Shown here: positions 1-62,402 of the stretch, piece by piece | Layout: each line of letters begins with the position of its first letter | Numbering within the stretch: the stretch's first letter is position 1 | DNA from: a virus | Taxonomy: Duplodnaviria; Heunggongvirae; Uroviricota; Caudoviricetes | Strand: one strand, 5' to 3' | Virus record (IMG/VR): IMGVR_UViG_3300029219_000144 | DNA length: 62,402 bases | Made by a program: the position numbers and the translations under genes | Notes under the pieces: generated by a model | Database searches by the model: none | What the model saw: only the letters and a program-made list of their open reading frames with translations | What the model was told of the DNA's origin: nothing

Positions 1-125
1 TGAAGAGCTTTCATCTGCCCAGCGGTTATTTTTGTGCCTTTAGTTCGTTTAAGCACTTTCTCTAGTGTTTTCCACTCAACCTTAACTCCATCCAGCAATT
101 TTTCCAGATAACTCAACTCGCTCAT
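1..125 (-). CDS. hsdS: Type I restriction-modification specificity subunit HsdS, N-terminal fragment (gene continues beyond window start)
   Basis: Reverse complement of 1-125 reads ATG then [24 protein letters not shown]... with no stop before the window edge; its ATG overlaps the hsdM stop in an ATGA arrangement typical of hsdM-hsdS coupling. Confidence 0.55.
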
Positions 126-1684
126 TTCTGTACCTCGCAGCCTTCAATTTCAGCCACAATCGCATCAATATCTTTGCGCAATTGGTCGATTTTGCTGACC
201 GTGGTTTTCAGCTCTGCATTCAACTCAGCGATATCGATAATTTCGCGAGTATCTTTCGCTTCCACATAGCTGCTCACCGACAGGTTATAGTCATTAGCTA
301 CAACGGTCTCAAACGCGACAGATTTTGCCAGATGAGCAACATCTTCCTTGCTGGCAAATACCTGCATAATCTGTTCGATATGGGCATCGGTCAGGATATT
401 GTTGTTAGTCTCTTTTTTGAACAATTCGCTGGCATCAATAAACTGAACTTTGGTATCCGTTTTATGTTTAGACAGCACCAGAATATTGACGGCAATGGTG
501 GTGCCAAAGAACAGGTTCGGTGCCAGTGAAATCACGGTTTCGACATAGTTATTGTCGACCAGATACTGACGGATTTTCTGCTCCGCACCGCCACGGTAAA
601 AAATACCCGGGAAGCAAACAATCGCAGCACGACCTTTGGCAGAAAGATAGTTCAGCGCATGTAATACAAACGCAAAGTCAGCTTTGGATTTGGGGGCCAG
701 AACGCCAGCTGGGGCAAAACGTTCATCGTTAATCAGCGTCGGGTCATCGCTGCCAATCCATTTCACCGAATACGGTGGGTTAGAAACGATGGCATCAAAC
801 GGTTTTTCATCTCTGAAGTGCGGTTCAGTCAGCGTATTGCCCAGCTTGATATCAAACTTGTCGTAGTTGATGTTGTGCAAAAACATGTTCATACGCGCCA
901 GGTTATAGGTCGTATGGTTGATTTCCTGACCAAAAAAACCTTCTTCGATGATATGGTCATCAAACTGTTTTTTAGCCTGCAACAACAGCGAACCGGAGCC
1001 TGCTGCCGGGTCGTAGATTTTGTTAACGTGGGTCTGCCCGTGCATAGCCAGTTGTGCAATCAGCTTAGAGACGTGCTGCGGTGTAAAGAACTCACCGCCT
1101 GACTTACCGGCATTTGCCGCATAGTTAGAAATCAGGAACTCATAGGCATCACCGAACAGGTCAATCTGATGTTCGTTGAAGTCACCAAGTTTTAACCCTT
1201 CAACCCCTTTCAGAACCGCAGCCAGGCGGGCATTTTTATCTTTAACGGTGTTACCCAGGCGGTTACTGGTGGTATCGAAATCAGCAAACAAACCTTTGAT
1301 GTCAGCTTCTGAAGGGTAACCGTAAGCAGAGCTTTCGATAGCAACGAAGATGCTGTTTAAATCTGCATTCAGTCTGTCATTAGTATTTGCTTTCGCAGCT
1401 ACGTTGCAGAAAAGCTGACTGGGGTAGATGAAGTAGCCTTTAGTTTTGATGGCATCGTCTTTAATGTCATCAGTAATTACGCTGTCATCCAGTTTCGCAT
1501 AACAGATACTGTCATCACCGGCTTCAATATAGCTGGAAAAATTTTCGCTGATAAAACGGTAGAAAAGTGCGCCCAGAACGTATTGCTTAAAATCCCATCC
1601 ATCGACCGAACCCCTGACATCGTTAGCAATTTGCCAGATTTGACGATGAAGCTCTGCACGTTGTTGAATACTTGTCATTTTCAT
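122..1684 (-). CDS. hsdM: Type I restriction-modification DNA methyltransferase subunit HsdM (N6-adenine)
   Basis: 520-aa ORF with the N6-adenine methyltransferase catalytic motif NPPYS ([11 protein letters not shown]) and typical HsdM N-terminal region. Confidence 0.9.
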
Positions 1685-1808
1685 CCACTTATTTCAGGCT
1701 TATGTAATTGGATGTGATTCTACAGCAACTTGGATGCTTTAGCAGTTCGGACATTAGGCAACGAATGACCTAATTAGAGCTTTTTGGAAAAGCGGTATTG
1801 TCGGTGCG

Positions 1809-2033
1809 ATGATAGCTATGTTTGGGTGCGCGATGGTGCAATACAATGACGGTGAAAAGGTAAGCATCCAGTCTGATGGCTGGTATGGGCTGGATAGCCT
1901 GCAAAAAACCGCAGATAAAGCCTGTCAGCAATATGGAAAGTCCAAAGCTGTATATCAGCATAGTGCGAACGCTAACCCTCATCTTACGCCCGGTTCGGGT
2001 GTTCAGAATACCATCTGGAAATGTGAGCCTTAA
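1809..2033 (+). CDS. hypothetical small protein (74 aa)
   Basis: ORF ending one codon before the next ORF start (TAA then ATG at 2036); no recognisable motif. Confidence 0.3.
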
Positions 2034-2035
2034 AC

Positions 2036-2287
2036 ATGAGCAACTGGAACATAGCAGCTAAAAGCCAGGAAGAAAGGAATAAAGTTAACGTTGACCTGGC
2101 TGCCAGGGGGGTTGCCTACAAAGAGCGATTGAACATACCCGTCATAGCGGAACAGGTAGCCCGTGAGCAACCTGAGAACCTGCGCACCTATTTCATGGAA
2201 CGGCTACGGCACTACCGGCAGTTAAGCCTCCTGCTGCCAAAAGGAAACGATCCGGTATATCAGAAAGAAGATATAGCCAAAAAATAA
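2036..2287 (+). CDS. hypothetical small protein (83 aa)
   Basis: ORF tightly coupled to the upstream ORF; function not recognised. Confidence 0.35.
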
Positions 2288-2385
2288 CGCGCCACCAGGC
2301 GAGCGCAAAGCATCGCGCTATTGCACACTTCAAGCATCTTTAATGTATACTGTATGGATAAACAGTGCTCTGAGGTGAAAACGCT

Positions 2386-2775
2386 ATGGGCTTCCCTTCT
2401 CCTGCGGCGGATTATGCTGAGAGCCGTATTTCTCTTGATCAGCAGATAATTAGACATCCTTCAGCGACCTACTTCATGAGGGCAGCTGATAGTCATCATC
2501 GTGAGGGAATATTACAGGGTGCATTGCTGGTGGTTGATTCCTCACTTACCCCGGTTGATGGTTCTCTGCTTGTATGCGCTCTGGATGGGGAATATCGCGT
2601 AAAAAGATACCGGAAGTATCCACGTCAGCATCTGGAGGATTTAAGAACCGGTAAGAAGGAAGCATTGCCAAAGGATGACGATGGATGCACGGGCAGCAAT
2701 GCCGTGTTTGGTGTGATCACTCACATTATCAACGACGCAAGAAGTGGCGAGTTTGATGATTGTCCCGTGATGTAG
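2386..2775 (+). CDS. UmuD-like LexA/S24-family peptidase, lacking the UmuD N-terminal arm
   Basis: Protein starts MGFPSPAADYAE and aligns from memory with E. coli UmuD from its cleavage-site region onward (GFPSPAADYVE); Ser (AADSH) and Lys (YRVKRY) of the S24 dyad appear retained; RBS GAGGTGA upstream. Confidence 0.65.
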   Translation: MGFPSPAADYAESRISLDQQIIRHPSATYFMRAADSHHREGILQGALLVVDSSLTPVDGSLLVCALDGEYRVKRYRKYPRQHLEDLRTGKKEALPKDDDGCTGSNAVFGVITHIINDARSGEFDDCPVM

Positions 2776-2812
2776 GAGAACTGATTAGGCGGTGCAATGC
2801 ACCGCCTTTTTA

Positions 2813-3913
2813 TCACACTGCGCGGAATGCGATTTCGCCAGGTATTACTTCACCTTGCCAATACATTTGGGCAGCAACGCGATCTGCGAGGTCACGATAA
2901 ATAGCCGTAAATTCGCTATCTGGACGACTAATAACGGTTGGTGTTCCGTTATCCAGATCTTCACGAAGAGAGATATGAAGTGGCATTTGGCCTAACAACT
3001 GCGTGTTGTATTTCTCGGCCAGTTTCTGTGCGCCACCGGTGCCAAAAATTGGCTCGTGATGACCGCAGTTACTGCAAATATGCACACTCATGTTTTCGAC
3101 GATACCCAGTACCGGCACTTCGACTTTTTCGAACATCACAATGCCTTTCTTCGCATCGATCAGCGCGATGTCTTGCGGCGTAGTTACCACAACCGCACCA
3201 GTTACAGGAATGTTCTGCGCCAGCGTCAACTGAATATCACCAGTGCCCGGCGGCATATCGAGAACGAGATAGTCCAGATCAGGCCATAGAGTTTCCTGCA
3301 ACATCTGCATCAGCGCCTTGCTGGCCATCGGTCCACGCCACACCATTGCATTGTCGTCGGTGACCAGATAACCAATAGAGTTGGTTGCCAGGCCATGAGA
3401 CATGATAGGTGCCATGTGAGTACCGTCAGGTGAGGTTGGACGTTGGTTTTCCGCGCCCAGCATGGTTGGAATTGATGGACCATAGATATCGGCATCCAAA
3501 ATACCAACTTTCGCACCTTCAGCAGCCAACGCCAGTGCCAGGTTTACCGCCGTGGAGGATTTACCCACGCCGCCCTTGCCTGAGCTGACGGCGATAATGT
3601 TCTTAACGCCATTAATGCCTGGTTGGTTTTTGACGCGCTTAAGCGTGGCAATGTTGTACGACAGCTTCCAGTCAATAGCCTTTGCGCCAGTGATACGGAG
3701 CAGATCACCACTACATTGCTCTTTCAGGTCTTCAAAAGGCTTATTCCACACGAAAGGCATGATTAGTTCGACATGCAGTGTGTCATCCATCAACGCAACA
3801 TGGTGTAACGCTTTAAGCGTAGTCAGGTTGTGTTTCAGGGTTGGGTGCTGAAAATTAGCCAGCGTACCGGCTACCATTGCTCTCAGGGCATCCGGCGATT
3901 TGGACTCGCTCAT
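2813..3913 (-). CDS. apbC: Iron-sulfur cluster carrier ATPase ApbC/Mrp
   Basis: 366-aa ORF with deviant Walker A SGKGGVGKS, CxxC near the C-terminus (CSNCGHHEP); near-identical to E. coli Mrp as recalled. Confidence 0.92.
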   Translation of the reverse strand: MSESKSPDALRAMVAGTLANFQHPTLKHNLTTLKALHHVALMDDTLHVELIMPFVWNKPFEDLKEQCSGDLLRITGAKAIDWKLSYNIATLKRVKNQPGINGVKNIIAVSSGKGGVGKSSTAVNLALALAAEGAKVGILDADIYGPSIPTMLGAENQRPTSPDGTHMAPIMSHGLATNSIGYLVTDDNAMVWRGPMASKALMQMLQETLWPDLDYLVLDMPPGTGDIQLTLAQNIPVTGAVVVTTPQDIALIDAKKGIVMFEKVEVPVLGIVENMSVHICSNCGHHEPIFGTGGAQKLAEKYNTQLLGQMPLHISLREDLDNGTPTVISRPDSEFTAIYRDLADRVAAQMYWQGEVIPGEIAFRAV

Positions 3914-4070
3914 CCCGTCTCCTTTATTTTAATTTGCGCAATTGTCGCCTTGTAGTGTACTCCAGCTACGACATTTAATCATTTATGAGAAATGCTGTTA
4001 TCACATGGCAGACATAAGGCCATTTTGTTACTATCAAGCCCCTTTTCACTACAAAGAAGTAATGCCTACT

Positions 4071-6104
4071 ATGACCCAAGTCGCGAAGAAAATTCTGGTG
4101 ACGTGCGCGCTGCCGTACGCTAACGGCTCAATCCACCTCGGCCATATGCTGGAGCACATCCAGGCTGATGTCTGGGTTCGTTACCAGCGAATGCGCGGCC
4201 ACGAGGTTAATTTCATCTGTGCCGACGATGCCCACGGTACGCCGATCATGCTGAAAGCACAGCAGCTTGGTATCACACCGGAGCAGATGATTGGCGAAAT
4301 GAGTCAGGAACACCAGACTGATTTCGCAGGCTTTAACATCAGCTATGACAACTATCACTCGACGCACAGCGAAGAGAACCGTCAGTTGTCTGAGCTTATC
4401 TATACTCGCCTGAAAGAGAACGGTTTTATTAAAAACCGCACTATCTCTCAGTTGTACGACCCGGAAAAAGGCATGTTCCTGCCGGATCGTTTTGTAAAAG
4501 GCACCTGCCCGAAATGTAAAGCGCCAGATCAATACGGCGATAACTGTGAAGTCTGCGGCGCAACATATAGCCCGACTGAATTGATCGAGCCGAAATCGGT
4601 GGTTTCTGGCGCTACCCCGGTAATGCGTGATTCCGAACACTTCTTCTTTGATCTGCCTTCTTTCAGCGAAATGTTGCAGGCATGGACCCGCAGCGGCGCG
4701 TTGCAGGAGCAGGTGGCGAACAAAATGCAGGAATGGTTTGAATCCGGCCTGCAACAGTGGGATATCTCCCGCGATGCGCCTTACTTCGGTTTTGAAATTC
4801 CGAACGCGCCGGGCAAATATTTCTACGTCTGGCTGGACGCGCCGATTGGCTACATGGGTTCCTTCAAGAATCTGTGCGACAAGCGCGGCGATACCACCAG
4901 CTTCGATGAATACTGGAAGAAAGACTCCACCGCCGAGCTGTACCACTTCATCGGTAAAGATATTGTTTACTTCCACAGTCTGTTCTGGCCAGCAATGCTG
5001 GAAGGCAGCAACTTCCGCAAGCCGACCAACCTGTTTGTTCATGGCTATGTGACGGTGAACGGCGCGAAGATGTCCAAGTCTCGCGGCACCTTTATTAAAG
5101 CCAGCACCTGGCTGAATCATTTTGACGCTGACAGCCTGCGTTACTACTACACTGCGAAACTCTCTTCGCGCATTGATGATATCGATCTCAACCTGGAGGA
5201 TTTCGTTCAGCGCGTGAATGCCGATATCGTGAACAAAGTGGTTAACCTGGCCTCCCGTAATGCAGGCTTTATCAACAAGCGTTTTGACGGCGTGCTGGCA
5301 AGCGAACTGGCTGACCCGCAACTGTACAAAACCTTTACTGATGCCGCTGAAGTGATTGGCGAAGCATGGGAAAGCCGTGAATTTGGTAAAGCTATCCGTG
5401 AAATCATGGCATTGGCTGACCTGGCTAACCGCTATGTCGATGAACAGGCTCCGTGGGTGGTGGCGAAGCAGGAAGGACGCGATGCCGATCTGCAGGCGAT
5501 TTGCTCTATGGGCATTAACCTGTTCCGCGTGCTGATGACGTACCTGAAGCCGGTACTGCCGAAACTGACTGAACGTGCAGAAGCATTCCTGAATACAGAA
5601 CTGACTTGGGATGGTATCCAGCAACCGCTGCTGGGCCATAAAGTGAATCCGTTCAAGGCACTGTATAACCGCATCGATATGAAGCAGGTTGAAGCACTGG
5701 TGGAAGCATCCAAAGAAGAAGTGAAAGCCACAGCCGCACCGGTAACTGGCCCACTGGCTGACGACCCGATTCAGGAAACTATCACCTTTGACGACTTCGC
5801 CAAAGTTGACCTGCGCGTGGCGCTGATTGAAAACGCAGAGTTTGTAGAAGGTTCTGACAAACTGCTTCGTCTGACACTGGATCTCGGTGGTGAAAAGCGT
5901 AATGTCTTCTCAGGCATCCGTTCTGCTTATCGAGACCCACAGGCACTGATTGGTCGTCACACCATTATGGTGGCTAACCTGGCTCCGCGTAAAATGCGCT
6001 TTGGCATCTCCGAAGGCATGGTGATGGCTGCCGGTCCTGGCGGGAAAGATATTTTCCTGCTAAGCCCGGATGCCGGTGCTAAACCAGGCCACCAGGTTAA
6101 GTAA
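4071..6104 (+). CDS. metG: Methionine--tRNA ligase MetG
   Basis: Start chosen at [29 protein letters not shown] (HLGH class I motif) matching the E. coli MetG N-terminus; KMSKS present; the ORF-track start at 3942 is an in-frame upstream extension. Confidence 0.95.
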
Positions 6105-6125
6105 CTAAACAACCATTCTTCACAA

Positions 6126-6153
6126 TGCCCGGCAACACGCTGGGCATTTTCAT
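6126..6153 (+). terminator. Rho-independent terminator downstream of metG
   Basis: Inverted repeat TGCCCGG..CTGGGCA followed by a T-run, about 22 nt after the metG stop. Confidence 0.7.
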
Positions 6154-6187
6154 ATAGACACAATCCCTCCTGATTTACACAAGCCCT

Positions 6188-6202
6188 AAAACAATTTGTT
6201 TT
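6188..6202. promoter_or_regulatory. 15-bp palindrome AAAACAATTTGTTTT (operator family copy 1)
   Basis: Perfect inverted repeat; first copy of a motif found at least 10 times upstream of start codons in the phage element. Confidence 0.5.
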
Positions 6203-6237
6203 CTACCTTTTGTTGATTGAGATAATAAGCCACATAA

Positions 6238-6253
6238 GAAAACAAATTGTTTA
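6238..6253. promoter_or_regulatory. Palindrome GAAAACAAATTGTTTA (operator family copy 2), abutting the RBS of the 6258 ORF
   Basis: Same palindrome 50 bp after copy 1, immediately followed by GGAG and ATG. Confidence 0.5.
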
Positions 6254-6257
6254 GGAG

Positions 6258-6506
6258 ATGAAGATGTTTGGAACAGCAAAAGAAATCATCGAGAAACTGA
6301 AAAACTATCCAGAAGACGAACCCTTACTCATGGTTATGTGGCACAAAGAAGATATTGCTGAAGTAAGGACAGATCTCACTGATGAACAATGCGTACAGGT
6401 GATGCAAAAAATCAGACAATACCATAACGCTGATGTCGGCGTTAATTGGGAGGTTATATCAACTACGGCGAATGAGTTGTTTCCGAACGGGGTGGTAAAA
6501 TGCTGA
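6258..6506 (+). CDS. hypothetical phage early protein (82 aa)
   Basis: ORF with AGGAG just upstream (second ATG at 6264 has better spacing); preceded by the operator palindrome. Confidence 0.5.
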   Translation: MKMFGTAKEIIEKLKNYPEDEPLLMVMWHKEDIAEVRTDLTDEQCVQVMQKIRQYHNADVGVNWEVISTTANELFPNGVVKC

Positions 6507-6688
6507 AACTCACCAAATTGTATAAGACGACAGTTAGTAGCCCTACCCTCGTTACACAGCATGACTCTGAGTGTCTACCAAATATCTGTTTCGAGCACCA
6601 TACGATCTCGGACTCAATTGGGTACAGAAACGGAGTATGGGGGAGTCAGGGGAGGGAAGAAAAGCTGCGTGATTACGGTGTCACATAG
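6500..6688 (+). CDS. hypothetical small protein (62 aa)
   Basis: ATG overlaps the stop of the upstream ORF (ATGCTGA), suggesting translational coupling; no motif recognised. Confidence 0.3.
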   Translation: MLKLTKLYKTTVSSPTLVTQHDSECLPNICFEHHTISDSIGYRNGVWGSQGREEKLRDYGVT

Positions 6689-6800
6689 CAAACCATCAAG
6701 AACATTCGAAAGGTGCTCGATGTAGGATTTGATGCGGTACAATTCCACCCTGACGCTGAAATAGACGATGGTCTGGAAAATTGGAAATTGTGAGGGATAA

Positions 6801-7199
6801 ATGAAATATGCACCATTGGCACTAATATTTTTTGTGCTTTCTGCTAATGCCACGCCAGTTGAAGAGCCTAACACTATCGTGTACCCACGATGCATGAAAA
6901 TAGATCCGGAAACACACAAGCAATTACCTGGTTACAATATTGTTATGGATATAGGGAATAAATTTAAAATCGTTTCCCCAAATGGGAATTCGGTGATATC
7001 CATCTCGCTTGCCCAAAGTGAAAAAGATAGGAACATGTTCGACGCCTCAGTCGGCGATGTTTACTTCTCTCGTTACCATGTTCAACCTGATGGGAACTTT
7101 CTATACTCAGCCTGGAGTGAAAAGGCGAAAGTTACAGTGCTGTGTAATGGTAAAAGCGGTGAGCGGCATTACGTTGACCCTATTCATTTCGAGAACTGA
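6801..7199 (+). CDS. hypothetical secreted protein (132 aa, N-terminal signal peptide)
   Basis: N-terminus MKYAPLALIFFVLSANA then TPVEEP looks like a Sec signal peptide; RBS GAGGGA 5 nt upstream. Confidence 0.55.
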   Translation: MKYAPLALIFFVLSANATPVEEPNTIVYPRCMKIDPETHKQLPGYNIVMDIGNKFKIVSPNGNSVISISLAQSEKDRNMFDASVGDVYFSRYHVQPDGNFLYSAWSEKAKVTVLCNGKSGERHYVDPIHFEN

Positions 7200-7329
7200 C
7201 TACACAAGTAAACAAATCAATCAGTTGATAATGGCGGTCACAATTTGATTCTTTTCTATAAGAATCCGTTGATCGCCACTACTCCCCTTCCATACCTGCA
7301 ATCACATCCTTAAATATCAATAAGTTATA

Positions 7330-8110
7330 GTTGTTTATACAATCAAGAAAACAACTGAATAACAGATCAACGAAACATCAACGCTTTCACCCGATTTGGT
7401 CTAAAAAATTGACGTTTTCACACATCACTGCTTATACCCGTAATTCTACGCAGCAGACAGCGCCACAGCGTCCAATTTTCACCACAGACGACCCAACACA
7501 CTACCAACAAAAACACACGCTCAAAATCGTTCCCGTTGCGTTACACAACCATATAAACAACTTATTTTAAGGCATAGCAAAACAACTAAATAACACACAT
7601 GCCATTCCCCAAAACAACCAACCTCTTTATGGCAGGCTACCGAAAAGACCCACCTCTTCTCCCCAGGCTACCGGACAACCAACCTAACTTTCACAGGCAA
7701 TCCGAAAACATTCATACGCGCGATACCCACGACACGCCATTACCCAAACAGCGAAGAAACACCAGAATCACTGAAACCCCAACGAAGCCTGTAACCGCAA
7801 GGTTTCTCTCAATCCCAAAAGACACGAAACATAACAATCACGGGAAACGCCATTACCCAATACACGAATAACTACAAAAGCCTTCACACACTCCAGACAA
7901 ACAACTCAAACACAATAACGAAAGGAATCGCCAACCTGCCATTACTCCATACACGGAGAAGAACAATCACCAAAACGACGAGAACACCCCATAGAAGAAC
8001 CACCGCAAAACGAACGAAACCACATACACCGACAGAGAGAACAACACGCCCAATTCACCAACAGAAATAGTCGCCGTATAGAACGTTCTGGAAGGAGTGA
8101 GCATTAACGC
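7330..8110 (+). other. ~0.8 kb non-coding tract with strong strand asymmetry (A+C-rich, G/T-poor on the + strand)
   Basis: Visibly few G and T over hundreds of bases (ccaacc, cacgaaac, caaaacgacga motifs); ORFs here lack RBS and have low-complexity translations. Confidence 0.6.
7607..7695 (+). repeat. Degenerate ~85-bp intergenic element, copy A (paired with 10785-10865)
   Basis: Shares aaaacaaccaacctctt .. caggctaccg .. acccacct .. ggctaccg .. caactttc with copy B by eye. Confidence 0.5.
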
Positions 8111-8277
8111 CTATAGAGAGGTTGAGACAGATAAAACACGAAGAAAACACAACATGTATAGCGAAGAAGACAGGTATGTATAAGTGGGGAGGGAAGGAGT
8201 GGTGTCGCCTCCTTTTTCGTATTTATTCAACTCCTGATTTTATCCCCCGTAAAACCCCTACGGTCAGCCTTCGGTCC

Positions 8278-8420
8278 ATACAGGGAAAAGGTTGCATCCC
8301 GCTACAGAAACGGCTGGGTTGCCTTCGGGGAACGGCTGGGGATTTTCAGGGAAACGGTCGAGTTGCCTGTGTGGATTTCGGGAAAAGGCTCGATGCCGGT
8401 TCAGGAACGGCGGCGTACCG
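8278..8420 (+). repeat. Iteron-like cluster: about 6 direct repeats of (C)AGGGAAACGGCT at ~19-32 bp spacing
   Basis: Copies at ~8281, 8305, 8327, 8346, 8378, 8400 (agggaaaagg, cagaaacggc, ggggaacggc, agggaaacgg, gggaaaaggc, caggaacggc). Confidence 0.6.
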
Positions 8421-8746
8421 GTATAGCGAGAGGGAGAGTTGCGGCTACCCACCTGTAATGTGCGGGAAGAAGAGAGGCGCTCACGTGCAGGCGAACTTAC
8501 TTACCGCTGGATTCCCTCTGAATGCCCAGTTACAGCGTAATTGTGCCAGACAGCCAACGGGTCACAATCGATTTCAGTAGGTTTTCGGGGAGATGATTAT
8601 TCTGCCCACCAGCCACCTTCGGCCACTAAATCAGAATAATGTAAAAAGTGTTCTCGGTACTGAACCTGAAAACTCACTGCCAAAACCACATTCACCGGAA
8701 TAAAATCCTTTTTCGCCTGTGCGTTATTGCGATAATAACACCAACA

Positions 8747-8762
8747 AGAAAACATGTTGTTT
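8747..8762. promoter_or_regulatory. Palindrome GAAAACATGTTGTTTA (operator family)
   Basis: Motif lies 13 nt upstream of the ATG at 8775. Confidence 0.5.
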
Positions 8763-8774
8763 AAGGATTGCTTT

Positions 8775-9104
8775 ATGTTTGCACATATCGACATCAACCA
8801 AATCAAGAAATTGACTCAAAAAGAGTTTGACCAGTTCTATGAGCTGGAAGGTTGGTCTTCCACTCTGATCAATTCGCGGTGGGTACTTGAGCTGATGACT
8901 CGTGATGACGCACCTGCTTTGATGATTTGCGACATGGGTGAAGATGCTGACTTTATGGATATGAGCGAATTTTGTGTGGACACATACAACCGCAGCCAGA
9001 AGTACTACTTCACATGCGATAGCGAAAATGACGTGATTTCTAAGGTCTATCTTCACCTCGTCCAGCATTGGGACGTTCAGGAGTTTCTTGAGGTATTCGA
9101 GTAA
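8775..9104 (+). CDS. hypothetical phage early protein (109 aa, acidic)
   Basis: Start chosen at the second ATG (MFAHIDINQ) with AAGGA upstream; the first ATG at 8754 lies inside the operator palindrome. Confidence 0.5.
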   Translation: MFAHIDINQIKKLTQKEFDQFYELEGWSSTLINSRWVLELMTRDDAPALMICDMGEDADFMDMSEFCVDTYNRSQKYYFTCDSENDVISKVYLHLVQHWDVQEFLEVFE

Positions 9105-9231
9105 ACCCAACCAAAGCCAGCAATGCTGGCTTAATTTCTCTATAGCCGCAGGGAGGAACCTGCATATCGATCATGCACCTGATCATTATGCTTTGTAGCC
9201 GTTTTCTTACTGGTATTATTTACGCCATTGA

Positions 9232-9247
9232 GAAAACAAGTTGTTTA
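9232..9247. promoter_or_regulatory. Palindrome GAAAACAAGTTGTTTA (operator family)
   Basis: Followed by CGGAG and the ATG at 9258. Confidence 0.5.
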
Positions 9248-9257
9248 CGGAGTTGTG

Positions 9258-9569
9258 ATGAAAAAATCATTGGTTCTTGGTCTGGACAAAGACCAGAAGA
9301 GAAAAGAGAAGCCTGCACTGGTTGCTCAATTAACTTTGCTGGACATCGTTGCCAATGGAACTTCTATTCGTCTGTTCCGTGAAACAGCGGTGTCTTTCGA
9401 TAAAAACACCTTTACTCGTTATGTAATGAATGTTCGTCGCCAGCGTGGAAAAGGATGGGTGGCATTTCAAAGAATGTGGCCGGAACATCAGCTCGAACTG
9501 GCCTTGATGGAAGTTAACCGCGTGGCCCAGCAAGAAATTCAGAGAGCATCAGTGATGGCAATAGCCTGA
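9258..9569 (+). CDS. hypothetical phage early protein (103 aa)
   Basis: Start MKKSLVLGL with ACGGAG RBS; followed by a hairpin terminator. Confidence 0.5.
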   Translation: MKKSLVLGLDKDQKRKEKPALVAQLTLLDIVANGTSIRLFRETAVSFDKNTFTRYVMNVRRQRGKGWVAFQRMWPEHQLELALMEVNRVAQQEIQRASVMAIA

Positions 9570-9603
9570 TAATGTGCAAGTGGTAATTAGTCGACAGTAC
9601 GAC

Positions 9604-9631
9604 AGCCCCGCCATCCTTACGGGGCTTTTTT
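9604..9631 (+). terminator. Rho-independent terminator
   Basis: AGCCCCG..CGGGGCT stem followed by TTTTTT. Confidence 0.7.
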
Positions 9632-9636
9632 GTATT

Positions 9637-9652
9637 GTAAGTACATACTTAC
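9637..9652. promoter_or_regulatory. Palindrome GTAAGTAcaTACTTAC (TAAGTA/TACTTA family)
   Basis: Perfect inverted repeat about 45 nt upstream of the 9696 start. Confidence 0.45.
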
Positions 9653-9695
9653 GATCATAGAATATAAAAATAACCAATACACTACGGAGAGTGAA

Positions 9696-10091
9696 ATGAC
9701 CGTTAAACGCGAAAAACTGACAGTTGATGTTTACTATGCCTCTGAAACCGCCGAAGGTAAGAATGTGGCAAAAATCACCGTTGTTACGTACAACACCGAA
9801 ACTGGTGCCGAAGTCCAGGCCAGTACGATCGTGCGTAAAGGTGACGCCTCCGGCGGCGAGTACGCGACTCAATACCAGTCCATTCTCGATGCAACTGACC
9901 CGCTGCTGCTGAAAATCGAGAACTACTTCCGCCAGGTTGATGAAGAGGTGTTTGAAACCATGATGAATATGGTTAACACCGTATTCGCCTCCAGCCTGAA
10001 CACCAGCACCACCTGGATTGGCCAGTACGGTCTGCGCATTACCTCTGGCATTCCTGCCGACACCTTAATCCCTGAAAGCGTATTCGCTTAA
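9696..10091 (+). CDS. hypothetical phage protein (131 aa)
   Basis: Start MTVKREKL with GGAGAG RBS 5 nt upstream; terminator follows. Confidence 0.5.
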   Translation: MTVKREKLTVDVYYASETAEGKNVAKITVVTYNTETGAEVQASTIVRKGDASGGEYATQYQSILDATDPLLLKIENYFRQVDEEVFETMMNMVNTVFASSLNTSTTWIGQYGLRITSGIPADTLIPESVFA

Positions 10092-10102
10092 TCCTCTTTA
10101 AA

Positions 10103-10127
10103 TGGCGCGTAAACCGCGCCATTTTAT
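10103..10127 (+). terminator. Rho-independent terminator
   Basis: ATGGCGCG taaac CGCGCCAT followed by TTTT. Confidence 0.7.
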
Positions 10128-10136
10128 TATGCCCGA

Positions 10137-10151
10137 TAACAATTTGTTTTC
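10137..10151. promoter_or_regulatory. Palindrome ATAACAATTTGTTTT (operator family variant)
   Basis: Upstream of the ORF starting at 10167 or 10209. Confidence 0.45.
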
Positions 10152-10166
10152 TGCCTTATCAGATTT

Positions 10167-10583
10167 GTGAAAATGATTTCACTGAAGCAACTTAATAAGG
10201 AAACCATCATGGGACTTGATATCTATATCGAGACACAGCCTAAAAACGATCTGAATAACGAGGCATCCAGAAAGCAGGTTGCTTACTTCCGTAAGTTCAA
10301 TGCGCTCGTTGGGTGGATGGAGCGCAACGTAGGTGAAGTCGAAAATTGTGAGCTTTTAGAATTAACGATGAATGACATTTGTCTTCTGAAAGCTCATTTG
10401 ATGCACATAAACGAAAGCAATTGCGAAGAGTACTTGCCTACTCGGGAAGGTTTTTTCTTCGGCAGTCAGGAGTACGACGAAGGTTACTGGCATGACGTGG
10501 ATAAGCTGAAAAAACTTGTGGAAGACCTGATCAGGAACCACGACTTTCACAATAACAGACTGACCTTCTGCGCCTGGTGGTAA
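10167..10583 (+). CDS. hypothetical phage protein (138 aa; alternative start 10209)
   Basis: ORF; ATG at 10209 (MGLDIYIE) has AAGGA RBS and may be the real start. Confidence 0.5.
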   Translation: MKMISLKQLNKETIMGLDIYIETQPKNDLNNEASRKQVAYFRKFNALVGWMERNVGEVENCELLELTMNDICLLKAHLMHINESNCEEYLPTREGFFFGSQEYDEGYWHDVDKLKKLVEDLIRNHDFHNNRLTFCAWW

Positions 10584-10585
10584 AT

Positions 10586-10729
10586 ATGGGCGATTTCAAG
10601 AAACGCCTGAAGGAAAGAGCCGAGATGGTCAGAAAGCAAAACGCCTCTTCTGTCATCAGATACGCAAGGCAGTTTAGTCGCAACAACAAATCAGTTGAGG
10701 AAAAGATCCTTAGCGTAATCGGTCGATAA
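10586..10729 (+). CDS. hypothetical small basic protein (47 aa)
   Basis: ATG 2 nt after the upstream stop; translated by hand as MGDFKKRLKERAEMVRKQNASSVIRYARQFSRNNKSVEEKILSVIGR; followed by a hairpin. Confidence 0.3.
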   Translation: MGDFKKRLKERAEMVRKQNASSVIRYARQFSRNNKSVEEKILSVIGR

Positions 10730-10734
10730 TTATT

Positions 10735-10758
10735 AAGGCCATCAGCATTGATGGCCTT
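10735..10758. other. Perfect 10-bp-stem hairpin AAGGCCATCA gcat TGATGGCCTT without a clear U-tract
   Basis: Inverted repeat read directly; possible terminator, RNA-processing or protein-binding site. Confidence 0.5.
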
Positions 10759-10784
10759 AAATGACCATCCTGTTTCCCGCAGGC

Positions 10785-10865
10785 TAAAAACACCAACCTC
10801 TTACCTCCAGGCAACCGACAAACCCACCTGTTCCCGTCCGGCTACCGCAACTTTCCACTTTGACG
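10785..10865 (+). repeat. Degenerate ~85-bp intergenic element, copy B (paired with 7607-7695)
   Basis: aaaacaccaacctcttacctccaggcaaccgacaaacccacctgttcccgtccggctaccgcaactttccac aligns by eye with copy A. Confidence 0.5.
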
Positions 10866-10898
10866 CCTTATTCGTACAACGATAATTAACACCAATAA

Positions 10899-10913
10899 GA
10901 AAACAATTTGTTA
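10899..10913. promoter_or_regulatory. Palindrome GAAAACAATTTGTTA (operator family)
   Basis: 20 nt upstream of the ATG at 10934. Confidence 0.5.
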
Positions 10914-10933
10914 TTTACGATAAGGAATTAATC

Positions 10934-11416
10934 ATGAATTTTATCGCTACTGTAAACGCACCCGCACATGGCAATATCGCTGTAACGTTCTCTGACATTG
11001 AAAAACGAGTACTTGGTGCATGGCGCGACAATGAGACGGTAGAACTGTCAGCACAAGAAAAATGCATTATTGCACGCGACATCATTGGCAATCGTCGTTA
11101 CTCGCGGGTATTTGAGAAAGCGTATGTGGTAAATTCTGGATTCGGAACGTTCGTCTTTCCGGTGCGCTCCGGGCGATTCTGCCAGTCCAAGCTGATTGAG
11201 TTCGCTACGCAGATTTCTGTCTGGATTAAAACTCAATCGTCGTTCAAATTTTCCGACGATGAAGCAGTATCGCAGGGGATGCGGATCGCCAACAATGCAA
11301 TTAAATGCAAAAACATTACGTATACCGCTGGCGTTGATACATGGAAACTGTTTTGCGCTAACTTTATGCTGAATGTATACGCAAGCAACCGCATCCACAT
11401 CCTTGATGGCGTGTAA
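10934..11416 (+). CDS. hypothetical phage protein (160 aa)
   Basis: ORF with AAGGAA RBS; terminator follows. Confidence 0.55.
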   Translation: MNFIATVNAPAHGNIAVTFSDIEKRVLGAWRDNETVELSAQEKCIIARDIIGNRRYSRVFEKAYVVNSGFGTFVFPVRSGRFCQSKLIEFATQISVWIKTQSSFKFSDDEAVSQGMRIANNAIKCKNITYTAGVDTWKLFCANFMLNVYASNRIHILDGV

Positions 11417-11421
11417 CTGAG

Positions 11422-11448
11422 AAGAGGGCCAGAAACGGCCCTTTCTCT
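11422..11448 (+). terminator. Rho-independent terminator
   Basis: AGGGCC agaaac GGCCCT followed by TTCTCT; the loop contains the iteron core AGAAACGG. Confidence 0.6.
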
Positions 11449-11466
11449 ATAGCCACCAGCTGCCGC

Positions 11467-11555
11467 AGGGAAATTTTCAGAAACGGCGAGGAACGTATTC
11501 ATGAGCCGACGGGAAACGGCCAGGATTTTTTCGGGAAACGGCTGCATTCGCCTTT
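11467..11555 (+). repeat. Second iteron-like cluster (3-4 copies of GGGAAACGGC)
   Basis: cagaaacggc, gggaaacggcc and gggaaacggctg within 90 bp; same core as the 8278-8420 cluster. Confidence 0.55.
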
Positions 11556-12011
11556 ATGTAGAAAAAACATCGGGAAGCTGGTGGAATCCAACCAGCGGTT
11601 GTCGGACAGGTGAGCGGGGAAAATTATGATGACTTTCGTCGCCTGAGACATCCAGATTTCTTTCGTAGCGTAATCACATACGTGATTAAGTGGTGTGATT
11701 ATGTGAAAAATCACGCGCACATAATACGCGAGCGGACACAGAACAACACAAAATGCCGATCCGCGCCGACAAATAAACGCGGATCACATAGCAAGACTAA
11801 AAGCCAATGATTAACCATACGCTATAGCGCAATATAACGCGTTTTAAGCGCGTTAATGTGTTAAGTAATGGGTATGTACTGGCAAGGATATAAAAGCGCG
11901 TCTATGGCGTTATTTTGGCGCTTATTTTTATGTTGTTGGAGTGAGTTAAAGACAATAAAAAACGCGCCATCATTGGCGCGTTATGGTGGGAGTATTGGAA
12001 ACGAAAAAAGC

Positions 12012-12048
12012 GCCCATAGTGGGCGCTCGATTTTATTTGTGTAAACTG
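12012..12048. terminator. Bidirectional hairpin terminator AGCGCCCAtagTGGGCGCT flanked by an A-run and a T-run
   Basis: Perfect 8-bp stem; T-rich on both strands. Confidence 0.65.
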
Positions 12049-12263
12049 ATTTTAAATCCCATTTCTACAAACGCTTTTAACATTAAAAAAATATCAGCGT
12101 CGTTCACGTCTGCTTTTTTTCGCTCCTGGTCGCTCAATAAGTCAATTTTGCGCGTTGTTTCATTTATAAGCTCGACTGCGCGCCCAGCGTAACCAGCGAT
12201 CCCAGCGATGCGATTAACATAATATTCGTTATGGACGTTAACGCCAGCGATAAGAACAAACAT
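12033..12263 (-). CDS. hypothetical protein (76 aa), AT-rich moron cassette
   Basis: Minus-strand ORF in a low-GC block; its stop overlaps the terminator hairpin. Confidence 0.45.
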   Translation of the reverse strand: MFVLIAGVNVHNEYYVNRIAGIAGYAGRAVELINETTRKIDLLSDQERKKADVNDADIFLMLKAFVEMGFKISLHK

Positions 12264-12283
12264 GATTAAGCTCCTTAAAAAAA

Positions 12284-12487
12284 TTAAATAGAATTTTGAA
12301 GTTTTCCGATTAATGCGCTTAAACGTAAGTATTCACGTTTGCGCTTGCAATCTCGCTTGCTGTTAAGCAAATCAGAAAACGTAAAATTTAATTGGTCGCG
12401 TTGCGCGATCAAATCATCGATTAATTCCAGTTTATAAGCGCGATACTTTGCGCGATATTCCGCGCGGATCTTGTCATAGCTGACCAT
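12284..12487 (-). CDS. hypothetical protein (67 aa; ORF-track start at 12532 lies inside a hairpin)
   Basis: Start set at MVSYDKIRAEYRAKY with AAGGAG RBS 8 nt upstream. Confidence 0.45.
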   Translation of the reverse strand: MVSYDKIRAEYRAKYRAYKLELIDDLIAQRDQLNFTFSDLLNSKRDCKRKREYLRLSALIGKLQNSI

Positions 12488-12504
12488 TTTTAAAGCTCCT
12501 TTAA

Positions 12505-12523
12505 AGCGCCCATAGTGGGCGCT
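12505..12523. other. Second copy of the hairpin AGCGCCCATAGTGGGCGCT (identical to 12018-12036)
   Basis: Same 19-bp sequence between the 216-aa gene stop and the next gene's RBS. Confidence 0.6.
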
Positions 12524-12535
12524 TGATTCCATTAA

Positions 12536-13186
12536 TTACGCTTTGAAAGCATCAGCTAAATAATTGTAGAAATCATTTTTAATGAAGCGATATTGCTGAG
12601 TACCAGCTTTCGCGCTCCCAGCTCCTTTGACTTTTTCAACAAGTCCAAGACGTTCGCAAAGATTGATCAACTGGTTGGCTTGAGTATAGCCAGCGTCCAA
12701 TTTAATTTCACACGCTTTTTTAGCTTCATTCATTAAATCGAAAACAGCGCCATTGGTGAACGTGTCGATCTCGTCGTTAATCATATCGATTAAAGCGAAT
12801 ACACGAGATCCTGACATATCAGCGATGGAATAAACGCATTTACCAGATTTAATTGATTTAACCAGATAAACCAGTTTTTCCAGAGAATAACTATTAGTCA
12901 TTGCATCACGGAAAAATACTTCTGGCGCTTGTTTGCTTGCTTTAATCGCATAGTAAAAAACAGAGCATAATTTTTCGTCTTCTACAGCGTTTACAACGTT
13001 GTTGATGAAGTAAGCAAGTTTAGTGGTCGCAGCTTGCATATTTGCTTTGTCTGCTTTAGTGTGCGTACCATTTTTATAATGTTCGTTATATGTTTGAGTT
13101 GCCAGATCTGCTTTTTCGCGCAGCTCGTCGGATACAATAGATGCAGCTTCAATGATGGACTTTTTAGAAATGATAATGTTAGCCAT
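12536..13186 (-). CDS. hypothetical protein (216 aa), AT-rich moron cassette
   Basis: Minus-strand ORF in a low-GC block; no motif recognised. Confidence 0.55.
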   Translation of the reverse strand: MANIIISKKSIIEAASIVSDELREKADLATQTYNEHYKNGTHTKADKANMQAATTKLAYFINNVVNAVEDEKLCSVFYYAIKASKQAPEVFFRDAMTNSYSLEKLVYLVKSIKSGKCVYSIADMSGSRVFALIDMINDEIDTFTNGAVFDLMNEAKKACEIKLDAGYTQANQLINLCERLGLVEKVKGAGSAKAGTQQYRFIKNDFYNYLADAFKA

Positions 13187-13423
13187 GATAATTTTTCCTT
13201 ATGTAAATTTAAAATTTATTGTCGTTAGCGTCTTCGCTTTCGACGAGTTCAATTATCGATACGCGAAAAAAGATTGCAAGTGTTTTTTTAAAATTTTTTG
13301 CAGGGATGAAAGTCCTAGAAATAAAAGCGAGATCGTCGAAGGTGTTCCCTAAATAAATAATCGATTCCGGCTTTCGACCTTATATATATTTAGATTATTT
13401 GATTTATAGATATAAAGAAGTGA

Positions 13424-13447
13424 TGTGAAAAATAATAACCGGACTTA
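13424..13447 (-). terminator. Hairpin terminator for the minus-strand gene ending at 13470
   Basis: TAACCGG acttag CCGGTTA followed on the minus strand by a U-rich tract. Confidence 0.5.
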
Positions 13448-13469
13448 GCCGGTTATTAACCTTATAGAT

Positions 13470-13778
13470 TTATTGAACAGACTCTACAGCCTTACGATTG
13501 GTGTCAAATAGCGCATCAACGAACTGTGCCGATGACTCGCTAGATTCGCAATCCAACATTGCCCGTTCTTCATTTGCCACTTTCTTACACAGTTCCACAT
13601 TCTCACCTATCGCTTTTCCTGCTTTTACGGCTGCCGAAAATTGATACATGCAAACTGATACATTCTGAGACGTTGAGCACACGTCATTCATCAGCGACTG
13701 AATGACAGGCTTATAGTCCATTGCATTTGCCGCAACTGAGCAAAGTAAAAATAATGGTGGTAACAATATCGATTTCAT
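13470..13778 (-). CDS. hypothetical secreted/periplasmic protein (102 aa, signal peptide)
   Basis: N-terminus MKSILLPPLFLLCSVAANA then MDYKP; several Cys residues. Confidence 0.55.
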   Translation of the reverse strand: MKSILLPPLFLLCSVAANAMDYKPVIQSLMNDVCSTSQNVSVCMYQFSAAVKAGKAIGENVELCKKVANEERAMLDCESSESSAQFVDALFDTNRKAVESVQ

Positions 13779-13781
13779 AAC

Positions 13782-14306
13782 TCAAAAAGGCAAAATTCGT
13801 TCAACCCAATCGAACAAAACAACTATTTTTCTACCGTTCTCGACACGTAGTGTAACCTGACAAGCATCTGCGCCTGCTGACACCCCCTCAATTTCACGGC
13901 CATCCGCCATGTACACCCTTATAGATTTGTTTGCTTTGTAGGCTTGGTTGCAAATTGCAAAAAAATCGCGGCGTGATGGCCGATTATCGACATAATCAGG
14001 GTGAACTGTTAGTCGACCTTTGAAATCGTGAGCGATACTGTCAACCACACCTGATTCAATTGTACTAATGCGTTCAAGTGGGAGCCTTATACGATTTTCT
14101 TTGTCAAAAGGGGCTGGGCAAAGGTCAACTTTGTTACGAGATGGCATGAGGCCATAAACGTACATGCAAAACGCCTGGCCATCTTCGAGAGTGACCCTTA
14201 CAGGAATTTGTTCTCTGCGCCAGAACATCAGTAGTTTTTCAACGTTAGTGTAATCTCGCGGCCAGAGTTCAGCTTGGATACCGTAGGTAATATCTTTGGT
14301 TGTCAT
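13782..14306 (-). CDS. hypothetical protein (174 aa; ORF-track start 14384 overlaps the upstream gene)
   Basis: Start set at MTTKDITYG, 4 nt after the upstream stop. Confidence 0.45.
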   Translation of the reverse strand: MTTKDITYGIQAELWPRDYTNVEKLLMFWRREQIPVRVTLEDGQAFCMYVYGLMPSRNKVDLCPAPFDKENRIRLPLERISTIESGVVDSIAHDFKGRLTVHPDYVDNRPSRRDFFAICNQAYKANKSIRVYMADGREIEGVSAGADACQVTLRVENGRKIVVLFDWVERILPF

Positions 14307-14310
14307 GTCA

Positions 14311-14775
14311 TCACAGAGTTGTTGGCAGAATGTCGATGTCACCAGAATTGCTGGTGAACACCCTGAACGCTTTTGTGTCTCCATTCTTCAGAGTCGTTTC
14401 TCGCTCTTGACGAGCGGGGTTTAGAGCACATAAACCTGCACCTTCAAGAGATGCACCCACAATTAATTCTCCGGCATTTAAATGGAAAGTCGCTTTTTCG
14501 CCTGTAGCCAGTTTTGCGACAGTTTCGCCGTTGATGAAAATGGAAGCATCACATCCAGCTCCTACAAAACCTGTGTCTCTCATTACCACCAACGTAGCTG
14601 GCGCTGCGCTTTGATACTTGAACACTTTGGCCTGCGGTGCTGGTTTGGCGTCATGGATTGATATTGGGCGTGATTGGCACGCGGTAAGCATCAACACTGG
14701 TAACGTTAGTAGAGGGAGAAGCGAGTATTTCATGATAGTTTTAGAACAGAAAGTGAACAGTATGGGAGACTTCAT
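14311..14775 (-). CDS. putative lipoprotein (154 aa)
   Basis: Hydrophobic N-terminal segment ending in lipobox LMLTAC; GGGAG RBS upstream of the 14775 start. Confidence 0.5.
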   Translation of the reverse strand: MKSPILFTFCSKTIMKYSLLPLLTLPVLMLTACQSRPISIHDAKPAPQAKVFKYQSAAPATLVVMRDTGFVGAGCDASIFINGETVAKLATGEKATFHLNAGELIVGASLEGAGLCALNPARQERETTLKNGDTKAFRVFTSNSGDIDILPTTL

Positions 14776-14801
14776 CTTTGTCTCCCTAATTGATAGCGTG
14801 A

Positions 14802-15080
14802 TTATTTTAATCTGCTTAATAGCGTTTCGAGATCTTCCTTTGTCATATTAGAGTTCTCATAGATACGCATGATTTTCTCACGAGTCTTAGCGGAAGCCCC
14901 GACAGAAGATATAACCTTGTCAAAGTCGGCCATTGTCAATTGTTCCAGAATGGTATTTATGACTTCAGCCTTAGACATTTTGATATTTTTTTCTTTTAGT
15001 TTCACTTGAAACTTTCCAAGTTTGTCATTGGCCTTATCAGACAATGCTACCTGACAATAAGTTGTTTTCTTTTCGCTCAT
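14802..15080 (-). CDS. hypothetical small protein (92 aa), possibly a ribbon-helix-helix-like DNA binder
   Basis: ORF directly downstream of the helicase gene; composition weakly suggests beta-strand then helices; not verified. Confidence 0.4.
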   Translation of the reverse strand: MSEKKTTYCQVALSDKANDKLGKFQVKLKEKNIKMSKAEVINTILEQLTMADFDKVISSVGASAKTREKIMRIYENSNMTKEDLETLLSRLK

Positions 15081-15082
15081 AA

Positions 15083-16642
15083 CTAATCTCGTTTCAGAAC
15101 TCCAAAATCGAATGCTCCATCAATAGGCAATACACCTTCTGCAAAGCCAGGTGTGGTGTCGATGATGTGTTTTCGCTCATAAGAGTGAGACAACAGGTAT
15201 TTGTTGCTAATGTCAATGAAATCAGTGATAAAACACACGTTTGCCTGATTTTTTTTGGCTCGTAAGCCACGACCGACACGCTGCCTCATTTCAACTTCTG
15301 CTTTCCCACCACCAGCAAGAATGACCGCACCAACGCTTGGCACATCAACACCGACATCCAGAATAGTCGAGCCTATTAAAACATCTATTTCTCCAGACGC
15401 TAAACTGTTCAGCTTTGCTTGCCTTGTCGCCTGGTTAGATTCCCCATAGATGAAGTCAACTCTAAGGCCGGACTCTTTCATCATTTCCATCAGGATTTGC
15501 CCGTGGCGTTTAAGACGAACCAGAGTCATACAATTGAGAGAATGTTGCTTATAGAGCAATGCTTCGCGAACAATGGCCTCGTTACGTCCCAAATTATACA
15601 CGATCCCCAACTGATAAGCCTTTTGGTAGGCGGTGCTCATACCAACTCTAAAATTGAGGTGTTTGTTGGCAAGTTCGGCCTTGATTCTGGCCTCGTCTGG
15701 CTTGTAGGCAACTTTATGATAAAGGAAGTACGGCTTTGCCAGAATGCCTCGATCAATCAGGTACTTTTCTGTGACTTTAATTTCAATTCGCCCGGCCACC
15801 GCCATCAGGCGCATGTTGGCTTCCGTCGAATCCTTCATGAACGGCGTGGCTGTAAGCGCCAGACGATAGTCTGCGTTCACACATAATCTGGCGATGTCAT
15901 AGAAATTTGAGCCTGAAGACTCATGCGCCTCTTCCAGAATAAGAAGAGAGACACTTGAAAGGAAGCGTTTCACCAACTCCCGACGTTTGAGGTGGTAGCT
16001 TTTCTTATCTGGTGTTGCATCGCGTGGTGGTTCTTCGAGGAAACTTGCAAGAGTTTGAACTGTAGCGACGTTGATATGTCGTGATACCTGGAACTCACCC
16101 GAGCCAATGACTCCAACCTTTTGGTCTTTTAACCACGGTTCGCCATTTTTGGCGCGGTAGTCGATGGATCTCTGGAAGTTTTCGGCCATTTGAAACATCA
16201 GAACAGAGCGGGTTGTTAAAAATAATGTCATTCGACCGATACGTGCAGCTGCTTTGCAGGCAACATTAGATTTCCCGCCACCAGTAGCGATCTGCGCAAT
16301 CATCATTCCCTCTCGAACCAGTGTTTCCACAGTCTGATCCTGATACGCATAATCAGGATTGTATGGGAATGGGTTAACCGCCGGATTTGGTTTTCCAAGC
16401 GCCGGGGCTTTGTCTTTGCGGATATGAACACATTTGATGCCCGCCTTGTTCAAGTTCGCCGCTACAGGCTTGGCAAAGCCAGCAGGGAACGAGTTTTTAC
16501 TCCAGTTGAACATCGTGCTTGTGCCCTTCCAGTCGCCAGTCTCGACTTCGTAGCTCAACATTTGCTGCACCAGTTGCTTTACCTTGTCATCTGCGCCAGA
16601 AATAAGCGCATTTACTGCGTTAGATACAATCCGAACAGTCAT
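15083..16642 (-). CDS. Superfamily 2 DEAD/DEAH-box type helicase
   Basis: Motif I QIATGGGKS, motif II LILEEAHES, motif VI QRVGRGLR in a 519-aa ORF. Confidence 0.8.
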   Translation of the reverse strand: MTVRIVSNAVNALISGADDKVKQLVQQMLSYEVETGDWKGTSTMFNWSKNSFPAGFAKPVAANLNKAGIKCVHIRKDKAPALGKPNPAVNPFPYNPDYAYQDQTVETLVREGMMIAQIATGGGKSNVACKAAARIGRMTLFLTTRSVLMFQMAENFQRSIDYRAKNGEPWLKDQKVGVIGSGEFQVSRHINVATVQTLASFLEEPPRDATPDKKSYHLKRRELVKRFLSSVSLLILEEAHESSGSNFYDIARLCVNADYRLALTATPFMKDSTEANMRLMAVAGRIEIKVTEKYLIDRGILAKPYFLYHKVAYKPDEARIKAELANKHLNFRVGMSTAYQKAYQLGIVYNLGRNEAIVREALLYKQHSLNCMTLVRLKRHGQILMEMMKESGLRVDFIYGESNQATRQAKLNSLASGEIDVLIGSTILDVGVDVPSVGAVILAGGGKAEVEMRQRVGRGLRAKKNQANVCFITDFIDISNKYLLSHSYERKHIIDTTPGFAEGVLPIDGAFDFGVLKRD

Positions 16643-16687
16643 AAACCTCTTTCCTTAGTGCCTTTTGTATGTTATTTGGCTATTATA

Positions 16688-16706
16688 ATAAGTAAGTGAT
16701 TACTTA
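16688..16706. promoter_or_regulatory. Palindrome TAAGTAAGTGATTACTTAG in the divergent promoter region between the helicase and ParB-like genes
   Basis: AAGTA..TACTT inverted repeat between divergently oriented genes. Confidence 0.45.
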
Positions 16707-17405
16707 GTGGATTGTAGCAATAAAATGGATGTAAAAATCACGATTTTGCAGGTTGATGTTGCCAACCTTCGCCCGAATACCTGGAACACCAATTCGGTTG
16801 GTGCGCAGAATTTTGAAAAACTGAAAGGTTCTATCGAAAAATTGGGCTTTTTTAAGCCAATTTTGGCTCGTGAACTTGAAGATGGATTTTTTGAAATCCT
16901 CGGCGGCGAACATCGCTGGCGTGCTGCTATTGAGCAAGGAATTTCAACGGTTCCGGTGCTTTCTGTGGGCAAAATTAGCGATGTCGTAGCTAAACAGATG
17001 TCACTGGTGGACAACGAGCGATACGGTGAAGACGACCAAATCGCATTGCAACGCTTCATTGAAGAAATTCAGTCAGAACTTGACTATCAACTGTCTGAAA
17101 TCGCCCCGTATGACGACGAAATCTCGATGGTTTTAGCAAAAGAGGCGGCAATCGACCTTGAAGCACTGGAGGCGTTGTCTCGTGGTAGTGATGAGCCTGT
17201 CGATACCGACAAACGAGAGAAAACCGAACGTGTGGGGGCGGAACATCAGACCATGCGCTTCAAAGTAACTTTCGATGCGTCAGATCGTGTTGCAGAAACC
17301 ATAAAAAACATCATCAAAGAGCAGGCTATTAACACCGGTAATGAAATGGAGAACGCTGGTGAGGCTCTGGTGTGGCTGGTCGACTACTACAAGGAGCGTA
17401 TGTAA
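16707..17405 (+). CDS. ParB N-terminal domain (ParB/Srx-like nuclease fold) protein 1
   Basis: GGEHRWRAA motif typical of the ParB N-terminal domain; GTG start at 16707 or ATG at 16725. Confidence 0.65.
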   Translation: MDCSNKMDVKITILQVDVANLRPNTWNTNSVGAQNFEKLKGSIEKLGFFKPILARELEDGFFEILGGEHRWRAAIEQGISTVPVLSVGKISDVVAKQMSLVDNERYGEDDQIALQRFIEEIQSELDYQLSEIAPYDDEISMVLAKEAAIDLEALEALSRGSDEPVDTDKREKTERVGAEHQTMRFKVTFDASDRVAETIKNIIKEQAINTGNEMENAGEALVWLVDYYKERM

Positions 17406-18073
17406 TGACCAAAAAGTTTGAAATCGTATATCGCGACCCGGCAGATCTTATTCCCTATGAGATGAATGCCAAAAAGCATGATGAACAGCAGATCCGAGAT
17501 CTGGCCGCAGCCATTAAAAAGCGCGGATTTGACCAGCCAATTACGGTCGATAAGAACGACGTAATTATTACTGGCCACGGCCGCCGTGAGGCTGCAATTT
17601 TTGCTGGACTTGAGCGCGTGCCGGTTATTGTTCGCGATGATCTCAGTGATGACGAGGTTCGTGCGAAGCGCCTTGAAGATAACCGACTTGCCAGCATTGA
17701 TTACGATGCAATTAAGCTACAGAAAGAGCTTGAGTCGCTTGTTCTGGACGATATCGAGGTTTTCGGCTTTGAAGAGCGTGAGTTGAATGTTCTCGTTGGC
17801 AGTATGACAGAAGAAATGGACACCGACTCGCTAGTTATCGATCTTGGCGAAGAAACTAAACGACAGAAGGATGAACACACCGAGATCAGTCGCGAAGTTG
17901 CAGCGGAAGAAGTACGTGTTGTCGACGTATTGGGCTTTAAAACGCTTCCTGCTGGCTCTGCCATTGTTGTTGGTGATTTGCTTGCCCACATGGAAGAAAT
18001 GACGGGAGAGAGCGGGGTAGACGCATTTGTGGCATATGCGGAGAAGATCTCTTCCGGGGAGATGGCTGCATGA
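17405..18073 (+). CDS. ParB N-terminal domain protein 2 (paralog)
   Basis: ITGHGRREAA motif; ATG overlaps the upstream stop (TAATG). Confidence 0.65.
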   Translation: MTKKFEIVYRDPADLIPYEMNAKKHDEQQIRDLAAAIKKRGFDQPITVDKNDVIITGHGRREAAIFAGLERVPVIVRDDLSDDEVRAKRLEDNRLASIDYDAIKLQKELESLVLDDIEVFGFEERELNVLVGSMTEEMDTDSLVIDLGEETKRQKDEHTEISREVAAEEVRVVDVLGFKTLPAGSAIVVGDLLAHMEEMTGESGVDAFVAYAEKISSGEMAA

Positions 18074-18735
18074 GCAAATACATCATCAACGTATCGTTTC
18101 AGACTCGCGTAAATAAAACCACGCGCACGCTGGAAATCGCCGAGTCGTTCGGGCTTGGTCTGGACGAAAAAGAGTGGACGCTTTACGACAAACTGGAGCT
18201 GGAAGTAAAGCAGGGCGATGTGGTGTACATCACCGGCCAATCCGGTTCAGGCAAATCCGTTGTGCTACGCGAGCTGCAACGCCAGATGAAGGATGAAGGG
18301 CTTTCTGTAGCTTCTATTGATGACTTTACCTTCGATAATGAGGTTAACGTCATTGACCAACTGGGCAAAACTACCAGTGATGCGCTTGGGTTGTTATCTA
18401 TGGCTGGTCTGAACGATGCATATATGTTTGTTCGCAAGCCTTCTGAAATGTCAGACGGCCAGAAATATCGTCTCAAGATTGCCAAACTGATTGAGTCAGG
18501 CGCTAAAGTATGGGCTGCTGACGAGTTCGGCGCTGTTCTCGACCGTGTAACCGCTCAGGTTGTGGCGTCTAACCTCCAGCGTGCCGCTCGAAAGGTTGGT
18601 GCGACGGTAATGGTGGCGACGACTCACGAAGACCTGAAGAACGCGCTGCGCCCTGATATGCAGATCACCAAGCACTACAAAGAACGCGTGAAGGTGGAAT
18701 ATCACAATGGTAGTCATGATGAGGTCCATTCATGA
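18070..18735 (+). CDS. Stand-alone ABC-type ATPase domain protein (221 aa)
   Basis: Walker A GQSGSGKS, signature-like SDGQKYR, Walker B VWAADEF, H-loop TTHE; start overlaps the upstream stop. Confidence 0.65.
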   Translation: MSKYIINVSFQTRVNKTTRTLEIAESFGLGLDEKEWTLYDKLELEVKQGDVVYITGQSGSGKSVVLRELQRQMKDEGLSVASIDDFTFDNEVNVIDQLGKTTSDALGLLSMAGLNDAYMFVRKPSEMSDGQKYRLKIAKLIESGAKVWAADEFGAVLDRVTAQVVASNLQRAARKVGATVMVATTHEDLKNALRPDMQITKHYKERVKVEYHNGSHDEVHS

Positions 18736-19622
18736 CGGACATCATCATTAAACGCTACCGCCCTGAAGAGTTTCCGCGTCATCTGGACTTTCTGGAGCGA
18801 ATGACTGTTACAAAGGGAACTGTAGAGGACTGGCACGCTCTTAAGTCGCTTCACTACAAAACAGACGGCAAACCTTTCGCGCCAACTTACTATCGCTGCG
18901 AACTTGATGACCGTCTGGTGGGCGTCGTGGTTATGGCTTACCCGAAACTACTGTTGGCACCTCGCCACCGCATGTTTCCTAAGTTGAAACCAACCACTAA
19001 TACCACCGTGGCTAACCAGTACTGGGGTCGGTACGTGAATAACAACTTTGCGGTGATCAGTCGCTCAGTTGTGGATACTCAGTATCGTGGCGTAGGCGTC
19101 TCTTATCGAATGATTAACCTGGTTAGCAGGATGCATGACCGGCCAATCATTGAGATCCAGTCCTCGATGAGCAAATACAATCCCTTCGCCATGAAAGCAG
19201 GGTTTAAGTTCATCCGCCCTGAGCGACCGAAGAGCTATGAAAGTGCACTGCGTGTGTTCCAGCGCCATTTCCGCTCCGACCCGGGTGATAACGAGGCGAT
19301 CGTCAAAGAGTTGTTCGCTATGAGCGAGTCTCGTCGTCGCCGTGCGCTGCGCGATTTGGTGGCGGACTACCATAAGAACAGTTCCCTGGCAAAAGCTGGG
19401 CGGAATCGTGGCACGACGATTCAGGACATTGCCGACAGTCTGGTGGACGAGGCCAGCATTGTGAAGCTGCTCAAGGACATTCACAACCTGAGCTTTACGT
19501 CTCCGTTGTATGGTGTGTACCGAAACCCTGACTTTGGCCGTCGACTGCCTGACACGCTGCCACTGCTGGCATTCGACAAACAACCTTTGGATAAACCGTT
19601 AGAAATTGCTTTACCGGCATAA
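18732..19622 (+). CDS. GNAT-like acyltransferase-fold protein with a C-terminal extension (296 aa)
   Basis: Motif-A-like QYRGVGVSYRMINLV (Q/R-x-x-G-x-G/A) after a hydrophobic strand LVGVVVMAY; start overlaps the upstream stop. Confidence 0.45.
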   Translation: MTDIIIKRYRPEEFPRHLDFLERMTVTKGTVEDWHALKSLHYKTDGKPFAPTYYRCELDDRLVGVVVMAYPKLLLAPRHRMFPKLKPTTNTTVANQYWGRYVNNNFAVISRSVVDTQYRGVGVSYRMINLVSRMHDRPIIEIQSSMSKYNPFAMKAGFKFIRPERPKSYESALRVFQRHFRSDPGDNEAIVKELFAMSESRRRRALRDLVADYHKNSSLAKAGRNRGTTIQDIADSLVDEASIVKLLKDIHNLSFTSPLYGVYRNPDFGRRLPDTLPLLAFDKQPLDKPLEIALPA

Positions 19623-19631
19623 GGATTTGCC

Positions 19632-19898
19632 ATGACGTTAACCGACAAACAAAAGGACATCATCAAAACGCTCAATCTCGGTTATGAGCGAGGTCATCTA
19701 CTTGATCTGGACGAATTGCTTGAAGTTTTGCCGTACAAGACAACAAAGCAAAGTATCCAGTTCTCAATTCGCGCTCTGATAAAAAAGGGGCTGGTGGAGA
19801 AAGGGCATACGCGCCAACGCAGTGACAATCGCTATCACCGCCGGACTCTTGGGTTAACCACTTTAGGTCGAGCCAAAGCGAAGTTACTGGTGATGTAA
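19632..19898 (+). CDS. small winged-helix-like DNA-binding protein (88 aa)
   Basis: Region KTTKQSIQFSIRALIKKGLVEKGH resembles a recognition helix plus wing; last gene of the operon. Confidence 0.4.
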   Translation: MTLTDKQKDIIKTLNLGYERGHLLDLDELLEVLPYKTTKQSIQFSIRALIKKGLVEKGHTRQRSDNRYHRRTLGLTTLGRAKAKLLVM

Positions 19899-19922
19899 TC
19901 GGTCTGGGAGCTTATTTAAAGA

Positions 19923-19979
19923 CCTGCTTCCGTATATATAAATAATAAGTAACTTATTAAATATATATACGGAAGCAGG
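19923..19979. repeat. 57-bp near-perfect palindromic element (copy 1), CCTGCTTCCGTATATATA..TATATATACGGAAGCAGG
   Basis: 18-bp arms around an AT-rich palindromic core containing ATAAGTAACTTAT; second copy at 52280-52336. Confidence 0.65.
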
Positions 19980-20015
19980 CTTAGTAAGACATGCCAGACC
20001 TAATTAAACACCCCA

Positions 20016-20057
20016 GAAAACAAGTTGGTTAGCAGATGCAGTAAACAAGTTGTTTTA
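20016..20057. promoter_or_regulatory. Two adjacent operator-family palindromes (GAAAACAAGTTGGTT and TAAACAAGTTGTTTTA) upstream of terS
   Basis: Tandem copies about 45 nt before the ATG at 20096. Confidence 0.5.
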
Positions 20058-20095
20058 GAGCGCATGGACGCGCTCTGTGTGTTTTAGAGGGATCT

Positions 20096-20728
20096 ATGAC
20101 GGTCGAAAAAGACGAGGTAAAAACTCGCCTGACACCAGCGGAGTGGGCCGAAGCTGAAGCCAAATGGACGTCAGGCGAATATACACTCTCAAAGCTGGAG
20201 GAAGAGTACGGCATTCGTCGTGAAACACTCTCCAGACATTTCAAAAAGCGAGGATTAGAGAAAGGCGCGGACTCTGTTGGGAAGATGGTTCGTGAGTCTC
20301 TTAAATCTGACGCAGAGCTTCGCGCTAAAGCCCGTGCGGAAAAGATAGAAGAACGTCGTACACGTTATGACGGCTGGGCGTATGCGTTGGGGCAGATGGT
20401 GATGGTCGAAGTCACTACGGCCAAACGTGAGGGTAAGCCTTTAGGGGCGATTGAGGATTCTCTCAAGAGCTTACAGAGAGCCAGTAATACCCTTGCAAAA
20501 TGCTTTGAAGTTTCGTCCAAAGCATTGGGCATGGATCATGCGGAAAATGACGAGGAAGAAATTCCGAACCTGGTATTTGGTGAGCTTACGCCTTCCCAGG
20601 TGGCGAAATTACGTCAGGAAGACGACGAGCCTGAAATCATCGATGACGAATTGCTTGAGACGTTGGAAGAAGAAGCTCTAAGCGAATTTGATGCGACAGA
20701 TGATGGAATTGAAGGGGAGGACGAATAA
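20096..20728 (+). CDS. Terminase small subunit (predicted)
   Basis: 210-aa protein with an HTH-like N-terminus, acidic C-terminus, immediately upstream of terL. Confidence 0.55.
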   Translation: MTVEKDEVKTRLTPAEWAEAEAKWTSGEYTLSKLEEEYGIRRETLSRHFKKRGLEKGADSVGKMVRESLKSDAELRAKARAEKIEERRTRYDGWAYALGQMVMVEVTTAKREGKPLGAIEDSLKSLQRASNTLAKCFEVSSKALGMDHAENDEEEIPNLVFGELTPSQVAKLRQEDDEPEIIDDELLETLEEEALSEFDATDDGIEGEDE

Positions 20729-21984
20729 TGGCAATCCCGTCCTCGCTCAGTCTTGTGCAACTGCATTCTGGACAGATGAAAGTCTTCCAGTCTCCGCATC
20801 GATTTAAAGTTGTTTGTGCTGGTCGACGCTGGGGAAAATCCCGGTTGTCGATCTCCACTATTATTCGTGCGGCGGCAAAGGAAAAAAAGCAAAGAGTCTG
20901 GTATGTCGCTCCTACTTACCAGATGGCTCGCCAGATTTTGTGGGACGATCTACAGGAAGTTCTGCCTCGTAAGTGGGTTAGGAAAAAGAACGACACCACG
21001 ATGACAATCGTGTTGAAGAACGGTTCGGAGATCGCCCTCAAAGGTGCTGATAAGCCTGACACTCTGCGCGGCGTAGCGTTGCATTTTGTAGTGCTTGATG
21101 AATTTCAGGATATGAAGGCTGACACCTGGTACAAGGTGTTACGACCTACTCTTTCATCGACACGCGGCGGTGCACTGATCATTGGTACGCCAAAAGGCTT
21201 CTCGGAATTTCACAAACTGTGGACTATAGGCCAGAACGTAGAGCTGCAAAGAAAGGGACAGTGGAAGAGCTGGCAGTTTGTAACTGCCGATTCTCCGTTT
21301 GTACCTACGGCGGAAATTGAAGCTGCTAAGAACGATATGGACCCGAAATCGTTCGCTCAGGAGTACCTGGCGAGCTTTGAGAACATGTCCGGGCGCGTTT
21401 ACTACCCGTTCGATCGTAACGTGCATGTAAAACCGCTTCAGTTCAACCCTCGGTTGCCTATATGGGTAGGGCAGGACTTCAACATTGACCCGATGTCTTC
21501 AGTAATTTTGCAACCTCAGCCAAATGGTGAGCTATGGGCAATTGATGAATTGGTGCTCTTTTCCTCTAACACGGCAGAGGTTTGTGATGAGCTTGAGAGA
21601 CGCTTCTGGCGCTGGAAATCACAGATAACGGTATTTCCAGATCCGGCAGGTGCTTATCGCCAACATGCTCGCGGGGAGTCTGACGTCGACATATTCAAAG
21701 AGAAGGGATTCTTACGTGTCGATTATTCGAAAAAGCACCCGCCAATTGCGGATCGTGTTAATGCTGTTAACCGAATGCTGATGACCGCATCTGGAGATAT
21801 CCGGCTGTATATCGATCCGAAGTGCAAGCATTTGATTGATTCACTGGAAAAAGTCATCTACAAGCCTGGAACACGAGATATGGATAAGACAGGTGGCATT
21901 GAGCATAGTGCAGACGCATTGGGCTATCCAGTACATCGTAGGTATCCAGTCAAAAACCGTGTTATTCTTGGTGGTTCTCGATAG
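20728..21984 (+). CDS. Terminase large subunit
   Basis: Walker A-like CAGRRWGKS, Walker B VVLDEF, C-terminal nuclease-like region; followed by the portal gene. Confidence 0.75.
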   Translation: MAIPSSLSLVQLHSGQMKVFQSPHRFKVVCAGRRWGKSRLSISTIIRAAAKEKKQRVWYVAPTYQMARQILWDDLQEVLPRKWVRKKNDTTMTIVLKNGSEIALKGADKPDTLRGVALHFVVLDEFQDMKADTWYKVLRPTLSSTRGGALIIGTPKGFSEFHKLWTIGQNVELQRKGQWKSWQFVTADSPFVPTAEIEAAKNDMDPKSFAQEYLASFENMSGRVYYPFDRNVHVKPLQFNPRLPIWVGQDFNIDPMSSVILQPQPNGELWAIDELVLFSSNTAEVCDELERRFWRWKSQITVFPDPAGAYRQHARGESDVDIFKEKGFLRVDYSKKHPPIADRVNAVNRMLMTASGDIRLYIDPKCKHLIDSLEKVIYKPGTRDMDKTGGIEHSADALGYPVHRRYPVKNRVILGGSR

Positions 21985-22010
21985 GTAAGTAATTATCTAA
22001 GGTTATTCAA

Positions 22011-23585
22011 ATGGAATTGAACGACAAACAAATTAAGGATCTGGTGGCGCGACGCCACCCGGAATACGAAAAGAAAAAAGAACATTGGGACTTCCTCGCC
22101 AGCACTTACGCTGGCGGGCGTGGTTGGTTTACAGACAATATCTTTCGTTACTTTAAAGAGGGAGATCAGGAGTTTAAGGAGCGAGTTGAACGTGCTTATC
22201 GCTTCAACCACACTCGTGAGGTGGTAAACCTCATCAACAAATATCTCTTTAAAGAAGACATTCATAGAAATATCGAAGAGGCACCAGAGCAGATCCGCAA
22301 TTTCTGGAAACGTGCGACTCGCCAGAATGCCTCTATTGACTCATTTATGGCCGCTATTGATTTGCAGTCGTCTATTTACGGTCGCATATGGGTTGTTGTC
22401 GATAGCACGATGAGTGGTGATGTTGAGTCAGTAGCTGACGAGAAAAAGAAAGATGCTCGCGCCTACGCCTACTGGATTTCACCTCAGCAAATGCTGGATG
22501 TGGCATGGGACGACGACGGGAATATGTTGTGGGCGTTAATTGTGGAAGTCGCTCGTGATGACGCAGATCCTTTTACTTCTACAGGTCAGGAATACCAACG
22601 TTATCGTCTGTGGACACAAAACGAGTGGTATCTGTTCCGTGAGGAAGTGAAGAAGGGCGCTGGTGGAGCAGGTCGCCGTCAGGCAAAAGTTATTTTAGAG
22701 GATAGCGGTGAGCATAATCTCGGCGTAGTTCCTGTGTTTCCTGTTGATTGTATTGGAGAAAGTGAATCACCGTATTTCAGCCCATCGTTGATCGATGATA
22801 TCGCTTATCTTGATCGTGCGGTTGCAAACTATCTGTCAAACCTTGATGCCATTATTCAGGATCAGACATTTAGCCAGTTGGCTATACCGGTACAGTCGCT
22901 TTTACCTGGTGATGAAAACCACACTAAAGTGCTTGAAATGGGCACAAAGCGAGTCTTCACCTACGATTCTGAAGGTGGAAACCAGCCGTTTTATCTGTCA
23001 CCAGACCCGAAACAAGCTCAGATGATCATCACTACGATTAAGACGGTGATTAACGAAATCTACCATTCAGTTGGTGTAGCTGGTGAGCGAACGAAGCAGG
23101 ACAACGCACAGGGAATCGATAATTCATCTGGTGCCGCAAAAATGTATGACTTCCAGCGTGTAAATAGCTTGCTTGTCACAAAAGCAGAGCGTCTGGAAAG
23201 GGCTGAACGCCAAATCATGCTACTGGTTGCGAAATGGATGGGGGTAGATCTGGACGAAGATCACTCTTTAATTGCGTATCCAGAAAGTTTCGATATTCGT
23301 GGCCTTACTGATGAATTTTCTGTTGCCGAGAAACTGTCATTACTTCAGGCACCGGACTCTGTACGTCGTCACCAGATGGAAATGCTTATTGAGAAGATTT
23401 TCCCGAACATTACTGAGGCGATGAAAAAGGAATTTGATAAAGATCTCTTGAATTTTCCTCCAAAAAATGATCTAAATACCCTTGAAAATAAGTCGGTACT
23501 TACTTATGATCGTGGTGCAGCCCAAGAAAGCGGGCAAGATCAACCCCGAGGGAATGGGGACTCATCTACTCAAGAGAACGAGTGA
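22011..23585 (+). CDS. Portal protein
   Basis: 524-aa ORF directly after terL and before the scaffold and capsid genes. Confidence 0.7.
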   Translation: MELNDKQIKDLVARRHPEYEKKKEHWDFLASTYAGGRGWFTDNIFRYFKEGDQEFKERVERAYRFNHTREVVNLINKYLFKEDIHRNIEEAPEQIRNFWKRATRQNASIDSFMAAIDLQSSIYGRIWVVVDSTMSGDVESVADEKKKDARAYAYWISPQQMLDVAWDDDGNMLWALIVEVARDDADPFTSTGQEYQRYRLWTQNEWYLFREEVKKGAGGAGRRQAKVILEDSGEHNLGVVPVFPVDCIGESESPYFSPSLIDDIAYLDRAVANYLSNLDAIIQDQTFSQLAIPVQSLLPGDENHTKVLEMGTKRVFTYDSEGGNQPFYLSPDPKQAQMIITTIKTVINEIYHSVGVAGERTKQDNAQGIDNSSGAAKMYDFQRVNSLLVTKAERLERAERQIMLLVAKWMGVDLDEDHSLIAYPESFDIRGLTDEFSVAEKLSLLQAPDSVRRHQMEMLIEKIFPNITEAMKKEFDKDLLNFPPKNDLNTLENKSVLTYDRGAAQESGQDQPRGNGDSSTQENE

Positions 23586-23606
23586 TAAGTAACAAAAGGA
23601 ATTTTT

Positions 23607-24494
23607 ATGAATCTGTGGCAAATGCTTTTGGCCCGTCGTGGTCTGATGGATGTCGCTGAAGCGCATGAGCGTGGAGGCGCTGGCGGTGTAGCTGCTGATA
23701 ATGAGCAGAGTACACAAGATCCTGACAAACAGGGTGAACAAAAAGAGCAGCCGAAGGGCGATGACGAATACGCTGGCATGACTCAGGAAGAGTTACTGGC
23801 CGAACTTCGTAAAACCAAGAAAGCTGGTGCTGAACTGCTGAAGGAGAACATGAAGCGCAAAGAGAAAGAGCGCACATTGGCCGATCAGCTTGCTCAGTAC
23901 GGTGATATCGATCCGGCTCGTGCTCGCCAGCTTTTAGAAGCTGAACAGGCCGCAGAAAACGCACGTCGTGAGGCGGAGCAAGCTGAACTGGAGCGTCGTG
24001 GTGAGTTCGATGCTGTTAAAAAACAGATGATCGAAGCACACCAGGCAGAGCTGGCACAGCGTGACGAACGTTATGCAGCACTGGAAAGTGAAAACGCATC
24101 ACTGAAATCTCAATTAGTCGAGATGACCGTGGGCGCTTCCTTCAGTAACTCTCTCTTCCTACGTGACAAAGTTCTGATGACCCCGGCAAAAGCCCGCGTG
24201 ATCTACGGTTCTCATTTTGAAGTGGGTGAAGACGGTAGCGTAGTGGGTTATGACAAACCGGCAGGTCACAAAGAACGAGCTGTTCTGGTTGACGGTGAAG
24301 GTAAGCCGTTGCCGTTTGAATCCGCGATTGAACGCATTGTGCGGGCAGATCCGGAAGCTGACGCATTGATGCGTAGCGAAGCCAAGCAGGGTGTAGGCTC
24401 ACATTCCAAATCGACCTACACAATATCCCAACCGAAGAACAAGTCGACTATGGATAAGTTGGCCTCCGGTCTGGGGAAAATTGGACTTAAGTAA
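23607..24494 (+). CDS. Scaffolding protein
   Basis: Charged, coiled-coil-rich 295-aa protein between portal and capsid genes. Confidence 0.6.
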   Translation: MNLWQMLLARRGLMDVAEAHERGGAGGVAADNEQSTQDPDKQGEQKEQPKGDDEYAGMTQEELLAELRKTKKAGAELLKENMKRKEKERTLADQLAQYGDIDPARARQLLEAEQAAENARREAEQAELERRGEFDAVKKQMIEAHQAELAQRDERYAALESENASLKSQLVEMTVGASFSNSLFLRDKVLMTPAKARVIYGSHFEVGEDGSVVGYDKPAGHKERAVLVDGEGKPLPFESAIERIVRADPEADALMRSEAKQGVGSHSKSTYTISQPKNKSTMDKLASGLGKIGLK

Positions 24495-24519
24495 CATCTA
24501 AATCAAAGGGAATTGATAG

Positions 24520-25395
24520 ATGCCATTACTGCGTGAAGAAGCTGAAAAGCTGTCTAACAACGAACTTGAACAGGGTGTGATCGAAACTATCATCGATCGC
24601 GATGACCTGTTTGCCATCCTGCCTTTTATGAAAATTAATTCAAAGGCATATCTGTACAACCGTGAAAAAACGCTGAGTGAAGCTACCTTCATCGACGTTA
24701 ACGACACCATCCCTGAAGGTGCAGCAACCTTCGAAGAATGCGTTGCGAAACTGCGTATTCTGGCTGGTGACGTAGACGTTGATAAATTCCTGGCGACCAC
24801 TATGGCCGACACCAACAACCAGTTGGCTATTCAGGTTCGTCAGAAAGTTAAAGGTCTGGCTCGTGCGTTCCGTCGCAACCTGATTTTGGGTGACTCCAGC
24901 TCCAACAACAAGGCGTTTGACGGCATTCCACGCCTGATGCACGCAGATCAGAAGATCGATATCGCCGGTGCATCTATGACTTTCTCTATGTTCGACGAAC
25001 TGGTCGATGCGGTGAAAGATCTTGGTGCTGACTGCATCATGATGCGTTCAGAGCACCTGCGTGCTTACCGTGCGCTGCTGCGTACAGTAAACGTAGGTCC
25101 GTCTGAAATCATGATGGAGAACTTCGGTCGTCCGATGCTGTGTCATAACGGCGTTCCGTTCATCATCAACGACTTCATCCCGACCGATGCTGGCAAAGCA
25201 AGCATCTACTGCCTGCATCTGTCAGAAGAGAACGGCGTTACTGGTCTGTATGGCGGCGACAACGCAGGTATCGTTGTTGAAAACATTGGTACTGTACAGA
25301 ACAAAGACGCAGTACGTACCCGTGTGAAGTGGTACTGCTCTCTGGCGAATAAGCACGATAAGGCTATCGCTGCACTGACCAATGTAAAAATTTAA
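24520..25395 (+). CDS. Major capsid protein (predicted)
   Basis: 291-aa ORF following the scaffold gene, followed by a strong terminator. Confidence 0.6.
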   Translation: MPLLREEAEKLSNNELEQGVIETIIDRDDLFAILPFMKINSKAYLYNREKTLSEATFIDVNDTIPEGAATFEECVAKLRILAGDVDVDKFLATTMADTNNQLAIQVRQKVKGLARAFRRNLILGDSSSNNKAFDGIPRLMHADQKIDIAGASMTFSMFDELVDAVKDLGADCIMMRSEHLRAYRALLRTVNVGPSEIMMENFGRPMLCHNGVPFIINDFIPTDAGKASIYCLHLSEENGVTGLYGGDNAGIVVENIGTVQNKDAVRTRVKWYCSLANKHDKAIAALTNVKI

Positions 25396-25429
25396 TCAGT
25401 GTGGTAGATAGGTAGTTATCTATGTTAAA

Positions 25430-25456
25430 GGGTGGGCTATACGCCCACCCTTTTTG
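25430..25456 (+). terminator. Rho-independent terminator after the capsid gene
   Basis: GGGTGGGC tatac GCCCACCC followed by TTTTT. Confidence 0.75.
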
Positions 25457-25468
25457 TAGGAGCGAGAA

Positions 25469-26389
25469 ATGCCAGAACAAAAGATGAAGATTACGGAAGA
25501 GGCATTTTCGGATTTTACGGGGCATATGTGCCGTGCCGGATTTACCAATTCTATCTCCGATGAACCTTTAACCGAGCGGCAACAAAGTCAGCTATCTGCT
25601 TGTTTGCAGGCGGTTCCCCTCTCCCAATCCGTAAACATAACCCCGGCTTCACCGTCAGTTTTGGTTGGGAAAACTGTTCAACTTAGTGCAGGTATTAGTA
25701 TGGGTAAGAGTGCCAGTTCATTCACCTGGAAGTCAGCCAATGACCAAATTGCAACCGTTAACGGCACTGGATTAGTAACTGGCGTAGCACCAGGCAAAGT
25801 AAAAATTACTGCAACTGATCAGGAAACCCAGCTTTCCGCTTCAGTGGAAGTCACCGTAAATCCGGTAGCCGTTCAATCCGTAACGGTAACGCCAGAATCA
25901 ACGTCTGTTGAGAAAGGGAAATCAGTCAGTCTGAAAGCGAATGTTCAGCCGTCAAATGCGACGAATAAGGCTGTTGCCTGGTCTTCCAAAAATGAAGATA
26001 AGGCAACGGTAGACCAGAGCGGGAACGTTACTGGTGTAGAAGTTGGCACTGCGACGATTGAGATCGTTTCCCAAGATGGCAGCAAAAAGGGAACTGCAAC
26101 GGTGGAAGTAACTGCGCCTGTTGTGGCTGTTACCGGCGTCGAAATCGACCCAAATAGCACAACCGTTGAGGCAAACAAAACTGTTCAGCTGACCGCAAAT
26201 GTCGAGCCGGCAGGAGCAACAAATAAAACCGTTACTTGGGAATCCAAAAATACCGAGTTTGCAACGGTGGATAGCGAAACCGGTGTTGTAACTGGCGTTG
26301 CGGCTGGTACTGCCACAATCGAGGTTACTACCCAAGATGGTAGCCACAAAGCGACAGCGACCGTAGAAGTCACTGCTGCACAGGAATAA
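25469..26389 (+). CDS. Ig-like (Big_2-type) repeat protein, probable head decoration protein
   Basis: Three repeats of the pattern VTV.P.S..V..GK.VQL.A.V.P..ATNK.V.W.S.....ATVD..G.VTGV..G.ATI typical of bacterial Ig-like domains. Confidence 0.6.
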   Translation: MPEQKMKITEEAFSDFTGHMCRAGFTNSISDEPLTERQQSQLSACLQAVPLSQSVNITPASPSVLVGKTVQLSAGISMGKSASSFTWKSANDQIATVNGTGLVTGVAPGKVKITATDQETQLSASVEVTVNPVAVQSVTVTPESTSVEKGKSVSLKANVQPSNATNKAVAWSSKNEDKATVDQSGNVTGVEVGTATIEIVSQDGSKKGTATVEVTAPVVAVTGVEIDPNSTTVEANKTVQLTANVEPAGATNKTVTWESKNTEFATVDSETGVVTGVAAGTATIEVTTQDGSHKATATVEVTAAQE

Positions 26390-26433
26390 TCAATATTGGG
26401 CGGCGAAAGCCGCCCATGTAGAGAGAATGCGTT

Positions 26434-26868
26434 ATGAAACCAGCAAAAATTGTTTTATTAGAACCGCAATTTTCCGGTTATTCGGGAATGTTGTGCGGCG
26501 TTCAGTTCGAGAACGGGGTGTCCGTAGCGGAGTTGCCTTTTATCGATCAGCAAAGGATTTGTGCCTCAATGCGAGCATCAACAGTCGAGGGCAAAAATGT
26601 TTCTCCGTCTGCCGCATACAGTGATCGTGGCGAGTTGACCGCAGACCTGATTACCGAGCCAGCAGCACCTGACATTGTGCCAATGAAACGTGGGACACCA
26701 GATGAACCGGCCAAACAGATCCAGACTTTCACACGAGAAGAGTTGGAGTCAATTGCAGACAATGAAGGCATTGCCGGTCTACGTGTGATTGGTAATCAGG
26801 TTGGTGTCAAAGCGAAAGGAATTGTCGAGATGATTGAAGGCATCCTGAAAGCACAAGGCGGTGAGTAA
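26434..26868 (+). CDS. hypothetical head-associated protein (144 aa)
   Basis: ORF in the head-to-tail gene block. Confidence 0.5.
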   Translation: MKPAKIVLLEPQFSGYSGMLCGVQFENGVSVAELPFIDQQRICASMRASTVEGKNVSPSAAYSDRGELTADLITEPAAPDIVPMKRGTPDEPAKQIQTFTREELESIADNEGIAGLRVIGNQVGVKAKGIVEMIEGILKAQGGE

Positions 26869-27701
26869 TGGCGCAGATCGACTCGTATCGTAGCGGTGAA
26901 GCTGTTTCCCTTTCATTTGCCTTCAACGTGCTGGATATCGAATCTGCTACCTACACAGTAAAGGACAGCACCGGGGCTATTCTCGTTGATGGCGAGCCGC
27001 TAGAAATTACCAGCGGTCAAATGTCGATTCCGGTTGTCGTGTCGGCTGAATATAACCAGCTCTCTGAGAAAGAACGCGATCTGCGGTACGTCATTGTGAA
27101 GGCTGTTGCATCGGGTCTGACGCATGAAGAGCGGCAAATGTATGTTCTGCTGAATAGTTTTGAACTGTCGATACCAGAACAGTCGTTTGCAACTGTCGCT
27201 GATGCTCAAATGCAGGCGATCGATATGCTGAATGGGGACACTTTGCTGTCGGATGGTGAAGGCTTAATGCGCAAGCGTCTCATTGAGGCTACCAGACGAA
27301 TTAAAACTTTACCGTTCTCAATCCGCAAAATTCTACGTATCGACTTTGACCGATACGATCGCCCTCAAAATATGCTGAATGTGTATGACATTCCGTGGGG
27401 AGCAGATGGAGCGTACCGGCATGATTTAGTCGATTGGGAAAAGATGACGCAGGAGAAGTTTGAAGAGTTCCCTGACTACTTCAAAGAAGCGTTGATGCTT
27501 GCCGTTGTCAACGAAGCGTGTGAGATCGCAAATGGCAATGATGTTGCCGCAGCACGAGAGGATGGCATTTTGTCAGAGTCAATCGGTGAAACAACCAACA
27601 TGTACCGTACCGGTAAAGCTGCAAACGTGCATGTGGCTCGCAGTACCTGGCGCTTGCTGGTCAGTTACATCAACAACCGTATGATTGTTCGCCGTGCGTA
27701 A
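26868..27701 (+). CDS. hypothetical head-associated protein (277 aa)
   Basis: Start overlaps the upstream stop. Confidence 0.5.
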   Translation: MAQIDSYRSGEAVSLSFAFNVLDIESATYTVKDSTGAILVDGEPLEITSGQMSIPVVVSAEYNQLSEKERDLRYVIVKAVASGLTHEERQMYVLLNSFELSIPEQSFATVADAQMQAIDMLNGDTLLSDGEGLMRKRLIEATRRIKTLPFSIRKILRIDFDRYDRPQNMLNVYDIPWGADGAYRHDLVDWEKMTQEKFEEFPDYFKEALMLAVVNEACEIANGNDVAAAREDGILSESIGETTNMYRTGKAANVHVARSTWRLLVSYINNRMIVRRA

Positions 27702-27780
27702 CGCCAGTCGCATTATTTACTTTTGGTCGAAAGGGTTTTTGGCCAGTAATGAGAGCGACCGACAACAACAGAGAGAGAGC

Positions 27781-28125
27781 ATGAATATTTCGTGGCAAAC
27801 AGAAATTGCGATCTACCGCTTTGGCGCAAAGAACGTTTACGGCGAGGCGCAATTACAATTCGTCAGGAAGACGAATGTCGGCGTGGTTAAGTTCGAACAG
27901 AGTAATGAGAAATCGTCAGTTCGTGCTGATAGCTCTGGTAGTCGTGGTAAGGCGAGTCTGGAGCTGTTTGATGCTGTGTTAGTTGTCCCTTTAGAAGCGG
28001 CTGTACAACTTGATGATGTGCTGATCCTTGAAGGTCAAAAATTAAAGGTGTCCAGTGTTCATCGCCGTTGGGGGCTACGAGGAAGACCTGGGCATCTTGA
28101 AGTGGGGGCGAATATATGGGTCTGA
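27781..28125 (+). CDS. putative head-tail connector protein (114 aa)
   Basis: Start MNISWQTEI with a GAGAGAG RBS-like stretch; position between head and tail genes. Confidence 0.45.
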   Translation: MNISWQTEIAIYRFGAKNVYGEAQLQFVRKTNVGVVKFEQSNEKSSVRADSSGSRGKASLELFDAVLVVPLEAAVQLDDVLILEGQKLKVSSVHRRWGLRGRPGHLEVGANIWV

Positions 28126-28589
28126 AATACGATGCGCATCAGTTCAAACGTGCGGGGAATAGACTCAATAACAGCCAGAAAGCATTTAAGCGATATCTTA
28201 TTCGGGACATGGAAAAGCTGGCGCGTTTGGTTGAGCGTCTCAGCCGTGCAATGGCCCCGCTGGAAACCGGATCTCTGGAGACAGCCATCTTTGCCAGGGT
28301 GATTAAAGAAGGTTATTCAGGGCTGCGCATTGAGCTTTCTGTGTCTGGAGCAAAACCACGTCAGGGGCATCCGGGCGTAGAAGTCGGTGACTATGCTAAG
28401 TACATGGAGCTGGGTAAATACCGACTCGGTTATCTTTCTCGAATGAAGAACGTGACAAACCCACCAATTGCCGGTGTTAAACCTCGTGTTGGGCCACACT
28501 TTCTGGAAAGAGCGGTGGAAATTAGCGAGAAGCAGTTCTCAGAAGCGATTCTTGAGGCTGCCAGAAAAGCCGGTTTTACGAGAGGTTAA
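28116..28589 (+). CDS. putative head-tail joining protein (157 aa)
   Basis: ORF overlapping the upstream gene by 10 nt. Confidence 0.45.
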   Translation: MGLKYDAHQFKRAGNRLNNSQKAFKRYLIRDMEKLARLVERLSRAMAPLETGSLETAIFARVIKEGYSGLRIELSVSGAKPRQGHPGVEVGDYAKYMELGKYRLGYLSRMKNVTNPPIAGVKPRVGPHFLERAVEISEKQFSEAILEAARKAGFTRG

Positions 28590-28590
28590 T

Positions 28591-28974
28591 GTGTTTATTG
28601 AAGCGTTTGCAAGTTTGATGCAGAAGGCAAAGATTGGCACGGTCGGGACTGACATTTTCTGTCACTACTTGCCTGCCAATGTGAAATCTGGCGTCCTGCT
28701 TATTAACCCAAATACCGGTATCAGCATCGATCATGAGCTACAGGGCTTTTACCACGAATCATTCACAATAATTGTGCGTGGTTCGTCAATTACTACGACG
28801 GTTGAGAAAGCCAATAAAATCATTGAGATGTTTCCAGTAGAGGAAACGGAATCTGGTGGTGTTTATTTTCGACTGGTACGACCGATGGCGATGCCAATCA
28901 TTTATCCCAAAAATGATGGAGCATTAATAGAAGCAGGCATTCCTGTTGAATTTGCTGGCTATTTATTGAATTAA
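28591..28974 (+). CDS. putative tail completion/neck protein (127 aa, GTG start)
   Basis: GTG with GAGAGG RBS 5 nt upstream, in frame with track ORF 28468-28974. Confidence 0.4.
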   Translation: MFIEAFASLMQKAKIGTVGTDIFCHYLPANVKSGVLLINPNTGISIDHELQGFYHESFTIIVRGSSITTTVEKANKIIEMFPVEETESGGVYFRLVRPMAMPIIYPKNDGALIEAGIPVEFAGYLLN

Positions 28975-28982
28975 GTCAATCG

Positions 28983-28998
28983 GTAAGTATATACTTAC
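28983..28998. promoter_or_regulatory. Palindrome GTAAGTAtataTACTTAC upstream of the major tail gene
   Basis: Perfect inverted repeat of the TAAGTA/TACTTA family. Confidence 0.45.
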
Positions 28999-29048
28999 TG
29001 TTAGCGCAATGAATGCGTAGAATTAACGGAAAAAGGAGTTTTCCATCA

Positions 29049-29795
29049 ATGTCTAATACCCATGTAAAAAACATCAAACTTGGTGCCTGTAAGGTGTCGT
29101 TTGGTGGTGTGGATTTGGGTTACACCAAAGGTGGTGTTCAGGTTGAAGTAGCCACTGAAACGCTGAAAGTCACTGTCGACCAGCACGGCCAGACAATTAT
29201 GTCAGAGCTGGTGCAGGGTCGTAACATTACCATTACTGCGCCGCTGGCCGAGTCTGTGTTGAAAAATATGGTCGATCTGATGCCGGGGTCTACTCTGAAC
29301 GAAGACGACAACGCTGTGACCATCACTTCCGCACAGGGTGTCAACCTGATCGACGTAGCCAAAGAGCTGGTTCTGACTCCGCAGGACACTACCGACTACG
29401 TTCTGACCATTCCGAAAGCTGCGACCGCAGGTAACTTCACCATGACTTACCAGTCTGATGATGTTCGTGTGTTCTCTGTTCAGTTCAGCGCATACCCTGA
29501 TGACGAAGGCGTTCTGGGAAGAATGAGCGGCCCTAAACCGGTAAAAACCGTGTCGATCAAACCGGAATCTCCAACTGTAAAAGCAGGGGAGACTGTGCAA
29601 CTGACAGCCGAAATCACTCCAGCTGATGCCGCAGACAAAACCGGTGTTTGGGAATCCGAAGACCAGGAAAAGGCCACGGTAGATCAAACGGGTCTGGTAC
29701 GTGGTGTGGCGCAGGGTTCTACAAATATCTCCTTCACCAGCAATAGCGGTGGTAAGAAGGCAACTAAGTCAGTAACGATTAACCCCGCAGATTAA
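29049..29795 (+). CDS. Major tail protein with C-terminal Ig-like domain (lambda gpV-like architecture)
   Basis: Start MSNTHVKNIK with AAGGAG RBS; C-terminal ~80 aa are Big_2-like; hairpin terminator follows. Confidence 0.65.
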   Translation: MSNTHVKNIKLGACKVSFGGVDLGYTKGGVQVEVATETLKVTVDQHGQTIMSELVQGRNITITAPLAESVLKNMVDLMPGSTLNEDDNAVTITSAQGVNLIDVAKELVLTPQDTTDYVLTIPKAATAGNFTMTYQSDDVRVFSVQFSAYPDDEGVLGRMSGPKPVKTVSIKPESPTVKAGETVQLTAEITPADAADKTGVWESEDQEKATVDQTGLVRGVAQGSTNISFTSNSGGKKATKSVTINPAD

Positions 29796-29808
29796 TCAGT
29801 AATTAAGC

Positions 29809-29835
29809 AGAGGCTCAGGATGGGCCTCTCTTTTA
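29809..29835 (+). terminator. Hairpin terminator/attenuator after the major tail gene
   Basis: AGAGGC tcaggatgg GCCTCT followed by TTTT. Confidence 0.55.
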
Positions 29836-29850
29836 AAAGGATTTTAACCA

Positions 29851-30168
29851 ATGACCAAATTACTCGATCTAGATTCCATTCTGCCTCCGAAGAAAAGCAT
29901 CAAATTTGGCGGTCAGGAATATCCCATCGTTGAAATGACGGTAGGTCTGTTCGTTTCCATCAAGCAGATGGAAGGCAAAGATCTCATGAATATGTCTCCT
30001 GTTGAGCAAGTGACAGCTTATGCAGATCTGGTTCGTAAGGTTATCCCTTCAGTACCTGACGAAGTTCTTGAAAAACTGACTGTTCCGCAACTCCAGCAGA
30101 TCTTCACCTTCGCTATGGAAGTGATTGATGAAGAAAACGAAAAAGCGGCTGGCGAAGGGGCAAAGTAA
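29851..30168 (+). CDS. Tail assembly chaperone (lambda gpG-like)
   Basis: 105-aa acidic protein between the major tail and tape-measure genes; downstream -1 frame is open. Confidence 0.65.
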   Translation: MTKLLDLDSILPPKKSIKFGGQEYPIVEMTVGLFVSIKQMEGKDLMNMSPVEQVTAYADLVRKVIPSVPDEVLEKLTVPQLQQIFTFAMEVIDEENEKAAGEGAK

Positions 30169-30518
30169 TTTCCCGCGATGAATCCGGGACAAGGACCGTC
30201 TCAATAGATCTCGGATTCTATTTCAGTCGTGTAGTTGCTCACTACGCCGTGTCGCCATTAGAGCTACTGAACGTTCCTCTCACGATGTTCTGGATGCTCA
30301 GTCGCAATATAGACCGTCTGCGTGCGGAAGAGGATGTCCGCAACTTACAAGTCGCTCGTGCGTCCCAGGCGGATGGCGAGGCTGTGAAGGCGTTCATGGA
30401 GGGTTTGCAACTCAGGATTGGAAGACCAGTCGTAACAGATAAAGTCTACGATCCAAGCCAGGATAAGGCAGACCCTGACGCCAAAGAGCAACTGATGCAA
30501 ATATTTGGCAGAGGATGA
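29851..30518 (+). CDS. Predicted -1 frameshift fusion product (gpGT-like)
   Basis: The -1 frame is open from 30132 to 30518 and overlaps the last 12 codons of the chaperone ORF; candidate slip site GAAAAAG at 30139-30145. Confidence 0.5.
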
Positions 30519-30525
30519 CAAGGGA

Positions 30526-33500
30526 ATGTCACAAAACGTAGAGTTTATCCTGTCGCTGGAAGACAAACAGTTTACAGCGTCAATCGATCGTGCGGGGAAA
30601 CTGCTTACTCGATTTGGTGAGCAGGTAACAAAGCCTGCTCAAAAAATCCAAGCCTTTGAACGCTCTTTGGGTTCGGTCGCCCGTATCATTGGCGTTCTGG
30701 AAAGCAAGCTCGATTCTACGGCAGATAAACTACAGGATGTAGCTGCCGGTTTTGAGCTTGCTTCAGATGCTACGCGTAAAATGCGTGGCAACATCACCAG
30801 CCTCAATTCTGGTCTTAAAGCCCTGATTGAGCGCGTCGATACGACAACTTCTTCAGTAGATAAACTCACCGCGTCATTACGTAAAGTGCAATCAGAGCTA
30901 AATGATTTCTCTGATTGGGCGACCTATGCAAGCAAAAGCGCAAGCCGCTTTGGTACGGAGGTCAAAGAAGCCTCTGCGTCCGTGAGTGGCATGAATACGC
31001 GCCTTAATACCACGACGAAGCGACTCAGTAATTGGGGTGTCACAACGAGTCAGGCTGCCGAGGGACTGAAAAAGGTTCGTGAGCAGATGGACGAAGTTAT
31101 CGGACGTCAGCAACTGATTAGCAAGCCGGTACGCGTTCGTACATCTGGAAGTGGCGATGGTGGTAGCGGGCGGCGTAGCGGCGCTTCTGGCCATAGCGGT
31201 AAAAGTAACGAAGGAGGTATGTTCTCTGGCCTTCGTGGCAACATTTTCCTGCTTGGCGAGATCGGAGATGCAGCCAGAACGGTTACTGACATCATGTTTG
31301 GGTGGCAGAAGCCTATTGTTGAAGCTGCGGCCGAAATGGAACGTATGCGGGTGATGCTTCGAGGGTTGAATAAGGAGAAGTCCAACCCGGGCCAGGCTGC
31401 CGCTGATGATATGAAGTACATCGTAGACATGGCGCAAAATGCGCCGTTCGCGATGCAGGCGTTAACAGATTCCTTCGTGAAGTTTCGTTCTGCTGGCTTA
31501 GATCCAACCGATGGTTCTCTGAAGGCGCTGGTGGACTCCGTTGCTCGTTTTGGTGGTGATAGTGAGCTGTTGAAACGTGCGGCTGTGGCCGTTCAGCAGA
31601 TGTCCGGTAAGGGCGTTGTGTCAATGGAAGAGCTACGTCAGCAATTAGGTGAAGCCGTTCCTAACGCGATGCAGGCAATGGCAGACGCCGCAGGCATCAC
31701 TATGGGGGAACTGACTAAAGCCGTTGCCAGCGGTACGGTTGAGGCAAAACAGGCGTTGTCTCTGATGTTTGTTGGTCTGCGTGCGGAGAATGAGAACGCA
31801 GCGAAAGACATGATGCAAACCTACACAGGTGCGCTGGCGCAACTTCAGACGTCATTCACGTTATTTGCTGATCGGGTTGGTCAGGCCGGATATCTGGATT
31901 CTCTATCGAAGGGGATGAAAGAACTGGCTTCAATCATGAATAGCGCCGAAGGAATTTCGTTTGCCAATTCTTTAGGCTCGGGGTTAACGACGGCAATCGA
32001 TGGGTTGCGTCAGCTTGCTCAATGGTTAGTAAAGAACCAAGAGCTGGTAATTAATCTCGGTAAGGTCGTGGCCGCGATGGTTGCGTTCAAACTGATGCGA
32101 GCAGGGATCATGGGGGTAGTTGGCGCAGGCAGCCAGATGGTTAGCACCTTTGCCACGATGGCGACCGCCATACAGACTCCATTTAACCTCGGCGCTACAG
32201 CAGTAACCCGATTCAATCGTGCGGCACGTATGGGGCTGGCTCCGATCCCCTCTCTTATTTTCGCCATCCGTGGGGCGATTACGGGGCTTAAAGGCGCTTT
32301 TGCTGGATTAACGGCGTTCATTGCAGCAAACCCTATAGGGGCAGCATTTACAGTTGCCACTGTAGCTGTTGCTGGCCTAATCACGTACATGACCATGCTC
32401 CGCAGCGAAACTTCAAAGGTCGTTGACGAGATTAGGAAAATACCAGAGGCGATGACGGCGGCCAAACGTGCACAAATGGCCGACCGCGCAGAAAAGCTCG
32501 AAAAGCAGATTCTTGCTGATCAACGAGCATTAAAAACTGGTGAGGGTGTTAATTACGTATCTAACTCTGCCGGTGTTATCACTCACAAAGAGTCGAAGGC
32601 TGACATCGAAGCACGCCTGAAAAAAAATCAGGAAGAGTATCAAAAGATAACCGGCACGATAGCTCTTGGTGACGGCGCTGTAGCAAAGCGTTTGGCTAAA
32701 GAGGCTGCCGAATCTCAGATTGAGAAAATTCGAGCGGAAAACCAGATTTTCGCGGCAACATTCGTGAAAGCCCGGCAGGAGGCTCTGGACAAGATCCAGA
32801 AAATCAATGATGACGGTTCACTTTCAGATGACGAAAAGAACAAGCTATTGGCACCGTTACGTGAAACGGTAAACAAAAGCTATCTGGAGCCTGCGCAAAA
32901 ACTGGTTGATTCACTTTCTTCTCGTAAGAATGCCACCGAGAAGCAAATAGCGACTCTTAATGATCAGCTTGAAAAAGCCAAAAAGGATGGAAATACCGAG
33001 CAAATCCAGAAACTGCAAGGCAGTATCCGTGGTTATCAGGAGCATTTGGAAGCCGTTGCTCAGGAGCTGACTCAGGCAGAGTTCGAGAGAGATAACGCGG
33101 CCAAAACTGGTAAGGGCGTAATGTCAAACCAGGGGACTGTTCTTGGGTTAGGTACAACTGATAAAGCCGCTCAGAAGGCGCTGGCGCAATATATGCGAAA
33201 CCAGATGGATTCTGCGACTTATCAACGTACTTTGCCTGACGGCACTCCGATGATGGACTTCGAAGGTAAGCCGATTATTGGGCCTAAACAACTCAAGACG
33301 CAGCTTAATTTGCAGAAAGCATCCAGCGCCAGCTCTCTGGAGAAAATGAGCGATGAAGAGCGTGCCGCAGCCATTGCTGCACTAACTAAAGCTCGTGAAC
33401 AGGATGCAGCAGCTGCCGAGAAAGCAGCCCAACGATCAGCTAACGCCTCGCAGCGTGCGGCCAAGAAGGAACAGGCAGCGCAACAGAAACTGGCAGCCGG

Positions 33501-35097
33501 ATACCAGAAGGCTCTGGACAAAGCCGATCAGCTTATGGGGCAAATGGGTGAAAGCTCTAAGGCTACGGTATCGTTTGATCAGTCTCTTCGCGATACAACG
33601 AAATCGCTGACAGATTTGGCTAATGCGGTTCCTAACGAGTTCATCACTCAAGAGATGATCGACAAGGCGAAAAAACGTCTTGAGGACCTCAAAAATGCGA
33701 CACCTGAATATCGCGAGATGTTTAATCGCCGCAATGTTGAGCAGATGATCTCCACTTGGGCACCGGAGGCGGATTCCATTATTAGTGCTGGCTATACGCC
33801 GTCTCGCGAAGAGAAAGTTGCTGATTTCGAAGACACCTACAACCGCAATCTCAAAGCGTTGATAGAACTTCGTGATAAGGCGTCTGATCCTAAAGTCGTG
33901 GCGCTTTATACAAAGAAAATCAATCAACTGATTGCTGCTGGCAATACCGCGCTTATTAAAGAGACGGGGACTGCGACGCAGAAGTTGGCACTGGAATACG
34001 AAAACTTGGCAGAGCAGATCGAAAGCACCTGGACTGATTTGTTTAGTGGCTTAACTGATGTCCTGACTGATTTCGTTATTAACGGGAAGATGAGCTTCTC
34101 CAGCCTATCTCAGTCCATTTTGAAAGATATCACCAATATGGTCGTGAAGTCGCAAATCACGCTGCCTCTAATGAACATGTTGGGGATGGGAACCACCGCA
34201 GCTGGTAGTTCACAGAGTGGCAATTTGCTCACTGGAGTTGCTTCCGCCGTTGCCAATCAAGGGGTACGAATGGGCAACACTGTTAACGGCGACAAGTCGG
34301 TGGGAGAAGCCACGAAGGAGACGTCCAGTTCGGTAACTGGATTGGGGCAAACAACACAGCAGACCACCAGCGCAATTGGCACTGCAACAAATGCGATTGG
34401 TAGCTGGGTATCAGGGCTATTTGATAGCACCGAAGCCAAAGATGCTGAAACAAAAGCAGTGAAGGACTCCATCTTCTCGATGCAGAACCTCAGCTCTGTT
34501 ACCGGCGCTCTGTCTGCCGCGTTTGCAATGCTTGGAGCTAATGCTTCCGGCTCTGGTAATAAGTGGTTGAATTTCGGCGCGACAGTTGCATCTGGTTTGG
34601 TTTCAGTATGGGCTGGTGGTGGATTCGATGGATTGATGTCCGGTTCTTCTGGCTCAACTTCCGGGTTCAACAATCTGACCAGTTCTGCTGCCGATGGCAC
34701 GAATGGTATTCCTGCAATTCCGAAGTTTGCAAATGGTGGCATATTCGGAAAAGACGGCGTGATCCCGCTCCGGGCATACCAGAAAGGCGGTATCGCCAAC
34801 TCACCTCAATTGGCGTTGTTTGGGGAAGGCGATATGAATGAGGCGTATGTTCCATTGCCTGATGGTCGAACAATCCCTGTAACGCTCAGTACCGATGGTA
34901 TGAGTGGAGGAGGAAATGTTCTTTCTCCGGTATCAATTGAGATCAACGTCCATAGTGACGGTAGCACAACTGAATCCGGCGATACAGAAAGCATATGGAA
35001 CAATGCCGCTCAACGGATGAAAGCAATCGCGCTTGAGACTATCGCTCAAGAGAAACGCCCTGGCGGATCACTCAACCCAAACACTCAACGTAACTAA
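30526..35097 (+). CDS. Tail tape measure protein
   Basis: ~1523-aa protein, coiled-coil/Ala-rich with Gly-rich regions, located after the G/GT chaperone; start 30505 (TTG) or 30526 (ATG). Confidence 0.8.
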   Translation: MSQNVEFILSLEDKQFTASIDRAGKLLTRFGEQVTKPAQKIQAFERSLGSVARIIGVLESKLDSTADKLQDVAAGFELASDATRKMRGNITSLNSGLKALIERVDTTTSSVDKLTASLRKVQSELNDFSDWATYASKSASRFGTEVKEASASVSGMNTRLNTTTKRLSNWGVTTSQAAEGLKKVREQMDEVIGRQQLISKPVRVRTSGSGDGGSGRRSGASGHSGKSNEGGMFSGLRGNIFLLGEIGDAARTVTDIMFGWQKPIVEAAAEMERMRVMLRGLNKEKSNPGQAAADDMKYIVDMAQNAPFAMQALTDSFVKFRSAGLDPTDGSLKALVDSVARFGGDSELLKRAAVAVQQMSGKGVVSMEELRQQLGEAVPNAMQAMADAAGITMGELTKAVASGTVEAKQALSLMFVGLRAENENAAKDMMQTYTGALAQLQTSFTLFADRVGQAGYLDSLSKGMKELASIMNSAEGISFANSLGSGLTTAIDGLRQLAQWLVKNQELVINLGKVVAAMVAFKLMRAGIMGVVGAGSQMVSTFATMATAIQTPFNLGATAVTRFNRAARMGLAPIPSLIFAIRGAITGLKGAFAGLTAFIAANPIGAAFTVATVAVAGLITYMTMLRSETSKVVDEIRKIPEAMTAAKRAQMADRAEKLEKQILADQRALKTGEGVNYVSNSAGVITHKESKADIEARLKKNQEEYQKITGTIALGDGAVAKRLAKEAAESQIEKIRAENQIFAATFVKARQEALDKIQKINDDGSLSDDEKNKLLAPLRETVNKSYLEPAQKLVDSLSSRKNATEKQIATLNDQLEKAKKDGNTEQIQKLQGSIRGYQEHLEAVAQELTQAEFERDNAAKTGKGVMSNQGTVLGLGTTDKAAQKALAQYMRNQMDSATYQRTLPDGTPMMDFEGKPIIGPKQLKTQLNLQKASSASSLEKMSDEERAAAIAALTKAREQDAAAAEKAAQRSANASQRAAKKEQAAQQKLAAGYQKALDKADQLMGQMGESSKATVSFDQSLRDTTKSLTDLANAVPNEFITQEMIDKAKKRLEDLKNATPEYREMFNRRNVEQMISTWAPEADSIISAGYTPSREEKVADFEDTYNRNLKALIELRDKASDPKVVALYTKKINQLIAAGNTALIKETGTATQKLALEYENLAEQIESTWTDLFSGLTDVLTDFVINGKMSFSSLSQSILKDITNMVVKSQITLPLMNMLGMGTTAAGSSQSGNLLTGVASAVANQGVRMGNTVNGDKSVGEATKETSSSVTGLGQTTQQTTSAIGTATNAIGSWVSGLFDSTEAKDAETKAVKDSIFSMQNLSSVTGALSAAFAMLGANASGSGNKWLNFGATVASGLVSVWAGGGFDGLMSGSSGSTSGFNNLTSSAADGTNGIPAIPKFANGGIFGKDGVIPLRAYQKGGIANSPQLALFGEGDMNEAYVPLPDGRTIPVTLSTDGMSGGGNVLSPVSIEINVHSDGSTTESGDTESIWNNAAQRMKAIALETIAQEKRPGGSLNPNTQRN

Positions 35098-35139
35098 CTA
35101 TCGACTGCCCCGACCGGGGCAGTCTCACAAGGATGTGAG

Positions 35140-35475
35140 ATGGAAAGACAAACGTTTAATTGGTATCCAGATTACGAATCTGAAAAAAGCGTAAAACCGA
35201 ATGTAACGGTACTTAATTTTGGTGATGACTACGAGCAGCGACAGGCTCAAGGTCTTAATCGTATTAAAGAAGAATGGTCGTTAACCTTTACCAGATCATA
35301 CAACGAAATTAATGCAATCGATGACTTCCTGACTGAGCGAGCAGGCGTTGAGTCGTTCTATTGGGTTAATCCAAGAGGAAAACGGATTGTAGTTGTATGT
35401 GACAGTCATACGGTCAAGCGATATCAGGGGTACTGTGTCTTAACAGCTACATTCAGACAAGTATTTGAGGCTTAA
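35140..35475 (+). CDS. Minor tail protein M (lambda gpM-like)
   Basis: 111-aa ORF directly after the tape measure and before the gpL homolog. Confidence 0.6.
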   Translation: MERQTFNWYPDYESEKSVKPNVTVLNFGDDYEQRQAQGLNRIKEEWSLTFTRSYNEINAIDDFLTERAGVESFYWVNPRGKRIVVVCDSHTVKRYQGYCVLTATFRQVFEA

Positions 35476-35557
35476 GTATCTAGATAAGTAAGTACTAATT
35501 TACTATCATTGTGGCGCTGACAGGATGTTAGCGCCTACTTATTTCAAGGATGAAACA

Positions 35558-36256
35558 ATGGGAATTAAAGCTGATATTCAGAGCTTATCTCCCTCTGCAC
35601 TCATTGAGTTGTTCGTACTGGATATGTCGAACACAACTTCAGGGGGGAAGCTATTCTTCCACGCCGGAACAAACGAACTGATGCAACCGGTCGTCTGGCA
35701 AGGAGTGACATACGAGCCGTGGCCAATCAAAGCATCAGGCTTTGACAAAACTGGCCAGGGAACGTTGCCACGTCCAAAAATTCAGGTATCGAACTTTGCC
35801 GGAACTGTCTCTGCGGAAGTTCAGGCAAACGACGATCTTGTTGGCTGCCGCATTATTCGCAAGATGACGCTGGCTCGCTTCCTCGATGCCGTTAATTTTA
35901 AAGACGGCAACCCAACAGCAGATCCAAACCAACATTTCCCGGATGAAATGTGGTTTATCGAACAGAAAACTCTCGAAACTCATCAGGTTGTCGAGTTTGA
36001 ATTGTCCAGTGTGTTCGATTTGATGGGGGTGCAACTGCCGTATCGTCAGATCATTAAAAACACCTGCCCGTGGAAATACCGAGGGCCAGAATGCGGCTAT
36101 ACCGGTCCATATTTCGACAAAAATAACCAGCAGACGTCTATGTCTGGTGCTGATTACTGCACAAAACGTTATGACGCCTGTAATGCGCGTCGGAATTATT
36201 TTGCCAACGGAGTGATCCATTTTGGCGGGTTTATTGGAGCTACGCGATATGGGTAA
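35558..36256 (+). CDS. Minor tail protein L (lambda gpL homolog)
   Basis: Regions VWQGVTYEPWPI, ARFLDAVNF and NTCPWKYRGPECGYTGP match lambda gpL as recalled. Confidence 0.8.
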   Translation: MGIKADIQSLSPSALIELFVLDMSNTTSGGKLFFHAGTNELMQPVVWQGVTYEPWPIKASGFDKTGQGTLPRPKIQVSNFAGTVSAEVQANDDLVGCRIIRKMTLARFLDAVNFKDGNPTADPNQHFPDEMWFIEQKTLETHQVVEFELSSVFDLMGVQLPYRQIIKNTCPWKYRGPECGYTGPYFDKNNQQTSMSGADYCTKRYDACNARRNYFANGVIHFGGFIGATRYG

Positions 36257-37046
36257 TAAAGCAATCCCTGAGCTTGGCTCTGATGTTATGCAGCAAATCT
36301 ATCTCTGCGCCATAAATCGCTACCCTAATGAAGCGTGTGGCTTTCTGGTGAGAACTAATGGCGACAAATATCGCTTTATGGAAGCGCGAAATGTTTCGGA
36401 GAACCCGCAGAACACTTTTGTAATGCACGTTGACGACATTATGGCGGCAGAGGATGCAGGTGACGTAATCGCAATCTGGCATTCACATACTGATGAATCA
36501 GCAGAAGCATCTGATGCCGATCGTGCAGGCTGTGAAGCGACGGAAGTTCCGTGGATGATTCTGGCTATTCGCAAGAATGTTGAGGGAGATGCCCCTTTCC
36601 ATTTTAGCGAGATGAATGTGATCACACCTGATGGTTTCGAAATGCCATACCTGGGTAGACCGTATGTATTTGGCGTATTCGATTGCTGGATGTTGTGTCG
36701 GGACTATTTGAAGCGTGAGTTTAACGTCGAGCTTAACCCGAACGCACACCTGCATATTCCATCGTGGTACACCGGCGATAACGACATTCTCGACCAGAAC
36801 TACCGAAACGAGGGATTGGTACGGCTTGCGCCTGGAACAGAGCCTCAACGTGGGGACGTCTTCTTTATTCAATACGGAAAAATGCCTGACCACTGTGCGG
36901 TTTATATCGGCGATGGAATGATTCTTCATCACCAGATCGACCGCCTTAGTTGTCGTGCTTATTACGGCGGGATGTATCAGAAACATACGACGCATCACTT
37001 GCGTCACAGAGACTTGCTCAAGGGAGATGAGACGTGTCTGAGTTAG
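36249..37046 (+). CDS. Tail assembly protein K (JAB/MPN metalloprotease plus NlpC/P60-like)
   Basis: PNEACGFLV and JAMM-like IAIWHSHTDESAEASDADRAG motifs; Cys/His-containing C-terminal half; overlaps L by 8 nt. Confidence 0.75.
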   Translation: MGNKAIPELGSDVMQQIYLCAINRYPNEACGFLVRTNGDKYRFMEARNVSENPQNTFVMHVDDIMAAEDAGDVIAIWHSHTDESAEASDADRAGCEATEVPWMILAIRKNVEGDAPFHFSEMNVITPDGFEMPYLGRPYVFGVFDCWMLCRDYLKREFNVELNPNAHLHIPSWYTGDNDILDQNYRNEGLVRLAPGTEPQRGDVFFIQYGKMPDHCAVYIGDGMILHHQIDRLSCRAYYGGMYQKHTTHHLRHRDLLKGDETCLS

Positions 37047-37624
37047 TTCATGTGCAGCTTGGCGGCCCTATGGCCAAACATTTTGGCCGCCACTGGCATC
37101 TAAAGGTGCGTAATACAAAACAGGCTCTGGATTTAATTGAGGCCAACAAGCCTGGGTTTAAAGCATGGATGAAGCGCAATATCAAAACCTATGACAGATA
37201 CCACATCCAGATCACCAATAAACAGGGCCACAAGTGGTCTGTGGACGAGAGTGAATATCAGATGATGGGGCAGTCTGACAATATTGCAAAAATCCGCATT
37301 ACCCCTGTTCCGCGAGGAAGTGGTGGATCTGCTTTTGGATGGTTTCAGACGGTTGTTGGAGCAGTATTAATGGTTGCCTCGATATGGGTGCCCGCTCTTG
37401 CGCCTCTCGGTTTGTCACTGATGATGGGCGGTATAGCGCAAATCATATCTCCGCAAGCCACTAACGAAAGTGTGAGGCAGGCGGATAACTCGAACTCTTA
37501 TTACTTTGATGGACCTCAAAACACAACAAACCAGGGGAACCCTGTACAGCTTATCTATGGCGAGGAAATTTTAGTTGGCTCACAGGTCGTGAGTTCTTCT
37601 ATCACCATCGACCAGCTTATGTAA
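37034..37624 (+). CDS. Tail assembly protein I (lambda gpI-like)
   Basis: C-terminal NPVQLIYGEEILVGSQVVS resembles lambda gpI; Gly-rich hydrophobic middle. Confidence 0.7.
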   Translation: MSELVHVQLGGPMAKHFGRHWHLKVRNTKQALDLIEANKPGFKAWMKRNIKTYDRYHIQITNKQGHKWSVDESEYQMMGQSDNIAKIRITPVPRGSGGSAFGWFQTVVGAVLMVASIWVPALAPLGLSLMMGGIAQIISPQATNESVRQADNSNSYYFDGPQNTTNQGNPVQLIYGEEILVGSQVVSSSITIDQLM

Positions 37625-37635
37625 TCAAGGATTTT

Positions 37636-40600
37636 TTGGACATGGAACAGTTCAAGAAGAAAAAATTACCGCTTCTTATTGCCGGTGCTGGTGGCAAGAA
37701 AAGTAAAAGCTCCAGCCGTACCCCGGTTGAAGCTGATGATACTGTCAATTCTCGTGCTATGGCAGCCATCCTCGACCTTCTTGGCGAGGGGGTTATCGGT
37801 GGCCTGGTAAATGGCGCAAAGTCGATCTTCATCGACGATTTACCGATCTTGAATGAAGATGGCTCTTCCAACTTCAGCGGTATTACATGGGATTTTCGTG
37901 ACGGCTCACAAGATCAGACGCCAATGGCTGGTTTTGATTTTGTCGAAACGCCTAAGTCCGTAAATATTCAGCTTAAAAAAACACACGACGTTACGGTTTC
38001 AATCGATAACGATGAAGCTGATCGCGTTCGTGTCATCATGAAATTCCCCTCTTTACGTAGCGTTGATAAAAGCTCTGGCGATACAAATGGCACTACGGTG
38101 AAGTACAAATTCCAGATCGCCAACGCAGACGCAACATTTTCTGATGTAGTGGCAGAAGGTGAGAAAAGCGTTGATATCACGCTAACGGCAAAGAAAACCG
38201 GCGTGTATTACCGTAGCTATGAGCTGAAACTGCCTAAGCCTGGTCGTGCATACAAGGTTAGGGTGATTCGTCTTACAGATGATAATAGTAGCCAGTACCT
38301 CTACAACGACACATGGGTTGATTCCATCGGTGAGATTGTCGACACGCCAATGAACTACCCTAACTCTGCTCTTGTTGGCTTGAAGGTCAATTCAGAGCAG
38401 TTTGGTAGCACAATGCCTTCCCGTTCGTATTTGGTGCGCGGTATCAAAATCCGAGTACCGTCAAACTACAACGAATACACCAATACTTATGTCGGCGTAT
38501 GGGACGGTACTTTTAAGCTGTTGTCTTCTTCAAACCCTGCGTGGATTCTCTACGATTTGCTTACCAATACTCGGTATGGTCTTGGGCAATTTGTGTCGGA
38601 ATCCATGATTGACCTCGGCCAGCTCTACCAGATTGGTCGATATTGTGACGAAGAGGTCGATGATGGCTTTGGGGGTAAAGAGAAACGCTTTGCAATCAAT
38701 ACGCAGATCACCAGTCGACAAGACGCATACCGATTAATTCAGGATATTGCCGGTGCATTCCGCGGCATGGTGTTTTGGGCTGGTGGCATGGTTAACATCA
38801 TGCAGGATAGCCCATCAGATCCGGTAATGATGTTTACCAACTCCAACGTCAAAGATGGACTGTTTACCTATAAAGGTTCTGCGCGTAAAGATCGCCCATC
38901 CGTTGCGCTCGTAACCTACAACAACAAGGAGGACGGTTATAAGCAAAACATCGAATACGTTGAAGATCAGGACGCAATGCGCCGTTATGGTGAGCGTAAA
39001 ACAGAAGTCGTAGCATTTGGATGTACAAGCCGAGGCCAGGCTCACCGAGTTGGTTTGTGGCTTTTGTATACCGCCAGAATGGAGTCGGATGTAATTACAT
39101 TTACTGCCGGCTTAGACGCCTCATTTCTGATGCCTGGTGAAACCGTTCTGATTCAGAACAAATATCGTGCAGGTAAACGTAACTCCGGTCGAATTGTGGA
39201 GTTTACCAAAAACAGCATCACTCTCGATGCGCCTGTGTCGTTAGCTAAAAGTGGCAGCTTTATTCGGATATTGAATCAGGAAGGCAAAATCGTTGAACGC
39301 GATGTTCTTGAAACTGGCGAAAACATAACAAAGGTTACGTTTTCAAAAGCCCTGTCGTCAGCGGAAACGCCTGTTTTGAACGGTGTCTGGACAATTACAG
39401 AACCAGATCTCGAACCTATGCGCGTTCGCATCGTTAACATCGCGCAGGGGGAAACGCCGGGTAGCTTTGACATCACCGCTGTTGAGAACAATCCGTCTAA
39501 ATATGAGGCAATCGACAATGGCGCAACGCTGATCCCGCAGAATACGACGGTATTGGACCCAACTTACTCCAAGCCATCTAATCTGCAAATCACTGAAGGG
39601 ACTTATCTCTCAAGCCCGGGCAACCTGTCAGTAAAACTGACTGCAACATGGGAAGGAAAATCTCCAGAGTATTGGATCAGTTGGCGACGTTCTGATGAAA
39701 ACAATGTATCGAACTGGCAATCGGCGCGTGTAACCGAAGAGCAATACGAAATCGTTAATGTCGCGGAGAATGGACACTACGACTTCCAACTGTATGCGGT
39801 TTCATTCAACGGTAAAAAAACAGAGATTATCAGTACCGTTTATCAGGTGTTGGGCACAATGACACCGCCGGATGCCCCAACGTCATTAACGGCCGTTGGA
39901 GACTATCGTAATGTGATACTGAATTGGGTTAATCCAGATTCGGTAGACCTTGATCACATTAATGTTTACGCATCCCAGACCAACAATCTGGATACGGCGA
40001 AACTGATCGCAGAGTCTGCAAGCACCACCTTTACACATGCTGGTCTTGGGGATAGCGAAACGTGGTATTACTGGGTTCGAGCATCGAACAAGCGAGGTAT
40101 GTTAAGCCCTCCGAACTCAAACTTGGGTACAGAGGCGACAACTCGCGATGTACTGTCGTTCCTGGCTGGCAAAATTACATCTTCCGAGCTTGGTCAGGCT
40201 CTGCTTGAGGACATCAACAGCAAAGCCTCTCAAGAAGCAGTTGACGAGTTAAATGAGCATATCAACCAGAGCGTCGAATCTTTGGAGGGGGCGGTAAACG
40301 ACGTTAAGGAAGATATAGCTGAATTAGATAAGCAGTTCAGCGATAACCTCGCGGGTTTTGAAATAAAATTCAACGAGCGTAGCGATGCTTTGGAGAACGC
40401 ACAAACCGAGCTTAAAGGTGAGGTTTCGGCAACGATCGACAAGGTCAATGAAGCGTTTGAAAAAATTGATGCTACTGATGCTGCAATTGTTGAAATCGAA
40501 AACACCGTATCTGAACACGATAAAGCTCTCGCTAATACAGTCGAGGCAATAAAGGCTGCAAGAGATGAAGCGGCGGCTCTTATTGCTAAGGAAAGCGAGG

Positions 40601-42366
40601 CTCGTGTTGAAGGCGATGCTGCAAACGCTAAACAACTGGAAGTGTTGCAGTCAACGGTAGAGGAAAGCTCCGCTGCCGTTGAAGAAATGAAAAAGACGGT
40701 TGCAGAGGTCGATCGTGCCAGTGCAGAACTGACTACGAACATTGAGGCGTTAGCCAAAACAAATATTGACCTGGCTCTTCGTCAAGATGAAGACCAGCAC
40801 AAGCAGATGGTCAATAACGCGAAGATCGCAACAACACAGAAAACCTTTGCTGATGATATGTCTGCAATGGCCACGAAGGTTGAGGAAATTCGCGTAGAAA
40901 TTGGCGAAGACATTAAGGCCAGTATTCTGGAAGAGTCCACCGCTCGTGCCGATGGCGATGAAGCGTTGGCAAAGCGTGTCACTCAGCTGCAATCTAAGTT
41001 TGAAGGAGATATCAGCGCGGCGATTAGTACAGAGCAGGAGGCTCGCACATCTGCCGATGAAGCTCTGACGACACAGATCACTCAGCTTGAGTCGAAAGTA
41101 AGCAACGATATCGTCGCAGCTATTAAGGAAGAGCAAGAAGCCCGAGCAACGGAAGATTCGGCTCTGGCAAGCCAGATCACCCAACTTCAGGCAAAGGTTG
41201 ATGATGATATTTCTGCTGCAATACGTAGTGAGCAGGAGGCCCGAGCAAGCGGGGACTCTGCGTTAGCCAAACAAATAAACCAGCTTCAGTCAAAGGTTGA
41301 CGGTGATATATCCGCTGCCATCACTCAGGAGCAGGAGGCCAGAGCAAGTGCTGACCAGGCGCTCTCACGAGAAATTAACAGCCTGCGAGCACAAACCGGA
41401 ACTGATATTGCCGCAGCGGTTGCTGTAGAGACAAAGGCAAGGACTGATGCCGATAGTGCATTGTCCACTCAGATTTCGTCTCTTACAGCAAAAGCTAATG
41501 ATCTCGAGGCATCTCTTGCCAGAGAAACAACGGCTCGTGCTGATGGTGATACCGCTTTAACAAAAGAGGTTTCAAGTTTAAAAGCACAGACAGCGAAAGA
41601 TATTAGTGCGGCCGTTGCAGTTGAAACGCAGGCTCGAACTGATGCTGACTCGGCGTTGTCGTCTCAGATCACCAAGCTGACCTCTCAATACAAAGAGGAT
41701 ATTAAAGCGGCTGTAGCAACCGAAACGAAAACGCGTACAGAGCAAGATGCTGCATTGGCGACTCAAATCACAAACTTAGAGTCTCAAACGGCAGCCAACA
41801 TTTCCGCGGCGGTAACAACTGAAACGACAGCGAGAACGCAGGCAGATAATGCTCTGAGTGGGCGAATCGATACTCTGAAAGCAGAGGTGGATGGAAATAC
41901 CGCGACAATTCAACAGCAGGCAACAGCTATTGCTGATACCAACAAAAAAGTGTCAACCGCGTGGACGTTGAAAATGGAAACTTCAACGAGCGGAGGGCAG
42001 AAGTATGTTGCTGGTATTGCGCTTGGTATCGACACCACTGGCCTTTCTCAGTTTTTGGTGCAGGCTGACAGGTTTGGTTTGGTCAACTCTGTTAACGGGA
42101 AGATCACCACGCCATTTGTTATCGAAAACAGTATCGCCTATATGAATGGTGCGTATATCAAGGATGGCACAATCACCAATGCAAAAGTAGGCGATCTGCA
42201 ATCTACCAATTTTGTTAGCGGTAGATCTGGATGGCGGTTCGGCAAAAATGGAACGCTTGAGATCAACGGTAATAGCGGGGGTAATGGGCGACTGGTCATA
42301 AATGGTCAGCGGATTGACGTTTATGACGATAACAACGTCCTACGAGTAAGAATTGGCCTTCTGTAA
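37636..42366 (+). CDS. Central tail fibre / host specificity protein J homolog (1576 aa)
   Basis: Multiple blocks match lambda J as recalled (YPNSALVGLKVNSEQFGS, FGCTSRGQAHRVGLWL, KYVAGIALG..LSQFLVQADR); contains an internal coiled-coil repeat array. Confidence 0.85.
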   Translation: MDMEQFKKKKLPLLIAGAGGKKSKSSSRTPVEADDTVNSRAMAAILDLLGEGVIGGLVNGAKSIFIDDLPILNEDGSSNFSGITWDFRDGSQDQTPMAGFDFVETPKSVNIQLKKTHDVTVSIDNDEADRVRVIMKFPSLRSVDKSSGDTNGTTVKYKFQIANADATFSDVVAEGEKSVDITLTAKKTGVYYRSYELKLPKPGRAYKVRVIRLTDDNSSQYLYNDTWVDSIGEIVDTPMNYPNSALVGLKVNSEQFGSTMPSRSYLVRGIKIRVPSNYNEYTNTYVGVWDGTFKLLSSSNPAWILYDLLTNTRYGLGQFVSESMIDLGQLYQIGRYCDEEVDDGFGGKEKRFAINTQITSRQDAYRLIQDIAGAFRGMVFWAGGMVNIMQDSPSDPVMMFTNSNVKDGLFTYKGSARKDRPSVALVTYNNKEDGYKQNIEYVEDQDAMRRYGERKTEVVAFGCTSRGQAHRVGLWLLYTARMESDVITFTAGLDASFLMPGETVLIQNKYRAGKRNSGRIVEFTKNSITLDAPVSLAKSGSFIRILNQEGKIVERDVLETGENITKVTFSKALSSAETPVLNGVWTITEPDLEPMRVRIVNIAQGETPGSFDITAVENNPSKYEAIDNGATLIPQNTTVLDPTYSKPSNLQITEGTYLSSPGNLSVKLTATWEGKSPEYWISWRRSDENNVSNWQSARVTEEQYEIVNVAENGHYDFQLYAVSFNGKKTEIISTVYQVLGTMTPPDAPTSLTAVGDYRNVILNWVNPDSVDLDHINVYASQTNNLDTAKLIAESASTTFTHAGLGDSETWYYWVRASNKRGMLSPPNSNLGTEATTRDVLSFLAGKITSSELGQALLEDINSKASQEAVDELNEHINQSVESLEGAVNDVKEDIAELDKQFSDNLAGFEIKFNERSDALENAQTELKGEVSATIDKVNEAFEKIDATDAAIVEIENTVSEHDKALANTVEAIKAARDEAAALIAKESEARVEGDAANAKQLEVLQSTVEESSAAVEEMKKTVAEVDRASAELTTNIEALAKTNIDLALRQDEDQHKQMVNNAKIATTQKTFADDMSAMATKVEEIRVEIGEDIKASILEESTARADGDEALAKRVTQLQSKFEGDISAAISTEQEARTSADEALTTQITQLESKVSNDIVAAIKEEQEARATEDSALASQITQLQAKVDDDISAAIRSEQEARASGDSALAKQINQLQSKVDGDISAAITQEQEARASADQALSREINSLRAQTGTDIAAAVAVETKARTDADSALSTQISSLTAKANDLEASLARETTARADGDTALTKEVSSLKAQTAKDISAAVAVETQARTDADSALSSQITKLTSQYKEDIKAAVATETKTRTEQDAALATQITNLESQTAANISAAVTTETTARTQADNALSGRIDTLKAEVDGNTATIQQQATAIADTNKKVSTAWTLKMETSTSGGQKYVAGIALGIDTTGLSQFLVQADRFGLVNSVNGKITTPFVIENSIAYMNGAYIKDGTITNAKVGDLQSTNFVSGRSGWRFGKNGTLEINGNSGGNGRLVINGQRIDVYDDNNVLRVRIGLL
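40930..41880 (+). repeat. In-frame tandem repeats (~90 bp, about 9 units) inside the J gene
   Basis: Repeating ~30-aa units such as DISAAI..EQEARA.ADSALA.QITQLQ.KV. Confidence 0.6.
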
Positions 42367-42396
42367 TGTAGAAAAAAATATTTATATCGGTAAAAA

Positions 42397-42414
42397 TAAG
42401 TAGGTACATACTTA
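42397..42414. promoter_or_regulatory. Palindrome TAAGTAggtacaTACTTA upstream of the side tail fibre gene
   Basis: Perfect TAAGTA/TACTTA inverted repeat, followed by hairpin GGTGGGC..GCCCACC. Confidence 0.45.
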
Positions 42415-42458
42415 ATGGTGGGCAAGGATAGCCCACCAAATCAAGGAGCATATTCAAC

Positions 42459-45400
42459 ATGTGGTACAGGGAAGGTACTATCACATTTACACAGGGCAGC
42501 AATACTCTGGTTGGGGCAGGGACAGCCTGGAACGTAACAGCTAATGGTGTGTTGCCGGGGATGATCGTCATTGGCCCCGACAATAAGCTGTATGAGATCA
42601 AGCGCGTAACCAGTGATACGAACATTGTTCTCTCAGAACCTTATACCGGCGAAACTCAGTCTGAAGTTCCGTGCCGAATCATTACGACCTATGAAGGCGA
42701 CTTAACACAGTTTAGCGCGCGCTTTACAGCACTAATGTCGCGTATGTCGGCTGATTCCAAGTCCATGCGCAGTTGGTTGACTGCTCTGGATGAGGTGACA
42801 ATCGAGCGTGAAGACGGTACAGAAGTGACCGTTAAGCCGCTAATGCAGATCGTCAACGAGCACAACGAAAACGTTGAGTGGTATAAAAATAACACTGACG
42901 CGATTGATGCTGCTGGCGACAAAGCTCGTGAGGCGGCGGCCAGTGCTGCCGCAGCAGCAGAAAGCGCCAATATCGCTGGAGAAAAAGCCTCTCAAGCGTC
43001 TCAAAGTGCATCCGCTGCAGAGTCCTCAAAAAGCGCGGCGGCCACCAGTGCCGGTGCCGCGAAAACGTCTGAAACGAATGCTGCAGCGTCACAAAAATCT
43101 GCAGCCACTTCTGCATCCACCGCGACCACGAAGGCGTCAGAAGCTGCCACCTCAGCCCGGGATGCGGCGGCCTCAAAAGAGGCAGCGAAATCATCAGAAA
43201 CGAGCGCAGCCTCGAGCGCCAGTAATGCCGCTTCCTCGGCAACGGCGGCAGGAAATTCCGCGAAGGCGGCAAAAACGTCCGAGACGAACGCCAGGTCTTC
43301 TGAAACGGCAGCGGGACAGAGCGCCTCGGCTGCGGCAGGCTCAAAAACAGCGGCTGCGTCGTCTGCCAGTGCCGCGTCAACAAGTGCCGGGCAGGCCTCA
43401 GCCAGTGCCACCGCCGCCGGAAAATCGGCAGAAAGTGCCGCATCGTCTGCTTCAACAGCCACAACGAAGGCTGGCGAAGCCACTGAACAGGCCAGCGCAG
43501 CAGCGAGGTCTGCTTCCGCAGCGAAGACATCCGAAACGAACGCGAAAGCGTCGGAAACCCGTGCAGAATCCTCAAAAACGGCAGCCGCATCGTCCGCCAG
43601 TTCGGCAGCGTCATCGGCATCATCTGCGTCTGCTTCAAAAGATGAGGCGACCAGACAGGCGTCAGCAGCGAAGGGCAGCGCCACGACGGCATCCACGAAA
43701 GCAACAGAGGCGGCAGGCAGTGCGACGGCAGCATCTCAGAGCAAAACTGCTGCTGAATCCGCTGCGACCCGTGCGGAAGCTGCTGCTGATCGTGCTGAAG
43801 AGATTGCCGGTGCAGTTGCGATGGAAGACGCAAGCCTTACAACTAAAGGTGTTGTGAAACTTAGCAGTGCTGTCGACAGCACCAGTGAATCGCTGGCCGC
43901 AACGCCAAAAGCAGTTAAAGTAGTCAATGACAATGCGAACAGCAGGGTGCCATCTAACCGAAAAATTAACGGGAAAGCACTGACTGCGGATATCACATTA
44001 ACGCCGAAAGATATTGGTACTTTAAATTCAATAACGATGTCTTTCTCTGGCGGGGCCGGGTGGTTCAAACTGGCTACTGTTACAATGCCACAAGCGAGTT
44101 CCATCGTTTACATCGCATTGATTGGTGGCGCTGGTTACAACGTCGGCTCCCCACATCAGGCAGGCATTTCAGAACTGGTTCTACGAGCAGGCAATGGAAA
44201 CCCCAAAGGGATTACAGGTGCTTTGTGGAAGCGTACAGCTGTCGGATTAACGAATTTCGCCTGGATCAACACATCCGGCGATACATATGATATTTACGTT
44301 GAGATTGGCAATTATGCGACTCGTGTAAATATCCATTGGGATTGTACTGCAAATGCGACAGTTTCTATTTATACATCGCCAACATATTCAGCTAGTAAGC
44401 CTTCCAGCGTTACCGATGGTGTTGTTTATACGATGTATAGCACACATCAGAAACCGACGCCGTTAGATATTGGAGCACTGCCAACAACCGGAGGAACAGT
44501 TTCAGGTCCGTTGTCTGTTACTGGTGGGATCACCGGAACATTAAATGGTAATGCAAGTACAGCAACGAAATTGCAGACGGCAAGATCTATCGGTGGAGTT
44601 GGTTTCGACGGTTCTGCAAATATCAACCTTCCAGGTGTAAATACTACGGGTAATCAGAACACCACTGGTAATGCTGCAACTGCTACAAAACTTCAGACGG
44701 CAAGAACTATCGGCGGCGTGAGCTTTGATGGTACTGCGAATATTAATTTGCCAGGTGTTAATACGACTGGTAATCAGAATACAACGGGCAACGCGGCTAC
44801 TGCTACGAAGTTGCAGACTGCGCGTACTATCAATGGGGTGTCGTTTGACGGCTCGGCAAATATTTCCTTGTCGCCAGCAAATATAGGTTGCCCGGCATCT
44901 CCTACTGGTTGGTTAACTACAGGAAGTAATGGCGGAGCAATAACAACAGCACAGTTAGTGACGTTATTGCAAAATAATGGAGCATTTAACACAAAGTCAT
45001 GGATTGCTCGATGTGCTTGGGCCTATGCCAATAGTGCAACCATACCAAATAGTGAAACTGGTTGTGGCGTTATTCCATTGGCAGGAGCTGTTATAGAGGT
45101 ATTTAATAACGGTAGTAGCTCAAACAATTATACGATCCGTATAACAACGGCCACAACGACGAGTGTCTCTGGTGCTCTCACTAATGCGGAGTTTATCTAT
45201 GTATTTAATGGCACAGATTATTCTCCGGGATGGCGAAGAGTATATAACACGAAAAACAAACCAACAGCCTCTGATGTCGGTGCATTACCTCTTACCGGTG
45301 GTACATTATCTGGAGGTTTGACATCTTCTGGCGAGATCATTTCAAAATATGCAAATGGTTTCCGCATTGCTTACGGTAGCTTTGGGTTCTTTATCCGTAA

Positions 45401-46616
45401 TGATGGATCGAACACATATTTCATGCTAACAGCATCAGGAGACACATTAGGTTCATGGAACGGTTTGCGACCAATTACAATTAATAATACCAGCGGTGCT
45501 GTATCAATTGGTAATGGACTAAATGTGACTGGTGGCGTAAATGGTAGTTTGAACGGTAATGCTTCAACAGCTACGAAGTTGCAAACAGCGAGAAACATCA
45601 ATGGTGTTAAGTTTGATGGCTCAGGCGATATCAACATTAATACATTGGTATCTCGTGGCCGAGTTACGGCGTTAAGCGGCTCTACTCAAGGCACTGCTGG
45701 CATTCAAATGTACGAGGCGTACAACAATAGCTACCCGACCACGTATGGCAACGTATTGCACATGAAAGGTGCGAGTGCTGCTGGTGAGGGCGAGTTGCTT
45801 ATTGGCTGGAGTGGTACGAGCGGTGCACATGCGCCAGTTTTCATTCGCTCACGAAGAGATACCACAGATGCGGCATGGTCAGCGTGGGCGCAGGTATATA
45901 CTGCTAAGGATTCAATCCCTGGTGTGAATACAACCGGTAATCAGAATACTACTGGTAATGCCGCAACAGCCACAAAATTGCAGACAGCAAGGAAAATTGC
46001 TGGTGTGGCGTTTGATGGCTCTGCCGATATTACTTTGACTGCGGCTAACCTTAATGCTTATACGAAAACAGAGGTAACAAACCTTCTAAGTTCCTATGCA
46101 AGCAGATCATCACTGACAGGCTATAGTGGCAACCTGGATATTATTGCTGAAACACTGGTTGTCAAATCAGGCGGTAGTGGAGGGTTTGCTATATGGGATA
46201 TTGGCACAACTACTAGCGGTGCCAATATGTACATTGATCCAAACCCTGGTATCAATACAGTTTGGCGTTCAACATCTTCAAGGCGCTATAAAAAGGATAT
46301 TGAAACATTACAAGATCGATATGCTGATGAACTTTTGTCATTAAGACCTGTTTGGTATCGTTCAATTTGTCGAGGTGACCGAAAGGATTGGGGGTATTAC
46401 GGCCTTATTGCTGAAGAGGTTGGTGAGATTGCCCCGCAATATGTCCATTGGCGTGAACCAACAAATAATGATTCTCCAGAAGATATTTCCTCAAATGGTA
46501 TGGTCGCTGAAGGGGTGATGTATGAGCGTTTGGTTGTACCACTCATTCATCATATTCAGCAATTGACCAAAAGGGTTGAGGAGCTTGAAACGAAGTTAAA
46601 TTCACCTAAAGAATAA
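42459..46616 (+). CDS. Side tail fibre (lambda Stf-like shaft, repeat region, C-terminal intramolecular chaperone domain)
   Basis: Ala/Ser-rich region (AESSKSAAATSAGAAKTSETNAAASQ...) near-identical to lambda Stf as recalled; GNAATATKLQTAR repeats; C-terminus has S74-like chaperone motifs (YGLIAEEV..). Confidence 0.8.
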   Translation: MWYREGTITFTQGSNTLVGAGTAWNVTANGVLPGMIVIGPDNKLYEIKRVTSDTNIVLSEPYTGETQSEVPCRIITTYEGDLTQFSARFTALMSRMSADSKSMRSWLTALDEVTIEREDGTEVTVKPLMQIVNEHNENVEWYKNNTDAIDAAGDKAREAAASAAAAAESANIAGEKASQASQSASAAESSKSAAATSAGAAKTSETNAAASQKSAATSASTATTKASEAATSARDAAASKEAAKSSETSAASSASNAASSATAAGNSAKAAKTSETNARSSETAAGQSASAAAGSKTAAASSASAASTSAGQASASATAAGKSAESAASSASTATTKAGEATEQASAAARSASAAKTSETNAKASETRAESSKTAAASSASSAASSASSASASKDEATRQASAAKGSATTASTKATEAAGSATAASQSKTAAESAATRAEAAADRAEEIAGAVAMEDASLTTKGVVKLSSAVDSTSESLAATPKAVKVVNDNANSRVPSNRKINGKALTADITLTPKDIGTLNSITMSFSGGAGWFKLATVTMPQASSIVYIALIGGAGYNVGSPHQAGISELVLRAGNGNPKGITGALWKRTAVGLTNFAWINTSGDTYDIYVEIGNYATRVNIHWDCTANATVSIYTSPTYSASKPSSVTDGVVYTMYSTHQKPTPLDIGALPTTGGTVSGPLSVTGGITGTLNGNASTATKLQTARSIGGVGFDGSANINLPGVNTTGNQNTTGNAATATKLQTARTIGGVSFDGTANINLPGVNTTGNQNTTGNAATATKLQTARTINGVSFDGSANISLSPANIGCPASPTGWLTTGSNGGAITTAQLVTLLQNNGAFNTKSWIARCAWAYANSATIPNSETGCGVIPLAGAVIEVFNNGSSSNNYTIRITTATTTSVSGALTNAEFIYVFNGTDYSPGWRRVYNTKNKPTASDVGALPLTGGTLSGGLTSSGEIISKYANGFRIAYGSFGFFIRNDGSNTYFMLTASGDTLGSWNGLRPITINNTSGAVSIGNGLNVTGGVNGSLNGNASTATKLQTARNINGVKFDGSGDININTLVSRGRVTALSGSTQGTAGIQMYEAYNNSYPTTYGNVLHMKGASAAGEGELLIGWSGTSGAHAPVFIRSRRDTTDAAWSAWAQVYTAKDSIPGVNTTGNQNTTGNAATATKLQTARKIAGVAFDGSADITLTAANLNAYTKTEVTNLLSSYASRSSLTGYSGNLDIIAETLVVKSGGSGGFAIWDIGTTTSGANMYIDPNPGINTVWRSTSSRRYKKDIETLQDRYADELLSLRPVWYRSICRGDRKDWGYYGLIAEEVGEIAPQYVHWREPTNNDSPEDISSNGMVAEGVMYERLVVPLIHHIQQLTKRVEELETKLNSPKE
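44540..44880 (+). repeat. Three tandem ~120-bp in-frame repeats inside the fibre gene (further diverged copies near 45540 and 45900)
   Basis: Repeated NINLPGVNTTGNQNTTGNAATATKLQTAR.IGGV.FDG with synonymous differences. Confidence 0.6.
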
Positions 46617-46627
46617 ACAACTTCAAT

Positions 46628-46652
46628 CGGGGCTGGAACTAAACCAGCCCCT
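46628..46652 (+). terminator. Hairpin after the tail fibre gene
   Basis: GGGGCTGG aactaaa CCAGCCCC; weak U-tract. Confidence 0.45.
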
Positions 46653-46676
46653 GCTTAAAAGTATAAGGATATATTT

Positions 46677-46931
46677 ATGAGCTATGGTGCACAGGTATGG
46701 TCGCCATCAAGACAGGAGATGGTCGATGCGTTGGCCCCTGTTTATTACCTCGATTATTTTACTCCCTCTGGTTCTGGAAGTAGAACATATGAGGTTGAGG
46801 CGGGATTGGGAATCGACTATTACATAATGGACGTAACCAATGGGAAATACACAAGTCTTACGGTTTCTGGAAATACCATTTCATGGTCTGGAGCTAGTGG
46901 CAATTTAAACATATTGGTTTTTCAAAAATAA
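46677..46931 (+). CDS. hypothetical protein (84 aa)
   Basis: ORF in an AT-rich block after the fibre gene. Confidence 0.45.
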   Translation: MSYGAQVWSPSRQEMVDALAPVYYLDYFTPSGSGSRTYEVEAGLGIDYYIMDVTNGKYTSLTVSGNTISWSGASGNLNILVFQK

Positions 46932-47539
46932 TGTACGGAAGCAAGATATATCGATCTGACGGGAAGGTCTGGATGTCTCCTTCTTTGTCTCCTATCGTCT
47001 TTCAGAGAAAGCAGGTTGTTTCTTTGTCTGGCGGGACAGAGTTTAACACCCAAATATCTCCAGATCGTTCACCGATGATTTTTGTTGCCTATTCGAAAGC
47101 TGTTTCATTAATAGCCAACAGAATAGTGCGTAACAACCAGGTGATTTACAGTTTCGGAGGTCAGGGTAGCGACTCTAGTGCCACGATATACGTATTTTCG
47201 AAAGGTATAGCCAAAAAAGAAACTTGGGGCATGAGTTTTTTCAATGCACAAGGGGAGGAAATCTATAATACGGCAAATATCCCACTTTCATTTACCTTTC
47301 TTAATAATACGGAGTGGAACAGCTCTGGAGGGCATGTTTTTGATTACCCACCAGCGATAATCCCAACATATGCGAATGTGTTCGCTGTTCCAGTACCGGG
47401 CGGAGCCATGACAATGGTTTATGGATATGCGGCATATGGAAATACTGTTAGCTCGATATTCGTAAACCAACTTAATGGCGGCCATAGTTTTAGCGTAAAT
47501 GGCAGAGTACCGGTAATAAATAGAAATCTGTATAACTGA
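46931..47539 (+). CDS. hypothetical protein (202 aa)
   Basis: Start overlaps the upstream stop; AT-rich; no motif recognised. Confidence 0.45.
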   Translation: MYGSKIYRSDGKVWMSPSLSPIVFQRKQVVSLSGGTEFNTQISPDRSPMIFVAYSKAVSLIANRIVRNNQVIYSFGGQGSDSSATIYVFSKGIAKKETWGMSFFNAQGEEIYNTANIPLSFTFLNNTEWNSSGGHVFDYPPAIIPTYANVFAVPVPGGAMTMVYGYAAYGNTVSSIFVNQLNGGHSFSVNGRVPVINRNLYN

Positions 47540-47546
47540 TGAGTAA

Positions 47547-47780
47547 ATGATGAAAAGATTATTTCTAACAATAGCTGTTGTTCTCTCTCTTACTGGCTGC
47601 CAGAAATTGCCGACACCTATATGTTACGGTGAGGCTATCATTGGTGGACAGGAGACAGTCATACCCATATATGCTGTTAAAAAAGTGAACGACTATACCT
47701 TATACAAAGCGGGTAGCATCTATAACTGGCGATGGGTAGGAGTAGGTGCTTTCTCATCAGTCCGTTGCAATGTTGAATGA
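47547..47780 (+). CDS. small lipoprotein (77 aa), possible superinfection-exclusion type
   Basis: Signal peptide with lipobox LTGC (MMKRLFLTIAVVLSLTGCQ); sits between tail fibre and lysis genes. Confidence 0.5.
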   Translation: MMKRLFLTIAVVLSLTGCQKLPTPICYGEAIIGGQETVIPIYAVKKVNDYTLYKAGSIYNWRWVGVGAFSSVRCNVE

Positions 47781-47861
47781 TAAGTAAGTACACACCTACA
47801 ACAAGAAGGTGAAATGTGATATAAATCCGCCATCCCGATTTGACTTTTCATGGAGGAAAAC

Positions 47862-48185
47862 ATGTCGAACGAGATGGCGGGCGTTACAACAGAGCAAGTT
47901 GAGCGTATTGCCGCGATCGTTGCTCGGGAGGTTGTTGGCAAATTAGGTAAAGAGCTACGTGAAGAAATTGGCCAGGAGGTCAATGATCAGCTGAAAACCT
48001 ACTTTGGTGATATGACCCCGGCGCAACATAGTATTCAACACTCCAACCTGGACAAACTCCTTAACCGGTTAGATTCCATCTCCAGTGGGTTCTTTGGCGG
48101 CATTGTTTCTAAAATAACGTCGTTCATTATTACTGCACTGCTTTTGGGGTTAGCCGCGTATGGCGTAAAAAATGGACTGCAATAA
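47862..48185 (+). CDS. putative holin-like protein with a single C-terminal transmembrane segment (107 aa)
   Basis: GGAGG RBS 6 nt upstream of MSNEMAGV; hydrophobic C-terminus FFGGIVSKITSFIITALLLGLAAYGV; first gene of the lysis block. Confidence 0.4.
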   Translation: MSNEMAGVTTEQVERIAAIVAREVVGKLGKELREEIGQEVNDQLKTYFGDMTPAQHSIQHSNLDKLLNRLDSISSGFFGGIVSKITSFIITALLLGLAAYGVKNGLQ

Positions 48186-48198
48186 CAGGAGATCAAGG

Positions 48199-48891
48199 AT
48201 GAAGACTCCGAGAGGCATTCGTAATAATAACCCCGGTAATCTTGATAAAGGATCACCGTGGCAAGGTCTGGTTGCGAATCCAGACGAACCGCGCTTTTGC
48301 ACGTTTAAAGACCCTGTTTGGGGGATTCGTGCGCTGGCGGTGACTCTAATTACCTACCACGACAAACGTCGCGCAAAAGACGGCTCAAGTATCGATACCA
48401 TTCGTGAAGTTATTGAACGTTGGGCACCGCCGAATGAAAACAACACTGACGCCTACATTAATGAGGTGTCTAAAGCCGTTGGTGTAACCGCAGACATGAT
48501 CATCGATCTGCATGATTACGACATCCTTCGACCTTTGGTTGAGGCAATCATTCGCCACGAGAATGGCCGAGGCCCGCTAAAAACGCTGAACACCTGGTAT
48601 GCGGCAGAAGTTATTGAGGAAGGTCTGCGTCGAGCTGGCGTTGTTAAGCCGGTGAAAACCGTGAAGGCTGTTCCTGTAACTAAAGAAACCGCAGGCGCAA
48701 CTGTTACAGCAGGTATTGGTCTGGCGCAGCTGGCCGATGTTATGCCGCAGGTTTCCGCTGCTATGGATAAAGCACAAGGTCATATCTCTAGCGGGGATAC
48801 AGTACGCATCATCTTCGGTATTGCCACTATTGTTGTGGCAGGATTCATTGCCTGGTCGCAGGTAAGAAAACACCAGAAAGGGATGGTCTAA
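48199..48891 (+). CDS. putative endolysin-like protein with a C-terminal membrane anchor (230 aa)
   Basis: Conserved-looking N-terminal GIRNNNPGNL motif, C-terminal TM IIFGIATIVVAGFIAW; located between the holin-like and spanin genes. Confidence 0.4.
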   Translation: MKTPRGIRNNNPGNLDKGSPWQGLVANPDEPRFCTFKDPVWGIRALAVTLITYHDKRRAKDGSSIDTIREVIERWAPPNENNTDAYINEVSKAVGVTADMIIDLHDYDILRPLVEAIIRHENGRGPLKTLNTWYAAEVIEEGLRRAGVVKPVKTVKAVPVTKETAGATVTAGIGLAQLADVMPQVSAAMDKAQGHISSGDTVRIIFGIATIVVAGFIAWSQVRKHQKGMV

Positions 48892-48892
48892 T

Positions 48893-49144
48893 ATGCTAGG
48901 CAGCCTGATGACAAAGCTAAAAGTTGCTTTGATTACGCTGGCTGCCGTTCTTTTCGTTCTTGTCGGCGCTTACACGATGGGCGGGAATGCGGCGCGACGA
49001 GCAATGGAAGAGAAGGCAAAACAGGAAGACAGAAAACGACTTCAAAACACAGTGAAAGTGGTGAATGAGACGAGCAGTAAAATACGTCAGAAAGATGCTT
49101 CTGCCGTTCATCGTGAGTTGTATGATAAGTGGGTGCGTCATTAA
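48893..49144 (+). CDS. i-spanin (Rz-like inner-membrane spanin)
   Basis: N-terminal TM (LKVALITLAAVLFVLVGAY) then charged periplasmic domain; o-spanin ORF embedded in another frame. Confidence 0.6.
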   Translation: MLGSLMTKLKVALITLAAVLFVLVGAYTMGGNAARRAMEEKAKQEDRKRLQNTVKVVNETSSKIRQKDASAVHRELYDKWVRH

Positions 49145-49280
49145 ACCACAAACAGCCAGCGTGTTGTTCTGCGATGGGGCTGAGCCTATCTATATCAGCA
49201 ATAATGATGTAATGACTGAAGAAACCGAACGCCAAATCCTTTTTCACAATACGATGGGAGAGAGGGTTTGTGGTTGGTGA
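49065..49280 (+). CDS. o-spanin (Rz1-like outer-membrane lipoprotein)
   Basis: Lipoprotein signal MRRAVKYVRKMLLPFIVSCMISGC with lipobox ISGC; overlaps the i-spanin 3' end out of frame. Confidence 0.55.
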   Translation: MRRAVKYVRKMLLPFIVSCMISGCVIKPQTASVLFCDGAEPIYISNNDVMTEETERQILFHNTMGERVCGW

Positions 49281-49287
49281 TGTCGAA

Positions 49288-49309
49288 GTTCCCCTCAAAT
49301 GAGGGGAAC
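49288..49309. terminator. Bidirectional hairpin between convergent lysis and toxin-antitoxin genes
   Basis: GTTCCCCTC aaat GAGGGGAAC, 9-bp stem. Confidence 0.6.
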
Positions 49310-49312
49310 ACA

Positions 49313-49834
49313 TTATTCTTCGAACAATTTTTCGATAGATTTTGTAGGATAGAACAAAGAACGCTCGTTGTTACCAACCAGCTGGATAAAGCCCAAACTT
49401 TTATAAAACGCCTTGGCTTTGTCATTTAACGCCTCAACGAAAAGTCCATGAATGCCTACAGCAAGAGATGCATTGTACACAACGCGCATTGCATGTGTTA
49501 CAAGCATTGAGCCAAATCCTTGACCTTGAAGGGACTTGTCCAAAGCCAGCCTACCCAAAGTAACACTTGGAACATTCCGATAAGGTACCTTCTTTTGCTG
49601 GCTTCTTGAAGGTAAGGACTCCTTTTCAAAGCAGCTGCCTGACAAAGTGTAATACCCTAACACTTTTGGTCTGTCTTCTTTCGTGAAAAGCACATAAGCG
49701 CGAAGAATTTTTCCCTCATGCTGCCTTTTTAAGTGGTTGGTTAAAAAGGCATTTAGTGATTCTTCACCGCAATCAAAACCATTCAAATCATAATCTTTCT
49801 CTCCAGAGAAAATTTCTATCTTTATATTATCCAC
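49313..49834 (-). CDS. GNAT-family acetyltransferase toxin (TacT/KacT-like)
   Basis: 173-aa GNAT fold with motif-A-like QGQGFGSMLV; immediately downstream of a DUF1778-type antitoxin gene. Confidence 0.7.
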   Translation of the reverse strand: MDNIKIEIFSGEKDYDLNGFDCGEESLNAFLTNHLKRQHEGKILRAYVLFTKEDRPKVLGYYTLSGSCFEKESLPSRSQQKKVPYRNVPSVTLGRLALDKSLQGQGFGSMLVTHAMRVVYNASLAVGIHGLFVEALNDKAKAFYKSLGFIQLVGNNERSLFYPTKSIEKLFEE

Positions 49835-49841
49835 GAGTAAA

Positions 49842-50111
49842 CTACTCCATGCTTTTCAGACGATCAGCAGCTCGTTTCAGCTTGTCGTTCGGTGCCGGAG
49901 GATTGCTTATAGCGTCCATAACCAGATTCCAGGATTCTTCATTCAGAACTAGTCTACGGTGTTGCTCTATAACTTTCACGGCACGTTCAGATGCACTGCT
50001 AACCATAAACTGAGTAATGCTCTGGTTAGACATTGCGGCAGCTTCCTCGATGATGCTTTTATCGTCATCGGTTAATCTCAAATCGATGCGCTGCTTTTTT
50101 AGTGCTGACAT
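49842..50111 (-). CDS. DUF1778-family antitoxin (TacA/KacA-like)
   Basis: 89-aa protein from MSALKKQRIDLRLTDDDKSIIEEAA, RBS AGGAGG 5 nt upstream; ORF-track start 50150 is an upstream extension. Confidence 0.65.
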   Translation of the reverse strand: MSALKKQRIDLRLTDDDKSIIEEAAAMSNQSITQFMVSSASERAVKVIEQHRRLVLNEESWNLVMDAISNPPAPNDKLKRAADRLKSME

Positions 50112-50379
50112 GTATTCCTCCTGATGGCCGTGATGTAGGAAGGCCATCAATCTCCTCTGTTCAAACTGAGTTTTCGACTCAAAAATTACTTTAAAAGGCT
50201 ATAGCCCATTACGTGTGCATTATCAAATTGTGTACGGCATATCACCGTACTTGTAATATAGAGGTCATTGTTACTTTTTTCAACAGACAAATACAAGCTA
50301 TGATTGCCAATTGTTAATCACAACCTACCATTTAACCTTTACACCGCAGCCGTAGGCATTTAGGCTATATCACATATAA

Positions 50380-50394
50380 GAAAACAAGTTGTTT
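50380..50394. promoter_or_regulatory. Palindrome GAAAACAAGTTGTTT (operator family) upstream of parA
   Basis: 35 nt before the ATG at 50430. Confidence 0.5.
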
Positions 50395-50429
50395 CAGACG
50401 ATAATTATATACGCAAAGGGAACTCTCCA

Positions 50430-51098
50430 ATGACCAAGATCTTTGTGGTTGGCGGCACAAAGGGCGGGCCTGGCAAATCCACCGTTGCCCAGCAAATTGC
50501 CGTTTGCCTGAAAGTCAAAAAGAAGAAGAAGGTTTATATTACCGATATAGATATTCAGCGCACGACAACGAGCTGGTGTGAAGACCGTCGACAGAACGAA
50601 GACCTTGAGCTGATTCCTTTTGCATACGTTCAGGATGACATCATTAAGCACCTAAAATCGCTTCAGGGTAGAGCTGAGTTTGTAGTGGTAGATGCTGGTG
50701 GCTTCGACTCCGAAATTCAGCGACAAGCGATGCTGATGGCTGACGTTATCATTATCCCGCTGCGTCCTAAGCGTCGTGATTTGAAATCTTTACGTGACAT
50801 CGATCCTATTATCGACAATGTTCGCAATGTAAACGATAAAGTGAAGGTCCGCGCGGTCATGAACCAGTGCCCGGCTTTGCCATCACAAGTGTCTCGCATT
50901 CTGGCGGCTAAAGAGATTGTCGAGACGTTTGGCATCGAGTCTGCGCCAGTCAATCTATATAACCGCAACGTCTACGATGATGCGGAAGAGTCTGGTCGTT
51001 CTATCTTCGAAATGACCGGTAGCGAGCGCGACAAAAAGGCGGAAGCCGAGTTTGAAGAATTTGTAGATTATCTGTTGAGTCTGGAGGAAGAAGAATAA
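50430..51098 (+). CDS. ParA/ParF-type partition ATPase (small, type Ib-like)
   Basis: Deviant Walker A GGTKGGPGKST in a 222-aa protein. Confidence 0.75.
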   Translation: MTKIFVVGGTKGGPGKSTVAQQIAVCLKVKKKKKVYITDIDIQRTTTSWCEDRRQNEDLELIPFAYVQDDIIKHLKSLQGRAEFVVVDAGGFDSEIQRQAMLMADVIIIPLRPKRRDLKSLRDIDPIIDNVRNVNDKVKVRAVMNQCPALPSQVSRILAAKEIVETFGIESAPVNLYNRNVYDDAEESGRSIFEMTGSERDKKAEAEFEEFVDYLLSLEEEE

Positions 51099-51457
51099 TG
51101 TCCATGAAAATGGGTGACCTAGCAAAGCGCAAAGAGCCTGATGCACCGGCTAAGAACACAACTCCTTTGCGCCAACCAGTCAGACCACAGGGACGCCCGA
51201 CTCGTGGCAAAGAGAAAATTAAAAGCCGCACAATGTCACTGGAAGACGAATACTTCGAACTGCTGGAGATGATGAAGTTCATCCCTCGCTTCGAGAAATT
51301 CACCCGTTCTGACGTGATTCGCGCAGCCATTTTCCATCTGGCAGAGAAGTCACCGCAGGAAATCGAGGACATCGTGAAACTTAACGAGGCAATCACAGCT
51401 GCCGATGTCACGATGCGTACCGATGAAATTAAACGAGAGTTGATGAAGAAAGGTTGA
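51098..51457 (+). CDS. small partition partner protein (ParG/RHH-like, 119 aa)
   Basis: Start overlaps the parA stop; basic N-terminal tail and helix-rich C-terminus. Confidence 0.5.
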   Translation: MSMKMGDLAKRKEPDAPAKNTTPLRQPVRPQGRPTRGKEKIKSRTMSLEDEYFELLEMMKFIPRFEKFTRSDVIRAAIFHLAEKSPQEIEDIVKLNEAITAADVTMRTDEIKRELMKKG

Positions 51458-51501
51458 TAAGAGAAGGCGTGATTAGACGCCTTCTCTTAAAAGGTATATT
51501 T

Positions 51502-52257
51502 ATGCTTTACAAATATGTTGGAAGTAGCGTCCCGGAAGACACAATAAAGTATTTAAAGTATTACTTAGAAGATGGGAAAATTCGAGCAACTCGTCCGAAT
51601 GATTTCAACGATCCTGCCGAGTTTAAAGTTAATTTTGATTATGATGCTGATATAGACGCCATTAAGAAAAGATTTTTTGAGCTTTGGCCTAATCATCACA
51701 ATGATGAATTTGAACGCTGGTTATTGAGTCAAACAGAACATAGTCGCAGTTTTGATAACTATATGATTAGAACAACTTTTCTGCAGTGTCGGGGAGTTAT
51801 TTGTTTGACAAAAAGACCAGATAATTATCTTATGTGGTCGCATTATGCGCATTCTCACTCTGGTTTTTGCATCGGATTTGATGATGGTTTTATAAATGCG
51901 TTTGATGATGGTTTTTTTGTTCGCGGTGAGGTCAAATATTCCTCTGATGTTCCGGTTGTAAATTTTTTTACCGACTCAGATAAAGAGATTGCAGCGGCTC
52001 TTTGCCTAAATAAAAGCGATGTCTGGGAATATGAAGAGGAGGTTAGAATCGTAACCGAGAATTGTGGCGTGAAATTATTTGATAAATCCTTAATTAAGGA
52101 AATAACAATAGGTTGTAAGGCTAGCAGTCAACTTCAAAATTATGTTCATCAACTATTTGATTCAGGTATCGAAATCTACAAAATGAAGTGCCCTCCAGGA
52201 TCGTATAAGCTGGAAAAAATAAGATTAGAGAAAGATACTGATTTTCTTGGATACTAG
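51502..52257 (+). CDS. DUF2971-like protein (252 aa from MLYKY; alternative start 51454)
   Basis: N-terminal LYKY, RPNDFNDPAEF and later SHYAHSHSGFCIGF motifs resemble the DUF2971 family as recalled; AT-rich gene. Confidence 0.5.
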   Translation: MLYKYVGSSVPEDTIKYLKYYLEDGKIRATRPNDFNDPAEFKVNFDYDADIDAIKKRFFELWPNHHNDEFERWLLSQTEHSRSFDNYMIRTTFLQCRGVICLTKRPDNYLMWSHYAHSHSGFCIGFDDGFINAFDDGFFVRGEVKYSSDVPVVNFFTDSDKEIAAALCLNKSDVWEYEEEVRIVTENCGVKLFDKSLIKEITIGCKASSQLQNYVHQLFDSGIEIYKMKCPPGSYKLEKIRLEKDTDFLGY

Positions 52258-52279
52258 TATTGGTAGTATCAACAATTAT

Positions 52280-52336
52280 GACCTGCTTCTGTATATAATA
52301 AGTAAATTAGTATTTATATATATACAGAAGCAGGTC
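52280..52336. repeat. 57-bp palindromic element (copy 2), GACCTGCTTCTGTATATA..TATATACAGAAGCAGGTC, followed by TTTT
   Basis: Arms nearly identical to copy 1 at 19923-19979; core contains TAATAAGTAAATTAGTA. Confidence 0.65.
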
Positions 52337-52450
52337 TTTTAAAGACACCCACCAGAACAAGTCCCTTCCGTTTCCACTTCCAAAAACTGCCACCAGTCGC
52401 TATCATCCGCTCATTGTGATAAGTAAGTAACTACCTACCAGGTGAGCCAC

Positions 52451-53191
52451 ATGAGCCAAATCTTTTTCGATACCATCGACAACGACCAGTACGACTTCAT
52501 GACAGAGTGGAATACCGCTGTTATGGACAAGTGGGTTGCTGAAAACATTGGTTTGTCGCGCTGCAAAGACGAGGCTGAACTGTTTGAGACGAAGTGGTTT
52601 GATTACCGCGATATGCATCCTCTCATGGCCACCTGTCTGTTTACGGAGGCATACAAACGTCAGTACTCAAATATCATGCTGACGCACGGTCGTGAACACT
52701 TTGAAACAGCTCCGTTCACCACCGGGTTAAAACGCTTGCCTTATCAGGAGTTGTCGACTGCTAATAAAACGTCGCTATGGAAAGCACGCCAGTTTGCGGA
52801 TCGCTATTGCTGCTCATACGACTACTTTATCTCCACTGTTCTTTCCGCAGCTGCACGACGTCTGTGGGACAAGCTGCCTCGCCCACAGCATTTGTGGCAG
52901 CCAGAACTGATTGAGATATTTGAAGAGAAATTAGCCAGACGCGCAACAACCCGTCTGGATGACTCTCTGGTTAGCTTTAAGCATATGGGAGACATGCAGT
53001 TCAACCCGATTCAGGAAAGCTATTTTGAGTGGATTCTGGAGCGTTTGCGCACCATCCCTCGCAGTAAGCGCATACGCGCAATTTTCTCCGCTATCTGGCT
53101 AATGGAAATCGTTCCAGAGCGCCTTATTTCCGCCCACTTTCCAGAAGAACTGGAAGAAGCACGGCGGTTTATTGATCCCCTATCTAATTAA
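52451..53191 (+). CDS. hypothetical replication-module protein (246 aa)
   Basis: ORF directly upstream of the DnaB-like helicase; RBS AGGTGA. Confidence 0.5.
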   Translation: MSQIFFDTIDNDQYDFMTEWNTAVMDKWVAENIGLSRCKDEAELFETKWFDYRDMHPLMATCLFTEAYKRQYSNIMLTHGREHFETAPFTTGLKRLPYQELSTANKTSLWKARQFADRYCCSYDYFISTVLSAAARRLWDKLPRPQHLWQPELIEIFEEKLARRATTRLDDSLVSFKHMGDMQFNPIQESYFEWILERLRTIPRSKRIRAIFSAIWLMEIVPERLISAHFPEELEEARRFIDPLSN

Positions 53192-53200
53192 CTAATACTA

Positions 53201-53215
53201 GAAAACAATTTGTTT
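53201..53215. promoter_or_regulatory. Palindrome GAAAACAATTTGTTT (operator family) upstream of the helicase gene
   Basis: 20 nt before the ATG at 53235. Confidence 0.5.
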
Positions 53216-53234
53216 AAAAAACAAAGGAAAGCAC

Positions 53235-54575
53235 ATGACCGAACTTTGCCATACAGGACGCGGGCTGTCCGAAGAGTTTGATGAAGATTTCCAGAACAGA
53301 CTGACGGCATATTTTTGTCGTGATCACGAGTTTCTTACTCGTGCGGGAGATCTGGTTGTGCCTAGCCAATTTGCCAATGCGGCCAATGCCATATTGGTTA
53401 ATATGGTTTCGGGCTATTACCGTATGTACAAGAGCGCGCCCTCTTCATCTGCAATTCTGGATATGCTTAAGCGTGCGAAACGCGATAAGACTATCCGTGA
53501 GGAACTATTCGCCGATGTTGTTGCTGCGTTTAAGCGCATCCTTGCAGAAAAATTGTCCGATACCTCGTACATGGTTGACCAGGTATCAACCTTCGCAAAA
53601 AGCGTAGCGTTTGATGATGCTCTGATTAAGGCTGCTGAACTGAAAGAGAAAGGCGACTTTCAGGGGGCGATGGCAATCATGGCCAAGGTTCAGCAGATTG
53701 GATCGAACGAAGCGACCGGAATCTATGACTACTACACCTCCGCAAGTGAGCGATTGAAAGCGCGTGAATATGAGGCTTCAGAGGAGTATGTACCAAACAG
53801 TATTACAACTGGACTCCCTCTTCTCGATAGGTTGCTGTACCAAAAAGGCTGGGCAAAGCGCGAAATGGTGCTCTTCATGGGGTTCGCTAAATCCGGTAAA
53901 TCGACCGCAATGGGTGAGTTTTCCATAAACGCAACGCTTGCTGGCTACAATGTTCTGTATCTCTCGCTGGAGGTTCACACCACCATTTTATCCGACCGTT
54001 TTGATGCAAGATTGTCGGAGACGGAAATGTCCAAGCTGGTGGAACGGCGCGATGAGGTTCATCGTAAGTTGGCAGAGTTGGGAGCCACGAAGGGGATTGG
54101 TAGTTTGTGGGTTGTTGAGCGTCCGTCAGGAAGTATGTCACCGGCAGACCTGGATCGTATGCTTAACAGCATGAAAGCCAATGGCATGGTGCCTGACATG
54201 GTTGTTGTCGACTACGCAGATTTGATGCGTGCCAGTTATGACCTTCGTGATGATCGCGCCAACATTCGTAGTATCTACACCGATTTACGTGCTCTTTATG
54301 ACAAGCATAACGTTGCTGGTATCACGGCGTCACAAACAAACCGTGAAGGTGGCGCGTCAGAAGTTGCCACAATGATGCACGCTGCCGACAACATCGAAAA
54401 AGTACGTATTGCTGACCTGGTAATAACGATCAACAAAACCGAAGAAGAAGAAGCGAAAGGAGAGGCTCGTCTCTACTTTGCTGGTTCGCGTAACCAGCAG
54501 GGAGGGATCAGCATTCGCGTTAAACAAAACCTCGAACAAATGCGCTTCATTGAGCGAATCTTAGACGTTACCTAA
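53235..54575 (+). CDS. DnaB-like replicative helicase (RecA-fold ATPase)
   Basis: Walker A GFAKSGKST and Walker B-like MVVVDYADL in the C-terminal half of a 446-aa protein. Confidence 0.6.
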   Translation: MTELCHTGRGLSEEFDEDFQNRLTAYFCRDHEFLTRAGDLVVPSQFANAANAILVNMVSGYYRMYKSAPSSSAILDMLKRAKRDKTIREELFADVVAAFKRILAEKLSDTSYMVDQVSTFAKSVAFDDALIKAAELKEKGDFQGAMAIMAKVQQIGSNEATGIYDYYTSASERLKAREYEASEEYVPNSITTGLPLLDRLLYQKGWAKREMVLFMGFAKSGKSTAMGEFSINATLAGYNVLYLSLEVHTTILSDRFDARLSETEMSKLVERRDEVHRKLAELGATKGIGSLWVVERPSGSMSPADLDRMLNSMKANGMVPDMVVVDYADLMRASYDLRDDRANIRSIYTDLRALYDKHNVAGITASQTNREGGASEVATMMHAADNIEKVRIADLVITINKTEEEEAKGEARLYFAGSRNQQGGISIRVKQNLEQMRFIERILDVT

Positions 54576-54580
54576 AAAAT

Positions 54581-54605
54581 AAGCGTGGAGAACACCTCCA
54601 CGCTT
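54581..54605. other. Perfect hairpin AAGCGTGGAG aacac CTCCACGCTT right after the helicase stop
   Basis: 10-bp stem; A-run upstream, no clear U-tract downstream. Confidence 0.5.
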
Positions 54606-54656
54606 GATTCATTGGTGAAACAACTTTTCTTTTGCCAAACCACAAAAGAAAAACAC

Positions 54657-55838
54657 ATGAGCCTTTATGTTATATCAACATTTAGGTTGGTCACAATATT
54701 GCCTGTTAAAAGTGGAATTATCGTGAGCGAGCTGAAAGAGCTAATTACCGAATTAGATTTTGAACAATGGTTGGATACTGAAGGTATCGTTTATCGACGT
54801 GGAGGCGTGAGTACTCGCGGTCGTGAAGTGAATATCAAGGAGTGTCCGGTATGCGGCAGCTCCAACTGGAAGGTATATTTCAATCTGACCAGTGGCGTCG
54901 GTAAATGCTTCGCTGGTGATCATCCCGAAGAGATTCAGTTCAATAAGCTGGTCTTCCTCAAGCACTACAGCGGTAAATCACGACGACAGTTCGAGGAATA
55001 TGTGCAGAACGCTCTTCTTTCCCAGGGGTGGGCACCAAAGAAAGAAGAGATAGTGCTTGCAAGCACAGTCGAGTTAGAGGGACCAGTTGCACTCCCTCGT
55101 CATTACGATCTTCCTATAGATGGCCATCTTCCAGACTATCTGGTTGAACGAAATATATCGCCTGAAATGGCAAAGTATTTTGACCTACGATACTGCGTCG
55201 AAGGCAAGCACGCTTATGTAGATCCGTATACAGATCAGGTTAAAGGACAGATTTTCGATATGCGAATACTGATACCGGTTTACGATCTGGATGGGGTAAT
55301 GAAGACATTTCAAGGACGAGACATTACCGGTACAGCAGAACGCCGCTACCTCTTCCCTATGCAGCTGCCGGCGTCGGGTAAGTTTCTCTACAACGGCCAC
55401 AACGCAGTCGGGAAACAAACAGTCGTTGTGTGTGAAGGGGCATTTGACGTAATGGGCGTGAAGCGAGCCATCTTCGACGAAAAGACGCTGAGGGATTATG
55501 TAGAGCCAATTGGCACGTTCGGGATGCACTTGTCCGGAAATATGAATGAGGACGCTGAAGATCAGTTGGGCGCGTTCCTGACGCTCAAGGCGCGTGGATT
55601 ACGCAACGTCATCATGATGTGGGATAGCGAGAAGCAAGCGATCCGCAACACCATGTCGGCGGCCAAACGCCTCACCAGCATCGGACTAAATGTCAAAGTG
55701 GCCTGTCTGGGCGAAGAAGGTCTCGACCCCGGCGACGCGACGCCAGAGCAGATCCTCAAAGCCTATTATCGTGCCAAGCCTTACTCCAAACAGCTGGAGT
55801 TAAAATGCAAAGTGCTCGGTATCAAGTCACTCGTGTAG
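54657..55838 (+). CDS. DNA primase (zinc-finger plus TOPRIM)
   Basis: CPVCGSSNW..GKCFAGDH zinc-binding motif and TOPRIM-like VVVCEGAFDVMGV; start uncertain (ATG at 54657 lacks a good RBS). Confidence 0.6.
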   Translation: MSLYVISTFRLVTILPVKSGIIVSELKELITELDFEQWLDTEGIVYRRGGVSTRGREVNIKECPVCGSSNWKVYFNLTSGVGKCFAGDHPEEIQFNKLVFLKHYSGKSRRQFEEYVQNALLSQGWAPKKEEIVLASTVELEGPVALPRHYDLPIDGHLPDYLVERNISPEMAKYFDLRYCVEGKHAYVDPYTDQVKGQIFDMRILIPVYDLDGVMKTFQGRDITGTAERRYLFPMQLPASGKFLYNGHNAVGKQTVVVCEGAFDVMGVKRAIFDEKTLRDYVEPIGTFGMHLSGNMNEDAEDQLGAFLTLKARGLRNVIMMWDSEKQAIRNTMSAAKRLTSIGLNVKVACLGEEGLDPGDATPEQILKAYYRAKPYSKQLELKCKVLGIKSLV

Positions 55839-55839
55839 T

Positions 55840-56892
55840 TTAAGTTGTGGGAGACAGACGGTTCAGGACAAACGCTGCGATATTATTTAGTGCTATATTT
55901 AGCAAACTTGCATCATATGTTTGGTCGTTATCCTTAGGTTTAAAATTGCTGATACTGACTGTCTCACTGTGCTCATTTTCATAGAAACGTTTACTGCTTG
56001 AATCTAGGCGTTTGAGGACGTAAATTTGCCCAAATTCAATCCACTCACCTTCACCATTGAGTCCGCTCCCTGTTTTGACTGAGATGAAGTACTTTGCCAG
56101 CTTGGTTGTAATGCAGTCTTCATTTTTTTCTATGCAAACCTTAATGCCGGCGGCTTTCAAACTACGATAAATGCTGTTTGGATATGCCCCACTATAGATT
56201 TCGCTGCTTTCAATGATAATGACGTCGTATTCTTCCTTTGGCTCAATAGATAAAGCTTCAGGCTCCAAATCATCCTTGTGAAAAATAAATCCTAAAAGAC
56301 GCTCAAGTTCATCTGTTAATTTGAACATGGGGTTCGCTTGGATCTCGCCAGCCCTGTCTTCGTAGACGAGACCCGAGGTTATGAGCTTATTTAGCGATCT
56401 CAGAGCCATTCCACTTTTTTGTGATGTGAGGCTAACTTGGGCTAATACAGTTGATTTATAGCCTTTTATTGGCGAGCTTGTTGTGATGTAAAGTTTGCGC
56501 GCATATTCAATATCAAAGCAGGTTAACCCACTCAGTATGTGGATAAAAAATAGTTTTTCATCGTCGTTAAGGCTGCTGCGGGCTAGGCTTACCGTCAAGC
56601 GAATGTAGTATTCTGTTTTCTTGTCTTCATCATCAAGCACGAGCTTTTTGACTAACGCCGAAAAGTGTTCTCTTGAGATATCGACCTCATCGTCGCAAAT
56701 TTCACCAATGCCCATAATGTAACGGTTGAATCGATCACGACAAGTCGTCGCATTTATCTCTGAGAACAACGTGAACATTTTTTCCGCTGCCTCAATATGA
56801 GGTCCAACAAGCGGTATAGATTTGGCAAACGCCAAACCAGTTTCTTTCAATACCTTCCTGTGTTGCATCACGTTTTTGGACAACGTTGTCAT
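55840..56892 (-). CDS. hypothetical protein (350 aa), antisense to the flanking replication genes
   Basis: Long minus-strand ORF in an AT-rich block inside an otherwise plus-strand module. Confidence 0.6.
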   Translation of the reverse strand: MTTLSKNVMQHRKVLKETGLAFAKSIPLVGPHIEAAEKMFTLFSEINATTCRDRFNRYIMGIGEICDDEVDISREHFSALVKKLVLDDEDKKTEYYIRLTVSLARSSLNDDEKLFFIHILSGLTCFDIEYARKLYITTSSPIKGYKSTVLAQVSLTSQKSGMALRSLNKLITSGLVYEDRAGEIQANPMFKLTDELERLLGFIFHKDDLEPEALSIEPKEEYDVIIIESSEIYSGAYPNSIYRSLKAAGIKVCIEKNEDCITTKLAKYFISVKTGSGLNGEGEWIEFGQIYVLKRLDSSSKRFYENEHSETVSISNFKPKDNDQTYDASLLNIALNNIAAFVLNRLSPTT

Positions 56893-57012
56893 AGACCTAA
56901 GCCTTGTGTGTTTAACGTATTAGTTAAGTGAAATCATATAGAAGTGACCTGACAGCTACAACTGGACAAGATTAAGAGCATTTTTTATAAACGAAAATAA
57001 ACGCCTACATTG

Positions 57013-57032
57013 ATAAGTAGATACATACTTAT
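57013..57032. promoter_or_regulatory. Palindrome ATAAGTAgatacaTACTTAT upstream of the 57076 gene
   Basis: Perfect inverted repeat of the TAAGTA/TACTTA family. Confidence 0.45.
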
Positions 57033-57075
57033 ATTTCTGTAAGAATATGCTCGACGAAGGAATTGAGGAACCTTT

Positions 57076-57870
57076 ATGAAAGCAGATATTCAGAAGTCCG
57101 TTACCGAAATCATCGACAAATCAGGCGTAGAAATTGATACAGAAGAGCGCCAGAAGATTATCGATGAGGCGATCCAGACTGCGCTGGAGCACATCGCCAC
57201 GTCTGTGAGCACCGCACCTCTTTCGGAAGGCTCGAAATACATGCGGGTCTGGGTTCGTTTTGGGGAGTCCCCGGAGCTGCCTGGTGTTAAACAGAAACGC
57301 GCGGCACTCGTGGCGTTCACTCGCAAAATGAAGGACGCAACGGTCGAAGTACGCGCCGGTGCATGGTACGACGGTCGCGTTGTCTACACCAATCAGGCAG
57401 TGTGCGATGAAGGTGAACGGTTTGAGGAAATTGTCGACGCGACTCTTCGCGCGATCAAAGGCAGGGCTGGCGTAGAGGATGATCCTTCTATCGCGGCGTT
57501 CCTGAGCATTGTCGAACTGCCTGAAGTTACCGAACGCGTTACAGATCTGACAACCCCACCTGGTTTGCTGGAGTTGGTGGTCAGTGGCGATACCAAAAAA
57601 GCCGTTGAGCGCATTCGTGAGGTGGAATACGGCATCATCTGCGATATGTGCCGCAGCGACTTAGACCTGGTGCGCATCATTGTCGACGCGGGTCAGACAT
57701 GTGACGGTGTGCTCGCCAGTTTTGCAGGGCAGGTGGCACGCCTGGCCAACGAGCTGCCGATGATTAAACAGGAGGCAAAATCCTACGCCGTCCACCATGC
57801 CAACGATTTACTGGAACCATACCGGTTCGAAGCCGCTCAGGACAAAATGACTGGCTGGGCTACCTGGTAA
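57076..57870 (+). CDS. hypothetical protein (264 aa)
   Basis: ORF with GAGGAA RBS; terminator follows. Confidence 0.55.
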   Translation: MKADIQKSVTEIIDKSGVEIDTEERQKIIDEAIQTALEHIATSVSTAPLSEGSKYMRVWVRFGESPELPGVKQKRAALVAFTRKMKDATVEVRAGAWYDGRVVYTNQAVCDEGERFEEIVDATLRAIKGRAGVEDDPSIAAFLSIVELPEVTERVTDLTTPPGLLELVVSGDTKKAVERIREVEYGIICDMCRSDLDLVRIIVDAGQTCDGVLASFAGQVARLANELPMIKQEAKSYAVHHANDLLEPYRFEAAQDKMTGWATW

Positions 57871-57887
57871 GCCTTGATAAACCATTT

Positions 57888-57909
57888 AGCCCCCTGGTGG
57901 GGCTTTTTT
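57888..57909 (+). terminator. Rho-independent terminator
   Basis: AGCCCC ctggt GGGGCT followed by TTTTTT. Confidence 0.75.
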
Positions 57910-57951
57910 AAACTGCGCTCAATAAGTAAGTACACGACTACGGTTAGAAGC

Positions 57952-58416
57952 ATGTCCACAAAAACAGATTTGTCGAAAATCCCGTCTATCTCCGGAAACA
58001 ACGGTTATTCGCTGCGCTGTCAGGAAGTGAAGATCAACGGCCATGAGGCCCATTGCAGCTATACAGTCTGCCAGCACACCATCCTCGCCTACAAAGAGAA
58101 GCGTCTCCCAGCGACATCGTTCCAGTCCTGCGCTGCGGCCATTGCTGCTGGAAAATGCCAGGCGCTGAAGATGATGGTCGAAGAGATCCGCAAAGGCGAA
58201 CAGCTCTACTTCATCGATATGGCTACGCTTATCAAAGAAGTGGAAGAGCAAAACGACCACGCCAGAACGCTTACCCGGAAGCGCAACACCATGACGATTC
58301 AACGCACGAAGAAAACAGAACCAGCCAAACCCGAAACCACGTCCACCGATTCACTGGCGCCTGTCACTGACGTGTACGCGGCACTCATTGAAGAAGCAAC
58401 CAAAGAAAACACATGA
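57952..58416 (+). CDS. hypothetical protein (154 aa)
   Basis: Start set at MSTKTDLSK because the ORF-track start 57874 lies inside the terminator. Confidence 0.45.
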   Translation: MSTKTDLSKIPSISGNNGYSLRCQEVKINGHEAHCSYTVCQHTILAYKEKRLPATSFQSCAAAIAAGKCQALKMMVEEIRKGEQLYFIDMATLIKEVEEQNDHARTLTRKRNTMTIQRTKKTEPAKPETTSTDSLAPVTDVYAALIEEATKENT

Positions 58417-58450
58417 AAACTCCCGAGCGACCGATGGAGGTTAAACACTA

Positions 58451-62402: not shown

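What the first reader, a model, noticed from the sequence alone, without database searches (positions are those of the whole stretch)
6188..53215. Regulon-like family of a 15-bp palindrome GAAAACAAnTTGTTT immediately upstream of at least nine genes
Near-identical inverted repeats occur at 6188, 6238, 8747, 9232, 10137, 10899, 20016, 20042, 50380 and 53201, each 10-45 nt upstream of a start codon: early small ORFs, terS, parA and the DnaB-like helicase. Position so close to the RBS suggests an operator overlapping the transcription start or 5'UTR, bound by a dimeric regulator, rather than a sigma70 promoter element. No cI-like repressor was identified, so the cognate factor is unknown.
Basis: seen in the sequence. 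Interest (0 to 1): 0.62.

Follow-up and report, generated by a model that had tools for sequence, protein, structure and literature searches.

The report
Dispersed palindromic operator in a phage-plasmid
A 13-base palindrome sits at about 20 promoters of a widespread family of phage-plasmids and most likely lets one plasmid-encoded repressor hold early, replication, partition and packaging genes silent; the family of sites is real and apparently undescribed, but it belongs to a known kind of system.

Summary
The core palindrome AAACAAnTTGTTT, extended on one side to AGAAAACAA, occurs 11 times (at most 1 mismatch) in the window. The 15-mer gives 23 strand-hits against 1.3 expected. All sites lie in non-coding DNA upstream of genes.

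The window is an SSU5-like phage-plasmid, 98.7% identical to E. coli phage Cyrano/pLF82. Complete relatives from Escherichia, Salmonella and Klebsiella carry 17-20 copies at orthologous promoters. There the palindrome, a -10-like hexamer and the ribosome site are the conserved islands in diverged spacers.

Sites take two positions: 11-14 nt downstream of a GATAAT-type -10, or over the -35 region. The RNA hairpin is negligible, deviations are one-sided, and the element occurs in both orientations. I therefore read it as a DNA operator for a symmetric repressor. Genes behind it are at background in a published lysogen transcriptome.

The cI-like HTH repressor of relatives lies outside the window. 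It most likely owns a second dispersed palindrome, TAAGTAnnTACTTA, found in passing.

The best candidate reader of the first motif is the invariant ribbon-helix-helix-like protein encoded after parA (51098-51457). Its own promoter carries the motif. This assignment is inference (about 40%); no binding has been shown.

The parts
6189..6204 (.). Motif-1 site, class B (AAACAATTTGTTT+TCT). The long arm faces the promoter to its right and overlaps the -35 region of the promoter whose -10 is GATAAT at 6221-6226.
   Evidence: The 19-nt spacing to the -10 matches other class B sites.
6237..6253 (+). Motif-1 site, class A (AGA+AAACAAATTGTTT+A). It lies 13 nt after GATAAT (6221-6226) and 11 nt before the ATG at 6264. 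Its centre is 51 bp from the 6189 site.
7555..7567 (.). The orthologous site is a perfect palindrome in SSU5 and Klebsiella. The promoter context is unclear.
8747..8763 (+). Motif-1 site, class A. GATAAT lies at 8731-8736 and the ATG at 8775. The longer ORF start at 8754 lies inside the motif and is probably not used.
9231..9247 (+). Motif-1 site, class A. TATTAT lies at 9214-9219 and the ATG at 9258.
10137..10152 (.). Motif-1 site, class B. It follows a hairpin. TG-GAAAAT (10169-10174) lies 19 nt downstream and the ATG at 10209.
10898..10914 (+). Motif-1 site, class A. TTGACG-15-GATAAT is present (hexamer at 10881-10886) and the ATG is at 10934.
20015..20031 (+). Motif-1 site, distal of two before terS. 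A TAATTA -10-like hexamer lies at 20001-20006.
20040..20056 (+). Motif-1 site, proximal of two before terS. It abuts the terminator-like hairpin.
20056..20077 (+). Terminator-like hairpin plus T-run between the operators and the terS ribosome site. It is conserved in SSU5 and Klebsiella.
50379..50395 (+). Motif-1 site in the parA promoter (TTTACA-17-TAGGCT, hexamer at 50361-50366). It lies 35 nt before the parA ATG.
50430..51098 (+). Small ParA ATPase of 222 aa with no N-terminal DNA-binding domain.
   Evidence: Pfam and NCBIfam
51098..51457 (+). Leading candidate reader of motif 1. This 119-aa protein sits after parA. It has a basic disordered tail and then a strand-helix-helix pattern (IKSRTMS..EDE / FTRSDVIRAAI), invariant in all homologues.
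   Evidence: Expressed in the lysogen. The assignment is inference.
53200..53216 (+). Motif-1 site, class A, 19 nt before the ATG of the DnaB-like helicase (53235).

Best explanation
Motif 1 is a double-stranded DNA operator. Its core is AAACAAnTTGTTT, with one arm extended to AGAAAACAA on the side facing the -10 hexamer.

It sits at about 20 sigma-70-type promoters of SSU5-like phage-plasmids, 11 of them in this window. Each intergenic cassette has this order: the hairpin of the previous gene, whose descending arm doubles as a weak -35 (TTGACG/TTTACG); 15-16 nt; GATAAT; 11-14 nt; the palindrome; the ribosome site; ATG.

A symmetric protein of the element (a dimer or a dimer of dimers) binds the palindrome. 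Binding occurs either at about +5 to +20 (class A) or over the -35 (class B). This stops initiation or promoter escape. It keeps the following silent or throttled while the element lives as a plasmid: the early small genes, the helicase-primase operon, cobT, nrdB, tciA, the terS-headed packaging operon and, partially, parA.

What is shown: the sites, their enrichment, their positions relative to hexamers and start codons, their conservation, and the silence of the downstream genes in a lysogen.

What is inferred: the transcription starts, the binding and the direction of regulation.

The most likely reader (about 0.4, inference only) is the 119-aa ribbon-helix-helix-like protein encoded after the small ParA (51098-51457). 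It would then be an autoregulator of the par operon whose operator has spread to the lytic promoters.
For: Enrichment:
- 23 hits against 1.33 expected.
- 15 of 18 Cyrano sites lie in the 13% intergenic DNA, p = 3e-11.

Conservation:
- 20 sites in SSU5, 17 in Klebsiella pJN2-26 and 6 in what remains of pMT1, at orthologous promoters.
- Nearly all of 80 IMG/VR loci keep the motif; the two without a hit are short fragments. This holds down to 70% helicase identity.
- In upstream alignments the palindrome, the -10 and the SD are the best-conserved columns.

Anatomy:
- Across 42 class A and 19 class B non-redundant instances, the two classes share only the palindrome.
- The long arm always faces the -10, so the same element is used in both orientations.

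A DNA site, not an RNA element:
- Hairpin energies are -0.7 to 0 kcal/mol with z-scores near 0.
- Deviations from consensus are one-sided.
- Every position of both arms is equally conserved and the centre is free.
- No Rfam family matches.

Lysogen RNA-seq of Cyrano (PMC9928086 S1 Table; median 9.8):
- Genes right after sites read TerS 7.1, CobT 7.8, hyp58 5.7, NrdB 12.9, TciA 7.0, hyp87 7.1, Eae 6.3, hyp101 7.5, hyp108 5.7 and hyp110 6.7.
- ParA reads 49.8.

Candidate reader (the protein at 51098-51457):
- It is present in 69 of 69 loci that include the parA region, at 90-100% identity, and in 797 PLSDB plasmids.
- Its strand and second-helix blocks are invariant even in 48%-identical alleles whose plasmids keep the motif.
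- It is expressed in the lysogen at 89.
- Its own promoter carries the motif.
- It has sub-threshold RHH hits: aCcr1 at E 2e-4, and Pfam RHH_1 at E 0.011 for the Moellerella homologue.
- In Moellerella the parA promoter has two inverted AAGAAAAC half-sites.
Against: General weaknesses:
- No transcription start, footprint or binding datum exists.
- The sigma-70 consensus scanner does not call these promoters, because the -35 is poor. They could therefore be silent by default rather than repressed.
- Most genes of the element are at background in the lysogen, so silence of the motif genes does not discriminate.

Against the candidate reader:
- The RHH fold is not established. The AlphaFold monomer has pLDDT 63, Foldseek and PDB profile searches found nothing, and hhalign against remembered ParG, omega, CopG and Arc sequences was insignificant.
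- Moellerella has the protein with nearly the same DNA-reading residues but no genome-wide motif.
- No repeat array typical of a type Ib centromere flanks parA.
- pMT1 keeps six sites without the protein, though it is too young for decay.
Confidence: 0.65

Rival explanations
1. The motif works in RNA. It is a 5'UTR element next to the ribosome site, bound by the element's FljA-like protein (13782-14306, minus strand), which blocks translation as Salmonella FljA does on fliC mRNA.
For: - The protein is a strong member of Pfam Flag1_repress (2.5e-84).
- Its model is a tandem Hfq/Sm fold (pLDDT 80; Foldseek top hits are all Hfq, rmsd 1.2 A).
- FljA is reported to act post-transcriptionally on fliC mRNA (PMC2652032).
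- The gene is kept in phage-plasmids of Klebsiella. That host lacks flagella (my own knowledge, not tested here), which would imply an internal target.
- It is absent from Moellerella and Acinetobacter relatives, which also lack motif 1.
- Class A sites touch the SD, and the leader is A-rich followed by U-rich.
Against: - Class B sites (19 of 61 instances) lie upstream of promoters and carry the long arm on the opposite strand. The element therefore works in both orientations, which RNA recognition does not explain.
- Every base of both arms is conserved with exact complementarity, unlike degenerate Hfq-type motifs.
- The hairpin is negligible.
- The protein is hyper-polymorphic (79 clusters, 52-98% identity; 35-38% in some loci) while the motif consensus stays identical.
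- It is barely expressed in the lysogen, at 18.
Confidence: 0.12
2. The reader is the Xre-type HTH 'putative repressor' of relatives (CYRAN_45, next to the integrase, just beyond the 3' end of this window), acting as master lysogeny repressor on motif 1.
For: - It is expressed in the lysogen at 96.
- It is present in 865 PLSDB plasmids of the family.
- It is the only classical cI-like protein of the element.
Against: - Its own upstream region carries a different perfect palindrome, GGTAAGT(G/A)CTTACC, in Cyrano, Klebsiella and pMT1. This belongs to the second dispersed family, TAAGTAnnTACTTA / TAGGTAAGTACTTACCTA.
- The Acinetobacter relative has a homologue with a nearly identical recognition helix. 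Its 27-copy palindrome GTCAGTACTGAC is one base per half-site from motif 2, and it has no motif 1.
- The protein is only 56-66% identical between lineages that share an invariant motif 1.
- No motif-1 site lies in its divergent promoter region.
Confidence: 0.1
3. The motif is read by a regulator made only during lytic growth. This could be a shut-off repressor or an activator, for example the 71-aa or 88-aa winged-helix-like proteins at 59933-60148 and 19632-19898. The promoters would then be silent in the lysogen for other reasons.
For: - The promoters have weak -35 elements.
- The 71-aa protein has the same phyletic pattern as the motif: absent from Moellerella and Acinetobacter.
- The 88-aa protein is encoded directly upstream of the double site at terS and is well conserved.
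Against: - A site centred at about +12 leaves no room for activation, and the SD follows within 11-20 nt.
- The recognition helix of the 88-aa protein is conserved in Acinetobacter, where the motif is absent.
- The 71-aa protein is only 62-70% identical between lineages with an invariant motif.
- Neither has the motif at its own promoter.
Confidence: 0.08
4. A host transcription factor of Enterobacteriaceae reads the motif.
For: The motif is restricted to relatives living in Enterobacteriaceae and Yersinia. It is invariant across them, as a host factor's site would be.
Against: - I know of no enterobacterial factor with this site.
- No paper in the held library contains the motif strings.
- One host factor would have to suit Escherichia, Klebsiella, Salmonella, Enterobacter and Yersinia alike.
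- Host chromosomes were not scanned.
Confidence: 0.04
5. No dedicated factor exists. The palindrome is a hitch-hiking part of a promoter cassette that spread by duplication or recombination, like the promoter-stem-loop cassettes of T4-type phages, or it is simply a favoured initial transcribed sequence.
For: Class A cassettes share about 45 bp beyond the palindrome, namely a -35-like hairpin arm, GATAAT and AACACCAACAAG, which suggests common descent.
Against: - Within cassettes the palindrome is better conserved than its flanks, and orthologous sites stay intact where spacers diverge.
- Two unrelated cassette types share only the palindrome.
- Perfect two-fold symmetry with a free central base is not expected of an initial transcribed sequence.
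Confidence: 0.05

Closest known systems
pSM19035 omega repressor (ribbon-helix-helix, partner of the small ParA delta) and TP228 ParG; from my own knowledge of these systems
   Same: - A small ParA without a DNA-binding domain is followed by a small protein with a flexible basic tail and a strand-helix-helix pattern.
- That protein's site lies in the par promoter, giving autoregulation.
- Omega also controls several other promoters of its plasmid through short 7-bp subsites, which may be inverted. This compares with two 7-8-bp arms here.
   Different: - Omega and ParG sites are arrays of many repeats that double as centromeres. Here parA has one palindrome and no array.
- The roughly 20 targets here are phage early, replication and packaging promoters.
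- The RHH fold and binding of the candidate are not shown; hits are sub-threshold only.
Phage-plasmid P1 C1 repressor with many dispersed operators; from my own knowledge
   Same: A plasmid-prophage whose lytic genes are scattered in many transcription units, each carrying the same operator at its promoter.
   Different: - C1 operators are asymmetric 17-mers, whereas this site is a palindrome.
- There is no sequence or protein similarity.
- This element carries two separate dispersed motifs.
Mycobacteriophage L5/L1 gp71 'stoperators' (multiple asymmetric operators are mentioned in PMC1934351, seen; the rest is from my own knowledge)
   Same: Dozens of copies of a 13-bp site lie in short intergenic spaces. 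Many lie downstream of transcription starts and are oriented with respect to transcription.
   Different: - Stoperators are asymmetric and block elongation.
- Here the core is symmetric and tied at fixed spacing to a -10 hexamer, which points to control of initiation or escape.
RK2 KorB/KorA global regulon; from my own knowledge
   Same: A 13-bp palindrome with 6-nt arms and one central base is repeated at about a dozen promoters. It is read by a partition-related protein that coordinates replication, partition and transfer genes.
   Different: - KorB is a ParB-family HTH protein.
- The two ParB_N proteins here (16707-18073) are silent in the lysogen.
- They are conserved in the Acinetobacter relative, which lacks the motif.
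lac O1-type operators centred near +11
   Same: The position of class A sites relative to the -10 hexamer.
   Different: The family of regulator is unrelated, and lac is a single-operon system.

Membership tests
Repressor operator at a sigma-70 promoter | Fixed position relative to -10/-35 hexamers, overlapping the RNA polymerase footprint | tested here: met
   Class A sites lie 11-14 nt after a GATAAT, TATTAT or TAATTA hexamer. In class B, the -10 lies 19 nt after the arm. The hexamers themselves are inferred promoters, and the consensus scanner does not call them.
Repressor operator at a sigma-70 promoter | Two-fold symmetry with independently conserved half-sites | tested here: met
   Both arms are equally informative, the centre is free, and deviations are one-sided.
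Repressor operator at a sigma-70 promoter | A protein binds the site and lowers transcription | not testable with these tools
   The only indirect evidence is that downstream genes are at background in the lysogen RNA-seq.
Type Ib partition module with RHH centromere-binding autoregulator (ParG/omega type) | Small ParA lacking an N-terminal DNA-binding domain | tested here: met
   The protein is 222 aa with only ATPase domains. It matches NCBIfam ParA_partition at 1.9e-33, below that model's cut-off.
Type Ib partition module with RHH centromere-binding autoregulator (ParG/omega type) | The downstream small protein has a ribbon-helix-helix fold | tested here: inconclusive
   In favour: the sequence pattern, invariant blocks, a helix pattern in a low-confidence model, and sub-threshold aCcr1 and RHH_1 hits. 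Against: nothing from PDB, Foldseek or hhalign.
Type Ib partition module with RHH centromere-binding autoregulator (ParG/omega type) | Array of iterated short repeats (centromere) beside the operon | tested here: not met
   There is a single palindrome at the parA promoter and no repeat array in 49800-53300.
RNA hairpin, riboswitch or known RNA family | Stable structure, compensatory changes, or an Rfam match | tested here: not met
   Energies are -0.7 to 0 kcal/mol with z near 0. There are no compensatory changes. Rfam finds only a tRNA.
Intrinsic terminator | G+C-rich stem followed directly by a T-run | tested here: not met
   The palindrome itself is A+T-rich and is not called. Separate hairpins precede class B sites, and one follows the terS sites.
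cI/Xre-type immunity repressor with its operators | Operators in the repressor's own divergent promoter region, co-varying with the repressor | tested here: not met
   The region upstream of CYRAN_45 holds GGTAAGTnCTTACC (motif-2 type), not motif 1. Motif 1 does not vary while this repressor does.
KorB/ParB-type global operator | A ParB-family reader co-distributed with the site and expressed in the plasmid state | tested here: not met
   The ParB_N proteins are at background in the lysogen. They are present in Acinetobacter and Moellerella relatives that lack motif 1.

The most novel reading that the evidence does not exclude
In that case, a ParG/omega-like centromere-binding autoregulator has had its operator copied onto about 20 early, replication and packaging promoters of a phage. 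The same protein would then segregate the plasmid-prophage and hold its lytic programme down, alongside a separate cI-like repressor that owns a second dispersed palindrome. The dispersed sites might also serve as a scattered centromere. Moellerella relatives would be the ancestral state, with the protein and half-sites only at parA.
Probability: 0.3. Interest if true: 0.75.

Novelty: new member of a known kind. Interest (0 to 1): 0.5.

Why it matters
SSU5-like phage-plasmids are very common. Their marker helicase is found in over 800 enterobacterial plasmids of PLSDB, in clinical Escherichia, Klebsiella, Enterobacter and Salmonella and in Yersinia pestis pMT1. They carry resistance genes (PMC9600943, seen).

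Their lysis-lysogeny control is essentially undescribed. No paper in the held library mentions either motif.

Two invariant, dispersed operators give a direct handle on that control:
- They predict the transcription units.
- They offer precise targets for EMSA, ChIP and reporter work.
- They could be used to derepress or cure these elements.

Tried and rejected
Led nowhere:
- The sigma-70 consensus scan did not call the cassette promoters.
- Pfam, PHROGs and NCBIfam gave nothing for the small early proteins behind the sites.
- pMT1 lacks the 119-aa protein yet keeps six sites. It is evolutionarily too young for decay, so this is uninformative.
- The key FljA papers and a 2026 phage-plasmid preprint are not held.

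Considered and rejected as reader of motif 1:
- The 92-aa RHH-like protein at 14802-15080. It is expressed in the lysogen, but its putative DNA-facing strand residues differ between lineages with an identical motif, and it is 35-100% identical overall.
- The FljA-like tandem-Hfq protein (see rivals).
- CYRAN_45 (see rivals).
- The 88-aa winged-helix-like protein and the two ParB_N proteins. They are silent in the lysogen and conserved where the motif is absent.
- The 366-aa 'MinD-like' protein, which is an Mrp/NUBPL homologue. It appears captured together with metG; in E. coli the two genes are neighbours (my own knowledge).
- The S24 peptidase, which is UmuD-like and has no DNA-binding domain.
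- The first gene behind the double operator (6264-6506). It is replaced by unrelated sequence in Cyrano while the operators stay.

The 2-mismatch hits at 13817, 15053 and 47007 were rejected as sites. They lie in coding DNA, and the one at 15053 arises from codons that are not conserved in SSU5.

Full report
**What the window is.** Megablast of 20000-30000 finds Escherichia phage Cyrano (pLF82 of E. coli LF82) at 98.7% identity, Salmonella phage SSU5 at 81.6% and Klebsiella phage-plasmids at about 78%. The window is colinear with Cyrano across the record ends. Window 19963 corresponds to Cyrano position 1. Several segments are replaced: 6257-7210, 13472-14827, 46098-47779, 55801-58364 and 61439 to the end. 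The window is therefore about 58% of an SSU5-like phage-plasmid. It runs from a host-derived mrp-metG block through an array of small early genes, the structural operon, lysis genes, parA, helicase-primase and ligase, to a tRNA-Asn.

**The observation.** GAAAACAAnTTGTTT with up to 2 mismatches gives 23 strand-hits against 1.33 expected. The symmetric core is AAACAAnTTGTTT. In the complete Cyrano genome there are 18 such sites, and 15 lie in the 13% annotated as intergenic (p = 3e-11). Two of the other three overlap annotated starts that are probably wrong. One such ATG lies inside the motif, and a better start with a ribosome site follows.

**Anatomy.** I pooled the window, Cyrano, SSU5 and Klebsiella pJN2-26, which gave 42 non-redundant class A and 19 class B instances.
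- Class A reads TAAT(T/A)A - aCcaA.a - AGAAAACAAnTTGTTTA, followed by the ribosome site and ATG.
- The -10-like hexamer (GATAAT, TATTAT or TAATTA) ends 11-14 nt before the core.
- Further upstream many cassettes carry TTGACG or TTTACG, 15-16 nt from the hexamer. This is the descending arm plus T-run of the previous gene's hairpin.
- With a start 6-8 nt after the -10 (general knowledge of sigma-70 promoters), the core would span roughly +5 to +20. This step is inferred.
- Class B reads hairpin - ccttAAACAAnTTGTTTTCTgCCTTTT - about 10 nt - TG.GAAAAT or GATAAT. The arm ends 19 nt before a -10, often an extended one, so the palindrome covers the -35 region.
- The extended arm AGAAAAC always faces the -10 hexamer. 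It is on the top strand in class A and on the bottom strand in class B.
- The promoter at 6221-6226 has both kinds of site, with centres 51 bp apart. terS has two sites 25 bp apart, followed by a terminator-like hairpin.

**Conservation.**
- SSU5 has 20 sites, Klebsiella pJN2-26 has 17 and pMT1 has 6 in what it retains. All lie at orthologous promoters: terS, parA, helicase, cobT, nrdB, tciA/ant, the DUF4942 gene and the early array.
- Nearly all of 80 IMG/VR loci around the UvsW-like helicase keep the motif; the two without a hit are short fragments. This includes the loci with only 70-72% helicase identity.
- In alignments of 30-46 distinct upstream regions of terS, parA, the helicase and two early genes, the palindrome, the -10 and the ribosome site are the best-conserved columns.
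- This pattern indicates purifying selection, not recent duplication.

**DNA or RNA.**
- As RNA the motif folds at -0.7 to 0 kcal/mol, no better than shuffles.
- Deviations from consensus are never compensated.
- All positions of both arms are equally informative and the centre is free.
- The same asymmetric element occurs in both orientations relative to transcription.
- Rfam finds only the tRNA.
- Together these points favour a double-stranded site read by a symmetric protein.

**Expression.** The published LF82 lysogen transcriptome lists every Cyrano gene (PMC9928086 S1 Table). The median is 9.8. The genes directly behind motif-1 sites read 5.7-12.9, with hyp111 at 25.5 and the helicase at 21. 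ParA reads 49.8. This is consistent with repression in the plasmid state. It is not discriminating, because most genes of the element are at background.

**A second motif, and what it says about the cI-like repressor.** A palindrome census found a second family, TAAGTAnnTACTTA.
- The window has nine loci with at most 1 mismatch (9638, 16693, 23489, 28984, 35485, 42397, 52424, 57014, 60596), against none in 20 shuffles.
- Cyrano has 14 sites, 12 of them intergenic.
- In Klebsiella the motif reads TAGGTAAGTACTTACCTA.
- A perfect GGTAAGT(G/A)CTTACC lies about 35 nt upstream of the Xre-type repressor gene CYRAN_45 in Cyrano, Klebsiella and pMT1.
- A distant relative from Acinetobacter baumannii (UvsW 42% identical) has one dominant palindrome, (GAT)CAGTCAGTACTGACT, in 27 copies. 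It lies between the -35 and -10 of its promoters.
- Its core GTCAGTACTGAC differs from GTAAGTACTTAC by one base per half-site. Its CYRAN_45 homologue has a nearly identical recognition helix.
- The cI-like repressor therefore most likely owns motif 2, not motif 1.

**Who reads motif 1.** The motif is invariant across all enterobacterial lineages. It is absent from the Acinetobacter relative and from a complete Moellerella relative. I ranked candidates on five criteria: conservation of the DNA-reading parts, expression in the lysogen, presence of the motif at their own promoter, phyletic pattern and fold.
- The 92-aa RHH-like protein (14802-15080) and the FljA-like protein (13782-14306) diverge to 35-38% while the motif consensus stays AGAAAACAAnTTGTTTA. 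The FljA-like family is hyper-polymorphic even within E. coli.
- The 88-aa winged-helix-like protein and the two ParB_N proteins are silent in the lysogen and conserved where the motif is absent.
- The 119-aa protein after parA (51098-51457) fits best.
  - It is in 797 plasmids at mostly 90-100% identity and in 69 of 69 loci that include the parA region.
  - Its blocks RPQGRPTRGK, I(K/Q)SRTMS.EDE and FTRSDVIRAAI are invariant in a 12-sequence alignment spanning 48-100% identity.
  - The divergent 49% allele of pKSB1_9A_3 keeps these blocks, and its plasmid keeps the motif at the parA and helicase promoters.
  - It is expressed in the lysogen at 89, and its operon's promoter carries the motif.
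  - Its layout of a disordered basic tail, a short strand and two helices, placed after a small ParA, is that of ParG/omega-type proteins.
- The fold is supported only by sub-threshold hits (aCcr1 RHH E 2e-4; RHH_1 E 0.011 for the Moellerella homologue) and a low-confidence model.
- Moellerella has the protein with almost the same strand (IKSRTVSMEDEY) but no genome-wide motif. Its parA promoter has only two inverted AAGAAAAC half-sites 39 bp apart.
- This fits a scenario in which a par autoregulator's site spread to other promoters in the enterobacterial clade. It also shows that the protein does not by itself predict the regulon.
- I put this assignment at about 0.4.

**The RNA rival.** The FljA-like protein models as two Hfq/Sm domains (pLDDT 80; Foldseek hits are all Hfq, rmsd 1.2 A), and FljA is reported to act on fliC mRNA after transcription. 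It is retained in Klebsiella elements; that host lacks flagella (my own knowledge), so the protein probably has a target inside the element. Its phyletic pattern matches motif 1. Against it stand the orientation argument, the base-by-base symmetry, the class B positions and its polymorphism. I keep it at about 0.12.

**Comparison with known systems.**
- Functionally the element resembles the dispersed operators of P1 C1 and the L5 stoperators, which place many copies at scattered promoters.
- It also resembles lac O1 in the +11 position.
- It fails two defining features of these families: the asymmetry of C1 and gp71 sites, and the repeat arrays of type Ib centromeres.
- No paper in the held library contains either motif or describes an operator of SSU5, pHCM2 or pMT1.

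**Verdict.**
- This is a real, strongly conserved family of palindromic sites. It is best explained as the operator of a repressor encoded by the phage-plasmid.
- It is a new member of a known kind of system.

Noticed in passing
window 9638-9651, 16693-16706, 23489-23502, 28984-28997, 35485-35498, 42397-42414, 52424-52437, 57014-57027, 60596-60609: A second dispersed palindrome, TAAGTAnnTACTTA (TAGGTAAGTACTTACCTA in Klebsiella). The window has nine loci against none in shuffles, and all but one are intergenic. They lie ahead of the ParB operon, tail genes, the fibre gene and others. A related perfect palindrome sits upstream of the cI-like repressor gene of relatives, so this is probably that repressor's operator set.
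   Followed up: partly
L170-L172 (Acinetobacter baumannii pPB364_1, NZ_CP040426.1): This distant relative carries 27 copies of (GAT)CAGTCAGTACTGACT placed between the -35 and -10 of its promoters. The core is one base per half-site from motif 2. One-palindrome-many-promoters control therefore seems ancestral to the whole SSU5 supercommunity.
   Followed up: partly
window 13782-14306 (minus strand): The FljA-like protein (Pfam Flag1_repress) models as a tandem Hfq/Sm fold. It is hyper-polymorphic among otherwise near-identical phage-plasmids and is retained in Klebsiella elements. It sits in a variable block with a 92-aa RHH-like protein and a lipoprotein. Its target is unknown.
   Followed up: partly
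window 20056-20077: A terminator-like hairpin with T-run lies between the terS promoter and operators and the terS ribosome site. It is conserved in SSU5, Klebsiella and pMT1. It hints at antitermination control of the packaging and structural operon.
   Followed up: no
window 122-6104: An accessory block: an HsdM-type methylase (122-1684, minus strand), a DNA polymerase III theta homologue (2036-2287), a UmuD-like S24 peptidase (2386-2775), and an mrp/apbC-metG pair (2813-3913 minus strand, 4071-6104). The last two are neighbours in E. coli (my own knowledge) and so look captured from a host chromosome. In Cyrano the Mrp-like and S24 genes are expressed in the lysogen.
   Followed up: no
window 6257-7210, 13472-14827, 46098-47779, 55801-58364, 61439-62402: These segments have no close match in Cyrano although the flanks are 96-99% identical. 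The first replaces the gene right behind the double operator, while the operators themselves are kept.
   Followed up: no
window 52280-52336: An 18-bp perfect inverted repeat with a 21-nt A+T-rich loop and a T-run lies after the gene ending at 52257. It is most likely an ordinary intrinsic terminator.
   Followed up: partly
L176-L178 (Moellerella wisconsensis pW18-2-b, NZ_CP093251.1): This relative of intermediate distance lacks motif 1 genome-wide and keeps only degenerate motif-2-like sites. Its parA promoter has two inverted AAGAAAAC half-sites 39 bp apart.
   Followed up: partly

What the first reader, a model, noticed from the sequence alone, without database searches (positions are those of the whole stretch)
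7330..8420. 0.8 kb A/C-rich, G/T-poor non-coding tract followed by an iteron-like array of GGAAACGGC repeats
Between the early genes there is about 1.5 kb without a convincing gene. The first ~780 bp have extreme strand asymmetry (by eye A+C well above 70% on the + strand), which creates spurious low-complexity ORFs. Next come about 6 direct repeats of (C)AGGGAAACGGCT at roughly two-helical-turn spacing, and a second cluster of the same core lies at 11467-11555. Iterons suggest a replication origin or protein-titration site; a long C-rich, G-poor transcript would be an ideal Rho-loading region or a non-coding RNA. None of this is explained by annotated genes.
Basis: seen in the sequence. Interest (0 to 1): 0.66.

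Follow-up and report, generated by a model that had tools for sequence, protein, structure and literature searches.

The report
Conserved non-coding control region, SSU5-type phage-plasmid
A 1.5-kb gene-free stretch, kept in hundreds of SSU5-type phage-plasmids of gut bacteria, joins a long A/C-only segment that looks built to stop transcription through the Rho factor to a phased array of six short repeats that is not the plasmid's replication origin and whose binding partner is unknown.

Summary
The window is an E. coli SSU5-type phage-plasmid (97.5% identical to phage Cyrano/pLF82). Positions 7200-8753 hold no gene. A+C is 70-71% over about 0.8 kb (z=7) and 74% over 7480-8067. Six RGRAAMGGY repeats lie at 8284-8411, spaced 22/22/22/31/22 nt, and a second cluster lies at 11431-11542.

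The module occurs in 839 PLSDB plasmids across about 10 genera, with composition, repeat phase and several motif blocks conserved. It is not protein-coding, matches no Rfam family, and is not the plasmid origin. RepA sits 33 kb away in Cyrano, flanked by more than 20 unrelated iterons, a DnaA box and GATC clusters.

My best reading (about 0.4) is a rightward-read, untranslatable, structure-free leader that acts as an extended Rho-loading insulator. It would separate variable cargo genes from a conserved early operon and ends at a hairpin. Phased protein-binding arrays then bracket that operon.

A phage-mode origin, a centromere or an RNA sponge are not excluded. The partner protein and the function of the arrays remain unknown. 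The element is undescribed in the papers I could search, and its function would need experiments to settle.

The parts
7222..7279 (+). Block A. A nearly invariant 58-bp block (CGTTGAC-ATTGGCG-GTCAC ... CTATAAG ... CCGTTGATCGCCAC) that marks the left edge of conservation. Upstream of it the genes differ in every lineage.
   Evidence: Alignment of 12 lineages; differing upstream genes.
7340..7408 (+). Block B. It holds a copy of the dispersed gene-start motif AAGAAAACAAnTnAATAAC (7345-7364), then tandem ATCAACG-N4-ATCAACG (7366-7383) and GATTTGGTCTAAAAA. I take it as operator-like.
7409..7437 (+). Promoter-like element TTGACG-17 nt-TTATAC, pointing right. It is conserved in all 12 lineages and unique in the window. 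The -10 is non-canonical and the consensus scan does not call it.
7540..7595 (+). Block C. A copy of the genome-wide gene-start module (palindrome AAACAAnTTGTTT at 7555-7567, then AAGG, then a second AAAACAAnTnAATAAC) with no conserved start codon or ORF behind it.
7440..8110 (+). The A/C-rich, G/T-poor tract (A 263, C 212, T 95, G 91 over 7440-8100). C/G is 2.3 overall and reaches 4.6 in 78-nt windows.
   Evidence: the skew is conserved in 12 lineages.
7609..7700 (+). F2(a). Three tandem 31-nt repeats (CAGGCTACCG-N9-CCACCTCTT type).
   Evidence: (family D3).
7597..7966 (+). GCCATTAC(C/T)(C/T)(C/A)ATACACGGAGAAGAAC-type repeats, with four copies here (7600, 7736, 7849, 7938) and six in SSU5-type lineages.
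   Evidence: (D2, D4).
8179..8217 (+). Conserved TATAAG, a G-run (8186-8199) and a hairpin (8193-8199 pairing with 8209-8215) that runs into T5. It looks like an intrinsic terminator in this lineage and is weaker in others.
   Evidence: 13 pairs, 4 with compensatory changes, total only -5.3 kcal/mol; not flagged by the scan.
8281..8424 (+). F1(a). Six phased direct repeats with core (C/G)(G/A)G(A/G)AA(C/A)GG, start-to-start spacing 22/22/22/31/22, and a weaker TnCC patch about one helical turn downstream of the core.
8606..8613 (-). A Chi site (GCTGGTGG on the - strand) between the array and the operon promoter, conserved in most lineages.
8728..8777 (+). Promoter and leader of the early operon: TGcGATAAT (extended -10), AACACCAACAAGAAAACA, the palindrome at 8750-8762, the Shine-Dalgarno AAGGA, and the ATG at 8775.
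   Evidence: the PHROG match starts at residue 8 of the 116-aa ORF.
10735..10860 (+). F2(b). A second A/C-rich intergenic segment with three units of the same 31-nt repeat (about 10780-10858). It gives the second-longest run of RUT-rule windows on the + strand of the window.
   Evidence: conserved in SSU5.
10860..10936 (+). TTGACG-15 nt-GATAAT promoter-like element, the same leader motif (10888-10905), the palindrome (10901-10913) and the ATG at 10934 of a conserved 160-aa gene.
11426..11448 (+). Hairpin GGGCC-AGAAAC-GGCCC followed by TTTCTCT, ten bases after the stop codon of gene 10934-11416.
   Evidence: Read from the sequence; an equivalent hairpin is in SSU5; not flagged by the scan.
11431..11555 (+). 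F1(b). The second cluster of the same repeat: strict copies at 11431, 11479, 11512 and 11534, plus a partial copy at 11467.
   Evidence: conserved in Cyrano, PhiR41_1, pSTEC388_1 and SSU5.

Best explanation
The stretch is the conserved non-coding control module at the junction between the variable cargo (moron and defence) genes and a conserved operon of small early genes in SSU5-type phage-plasmids.

Shown:
- It is gene-free and not under coding selection.
- It is conserved across genera in architecture and composition, rather than uniformly in sequence.
- It is not the RepA plasmid origin.

Inferred mechanism:
1. Blocks A and B (7222-7437) are operator and promoter sequences. Block C (7540-7595) is a copy of the element's standard gene-start module. 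All point rightward.
2. What they, or read-through from the cargo genes, would transcribe is an RNA of about 0.65-0.8 kb made almost only of A and C. Such an RNA cannot fold, because A and C do not pair. It also cannot be translated, because it has almost no ATG, GTG or TTG. It is C-rich and G-poor with regularly spaced C. This is an extreme, extended Rho-utilisation (rut) zone.
3. I propose it works as a Rho-dependent terminator or insulator. It would stop transcription coming from whatever cargo lies upstream before that transcription reaches the downstream DNA elements and the early operon. The hairpin at 8193-8217 would back it up.
4. A shorter segment of the same kind, with the same 31-nt repeats (10735-10860), sits inside the operon in front of the last gene's own promoter.
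5. The six repeats phased at two helical turns (8281-8424), and the matching cluster behind the operon's end hairpin (11431-11555), are DNA sites for an unidentified sequence-specific protein. Together they bracket the 2.7-kb operon.

What the protein does there is not resolved. Options include looping or silencing of the operon, or initiation of phage-mode replication.
For: - **Identity and spread.** The region is 97.5% identical to phage Cyrano. It matches 839 PLSDB plasmids, 361 of them over at least 80% of its length. Among phage records only SSU5-like ones carry it.
- **Non-coding.** PGAP calls no gene and there are no family hits. No ORF is conserved in position or frame. A 186-aa ORF is open in only 3 of 12 lineages. 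Variable columns by codon position are 48/45/45 (p=0.94), and non-synonymous to synonymous codon differences run about 3:1. The repeat periods of 22 and 31 nt are not multiples of three.
- **Not the plasmid origin.**
- **Composition is what is conserved.** A+C is 60-80% in all 12 lineages at 66-73% identity. A<->C swaps make up 29-33% of differences in four of the five lineage comparisons (14% in the closest pair, SSU5-Cronobacter), against 9-17% in the right flank.
- **Rut features.** 63% of 78-nt windows pass the RhoTermPredict RUT rule, against 10% overall. 56% have C/G of 2 or more, against 1.7% overall. The two longest such runs on the + strand of the whole window are 7400-7573 and 10735-10845, which are the two F2 sites (rule from PMC6407284).
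- **Unstructured RNA.** The + strand RNA folds at -81 kcal/mol over 661 nt, against -175 for the complement.
- **Untranslatable.** The tract has 4 start codons against 35 expected.
- **Orientation.** TTGACG-17-TTATAC is conserved. Block C is one of about 20 copies of a motif that lies 20-45 nt upstream of start codons across the genome, with 26 matches against 3.3 expected.
- **Expression.** In LF82 lysogens the upstream gene CYRAN_102 reads 57 units and CYRAN_103, inside the tract, reads 4.99, the floor. No intrinsic terminator is predicted between them.
- **Junction position.** Upstream neighbours differ in each lineage, while homology starts at block A.
- **Arrays.** The core and the 22-nt phase are conserved while the spacers diverge. 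No RNA structure signal was found: z is +0.34 and -0.15 and units show no covariation. Each array follows a hairpin.
Against: - There is no direct evidence that the + strand is transcribed, or that Rho acts here.
- The RNA-seq drop occurs within about 110-470 nt of the upstream stop codon, partly before the most A/C-rich part. The downstream value is at the detection floor, so other explanations fit.
- A rut site needs about 80 nt, not 650. It needs C over G but not U depletion.
- The tract also carries strongly conserved repeat families (3 x 31 nt; 4-6 x GCCATTAC...) that a purely compositional Rho trap does not require. So it has at least one further function.
- The RUT rule is unspecific. 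It gives 23,930 predictions in E. coli K-12, of which about 62% of the testable ones were validated (PMC6407284).
- The proposed promoter has a poor -10.
- The operon has its own promoters, so the need for an insulator is an argument and not an observation.
- No binding protein for the arrays was identified. The one conserved neighbour I modelled has no informative fold match.
Confidence: 0.4

Rival explanations
1. Phage-mode (lytic) replication origin. The two arrays would be initiator-binding iterons, arranged like P4 ori and crr or like lambda ori iterons. The strand-asymmetric tract would be an unwinding or priming zone that gives hairpin-free single strands to the element's T4-like machinery (gp32-like SSB, UvsX/RecA-like, UvsY, UvsW, RNase H, DnaB-like helicase, primase).
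For: - The array has six repeats phased at 22 bp with conserved cores, plus a second cluster 3.1 kb away in the same orientation.
- Near-identical GGAAACGGC cores at 22-bp spacing are genuine origin iterons in other phages. There they lie inside an O-like initiator gene and are followed by GATC and AT-rich DNA.
- The element encodes its own replisome and T4-like recombination proteins.
- Hairpins precede both arrays, which could shield them from transcription.
Against: - No recognisable initiator gene lies next to the arrays, and the O-like initiator has no homologue in this genome.
- There is no AT-rich unwinding element, DnaA box or GATC cluster. The array flanks are 54-59% G+C.
- The replication genes lie about 44 kb away.
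- Cumulative GC skew shows no inflection here beyond the tract itself.
- A rightward RNA would be G-poor, which disfavours an R-loop primer (inference).
Confidence: 0.15
2. Partition site or protein-titration site. The arrays would be the centromere bound by the small protein encoded next to the Walker-type ParA (50430-51457), or copy-number or regulator-titrating sites.
For: - Clusters of phased direct repeats, sometimes in two clusters, are typical of type Ib/II centromeres (established knowledge: pB171 parC1/parC2, R1 parC).
- No repeat array that could serve as a centromere is seen next to parA.
- The module is retained in 52-kb and 70-kb deletion derivatives that have lost the virion genes.
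Against: - The arrays lie 42 kb from parA, whereas such centromeres normally abut the par operon.
- Retention in the derivatives may simply reflect linkage.
- Unit number varies from 3 to 6 between lineages.
- Nothing links the motif to the ParA partner.
Confidence: 0.1
3. A trans-acting long non-coding RNA. An unstructured A/C-rich RNA of about 0.65-0.8 kb, running from about 7445 or 7570 to the hairpin at 8217, would sequester a host RNA-binding factor such as Rho or Hfq through its (AAC)n/ARN-like runs. The repeated motifs would be protein-binding sites on the RNA.
For: - Promoter-like modules lie upstream and a hairpin with a T-run lies at the end.
- The composition is maintained against sequence drift.
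- The repeat families are all on one strand.
Against: - Expression is at the floor in all ten LF82 RNA-seq samples.
- No Rfam family matches.
- There is no structure or covariation signal.
- An untranslated C-rich RNA of this kind would itself be terminated by Rho before reaching full length (inference).
Confidence: 0.1
4. A real protein-coding gene with odd composition, either a basic H/R/P/T/E-rich disordered protein or a recently decayed pseudogene.
For: - A 186-codon ORF spans the tract in pHCM2, pRHB17-C02_4 and the Citrobacter plasmid. Under the tract's composition an ORF that long is unlikely by chance, at about 7e-4 per frame under an independence model that I computed by hand.
- Some records annotate small ORFs here.
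Against: - The ORF is broken independently by nonsense or frameshift changes in SSU5 (a plaque-forming phage), E. hormaechei, E. cloacae, Cronobacter and NT1F34. It is absent in the Klebsiella type and in this window.
- There is no third-position excess (48/45/45), and non-synonymous to synonymous differences are about 3:1.
- It contains no methionine and has no Shine-Dalgarno sequence.
- No family hits were found.
- T depletion alone removes stop codons.
Confidence: 0.03

Closest known systems
Rho-dependent terminators and rut regions in untranslated leaders and phage early operons (lambda tR1 rutA/rutB; the Rho-dependent leaders of P4 and N15 immunity regions)
   Same: - The sense strand is C-rich, G-poor, unstructured and ribosome-free, downstream of early promoter-like elements.
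- It sits between transcription units of a temperate phage or plasmid-prophage.
- It passes the published RUT rule.
   Different: - It is about eight times longer than a rut site.
- It is depleted in U as well as in G.
- It carries conserved repeat families.
- No nut-, boxB- or seqA/seqC-like RNA partner was found.
- Rho dependence is untested.
Iteron-type origins (P1 oriR/RepFIB; lambda ori inside gene O; P4 ori plus crr)
   Same: - It has 4-6 direct repeats at two-helical-turn spacing, with a conserved core of about 9 bp and a weaker second patch one turn away.
- A second cluster lies a few kb away, as with P4 crr.
- GGAAACGGC-core iterons occur in lambdoid O-like genes.
   Different: - It is not next to any rep or initiator gene.
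- It is unrelated to the element's own RepA iterons.
- It has no DnaA box, GATC cluster or AT-rich unwinding element.
- It lies in non-coding DNA directly after a terminator-like hairpin.
Dispersed operator systems of plasmid-prophages (P1 C1 operators; N15 dispersed centromere and operator palindromes)
   Same: - One short motif (AAACAAnTTGTTT) is scattered in front of about 20 genes.
- One copy lies in the module, at block C.
   Different: - The binding protein is unknown.
- The motif is palindromic and lies next to the Shine-Dalgarno sequence, so action at the RNA level is not excluded.
- The F1 arrays are a different motif.

Membership tests
Iteron plasmid origin (RepA/RepFIB, P1 oriR type) | Iterons adjoin the cognate rep gene and share its iteron sequence | tested here: not met
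   RepA lies at Cyrano 60633-61688, about 33 kb away. Its flanking iterons, CTCTCTATAGTGGATA, are unrelated to GGAAAMGG.
Iteron plasmid origin (RepA/RepFIB, P1 oriR type) | DnaA box(es), GATC cluster and AT-rich unwinding element beside the iterons | tested here: not met
   There is no TTWTNCACA in 7200-8760. GATC occurs 2 times against 6 expected. The array flanks are 54-59% G+C.
Iteron plasmid origin (RepA/RepFIB, P1 oriR type) | Several direct repeats phased at about 21-22 bp | tested here: met
   The spacing is 22/22/22/31/22 and is conserved across lineages.
Rho-dependent terminator / rut region | At least 70-80 nt of C>G RNA with C every 11-13 nt | tested here: met
   63% of windows in 7330-8040 pass, against 10% overall. 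C/G reaches 4.6. The tract gives the longest run of passing windows on the + strand (rule from PMC6407284).
Rho-dependent terminator / rut region | Unstructured and ribosome-free RNA | tested here: met
   The RNA folds at -0.12 kcal/mol per nt. It has 4 start codons against 35 expected. There is no conserved ORF and no codon-position bias.
Rho-dependent terminator / rut region | Transcribed in that orientation, with the RNA level falling across it | tested here: inconclusive
   Rightward promoter-like modules are present. Published LF82 RNA-seq drops from 57 to 4.99, which is the floor. I did not examine strand-resolved coverage.
Rho-dependent terminator / rut region | Termination depends on Rho (bicyclomycin or rho mutants) | not testable with these tools
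   This needs an experiment.
Phage lytic origin with initiator iterons (lambda O/ori, P4 ori/crr) | Iterons lie inside or beside the initiator gene | tested here: not met
   The neighbouring genes are small proteins of unknown function. The O-like initiator that accompanies similar iterons in other phages has no homologue in this genome.
Phage lytic origin with initiator iterons (lambda O/ori, P4 ori/crr) | Supports replication in cis during phage growth | not testable with these tools
   This needs marker-frequency or origin-cloning experiments.
Type Ib/II partition centromere | Repeat array adjoins the parA-parB operon and is bound by its small DNA-binding protein | tested here: not met
   parA is at 50430-51098, 42 kb away. 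However, no alternative array is seen beside parA. Binding is untestable here.
Protein-coding gene | Conserved reading frame, third-position substitution excess, family match | tested here: not met
Known RNA family (Rfam 15), including CsrB/RsmZ-type sponges | Covariance-model match, or a conserved structure with covariation | tested here: not met
   There is no hit in 6500-12500 at E<=1 other than a weak Hrs1-like match at 11954-12020. Fold z-scores are near 0. The repeat units show no covariation.

The most novel reading that the evidence does not exclude
The tract and its two flanking arrays are the phage-mode replication origin of SSU5-type phage-plasmids. This would be an origin with no AT-rich unwinding element. 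Instead, a 0.7-kb region of extreme amino/keto strand asymmetry would yield two single strands that cannot form hairpins: one almost only A and C, the other almost only G and T, the kind of sequence RecA-family proteins prefer. These strands would suit loading of the element's T4-like SSB, UvsX, UvsY and UvsW proteins. The phased repeats would bind a still unrecognised initiator at two sites, in the manner of P4 ori and crr.
Probability: 0.12. Interest if true: 0.8.

Novelty: new variant of a known kind. Interest (0 to 1): 0.6.

Why it matters
SSU5-type phage-plasmids (pHCM2 of S. Typhi, pLF82/Cyrano, the pKPHS1-like Klebsiella plasmids) are among the commonest extrachromosomal elements in clinical Enterobacteriaceae, and some carry resistance genes. 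How they control the switch between plasmid life and phage growth is essentially unknown.

This 1.5-kb module is present in every lineage I examined. It sits exactly where the variable cargo meets the conserved early genes. It is unannotated in the records I examined, apart from scattered, mutually inconsistent hypothetical ORF calls, and no paper in the held library describes it.

If it is a long, purpose-built Rho trap, it would explain how such elements accept arbitrary expressed cargo without firing their early genes. It would also be an unusually clear case of selection for an RNA that can neither fold nor be translated.

The phased arrays define a DNA-binding activity still to be found. 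That activity could be a regulator, a lytic initiator or a partition protein, and the arrays give concrete probes for finding it.

Tried and rejected
- **Plasmid origin.** Rejected after I located RepA and its own iterons.
- **Protein coding.** Rejected.
- **Known RNA family.** No match.
- **Stable RNA structure, or covariation in the array or the hairpin.** None for the arrays, weak for the hairpin.
- **CsrA-sponge idea.** The invariant positions are AA.GG, not GGA, so I dropped it.
- **Antisense partner elsewhere in the genome for the tract repeats.** No complementary stretch longer than 13 nt turned up. The search instead revealed the repeated promoter-leader motif.
- **R-loop origin driven from the minus strand.** I found no convincing leftward promoter, and all conserved promoter-like modules point rightward. 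I kept it only inside the origin rival.
- **Replication signal in cumulative GC skew.** Uninformative, because gene orientation dominates it.
- **Helical or other periodicities in the tract.** Only weak peaks near 10.5-11 and 30-33 nt, and none near 3 nt.
- **Truncated copies in large Klebsiella hybrid plasmids.** These proved to be IS-bounded remnants.
- **Literature searches for any description of the element or for lytic-cycle transcriptomes of SSU5-like phages.** Nothing was found, and one preprint could not be opened.
Full report
**What the window is.** The 1.5 kb around the finding is 97.5% identical to Escherichia phage Cyrano (pLF82), and 92-97% identical to other E. coli SSU5-like phage-plasmids. 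With the sensitive search it matches 839 PLSDB plasmids: Klebsiella 431, Escherichia 224, Enterobacter 90, Salmonella 49, then Citrobacter, Cronobacter, Shigella and others. Of these, 361 match over at least 80% of its length, at 66-98% identity. Among deposited phages only SSU5-like ones carry it. RefSeq annotation leaves a gap of about 1.58 kb here. Other records place inconsistent small ORFs on either strand.

**Check of the observation.** For 7330-8110 the counts are A 307, C 241, T 127, G 106, so A+C is 70.2%. The best 780-nt window has 71.2%, against a window-wide mean of 50.2% (sd 3.0, z=7), and the runner-up has 59.6%. The maximal A/C segment is 7480-8067 at 74.5%. The repeat core RGRAAMGGY occurs 12 times in 62 kb. 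Six copies lie at 8284-8411 and four at 11431-11542, all on the + strand. The remaining about 48 kb of the Cyrano genome has no cluster.

**It is not coding and not a known RNA.**
- The ORFs over the region have no Pfam or NCBIfam match.
- In an alignment of 12 lineages no ORF keeps its position or frame.
- One frame is open for 186 codons in 3 of the 12 lineages. It is interrupted independently in SSU5, two Enterobacter plasmids, Cronobacter and NT1F34, and is absent in the Klebsiella type and in this window.
- Variable columns fall evenly on the three codon positions (48/45/45, p=0.94). Non-synonymous codon differences outnumber synonymous ones about 3:1.
- Rfam gives nothing in 6500-12500 except a weak sub-threshold match at 11954-12020.
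- Neither strand of the tract or of the array folds better than shuffled controls.

**It is not the plasmid origin.** Primers published for Cyrano repA (PMC9928086) do not match the window. In Cyrano, RepA lies at 60633-61688, about 33 kb from the finding. It is flanked on both sides by more than 20 copies of CTCTCTATAGTGGATA-type iterons at about 21-bp spacing, together with TGTGGATAA and GATC clusters. Those iterons are unrelated to GGAAAMGG. The region studied here has no DnaA box, has GATC at 2 against 6 expected, and has no AT-rich stretch next to the array.

**Anatomy (and direct reading).**
- Homology between lineages begins abruptly at block A (7222-7279). Upstream of it every lineage has different genes: metG and apbC plus small genes here, GIY-YIG nuclease genes in Klebsiella and Enterobacter, ivy in Cronobacter, and others.
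- Block B (7340-7408) and a conserved TTGACG-17-TTATAC element (7409-7437) follow.
- Block C (7540-7595) contains the palindrome AAACAAnTTGTTT.
- The tract then carries three tandem 31-nt repeats (F2, 7609-7700) and four GCCATTAC...GGAGAAGAAC repeats, with six in SSU5-type lineages.
- It ends in a conserved TATAAG, a G-run and a hairpin running into T5 (8179-8217). RNAalifold support for the hairpin is weak, with 4 of 13 pairs showing compensatory changes.
- Next come the six F1 repeats (8281-8424), a G+C-rich 200 nt with a conserved Chi site on the minus strand (8606-8613), and then an extended -10 promoter-like element, leader, Shine-Dalgarno sequence and ATG of the first operon gene (8728-8777).

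**Each repeat family occurs twice.**
- The F2 repeats recur at 10780-10858, again in an A/C-rich intergenic segment. There they lie directly upstream of a TTGACG/GATAAT promoter-like element and of the same leader motif (18 of 19 identical to 8736-8754), in front of the conserved 160-aa gene 10934-11416. SSU5 has the same arrangement.
- The F1 repeats recur at 11431-11555, ten bases after that gene's stop codon and around or behind a GGGCC-AGAAAC-GGCCC hairpin.
- So the two F1 arrays bracket the operon 8775-11416, and each follows a hairpin.

**The arrays.**
- In eight lineages the start-to-start spacing is exactly 22/22/22/31/22. In Klebsiella and Cronobacter it is 22/22. The unit count ranges from 3 to 6.
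- Information content peaks in a 9-10-nt core, (C/G)(G/A)G(A/G)AA(C/A)GG, in which two positions (one A, one G) are invariant and their neighbouring A and G are 29 of 30. A weaker TnCC patch lies about one helical turn downstream. The spacers are free to vary.
- The periods are not multiples of three. I found no fixed-register covariation and no folding signal.
- This is the signature of sites for a DNA-binding protein placed on one face of the helix.
- A pattern scan of IMG/VR found the same core at the same spacing in unrelated phages. There it forms classical origin iterons inside an O-like initiator gene (Phg_2220_C domain), followed by GATC and AT-rich DNA. That initiator has no homologue in this genome.

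**The tract.**
- Composition rather than sequence is what is kept. All 12 lineages hold 60-80% A+C over about 850 nt at 66-73% identity.
- A<->C exchanges account for 29-33% of differences in four of the five lineage comparisons and 14% in the closest pair (SSU5-Cronobacter). In the right flank they account for 9-17%.
- If the + strand is the sense strand, A/C richness is the opposite of what transcription-associated deamination produces. That process enriches G+T on the non-template strand (my own knowledge). This argues for selection.
- The orientation evidence is as follows. The conserved TTGACG-17-TTATAC element points right. Block C is one of about 20 copies of a motif (ATAAGAAAACAAnTTGTTT) that lies 20-45 nt upstream of start codons across the genome, with 26 matches against 3.3 expected in the window, 13 against 2.3 in L005 and 21 against 0.5 in the SSU5 locus. 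The tract therefore sits where a gene would sit and is read rightward.
- The RNA would be nearly structure-free, at -81 kcal/mol for 661 nt against -175 for the complement. It has 4 potential start codons where 35 are expected.
- By the RhoTermPredict RUT rule (a 78-nt window with C/G>1 and C every 11-13 nt; PMC6407284), 63% of windows pass, against 10% overall. 56% have C/G of 2 or more, against 1.7% overall. The two longest such runs on the + strand of the whole window are 7400-7573 and 10735-10845, which are the two F2 sites.
- In published LF82 RNA-seq the upstream gene CYRAN_102 reads 57 units and CYRAN_103, which lies in the tract, reads 4.99, the floor value, in lysogens. It stays near the floor in all ten samples (methods). 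The scan finds no intrinsic terminator between them.

**Interpretation.**
- The best-supported reading is a non-coding control module. Operator and promoter blocks lead into a selected A/C-only leader that can neither fold nor be translated. It serves as an extended Rho-loading and termination zone, insulating the early operon and the DNA elements in front of it from transcription arising in the variable cargo. A hairpin follows, and phased protein-binding arrays bracket the operon.
- The steps shown are non-coding status, conservation of composition and phase, exclusion of the RepA origin, and the sequence features of rut sites.
- The steps inferred are transcription of the + strand, action of Rho, and protein binding at the arrays.
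- Three things do not fit a pure Rho trap: the length of the tract, the U depletion, and the conserved GCCATTAC and 31-nt repeats. They imply at least one further function that I cannot name.

**Rivals.**
- A phage-mode origin (0.15) is compatible with the arrays, the P4-like pair of clusters and the element's T4-like replication and recombination genes. It lacks an adjacent initiator and any unwinding element.
- A centromere or titration site (0.10) is compatible with the absence of any array beside parA and with retention in deletion derivatives. But the arrays lie 42 kb from parA.
- A trans-acting RNA sponge (0.10) is not supported by the expression data.
- Coding (0.03) is effectively excluded.

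**Dead ends.** The conserved 160-aa neighbour gave a confident model without structural relatives. Cumulative GC skew follows gene orientation only. Literature searches found no description of the element and no lytic-cycle transcriptome of an SSU5-like phage.

**Verdict.** This is a real, strongly conserved and undescribed non-coding module. The Rho-loading idea is the best-supported mechanism for the tract. The function of the arrays remains open.

Noticed in passing
window 6189, 6240, 7555, 8750, 9234, 10137, 10901, 20018, 20043, 50382, 53203; L005 5106, 20596, 32327, 42550, 43279, 47819: A 13-bp palindrome, AAACAAnTTGTTT, usually preceded by ATAAGA and a TAAT-like element, lies 20-45 nt upstream of the start codons of about 20 genes. 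These include the terminase, parA, dnaB-like and RNR-beta genes. Matches are 26 against 3.3 expected in the window and 21 against 0.5 in 12 kb of SSU5. It looks like a genome-wide operator or promoter-proximal signal whose binding factor is unknown.
   Followed up: partly
window, whole length (18 sites); L005 (8 sites): The Chi sequence GCTGGTGG is about 12-fold over-represented: 18 against 1.5 expected in the window, and 8 against 1.06 in the rest of the Cyrano genome. The + strand predominates from 19.8 to 59.5 kb of the window, and the - strand predominates in L005. Minus-strand Chi sites lie close to both F1 arrays (8606, 11453), and a + strand one lies at 11577.
   Followed up: partly
L005 22100-24400 (Cyrano 60.1-62.4 kb, outside the window): This is the true plasmid origin. 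repA is flanked on both sides by more than 20 iterons of the CTCTCTATAGTGGATA type at about 21-bp spacing, in both orientations, with TGTGGATAA and several GATC clusters.
   Followed up: yes
window 122-6104: The cargo upstream of the module includes a type I restriction-modification hsdM gene (122-1684), a UmuD/LexA-like gene (2386-2775), an ApbC/Mrp-like ATPase gene (2813-3913, - strand) and a full-length methionyl-tRNA synthetase gene (about 4071-6104). This cargo block differs between lineages.
   Followed up: partly
[not shown]
   Followed up: partly
window 52280-52336: A perfect 18-bp inverted repeat (GACCTGCTTCTGTATATA ... TATATACAGAAGCAGGTC, 21 nt apart) lies in the intergenic region between the DUF2971 gene and the next gene, about 0.8 kb downstream of the parA partner's stop codon.
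   Followed up: no
L138 (CP057434.1, 52-kb plasmid pRHB27-C04_3) 39.7-41.9 kb: This is a deletion derivative that has lost the virion genes but keeps the module. It has five instead of six F1 units, and an IS100 is inserted about 65 nt to the right of the array, between the array and the operon promoter.
   Followed up: partly
window 11700-12030: A dense cluster of terminator-like hairpins on both strands lies between the convergent operons. Twelve were found in 9000-12600 against 4.5 expected. One overlaps a weak sub-threshold Rfam Hrs1 match at 11954-12020 (32 bits, gathering score 56.4).
   Followed up: no
L120 2383-3489, and L021, L027, L054, L062, L073, L113, L115 (IMG/VR contigs): Unrelated phages carry 4-5 iterons of the type TGGAAACGGCAATATCGCCGAA at exactly 22-bp spacing, inside an O-like initiator gene (Phg_2220_C domain), followed by repeated ACAGATCA. 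This is a lambdoid-style origin whose iteron core happens to match the repeats studied here.
   Followed up: partly

What the first reader, a model, noticed from the sequence alone, without database searches (positions are those of the whole stretch)
11450..12048. Hairpin-dense convergent intergenic region between plus-strand early genes and the minus-strand moron cassette
About 600 bp with no ORF but several perfect or near-perfect inverted repeats: AATCACATACGTGATT, GATCCGCG..CGCGGATC, AACGCGCC atcatt GGCGCGTT, plus the second iteron cluster and the bidirectional terminator. Such density in a convergent gap suggests small RNA genes, an origin or a recombination/packaging site.
Basis: seen in the sequence. 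Interest (0 to 1): 0.5.

Follow-up and report, generated by a model that had tools for sequence, protein, structure and literature searches.

The report
Conserved non-coding junction in phage-plasmid
The 600-bp gene-free gap is a real, strongly conserved non-coding element of SSU5/pHCM2/pMT1-type phage-plasmids, made of transcription stop signals, an array of phased protein-binding repeats flanked by two Chi recombination signals, and two invariant palindromes; it looks like a DNA site for replication or segregation rather than a small-RNA gene, but its function is untested.

Summary
Window 11417-12032 has no conserved ORF and about nine perfect hairpins, against roughly 1.6 in shuffles. The window is an SSU5/pHCM2/pMT1-type phage-plasmid. 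The gap is syntenic in 784 plasmid records across more than eight genera. Its left and right thirds are far more conserved (76% and 67% identity, E. coli vs Y. pestis) than four-fold sites of the adjacent gene (37%).

Anatomy:
1. An intrinsic terminator.
2. Direct repeats TTTCGGGAAACGGC with cores 22/33 bp apart. They are paralogous to a second array 3.1 kb upstream and are not the RepB oriR iterons, which lie about 40 kb away.
3. Two Chi octamers in opposite orientation bracketing the array, kept in 52-57 of 60 variants.
4. A mosaic spacer. The palindromes AATCAC..GTGATT and GATCCGCG..CGCGGATC are lineage-specific.
5. Terminator-like hairpins, two with invariant stems and flipping loops.

A highly conserved winged-helix protein is encoded next door.

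There is no Rfam family, no conserved promoter, no covariation beyond terminators, and no sRNA at this locus in a Y. pestis RNA-seq survey.

Best reading: a cis-acting protein-binding DNA site, probably for replication or segregation, combined with convergent terminators. Its function is unproven. Interest is moderate.

The parts
11422..11447 (+). Intrinsic terminator of the rightward small-gene cassette (stem AGGGCC/GGCCCT at 11425-11442, then a T-rich tail).
   Evidence: It is conserved as a hairpin with compensatory changes: GGGCC/GGCCC versus GGGGC/GCCCC, and GGGGAGA/TCTCCC in the most divergent relatives.
11453..11460 (-). Chi site (CCACCAGC on the + strand, i.e. GCTGGTGG on the - strand). 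It is oriented to act on RecBCD arriving from the left.
   Evidence: Present in 52 of 60 unique gap variants.
11463..11581 (+). Repeat array 2. Members: GCAGGGAAA (11465-11473), CAGAAACGGC (11478-11487), CGGGAAACGGCC (11510-11521), CGGGAAACGGCT (11532-11543) and a degenerate TCGGGAAGCTGG (11570-11581). Core spacing is 33 and 22 bp.
   Evidence: The 22-bp spacing is kept in most of the 62 variants and the preceding spacing is 33/34 bp. The cores are invariant while the spacers vary.
11577..11584 (+). Chi site (GCTGGTGG), oriented to act on RecBCD arriving from the right.
   Evidence: Present in 57 of 60 variants, in at least five different sequence contexts, at 124-170 bp from the left Chi.
11585..11800 (.). 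Mosaic, poorly conserved spacer with lineage-specific palindromes: TAATCAC/GTGATTA (11671-11688), GTGATT/AATCAC (11695-11714), ATTATGTG/CACATAAT (11698-11725) and GATCCGCG/CGCGGATC (11758-11785). An ATCAC/GTGAT motif recurs in all lineages.
   Evidence: Identity between E. coli and pMT1 is 48%. Recombination breakpoints between lineages fall here.
11835..11855 (+). Hairpin Ha (TAACGCG-ttttaag-CGCGTTA). In most lineages it is a + strand terminator, AAAACGCG..CGTGTTTTTT, with G-U-compatible changes.
11865..11929 (.). Conserved block GTAATGGGTATGTAC, followed by the weak hairpin/T-tract AAAGCGCG..GCGTTATTTTGGCGCTTATTTTT.
11961..11982 (-). Hairpin Hc (AACGCGCCA-tcat-TGGCGCGTT). Its form is that of a - strand terminator. 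The stem is invariant in 56 variants, and the loop occurs in both reverse-complement forms.
12008..12035 (.). Hairpin Hd (AGCGCCCA-tag-TGGGCGCT) with an A-run on one side and a T-run on the other, forming a bidirectional terminator that ends the leftward operon. The stem is invariant and the loop flips.
   Evidence: It is also kept in the most divergent relatives.
8196..8420 (+). Paralogous module upstream: a terminator (8196-8220) followed by repeat array 1 (six GGGAAA(A/C)GG cores, 8272-8420, mostly 22-31 bp apart).
   Evidence: In the whole plasmid the motif clusters only at these two sites.
12536..13186 (-). Gene for a 216-aa protein with an N-terminal helical hairpin and a C-terminal winged-helix DNA-binding domain. 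It is a candidate, not a demonstrated, binder of the repeats or palindromes.
12506..12522 (.). Second copy of the Hd palindrome GCGCCCATAGTGGGCGC, at the end of the next small leftward gene. It forms a cassette boundary.

Best explanation
The gap is a conserved, composite, cis-acting DNA region at the junction of two convergent transcription units of an SSU5/pHCM2/pMT1-type phage-plasmid.

Shown by the analyses:
- An intrinsic terminator ends the rightward cassette. Two or more hairpin terminators end the leftward operon.
- Next to the left terminator lies an array of same-strand repeats (core GGGAAACGGC). The two best copies are exactly 22 bp apart and the next is 33 bp away.
- The array is duplicated 3.1 kb upstream behind another terminator.
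- The array is bracketed by two Chi octamers that face outwards.
- The left and right thirds of the gap are under purifying selection, while the middle is a recombination mosaic.

Inferred:
- The repeats are binding sites for a sequence-specific DNA-binding protein of the element. The best candidate is the neighbouring, very conserved 216-aa winged-helix protein.
- The resulting nucleoprotein complex acts on the DNA molecule in replication or segregation. It could be an iteron-type second (lytic or auxiliary) origin, or a pairing partner in the manner of P4 ori/crr. It does not encode RNAs.
- The flanking Chi sites switch RecBCD from degradation to repair before it reaches the complex, and they make the gap a recombination hotspot.
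For: Distribution and conservation:
- The gap is syntenic and alignable in 784 plasmid records from Escherichia, Klebsiella, Enterobacter, Yersinia, Salmonella, Citrobacter and Cronobacter. It occurs in 239 of 5426 complete E. coli genomes, always on plasmids.
- Between the window and pMT1, identity is 76% in the left third and 67% in the right third. Four-fold sites of the adjacent gene are 37.5% identical and its protein 68%.
- No frame is conserved.

The repeats:
- Cores are invariant and spacers variable. The 22-bp spacing is kept in most of the 62 variants.
- The two arrays are paralogous over about 110 nt. They are the only clusters of the motif in the plasmid.
- They differ from the RepB iterons GTATGCTGTCAGCGG.
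- The same core and 22-bp pitch serve as origin iterons inside O-like initiator genes of lambdoid contigs.
- As RNA, the left part folds no better than shuffles (z = -0.6).

Chi sites:
- The window has 18 Chi against 1.5 expected.
- Only 0.8% of 650-bp windows in the plasmid hold two or more.
- The pair is kept in 52 and 57 of 60 variants, in different sequence contexts.
- The -|+ polarity at the array is the origin-type arrangement. The best two-half split of Chi orientation falls at 11501-11551 in the E. coli plasmid and ties there in a Klebsiella relative.

Neighbouring protein: winged-helix fold.

Most divergent relatives: they keep the terminator, the GGGAAACGGCT repeats and the GCGCC palindromes.
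Against: - No binding, replication or segregation activity has been shown.
- No DnaA box, IHF site or strongly AT-rich unwinding element lies next to the array.
- No Rep- or O-type initiator homologue is detectable in the plasmid.
- The Chi-polarity split is not significant on its own (permutation P = 0.14 and 0.66).
- The two most divergent relatives lack the Chi pair.
- Fold matches of the 216-aa protein are generic winged helices, with Foldseek E = 0.015-0.1. They do not separate an initiator from a regulator, a centromere binder or a terminator protein.
- An IS1541 sits in the right part of the gap in Pestoides-type pMT1. That part is therefore dispensable for plasmid maintenance in Y. pestis.
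Confidence: 0.5

Rival explanations
1. An ordinary convergent-terminator zone with operator sites. The hairpins simply stop the two operons, and some are scars of gained or lost small-gene cassettes. The GGGAAACGGC arrays are operators for a transcription regulator, possibly the winged-helix protein. That regulator would silence or insulate the six-gene cassette between the two arrays, for example by looping as lambda OL/OR do.
For: - There are 10 terminator-like sites against 2.5 expected.
- The Hd hairpin is repeated at the end of the next small gene, and the right-flank genes vary between lineages as cassettes.
- The two arrays bracket six small genes that each have their own promoter-like leader.
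- Many of the best fold matches of the 216-aa protein are MarR/ArsR/PadR regulators.
Against: - Neither array overlaps a recognisable promoter. Both lie just downstream of terminators.
- The stems of Hc and Hd are invariant across lineages, whereas the first terminator evolves by compensatory change. That is more constraint than termination alone requires.
- This reading does not explain the conserved Chi pair.
Confidence: 0.22
2. A partition (centromere-like) site. The arrays of direct repeats are bound by a winged-helix centromere-binding protein, in the way TubR binds tubC. They work with the element's small ParA-like ATPase (50430-51098), with centromeres dispersed in the genome as in phage-plasmid N15.
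For: - No repeat array lies beside the ParA-like gene.
- The repeats form two clusters.
Against: - pMT1 has its own P1/P7-type par system (from established knowledge, not tested here), yet it keeps the arrays.
- Fold similarity is at the level of a generic winged helix.
- No TubZ-type partner was seen among the window proteins that were scanned; this was not tested across the whole element.
- No functional data exist.
Confidence: 0.1
3. RNA-level element. Either the right half (about 11870-12035, + strand) is an Hfq-type sRNA with an internal hairpin, a U-rich stretch and a terminator, or the GGA-rich repeat arrays are transcribed as a sponge for an RNA-binding protein. Candidate proteins are CsrA or the neighbouring FljA-like protein.
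For: - There is a sub-threshold Rfam hit to Hrs1 at 11954-12020 (+), 32 bits, E = 5e-4.
- The right half folds better than shuffles (z = -2.0 on + and -4.0 on -).
- All repeats lie on the transcribed-strand side of the flanking + genes and contain GGA. This is seen directly in the sequence.
- An FljA-like RNA-binding regulator is conserved 1.8 kb away.
Against: - No family reaches its gathering score.
- No conserved promoter is found.
- The left array is unstructured as RNA.
- There is almost no covariation, and hairpin loops invert, which changes any RNA sequence.
- The strictly conserved 22-bp spacing and the AACGGC part of the core go beyond what a GGA-binding protein needs.
- The Y. pestis sRNA catalogue has no RNA at pMT1 36.0-36.6 kb.
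Confidence: 0.08
4. Packaging recognition site. The GGAAACG cores are small-terminase binding sites, like the R elements of lambda cosB. The Chi sites protect the DNA end left after the first cut.
For: - Lambda R3, R2 and R1 share the heptamer CGTTTCC/GGAAACG with the repeat core.
- Chi sites lie next to the array.
- GATCAC-type motifs in the spacer recall the Dam-containing hexamers of P1 pac (from knowledge, not tested).
Against: - The array is 8.5 kb from the terminase genes, and a 474-bp non-coding stretch lies directly upstream of the TerS candidate.
- The TerS candidate shows no Nu1 family match.
- TerL is of the Terminase_6N/Terminase_3 type, which I take (from established knowledge) to be typical of headful packaging.
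- There is no IHF site.
- All repeats are direct, unlike the R3/R2 arrangement.
- A shared heptamer can easily arise by chance.
Confidence: 0.07

Closest known systems
Iteron-type replication origins and control loci (lambda ori inside gene O; P1 incC/incA; P4 ori plus crr)
   Same: - Several same-orientation repeats share a conserved 10-12-bp core at a 22-bp pitch.
- A second cluster lies a few kb away, as with P4 ori/crr or P1 incC/incA.
- An identical core and pitch serve as origin iterons inside O-like genes of lambdoid contigs found here.
   Different: - No recognisable initiator gene is present.
- No adjacent AT-rich element or DnaA boxes are present.
- The arrays lie behind terminators in non-coding DNA.
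- They are not the iterons of the element's own RepB replicon.
Chi sites (5'-GCTGGTGG-3') and Chi-dependent protection and hotspots in E. coli and lambda
   Same: - The octamer matches exactly.
- Chi is strongly over-represented in the element (18 against 1.5 expected).
- The pair is conserved in varied contexts.
- Recombination mosaicism lies right beside them.
   Different: Two sites in opposite orientation lie 124-170 bp apart around a repeat array. I know of no described element with this arrangement (statement from my own knowledge). RecBCD interaction was not tested, and the two most divergent relatives lack the pair.
Bidirectional intrinsic terminators between convergent operons, and moron-type cassette terminators
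   Same: They are GC-rich hairpins flanked by an A-run and a T-run at the ends of convergent genes. The same hairpin is repeated after each small leftward gene.
   Different: The stems are invariant over a divergence at which the neighbouring terminator changes by compensatory substitutions, and the loops flip between reverse-complement forms. Four to six hairpins in 250 bp is more than termination needs.
Winged-helix proteins that bind repeated DNA sites (TubR-tubC, B. subtilis RTP-Ter, Orc1/Cdc6 WH on origin DNA, MarR/ArsR regulators)
   Same: The adjacent 216-aa protein has a C-terminal winged helix that superposes on these proteins. It sits beside arrays of repeats and perfect palindromes.
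   Different: Similarity is at fold level only, with no sequence family. The N-terminal long helical hairpin is not part of those proteins. Binding has not been shown.
Lambda cosB R elements (gpNu1 sites)
   Same: They share the heptamer GGAAACG/CGTTTCC and also occur as several copies within about 120 bp.
   Different: Orientation pattern, the IHF site, adjacency to cosN and the terminase genes, and the TerS family all differ.

Membership tests
Iteron-type replication origin | Three or more direct repeats with a conserved core, phased at about two helical turns. | tested here: met
   Cores lie at 11480, 11513 and 11535, with spacings of 33 and 22 bp. The 22-bp spacing is kept in most of the 62 variants. 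Array 1 has six cores 22-31 bp apart.
Iteron-type replication origin | A cognate initiator (Rep/O-type) encoded in or beside the repeats. | tested here: inconclusive
   No homologue of the O-like initiator that uses the same core was found (tblastn and HMM). There are no Pfam, NCBIfam or PHROG functions for the flanking genes. A winged-helix protein is encoded next door.
Iteron-type replication origin | Adjacent AT-rich unwinding element and host-factor sites (DnaA, IHF). | tested here: not met
   AT content is 42-55% around the array, and there is no DnaA box or IHF consensus in 11400-12050.
Iteron-type replication origin | Supports initiation of replication. | not testable with these tools
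   This needs cloning, 2D gels or marker-frequency analysis.
RepB (IncFIB-type) oriR/inc iterons of this plasmid | The iteron sequence of the resident initiator, next to repB. | tested here: not met
   The RepB iterons are GTATGCTGTCAGCGG, flanking repB about 40 kb away. The GGGAAACGGC motif does not occur there.
Known small-RNA / cis-regulatory RNA families (Rfam 15) | A score at or above the family's gathering threshold. | tested here: not met
   No hit was found in the gap at gathering thresholds. The best sub-threshold hit is Hrs1 at 32 bits against 56.4.
Structured non-coding RNA in general | A conserved secondary structure supported by covariation, and a promoter. | tested here: not met
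   RNAalifold on 56 variants gives only terminator hairpins, with a single covarying pair. The only promoter-like site is lineage-specific. The left part has z = -0.6.
Intrinsic (Rho-independent) terminator | A GC-rich hairpin followed by a T-run on the transcribed strand, at a gene end. | tested here: met
   Terminators are found at 11425-11442 (+), at 12028-12008 and 11982-11961 (-), and at 12009-12027 (+). Termination itself was not measured.
Chi site | The exact octamer GCTGGTGG, with orientation-dependent action on RecBCD. | tested here: met
   The octamers lie at 11453-11460 (-) and 11577-11584 (+) and are conserved. This covers sequence only; activity cannot be tested here.
Lambda-type cosB / terminase recognition site | TerS-binding repeats next to the cut site and the terminase genes, with a Nu1-type TerS. 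| tested here: not met
   The heptamer is shared, but the site is 8.5 kb from terS/terL, the TerS candidate has no Nu1 match, and there is no IHF site.
CsrB/RsmZ-type protein-sponge RNA | Many GGA motifs presented in hairpin loops of an expressed RNA. | tested here: inconclusive
   GGA motifs are frequent in both arrays. However, the predicted fold is not better than shuffles, and there is no promoter and no Rfam match. Expression was not tested.

The most novel reading that the evidence does not exclude
The two GGGAAACGGC arrays, together with the adjacent 216-aa winged-helix protein, would form the still-unknown second (lytic-cycle) replication origin system of SSU5/pHCM2/pMT1-type phage-plasmids. 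It would be a bipartite origin of the P4 ori/crr kind, using a new initiator family. Outward-facing Chi sites would guard it, stopping RecBCD at the origin and turning it into the recombination hotspot that generates the mosaicism seen between lineages.
Probability: 0.2. Interest if true: 0.65.

Novelty: new variant of a known kind. Interest (0 to 1): 0.5.

Why it matters
SSU5-type phage-plasmids are very common. This gap alone occurs in 784 plasmid records and in 239 of 5426 complete E. coli genomes. The family includes pMT1 of the plague bacillus and pHCM2 of S. Typhi, and its members carry resistance genes.

Their plasmid replicon (RepB) is known. What controls lytic replication, packaging and segregation is not. 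A non-coding element that is better conserved than its neighbouring genes, contains phased protein-binding repeats and is flanked by Chi sites is a concrete, testable candidate for one of those functions.

The element would also be a useful typing or targeting site, and a natural case for studying how Chi sites are positioned around a nucleoprotein complex. If it proves to be only terminators plus operators, the result still annotates a blank spot shared by hundreds of sequenced plasmids.

Tried and rejected
- **RepB iterons.** Rejected. The RepB iterons have a different sequence and lie next to repB about 40 kb away. The 'iterons 48-218 bp downstream of repA' reported for IncpKPHS1 plasmids (PMC6735626) fit those RepB-side repeats rather than this gap. 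The paper's supplement was not available.
- **Hidden protein gene.** Rejected. ORFs of 30-100 aa exist in every lineage, but in different frames and positions, and they run through the hairpins.
- **Long-range RNA stem CCACCAGC/GCTGGTGG enclosing the repeats.** Rejected. Either site can be lost alone with no compensatory change, and the complementarity is mostly limited to the Chi octamer.
- **Homologue of the lambdoid O-like initiator that uses the same iteron core.** None found by tblastn or a custom HMM.
- **Function for the 160-aa upstream gene.** A good AF2 model (pLDDT 86) has no PDB fold match, and Pfam, PHROGs and NCBIfam give nothing.
- **Cumulative GC skew of the full plasmid.** It follows gene orientation only and gives no origin or terminus signal.
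- **Chi-orientation split.** The best split falls at the gap in two genomes but is not significant. A third genome was not analysed for lack of calls.
- **Transcript evidence.**
  - The LF82/Cyrano study counted genes only.
  - The Y. pestis sRNA list has no entry at this locus.
  - A 2026 preprint on phage-plasmid copy number could not be opened.
- **Site scans.** XerCD/cer-like, Tus-Ter-like, sigma-54 and DnaA-box readings of short conserved blocks were considered by eye or by pattern. They were dropped because the matches were poor or lineage-specific.
Full report
**What the window is.** The region matches Escherichia phages CMS-2020a, PhiR41_1 and Cyrano at 96-98% identity. It matches plasmid CP099286.1 at 100%. 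These are SSU5-type phage-plasmids. In annotated relatives the finding lies between a 160-aa gene (window 10934-11416, +) and small leftward genes (12033-12263, -). No feature is annotated in the gap.

**The observation.**
- The gap 11417-12032 holds nine distinct perfect hairpins with stems of at least 6 bp. That is 16 nested configurations against a mean of 1.6 in 1000 dinucleotide shuffles, and it ties for the top tile of the 62-kb window.
- It holds 10 terminator-like sites against 2.5 expected.
- ORFs of 30-100 aa exist, but none keeps its frame or position across 22 representative homologues.

**Distribution and conservation.**
- The gap is alignable over most of its length in 784 PLSDB plasmids of Klebsiella, Escherichia, Enterobacter, Yersinia (pMT1), Salmonella (pHCM2), Citrobacter and Cronobacter.
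- It occurs in 239 of 5426 complete E. coli genomes, always on plasmids.
- I collected 60 unique versions and aligned them.
- For window versus pMT1, four-fold degenerate sites of the adjacent 160-aa gene are 37.5% identical and its protein 68%. The gap is 76% identical in its left third, 48% in the middle and 67% in the right third.
- Other pairs behave alike. For a Klebsiella plasmid (L005) versus pMT1 (L006), four-fold sites are 39% identical against 93/87/82% for the three thirds of the gap.
- The left and right thirds are thus under constraint, or are exchanged as units. The middle is a mosaic with clear lineage-specific replacements.

**Left module.**
- *Terminator.* Directly after the stop codon comes a hairpin plus T-rich tail (11425-11442). 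It changes by compensatory substitutions between lineages, as expected of a working terminator.
- *Repeats.* Same-strand repeats with the core GGGAAACGGC follow. The two best copies (11510-11521 and 11532-11543) are exactly 22 bp apart in most of the 62 variants, and the preceding copy is 33/34 bp away. Cores are invariant while spacers vary.
- *Paralogue.* A paralogous module, again a terminator followed by repeats, lies at 8196-8420 and aligns over about 110 nt. It is also conserved in relatives. In a full relative the motif clusters only at these two places.
- *Not the RepB iterons.* The plasmid replicon is elsewhere. A RepB-family gene about 40 kb away is flanked by at least 16 copies of a different iteron, GTATGCTGTCAGCGG.
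- *As RNA.* The left module folds no better than shuffles (z = -0.6).
- *A parallel in lambdoid contigs.* A scan of viral contigs for two GGAAACGG cores 22 bp apart returned many lambdoid contigs. In them, 4-5 such repeats lie inside an O-like initiator gene and are followed by an AT-rich stretch, which is a lambda-type origin. No homologue of that initiator exists in this plasmid.
- *Missing origin hallmarks.* No DnaA box, IHF site or AT-rich element adjoins the array.

**Chi sites.**
- The array is bracketed by CCACCAGC (11453-11460) and GCTGGTGG (11577-11584). These are the E. coli Chi octamer in both orientations, each facing outwards.
- The window has 18 Chi against 1.5 expected. Only 0.8% of 650-bp windows of the whole plasmid contain two.
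- The right-hand Chi is present in 57 of 60 variants, in at least five different sequence contexts. The left one is present in 52 of 60. Some lineages carry four Chi in 650 bp.
- Either site can be lost alone, which argues against an RNA or DNA stem as the reason for their conservation.
- I rebuilt the full plasmid in window orientation to look at Chi orientation genome-wide. Chi sites are mostly on the - strand at 4.6-15.3 kb and mostly on the + strand at 19.8-59 kb. They are on the - strand again at 70-89 kb, although genes there are on the + strand.
- The best division into two half-circles falls at 11501-11551 (17 of 22), and the same point ties for best in a Klebsiella relative (17 of 26). 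Permutation P values are only 0.14 and 0.66, so this is suggestive and no more.
- The two most divergent relatives lack the pair.

**Middle.**
- AATCACATACGTGATT, ATTATGTG/CACATAAT and GATCCGCG/CGCGGATC exist only in the E. coli/E. fergusonii lineage.
- In other lineages only the arm CGCGGATCAC and a recurrent ATCAC/GTGAT motif persist.

**Right module.**
- Four hairpins share the theme of an A-run, a GCGC-rich stem and a T-run.
- Hc (11961-11982) and Hd (12009-27) have stems that are invariant in 56 variants and are also kept in the most divergent relatives.
- Their loops occur as reverse-complement pairs even between near-identical genomes.
- Hd is repeated at 12506-12522. GCGCC-type hairpins occur only in this local region of the plasmid: Hd at 12010 and 12506, and Hc at 11964.
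- The small leftward genes next to the gap come and go between lineages, each bounded by this hairpin.
- The right half folds better than shuffles (z = -2.0 on + and -4.0 on -), which simply reflects these hairpins.

**RNA-gene reading.**
- No Rfam family reaches threshold. The best sub-threshold hit is Hrs1 at 32 bits against 56.4.
- The only promoter-like site is lineage-specific.
- RNAalifold finds nothing beyond terminators.
- The homologous gap in pMT1 strain 91001 lies at 36002-36638. The Y. pestis RNA-seq catalogue (PMC3770706) lists pMT1 sRNAs only at 66.1, 98.1 and 105.8 kb.
- An IS1541 interrupts the right module in Pestoides-type pMT1.

**Neighbouring proteins.**
- The 160-aa protein is confined to this element family and has no fold match.
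- The 216-aa protein (12536-13186, -) is 82-87% identical across genera.
- Its model shows a long N-terminal helical hairpin plus a C-terminal winged helix.
- The winged helix superposes on Orc1/Cdc6 WH, B. subtilis RTP, TubR and MarR/ArsR/PadR proteins.
- In the most divergent relative this gene abuts the gap.
- It is a plausible but unproven binder of the repeats or palindromes.

**Other leads.**
- Lambda cosB R3/R2/R1 share the heptamer GGAAACG with the repeat core.
- However, the terminase genes are 8.5 kb away, and the TerS candidate is not Nu1-like.
- TerL is of the Terminase_6N/Terminase_3 type, which I take (from established knowledge) to be typical of headful packaging.

**Verdict.** The gap is a genuine, conserved, composite cis-acting DNA region. 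It combines convergent terminators, a phased protein-binding repeat array with a paralogue 3.1 kb upstream, flanking Chi sites and invariant palindromes. I favour a replication or segregation-type nucleoprotein site (confidence 0.5 for the general model, about 0.2 for a true second origin). The rivals are a terminator/operator zone (0.22), a centromere (0.10), RNA genes (0.08) and a packaging site (0.07).

Noticed in passing
window 7250-8150: A non-coding stretch of about 900 nt whose + strand is C/A-rich and G/T-poor (GC skew -0.4 to -0.49, AT skew up to +0.57). It has internal repeats CAGGCTACCG..CCACCT, which also occur at 10808-10850. It has no Rfam match and is followed by a terminator and repeat array 1. 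It may be a Rho-utilisation-like or unstructured leader region.
   Followed up: partly
window 8725-8760 and 10880-10930: The small + strand genes at 8754 and 10934 are each preceded by a near-identical leader, CGATAAT(A/T)AACACCAA(C/T)AAGAAAACA..TTGTT, containing a GATAAT -10-like box. They look like independently promoted cassettes (family D3).
   Followed up: no
window 11961-11982 and 12009-12027: The hairpin loops occur as exact reverse complements (ATCATT/AATGAT, TTGTT/AACAA, ATAG/CTAT) among otherwise near-identical genomes, while the stems stay invariant. This is flip-flop inversion at perfect palindromes.
   Followed up: partly
window 12033-12532: The 76-aa and 67/82-aa leftward genes are present singly or together in different lineages. 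Each is bounded by the same palindrome, GCGCCCATAGTGGGCGC, which suggests cassette gain and loss by recombination at the hairpin.
   Followed up: partly
window 13782-14384 (-): This gene encodes an FljA-like protein (PF03614 'repressor of phase-1 flagellin', E = 2.5e-84, with a weak Hfq-like C-terminal hit). It is conserved in synteny even in the most divergent relatives.
   Followed up: no
whole window; Klebsiella relative NZ_CP092399.1: Chi (GCTGGTGG) is about 12-fold over-represented (18 against 1.5 expected). The Klebsiella relative has 7 Chi within the 3.3 kb that spans the small-gene cassette and the gap. Orientation does not follow gene strand at 70-89 kb.
   Followed up: partly
NC_009378.1 (Y. 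pestis Pestoides F pMT) 36346-37704; locus L142: An IS1541A (IS200/IS605 family) is inserted in the gap just 5' of hairpin Hc in Pestoides-type pMT1 plasmids.
   Followed up: yes
locus L150 5700-5800: The most divergent relative carries about nine tandem 8-mers (CTAAACTG/CTAAATGG) at the position where the main lineages have 2-4 copies of GCTAAAACGC-like units. This third kind of repeat in the gap expands and contracts.
   Followed up: no
loci L064, L029, L031 and about 30 other IMG/VR contigs: A family of lambdoid prophages has origin iterons TGGAAACGGCTCAAGAGCCGAA (spacings 22/45/44/25) inside an O-like initiator gene (phrog_9773), next to ydaT-like and ParB-like genes.
   Followed up: partly
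window 19622-20096: A 474-bp non-coding stretch with a Chi site (19790) lies directly upstream of the putative small terminase gene. It is the a priori likelier place for pac.
   Followed up: no
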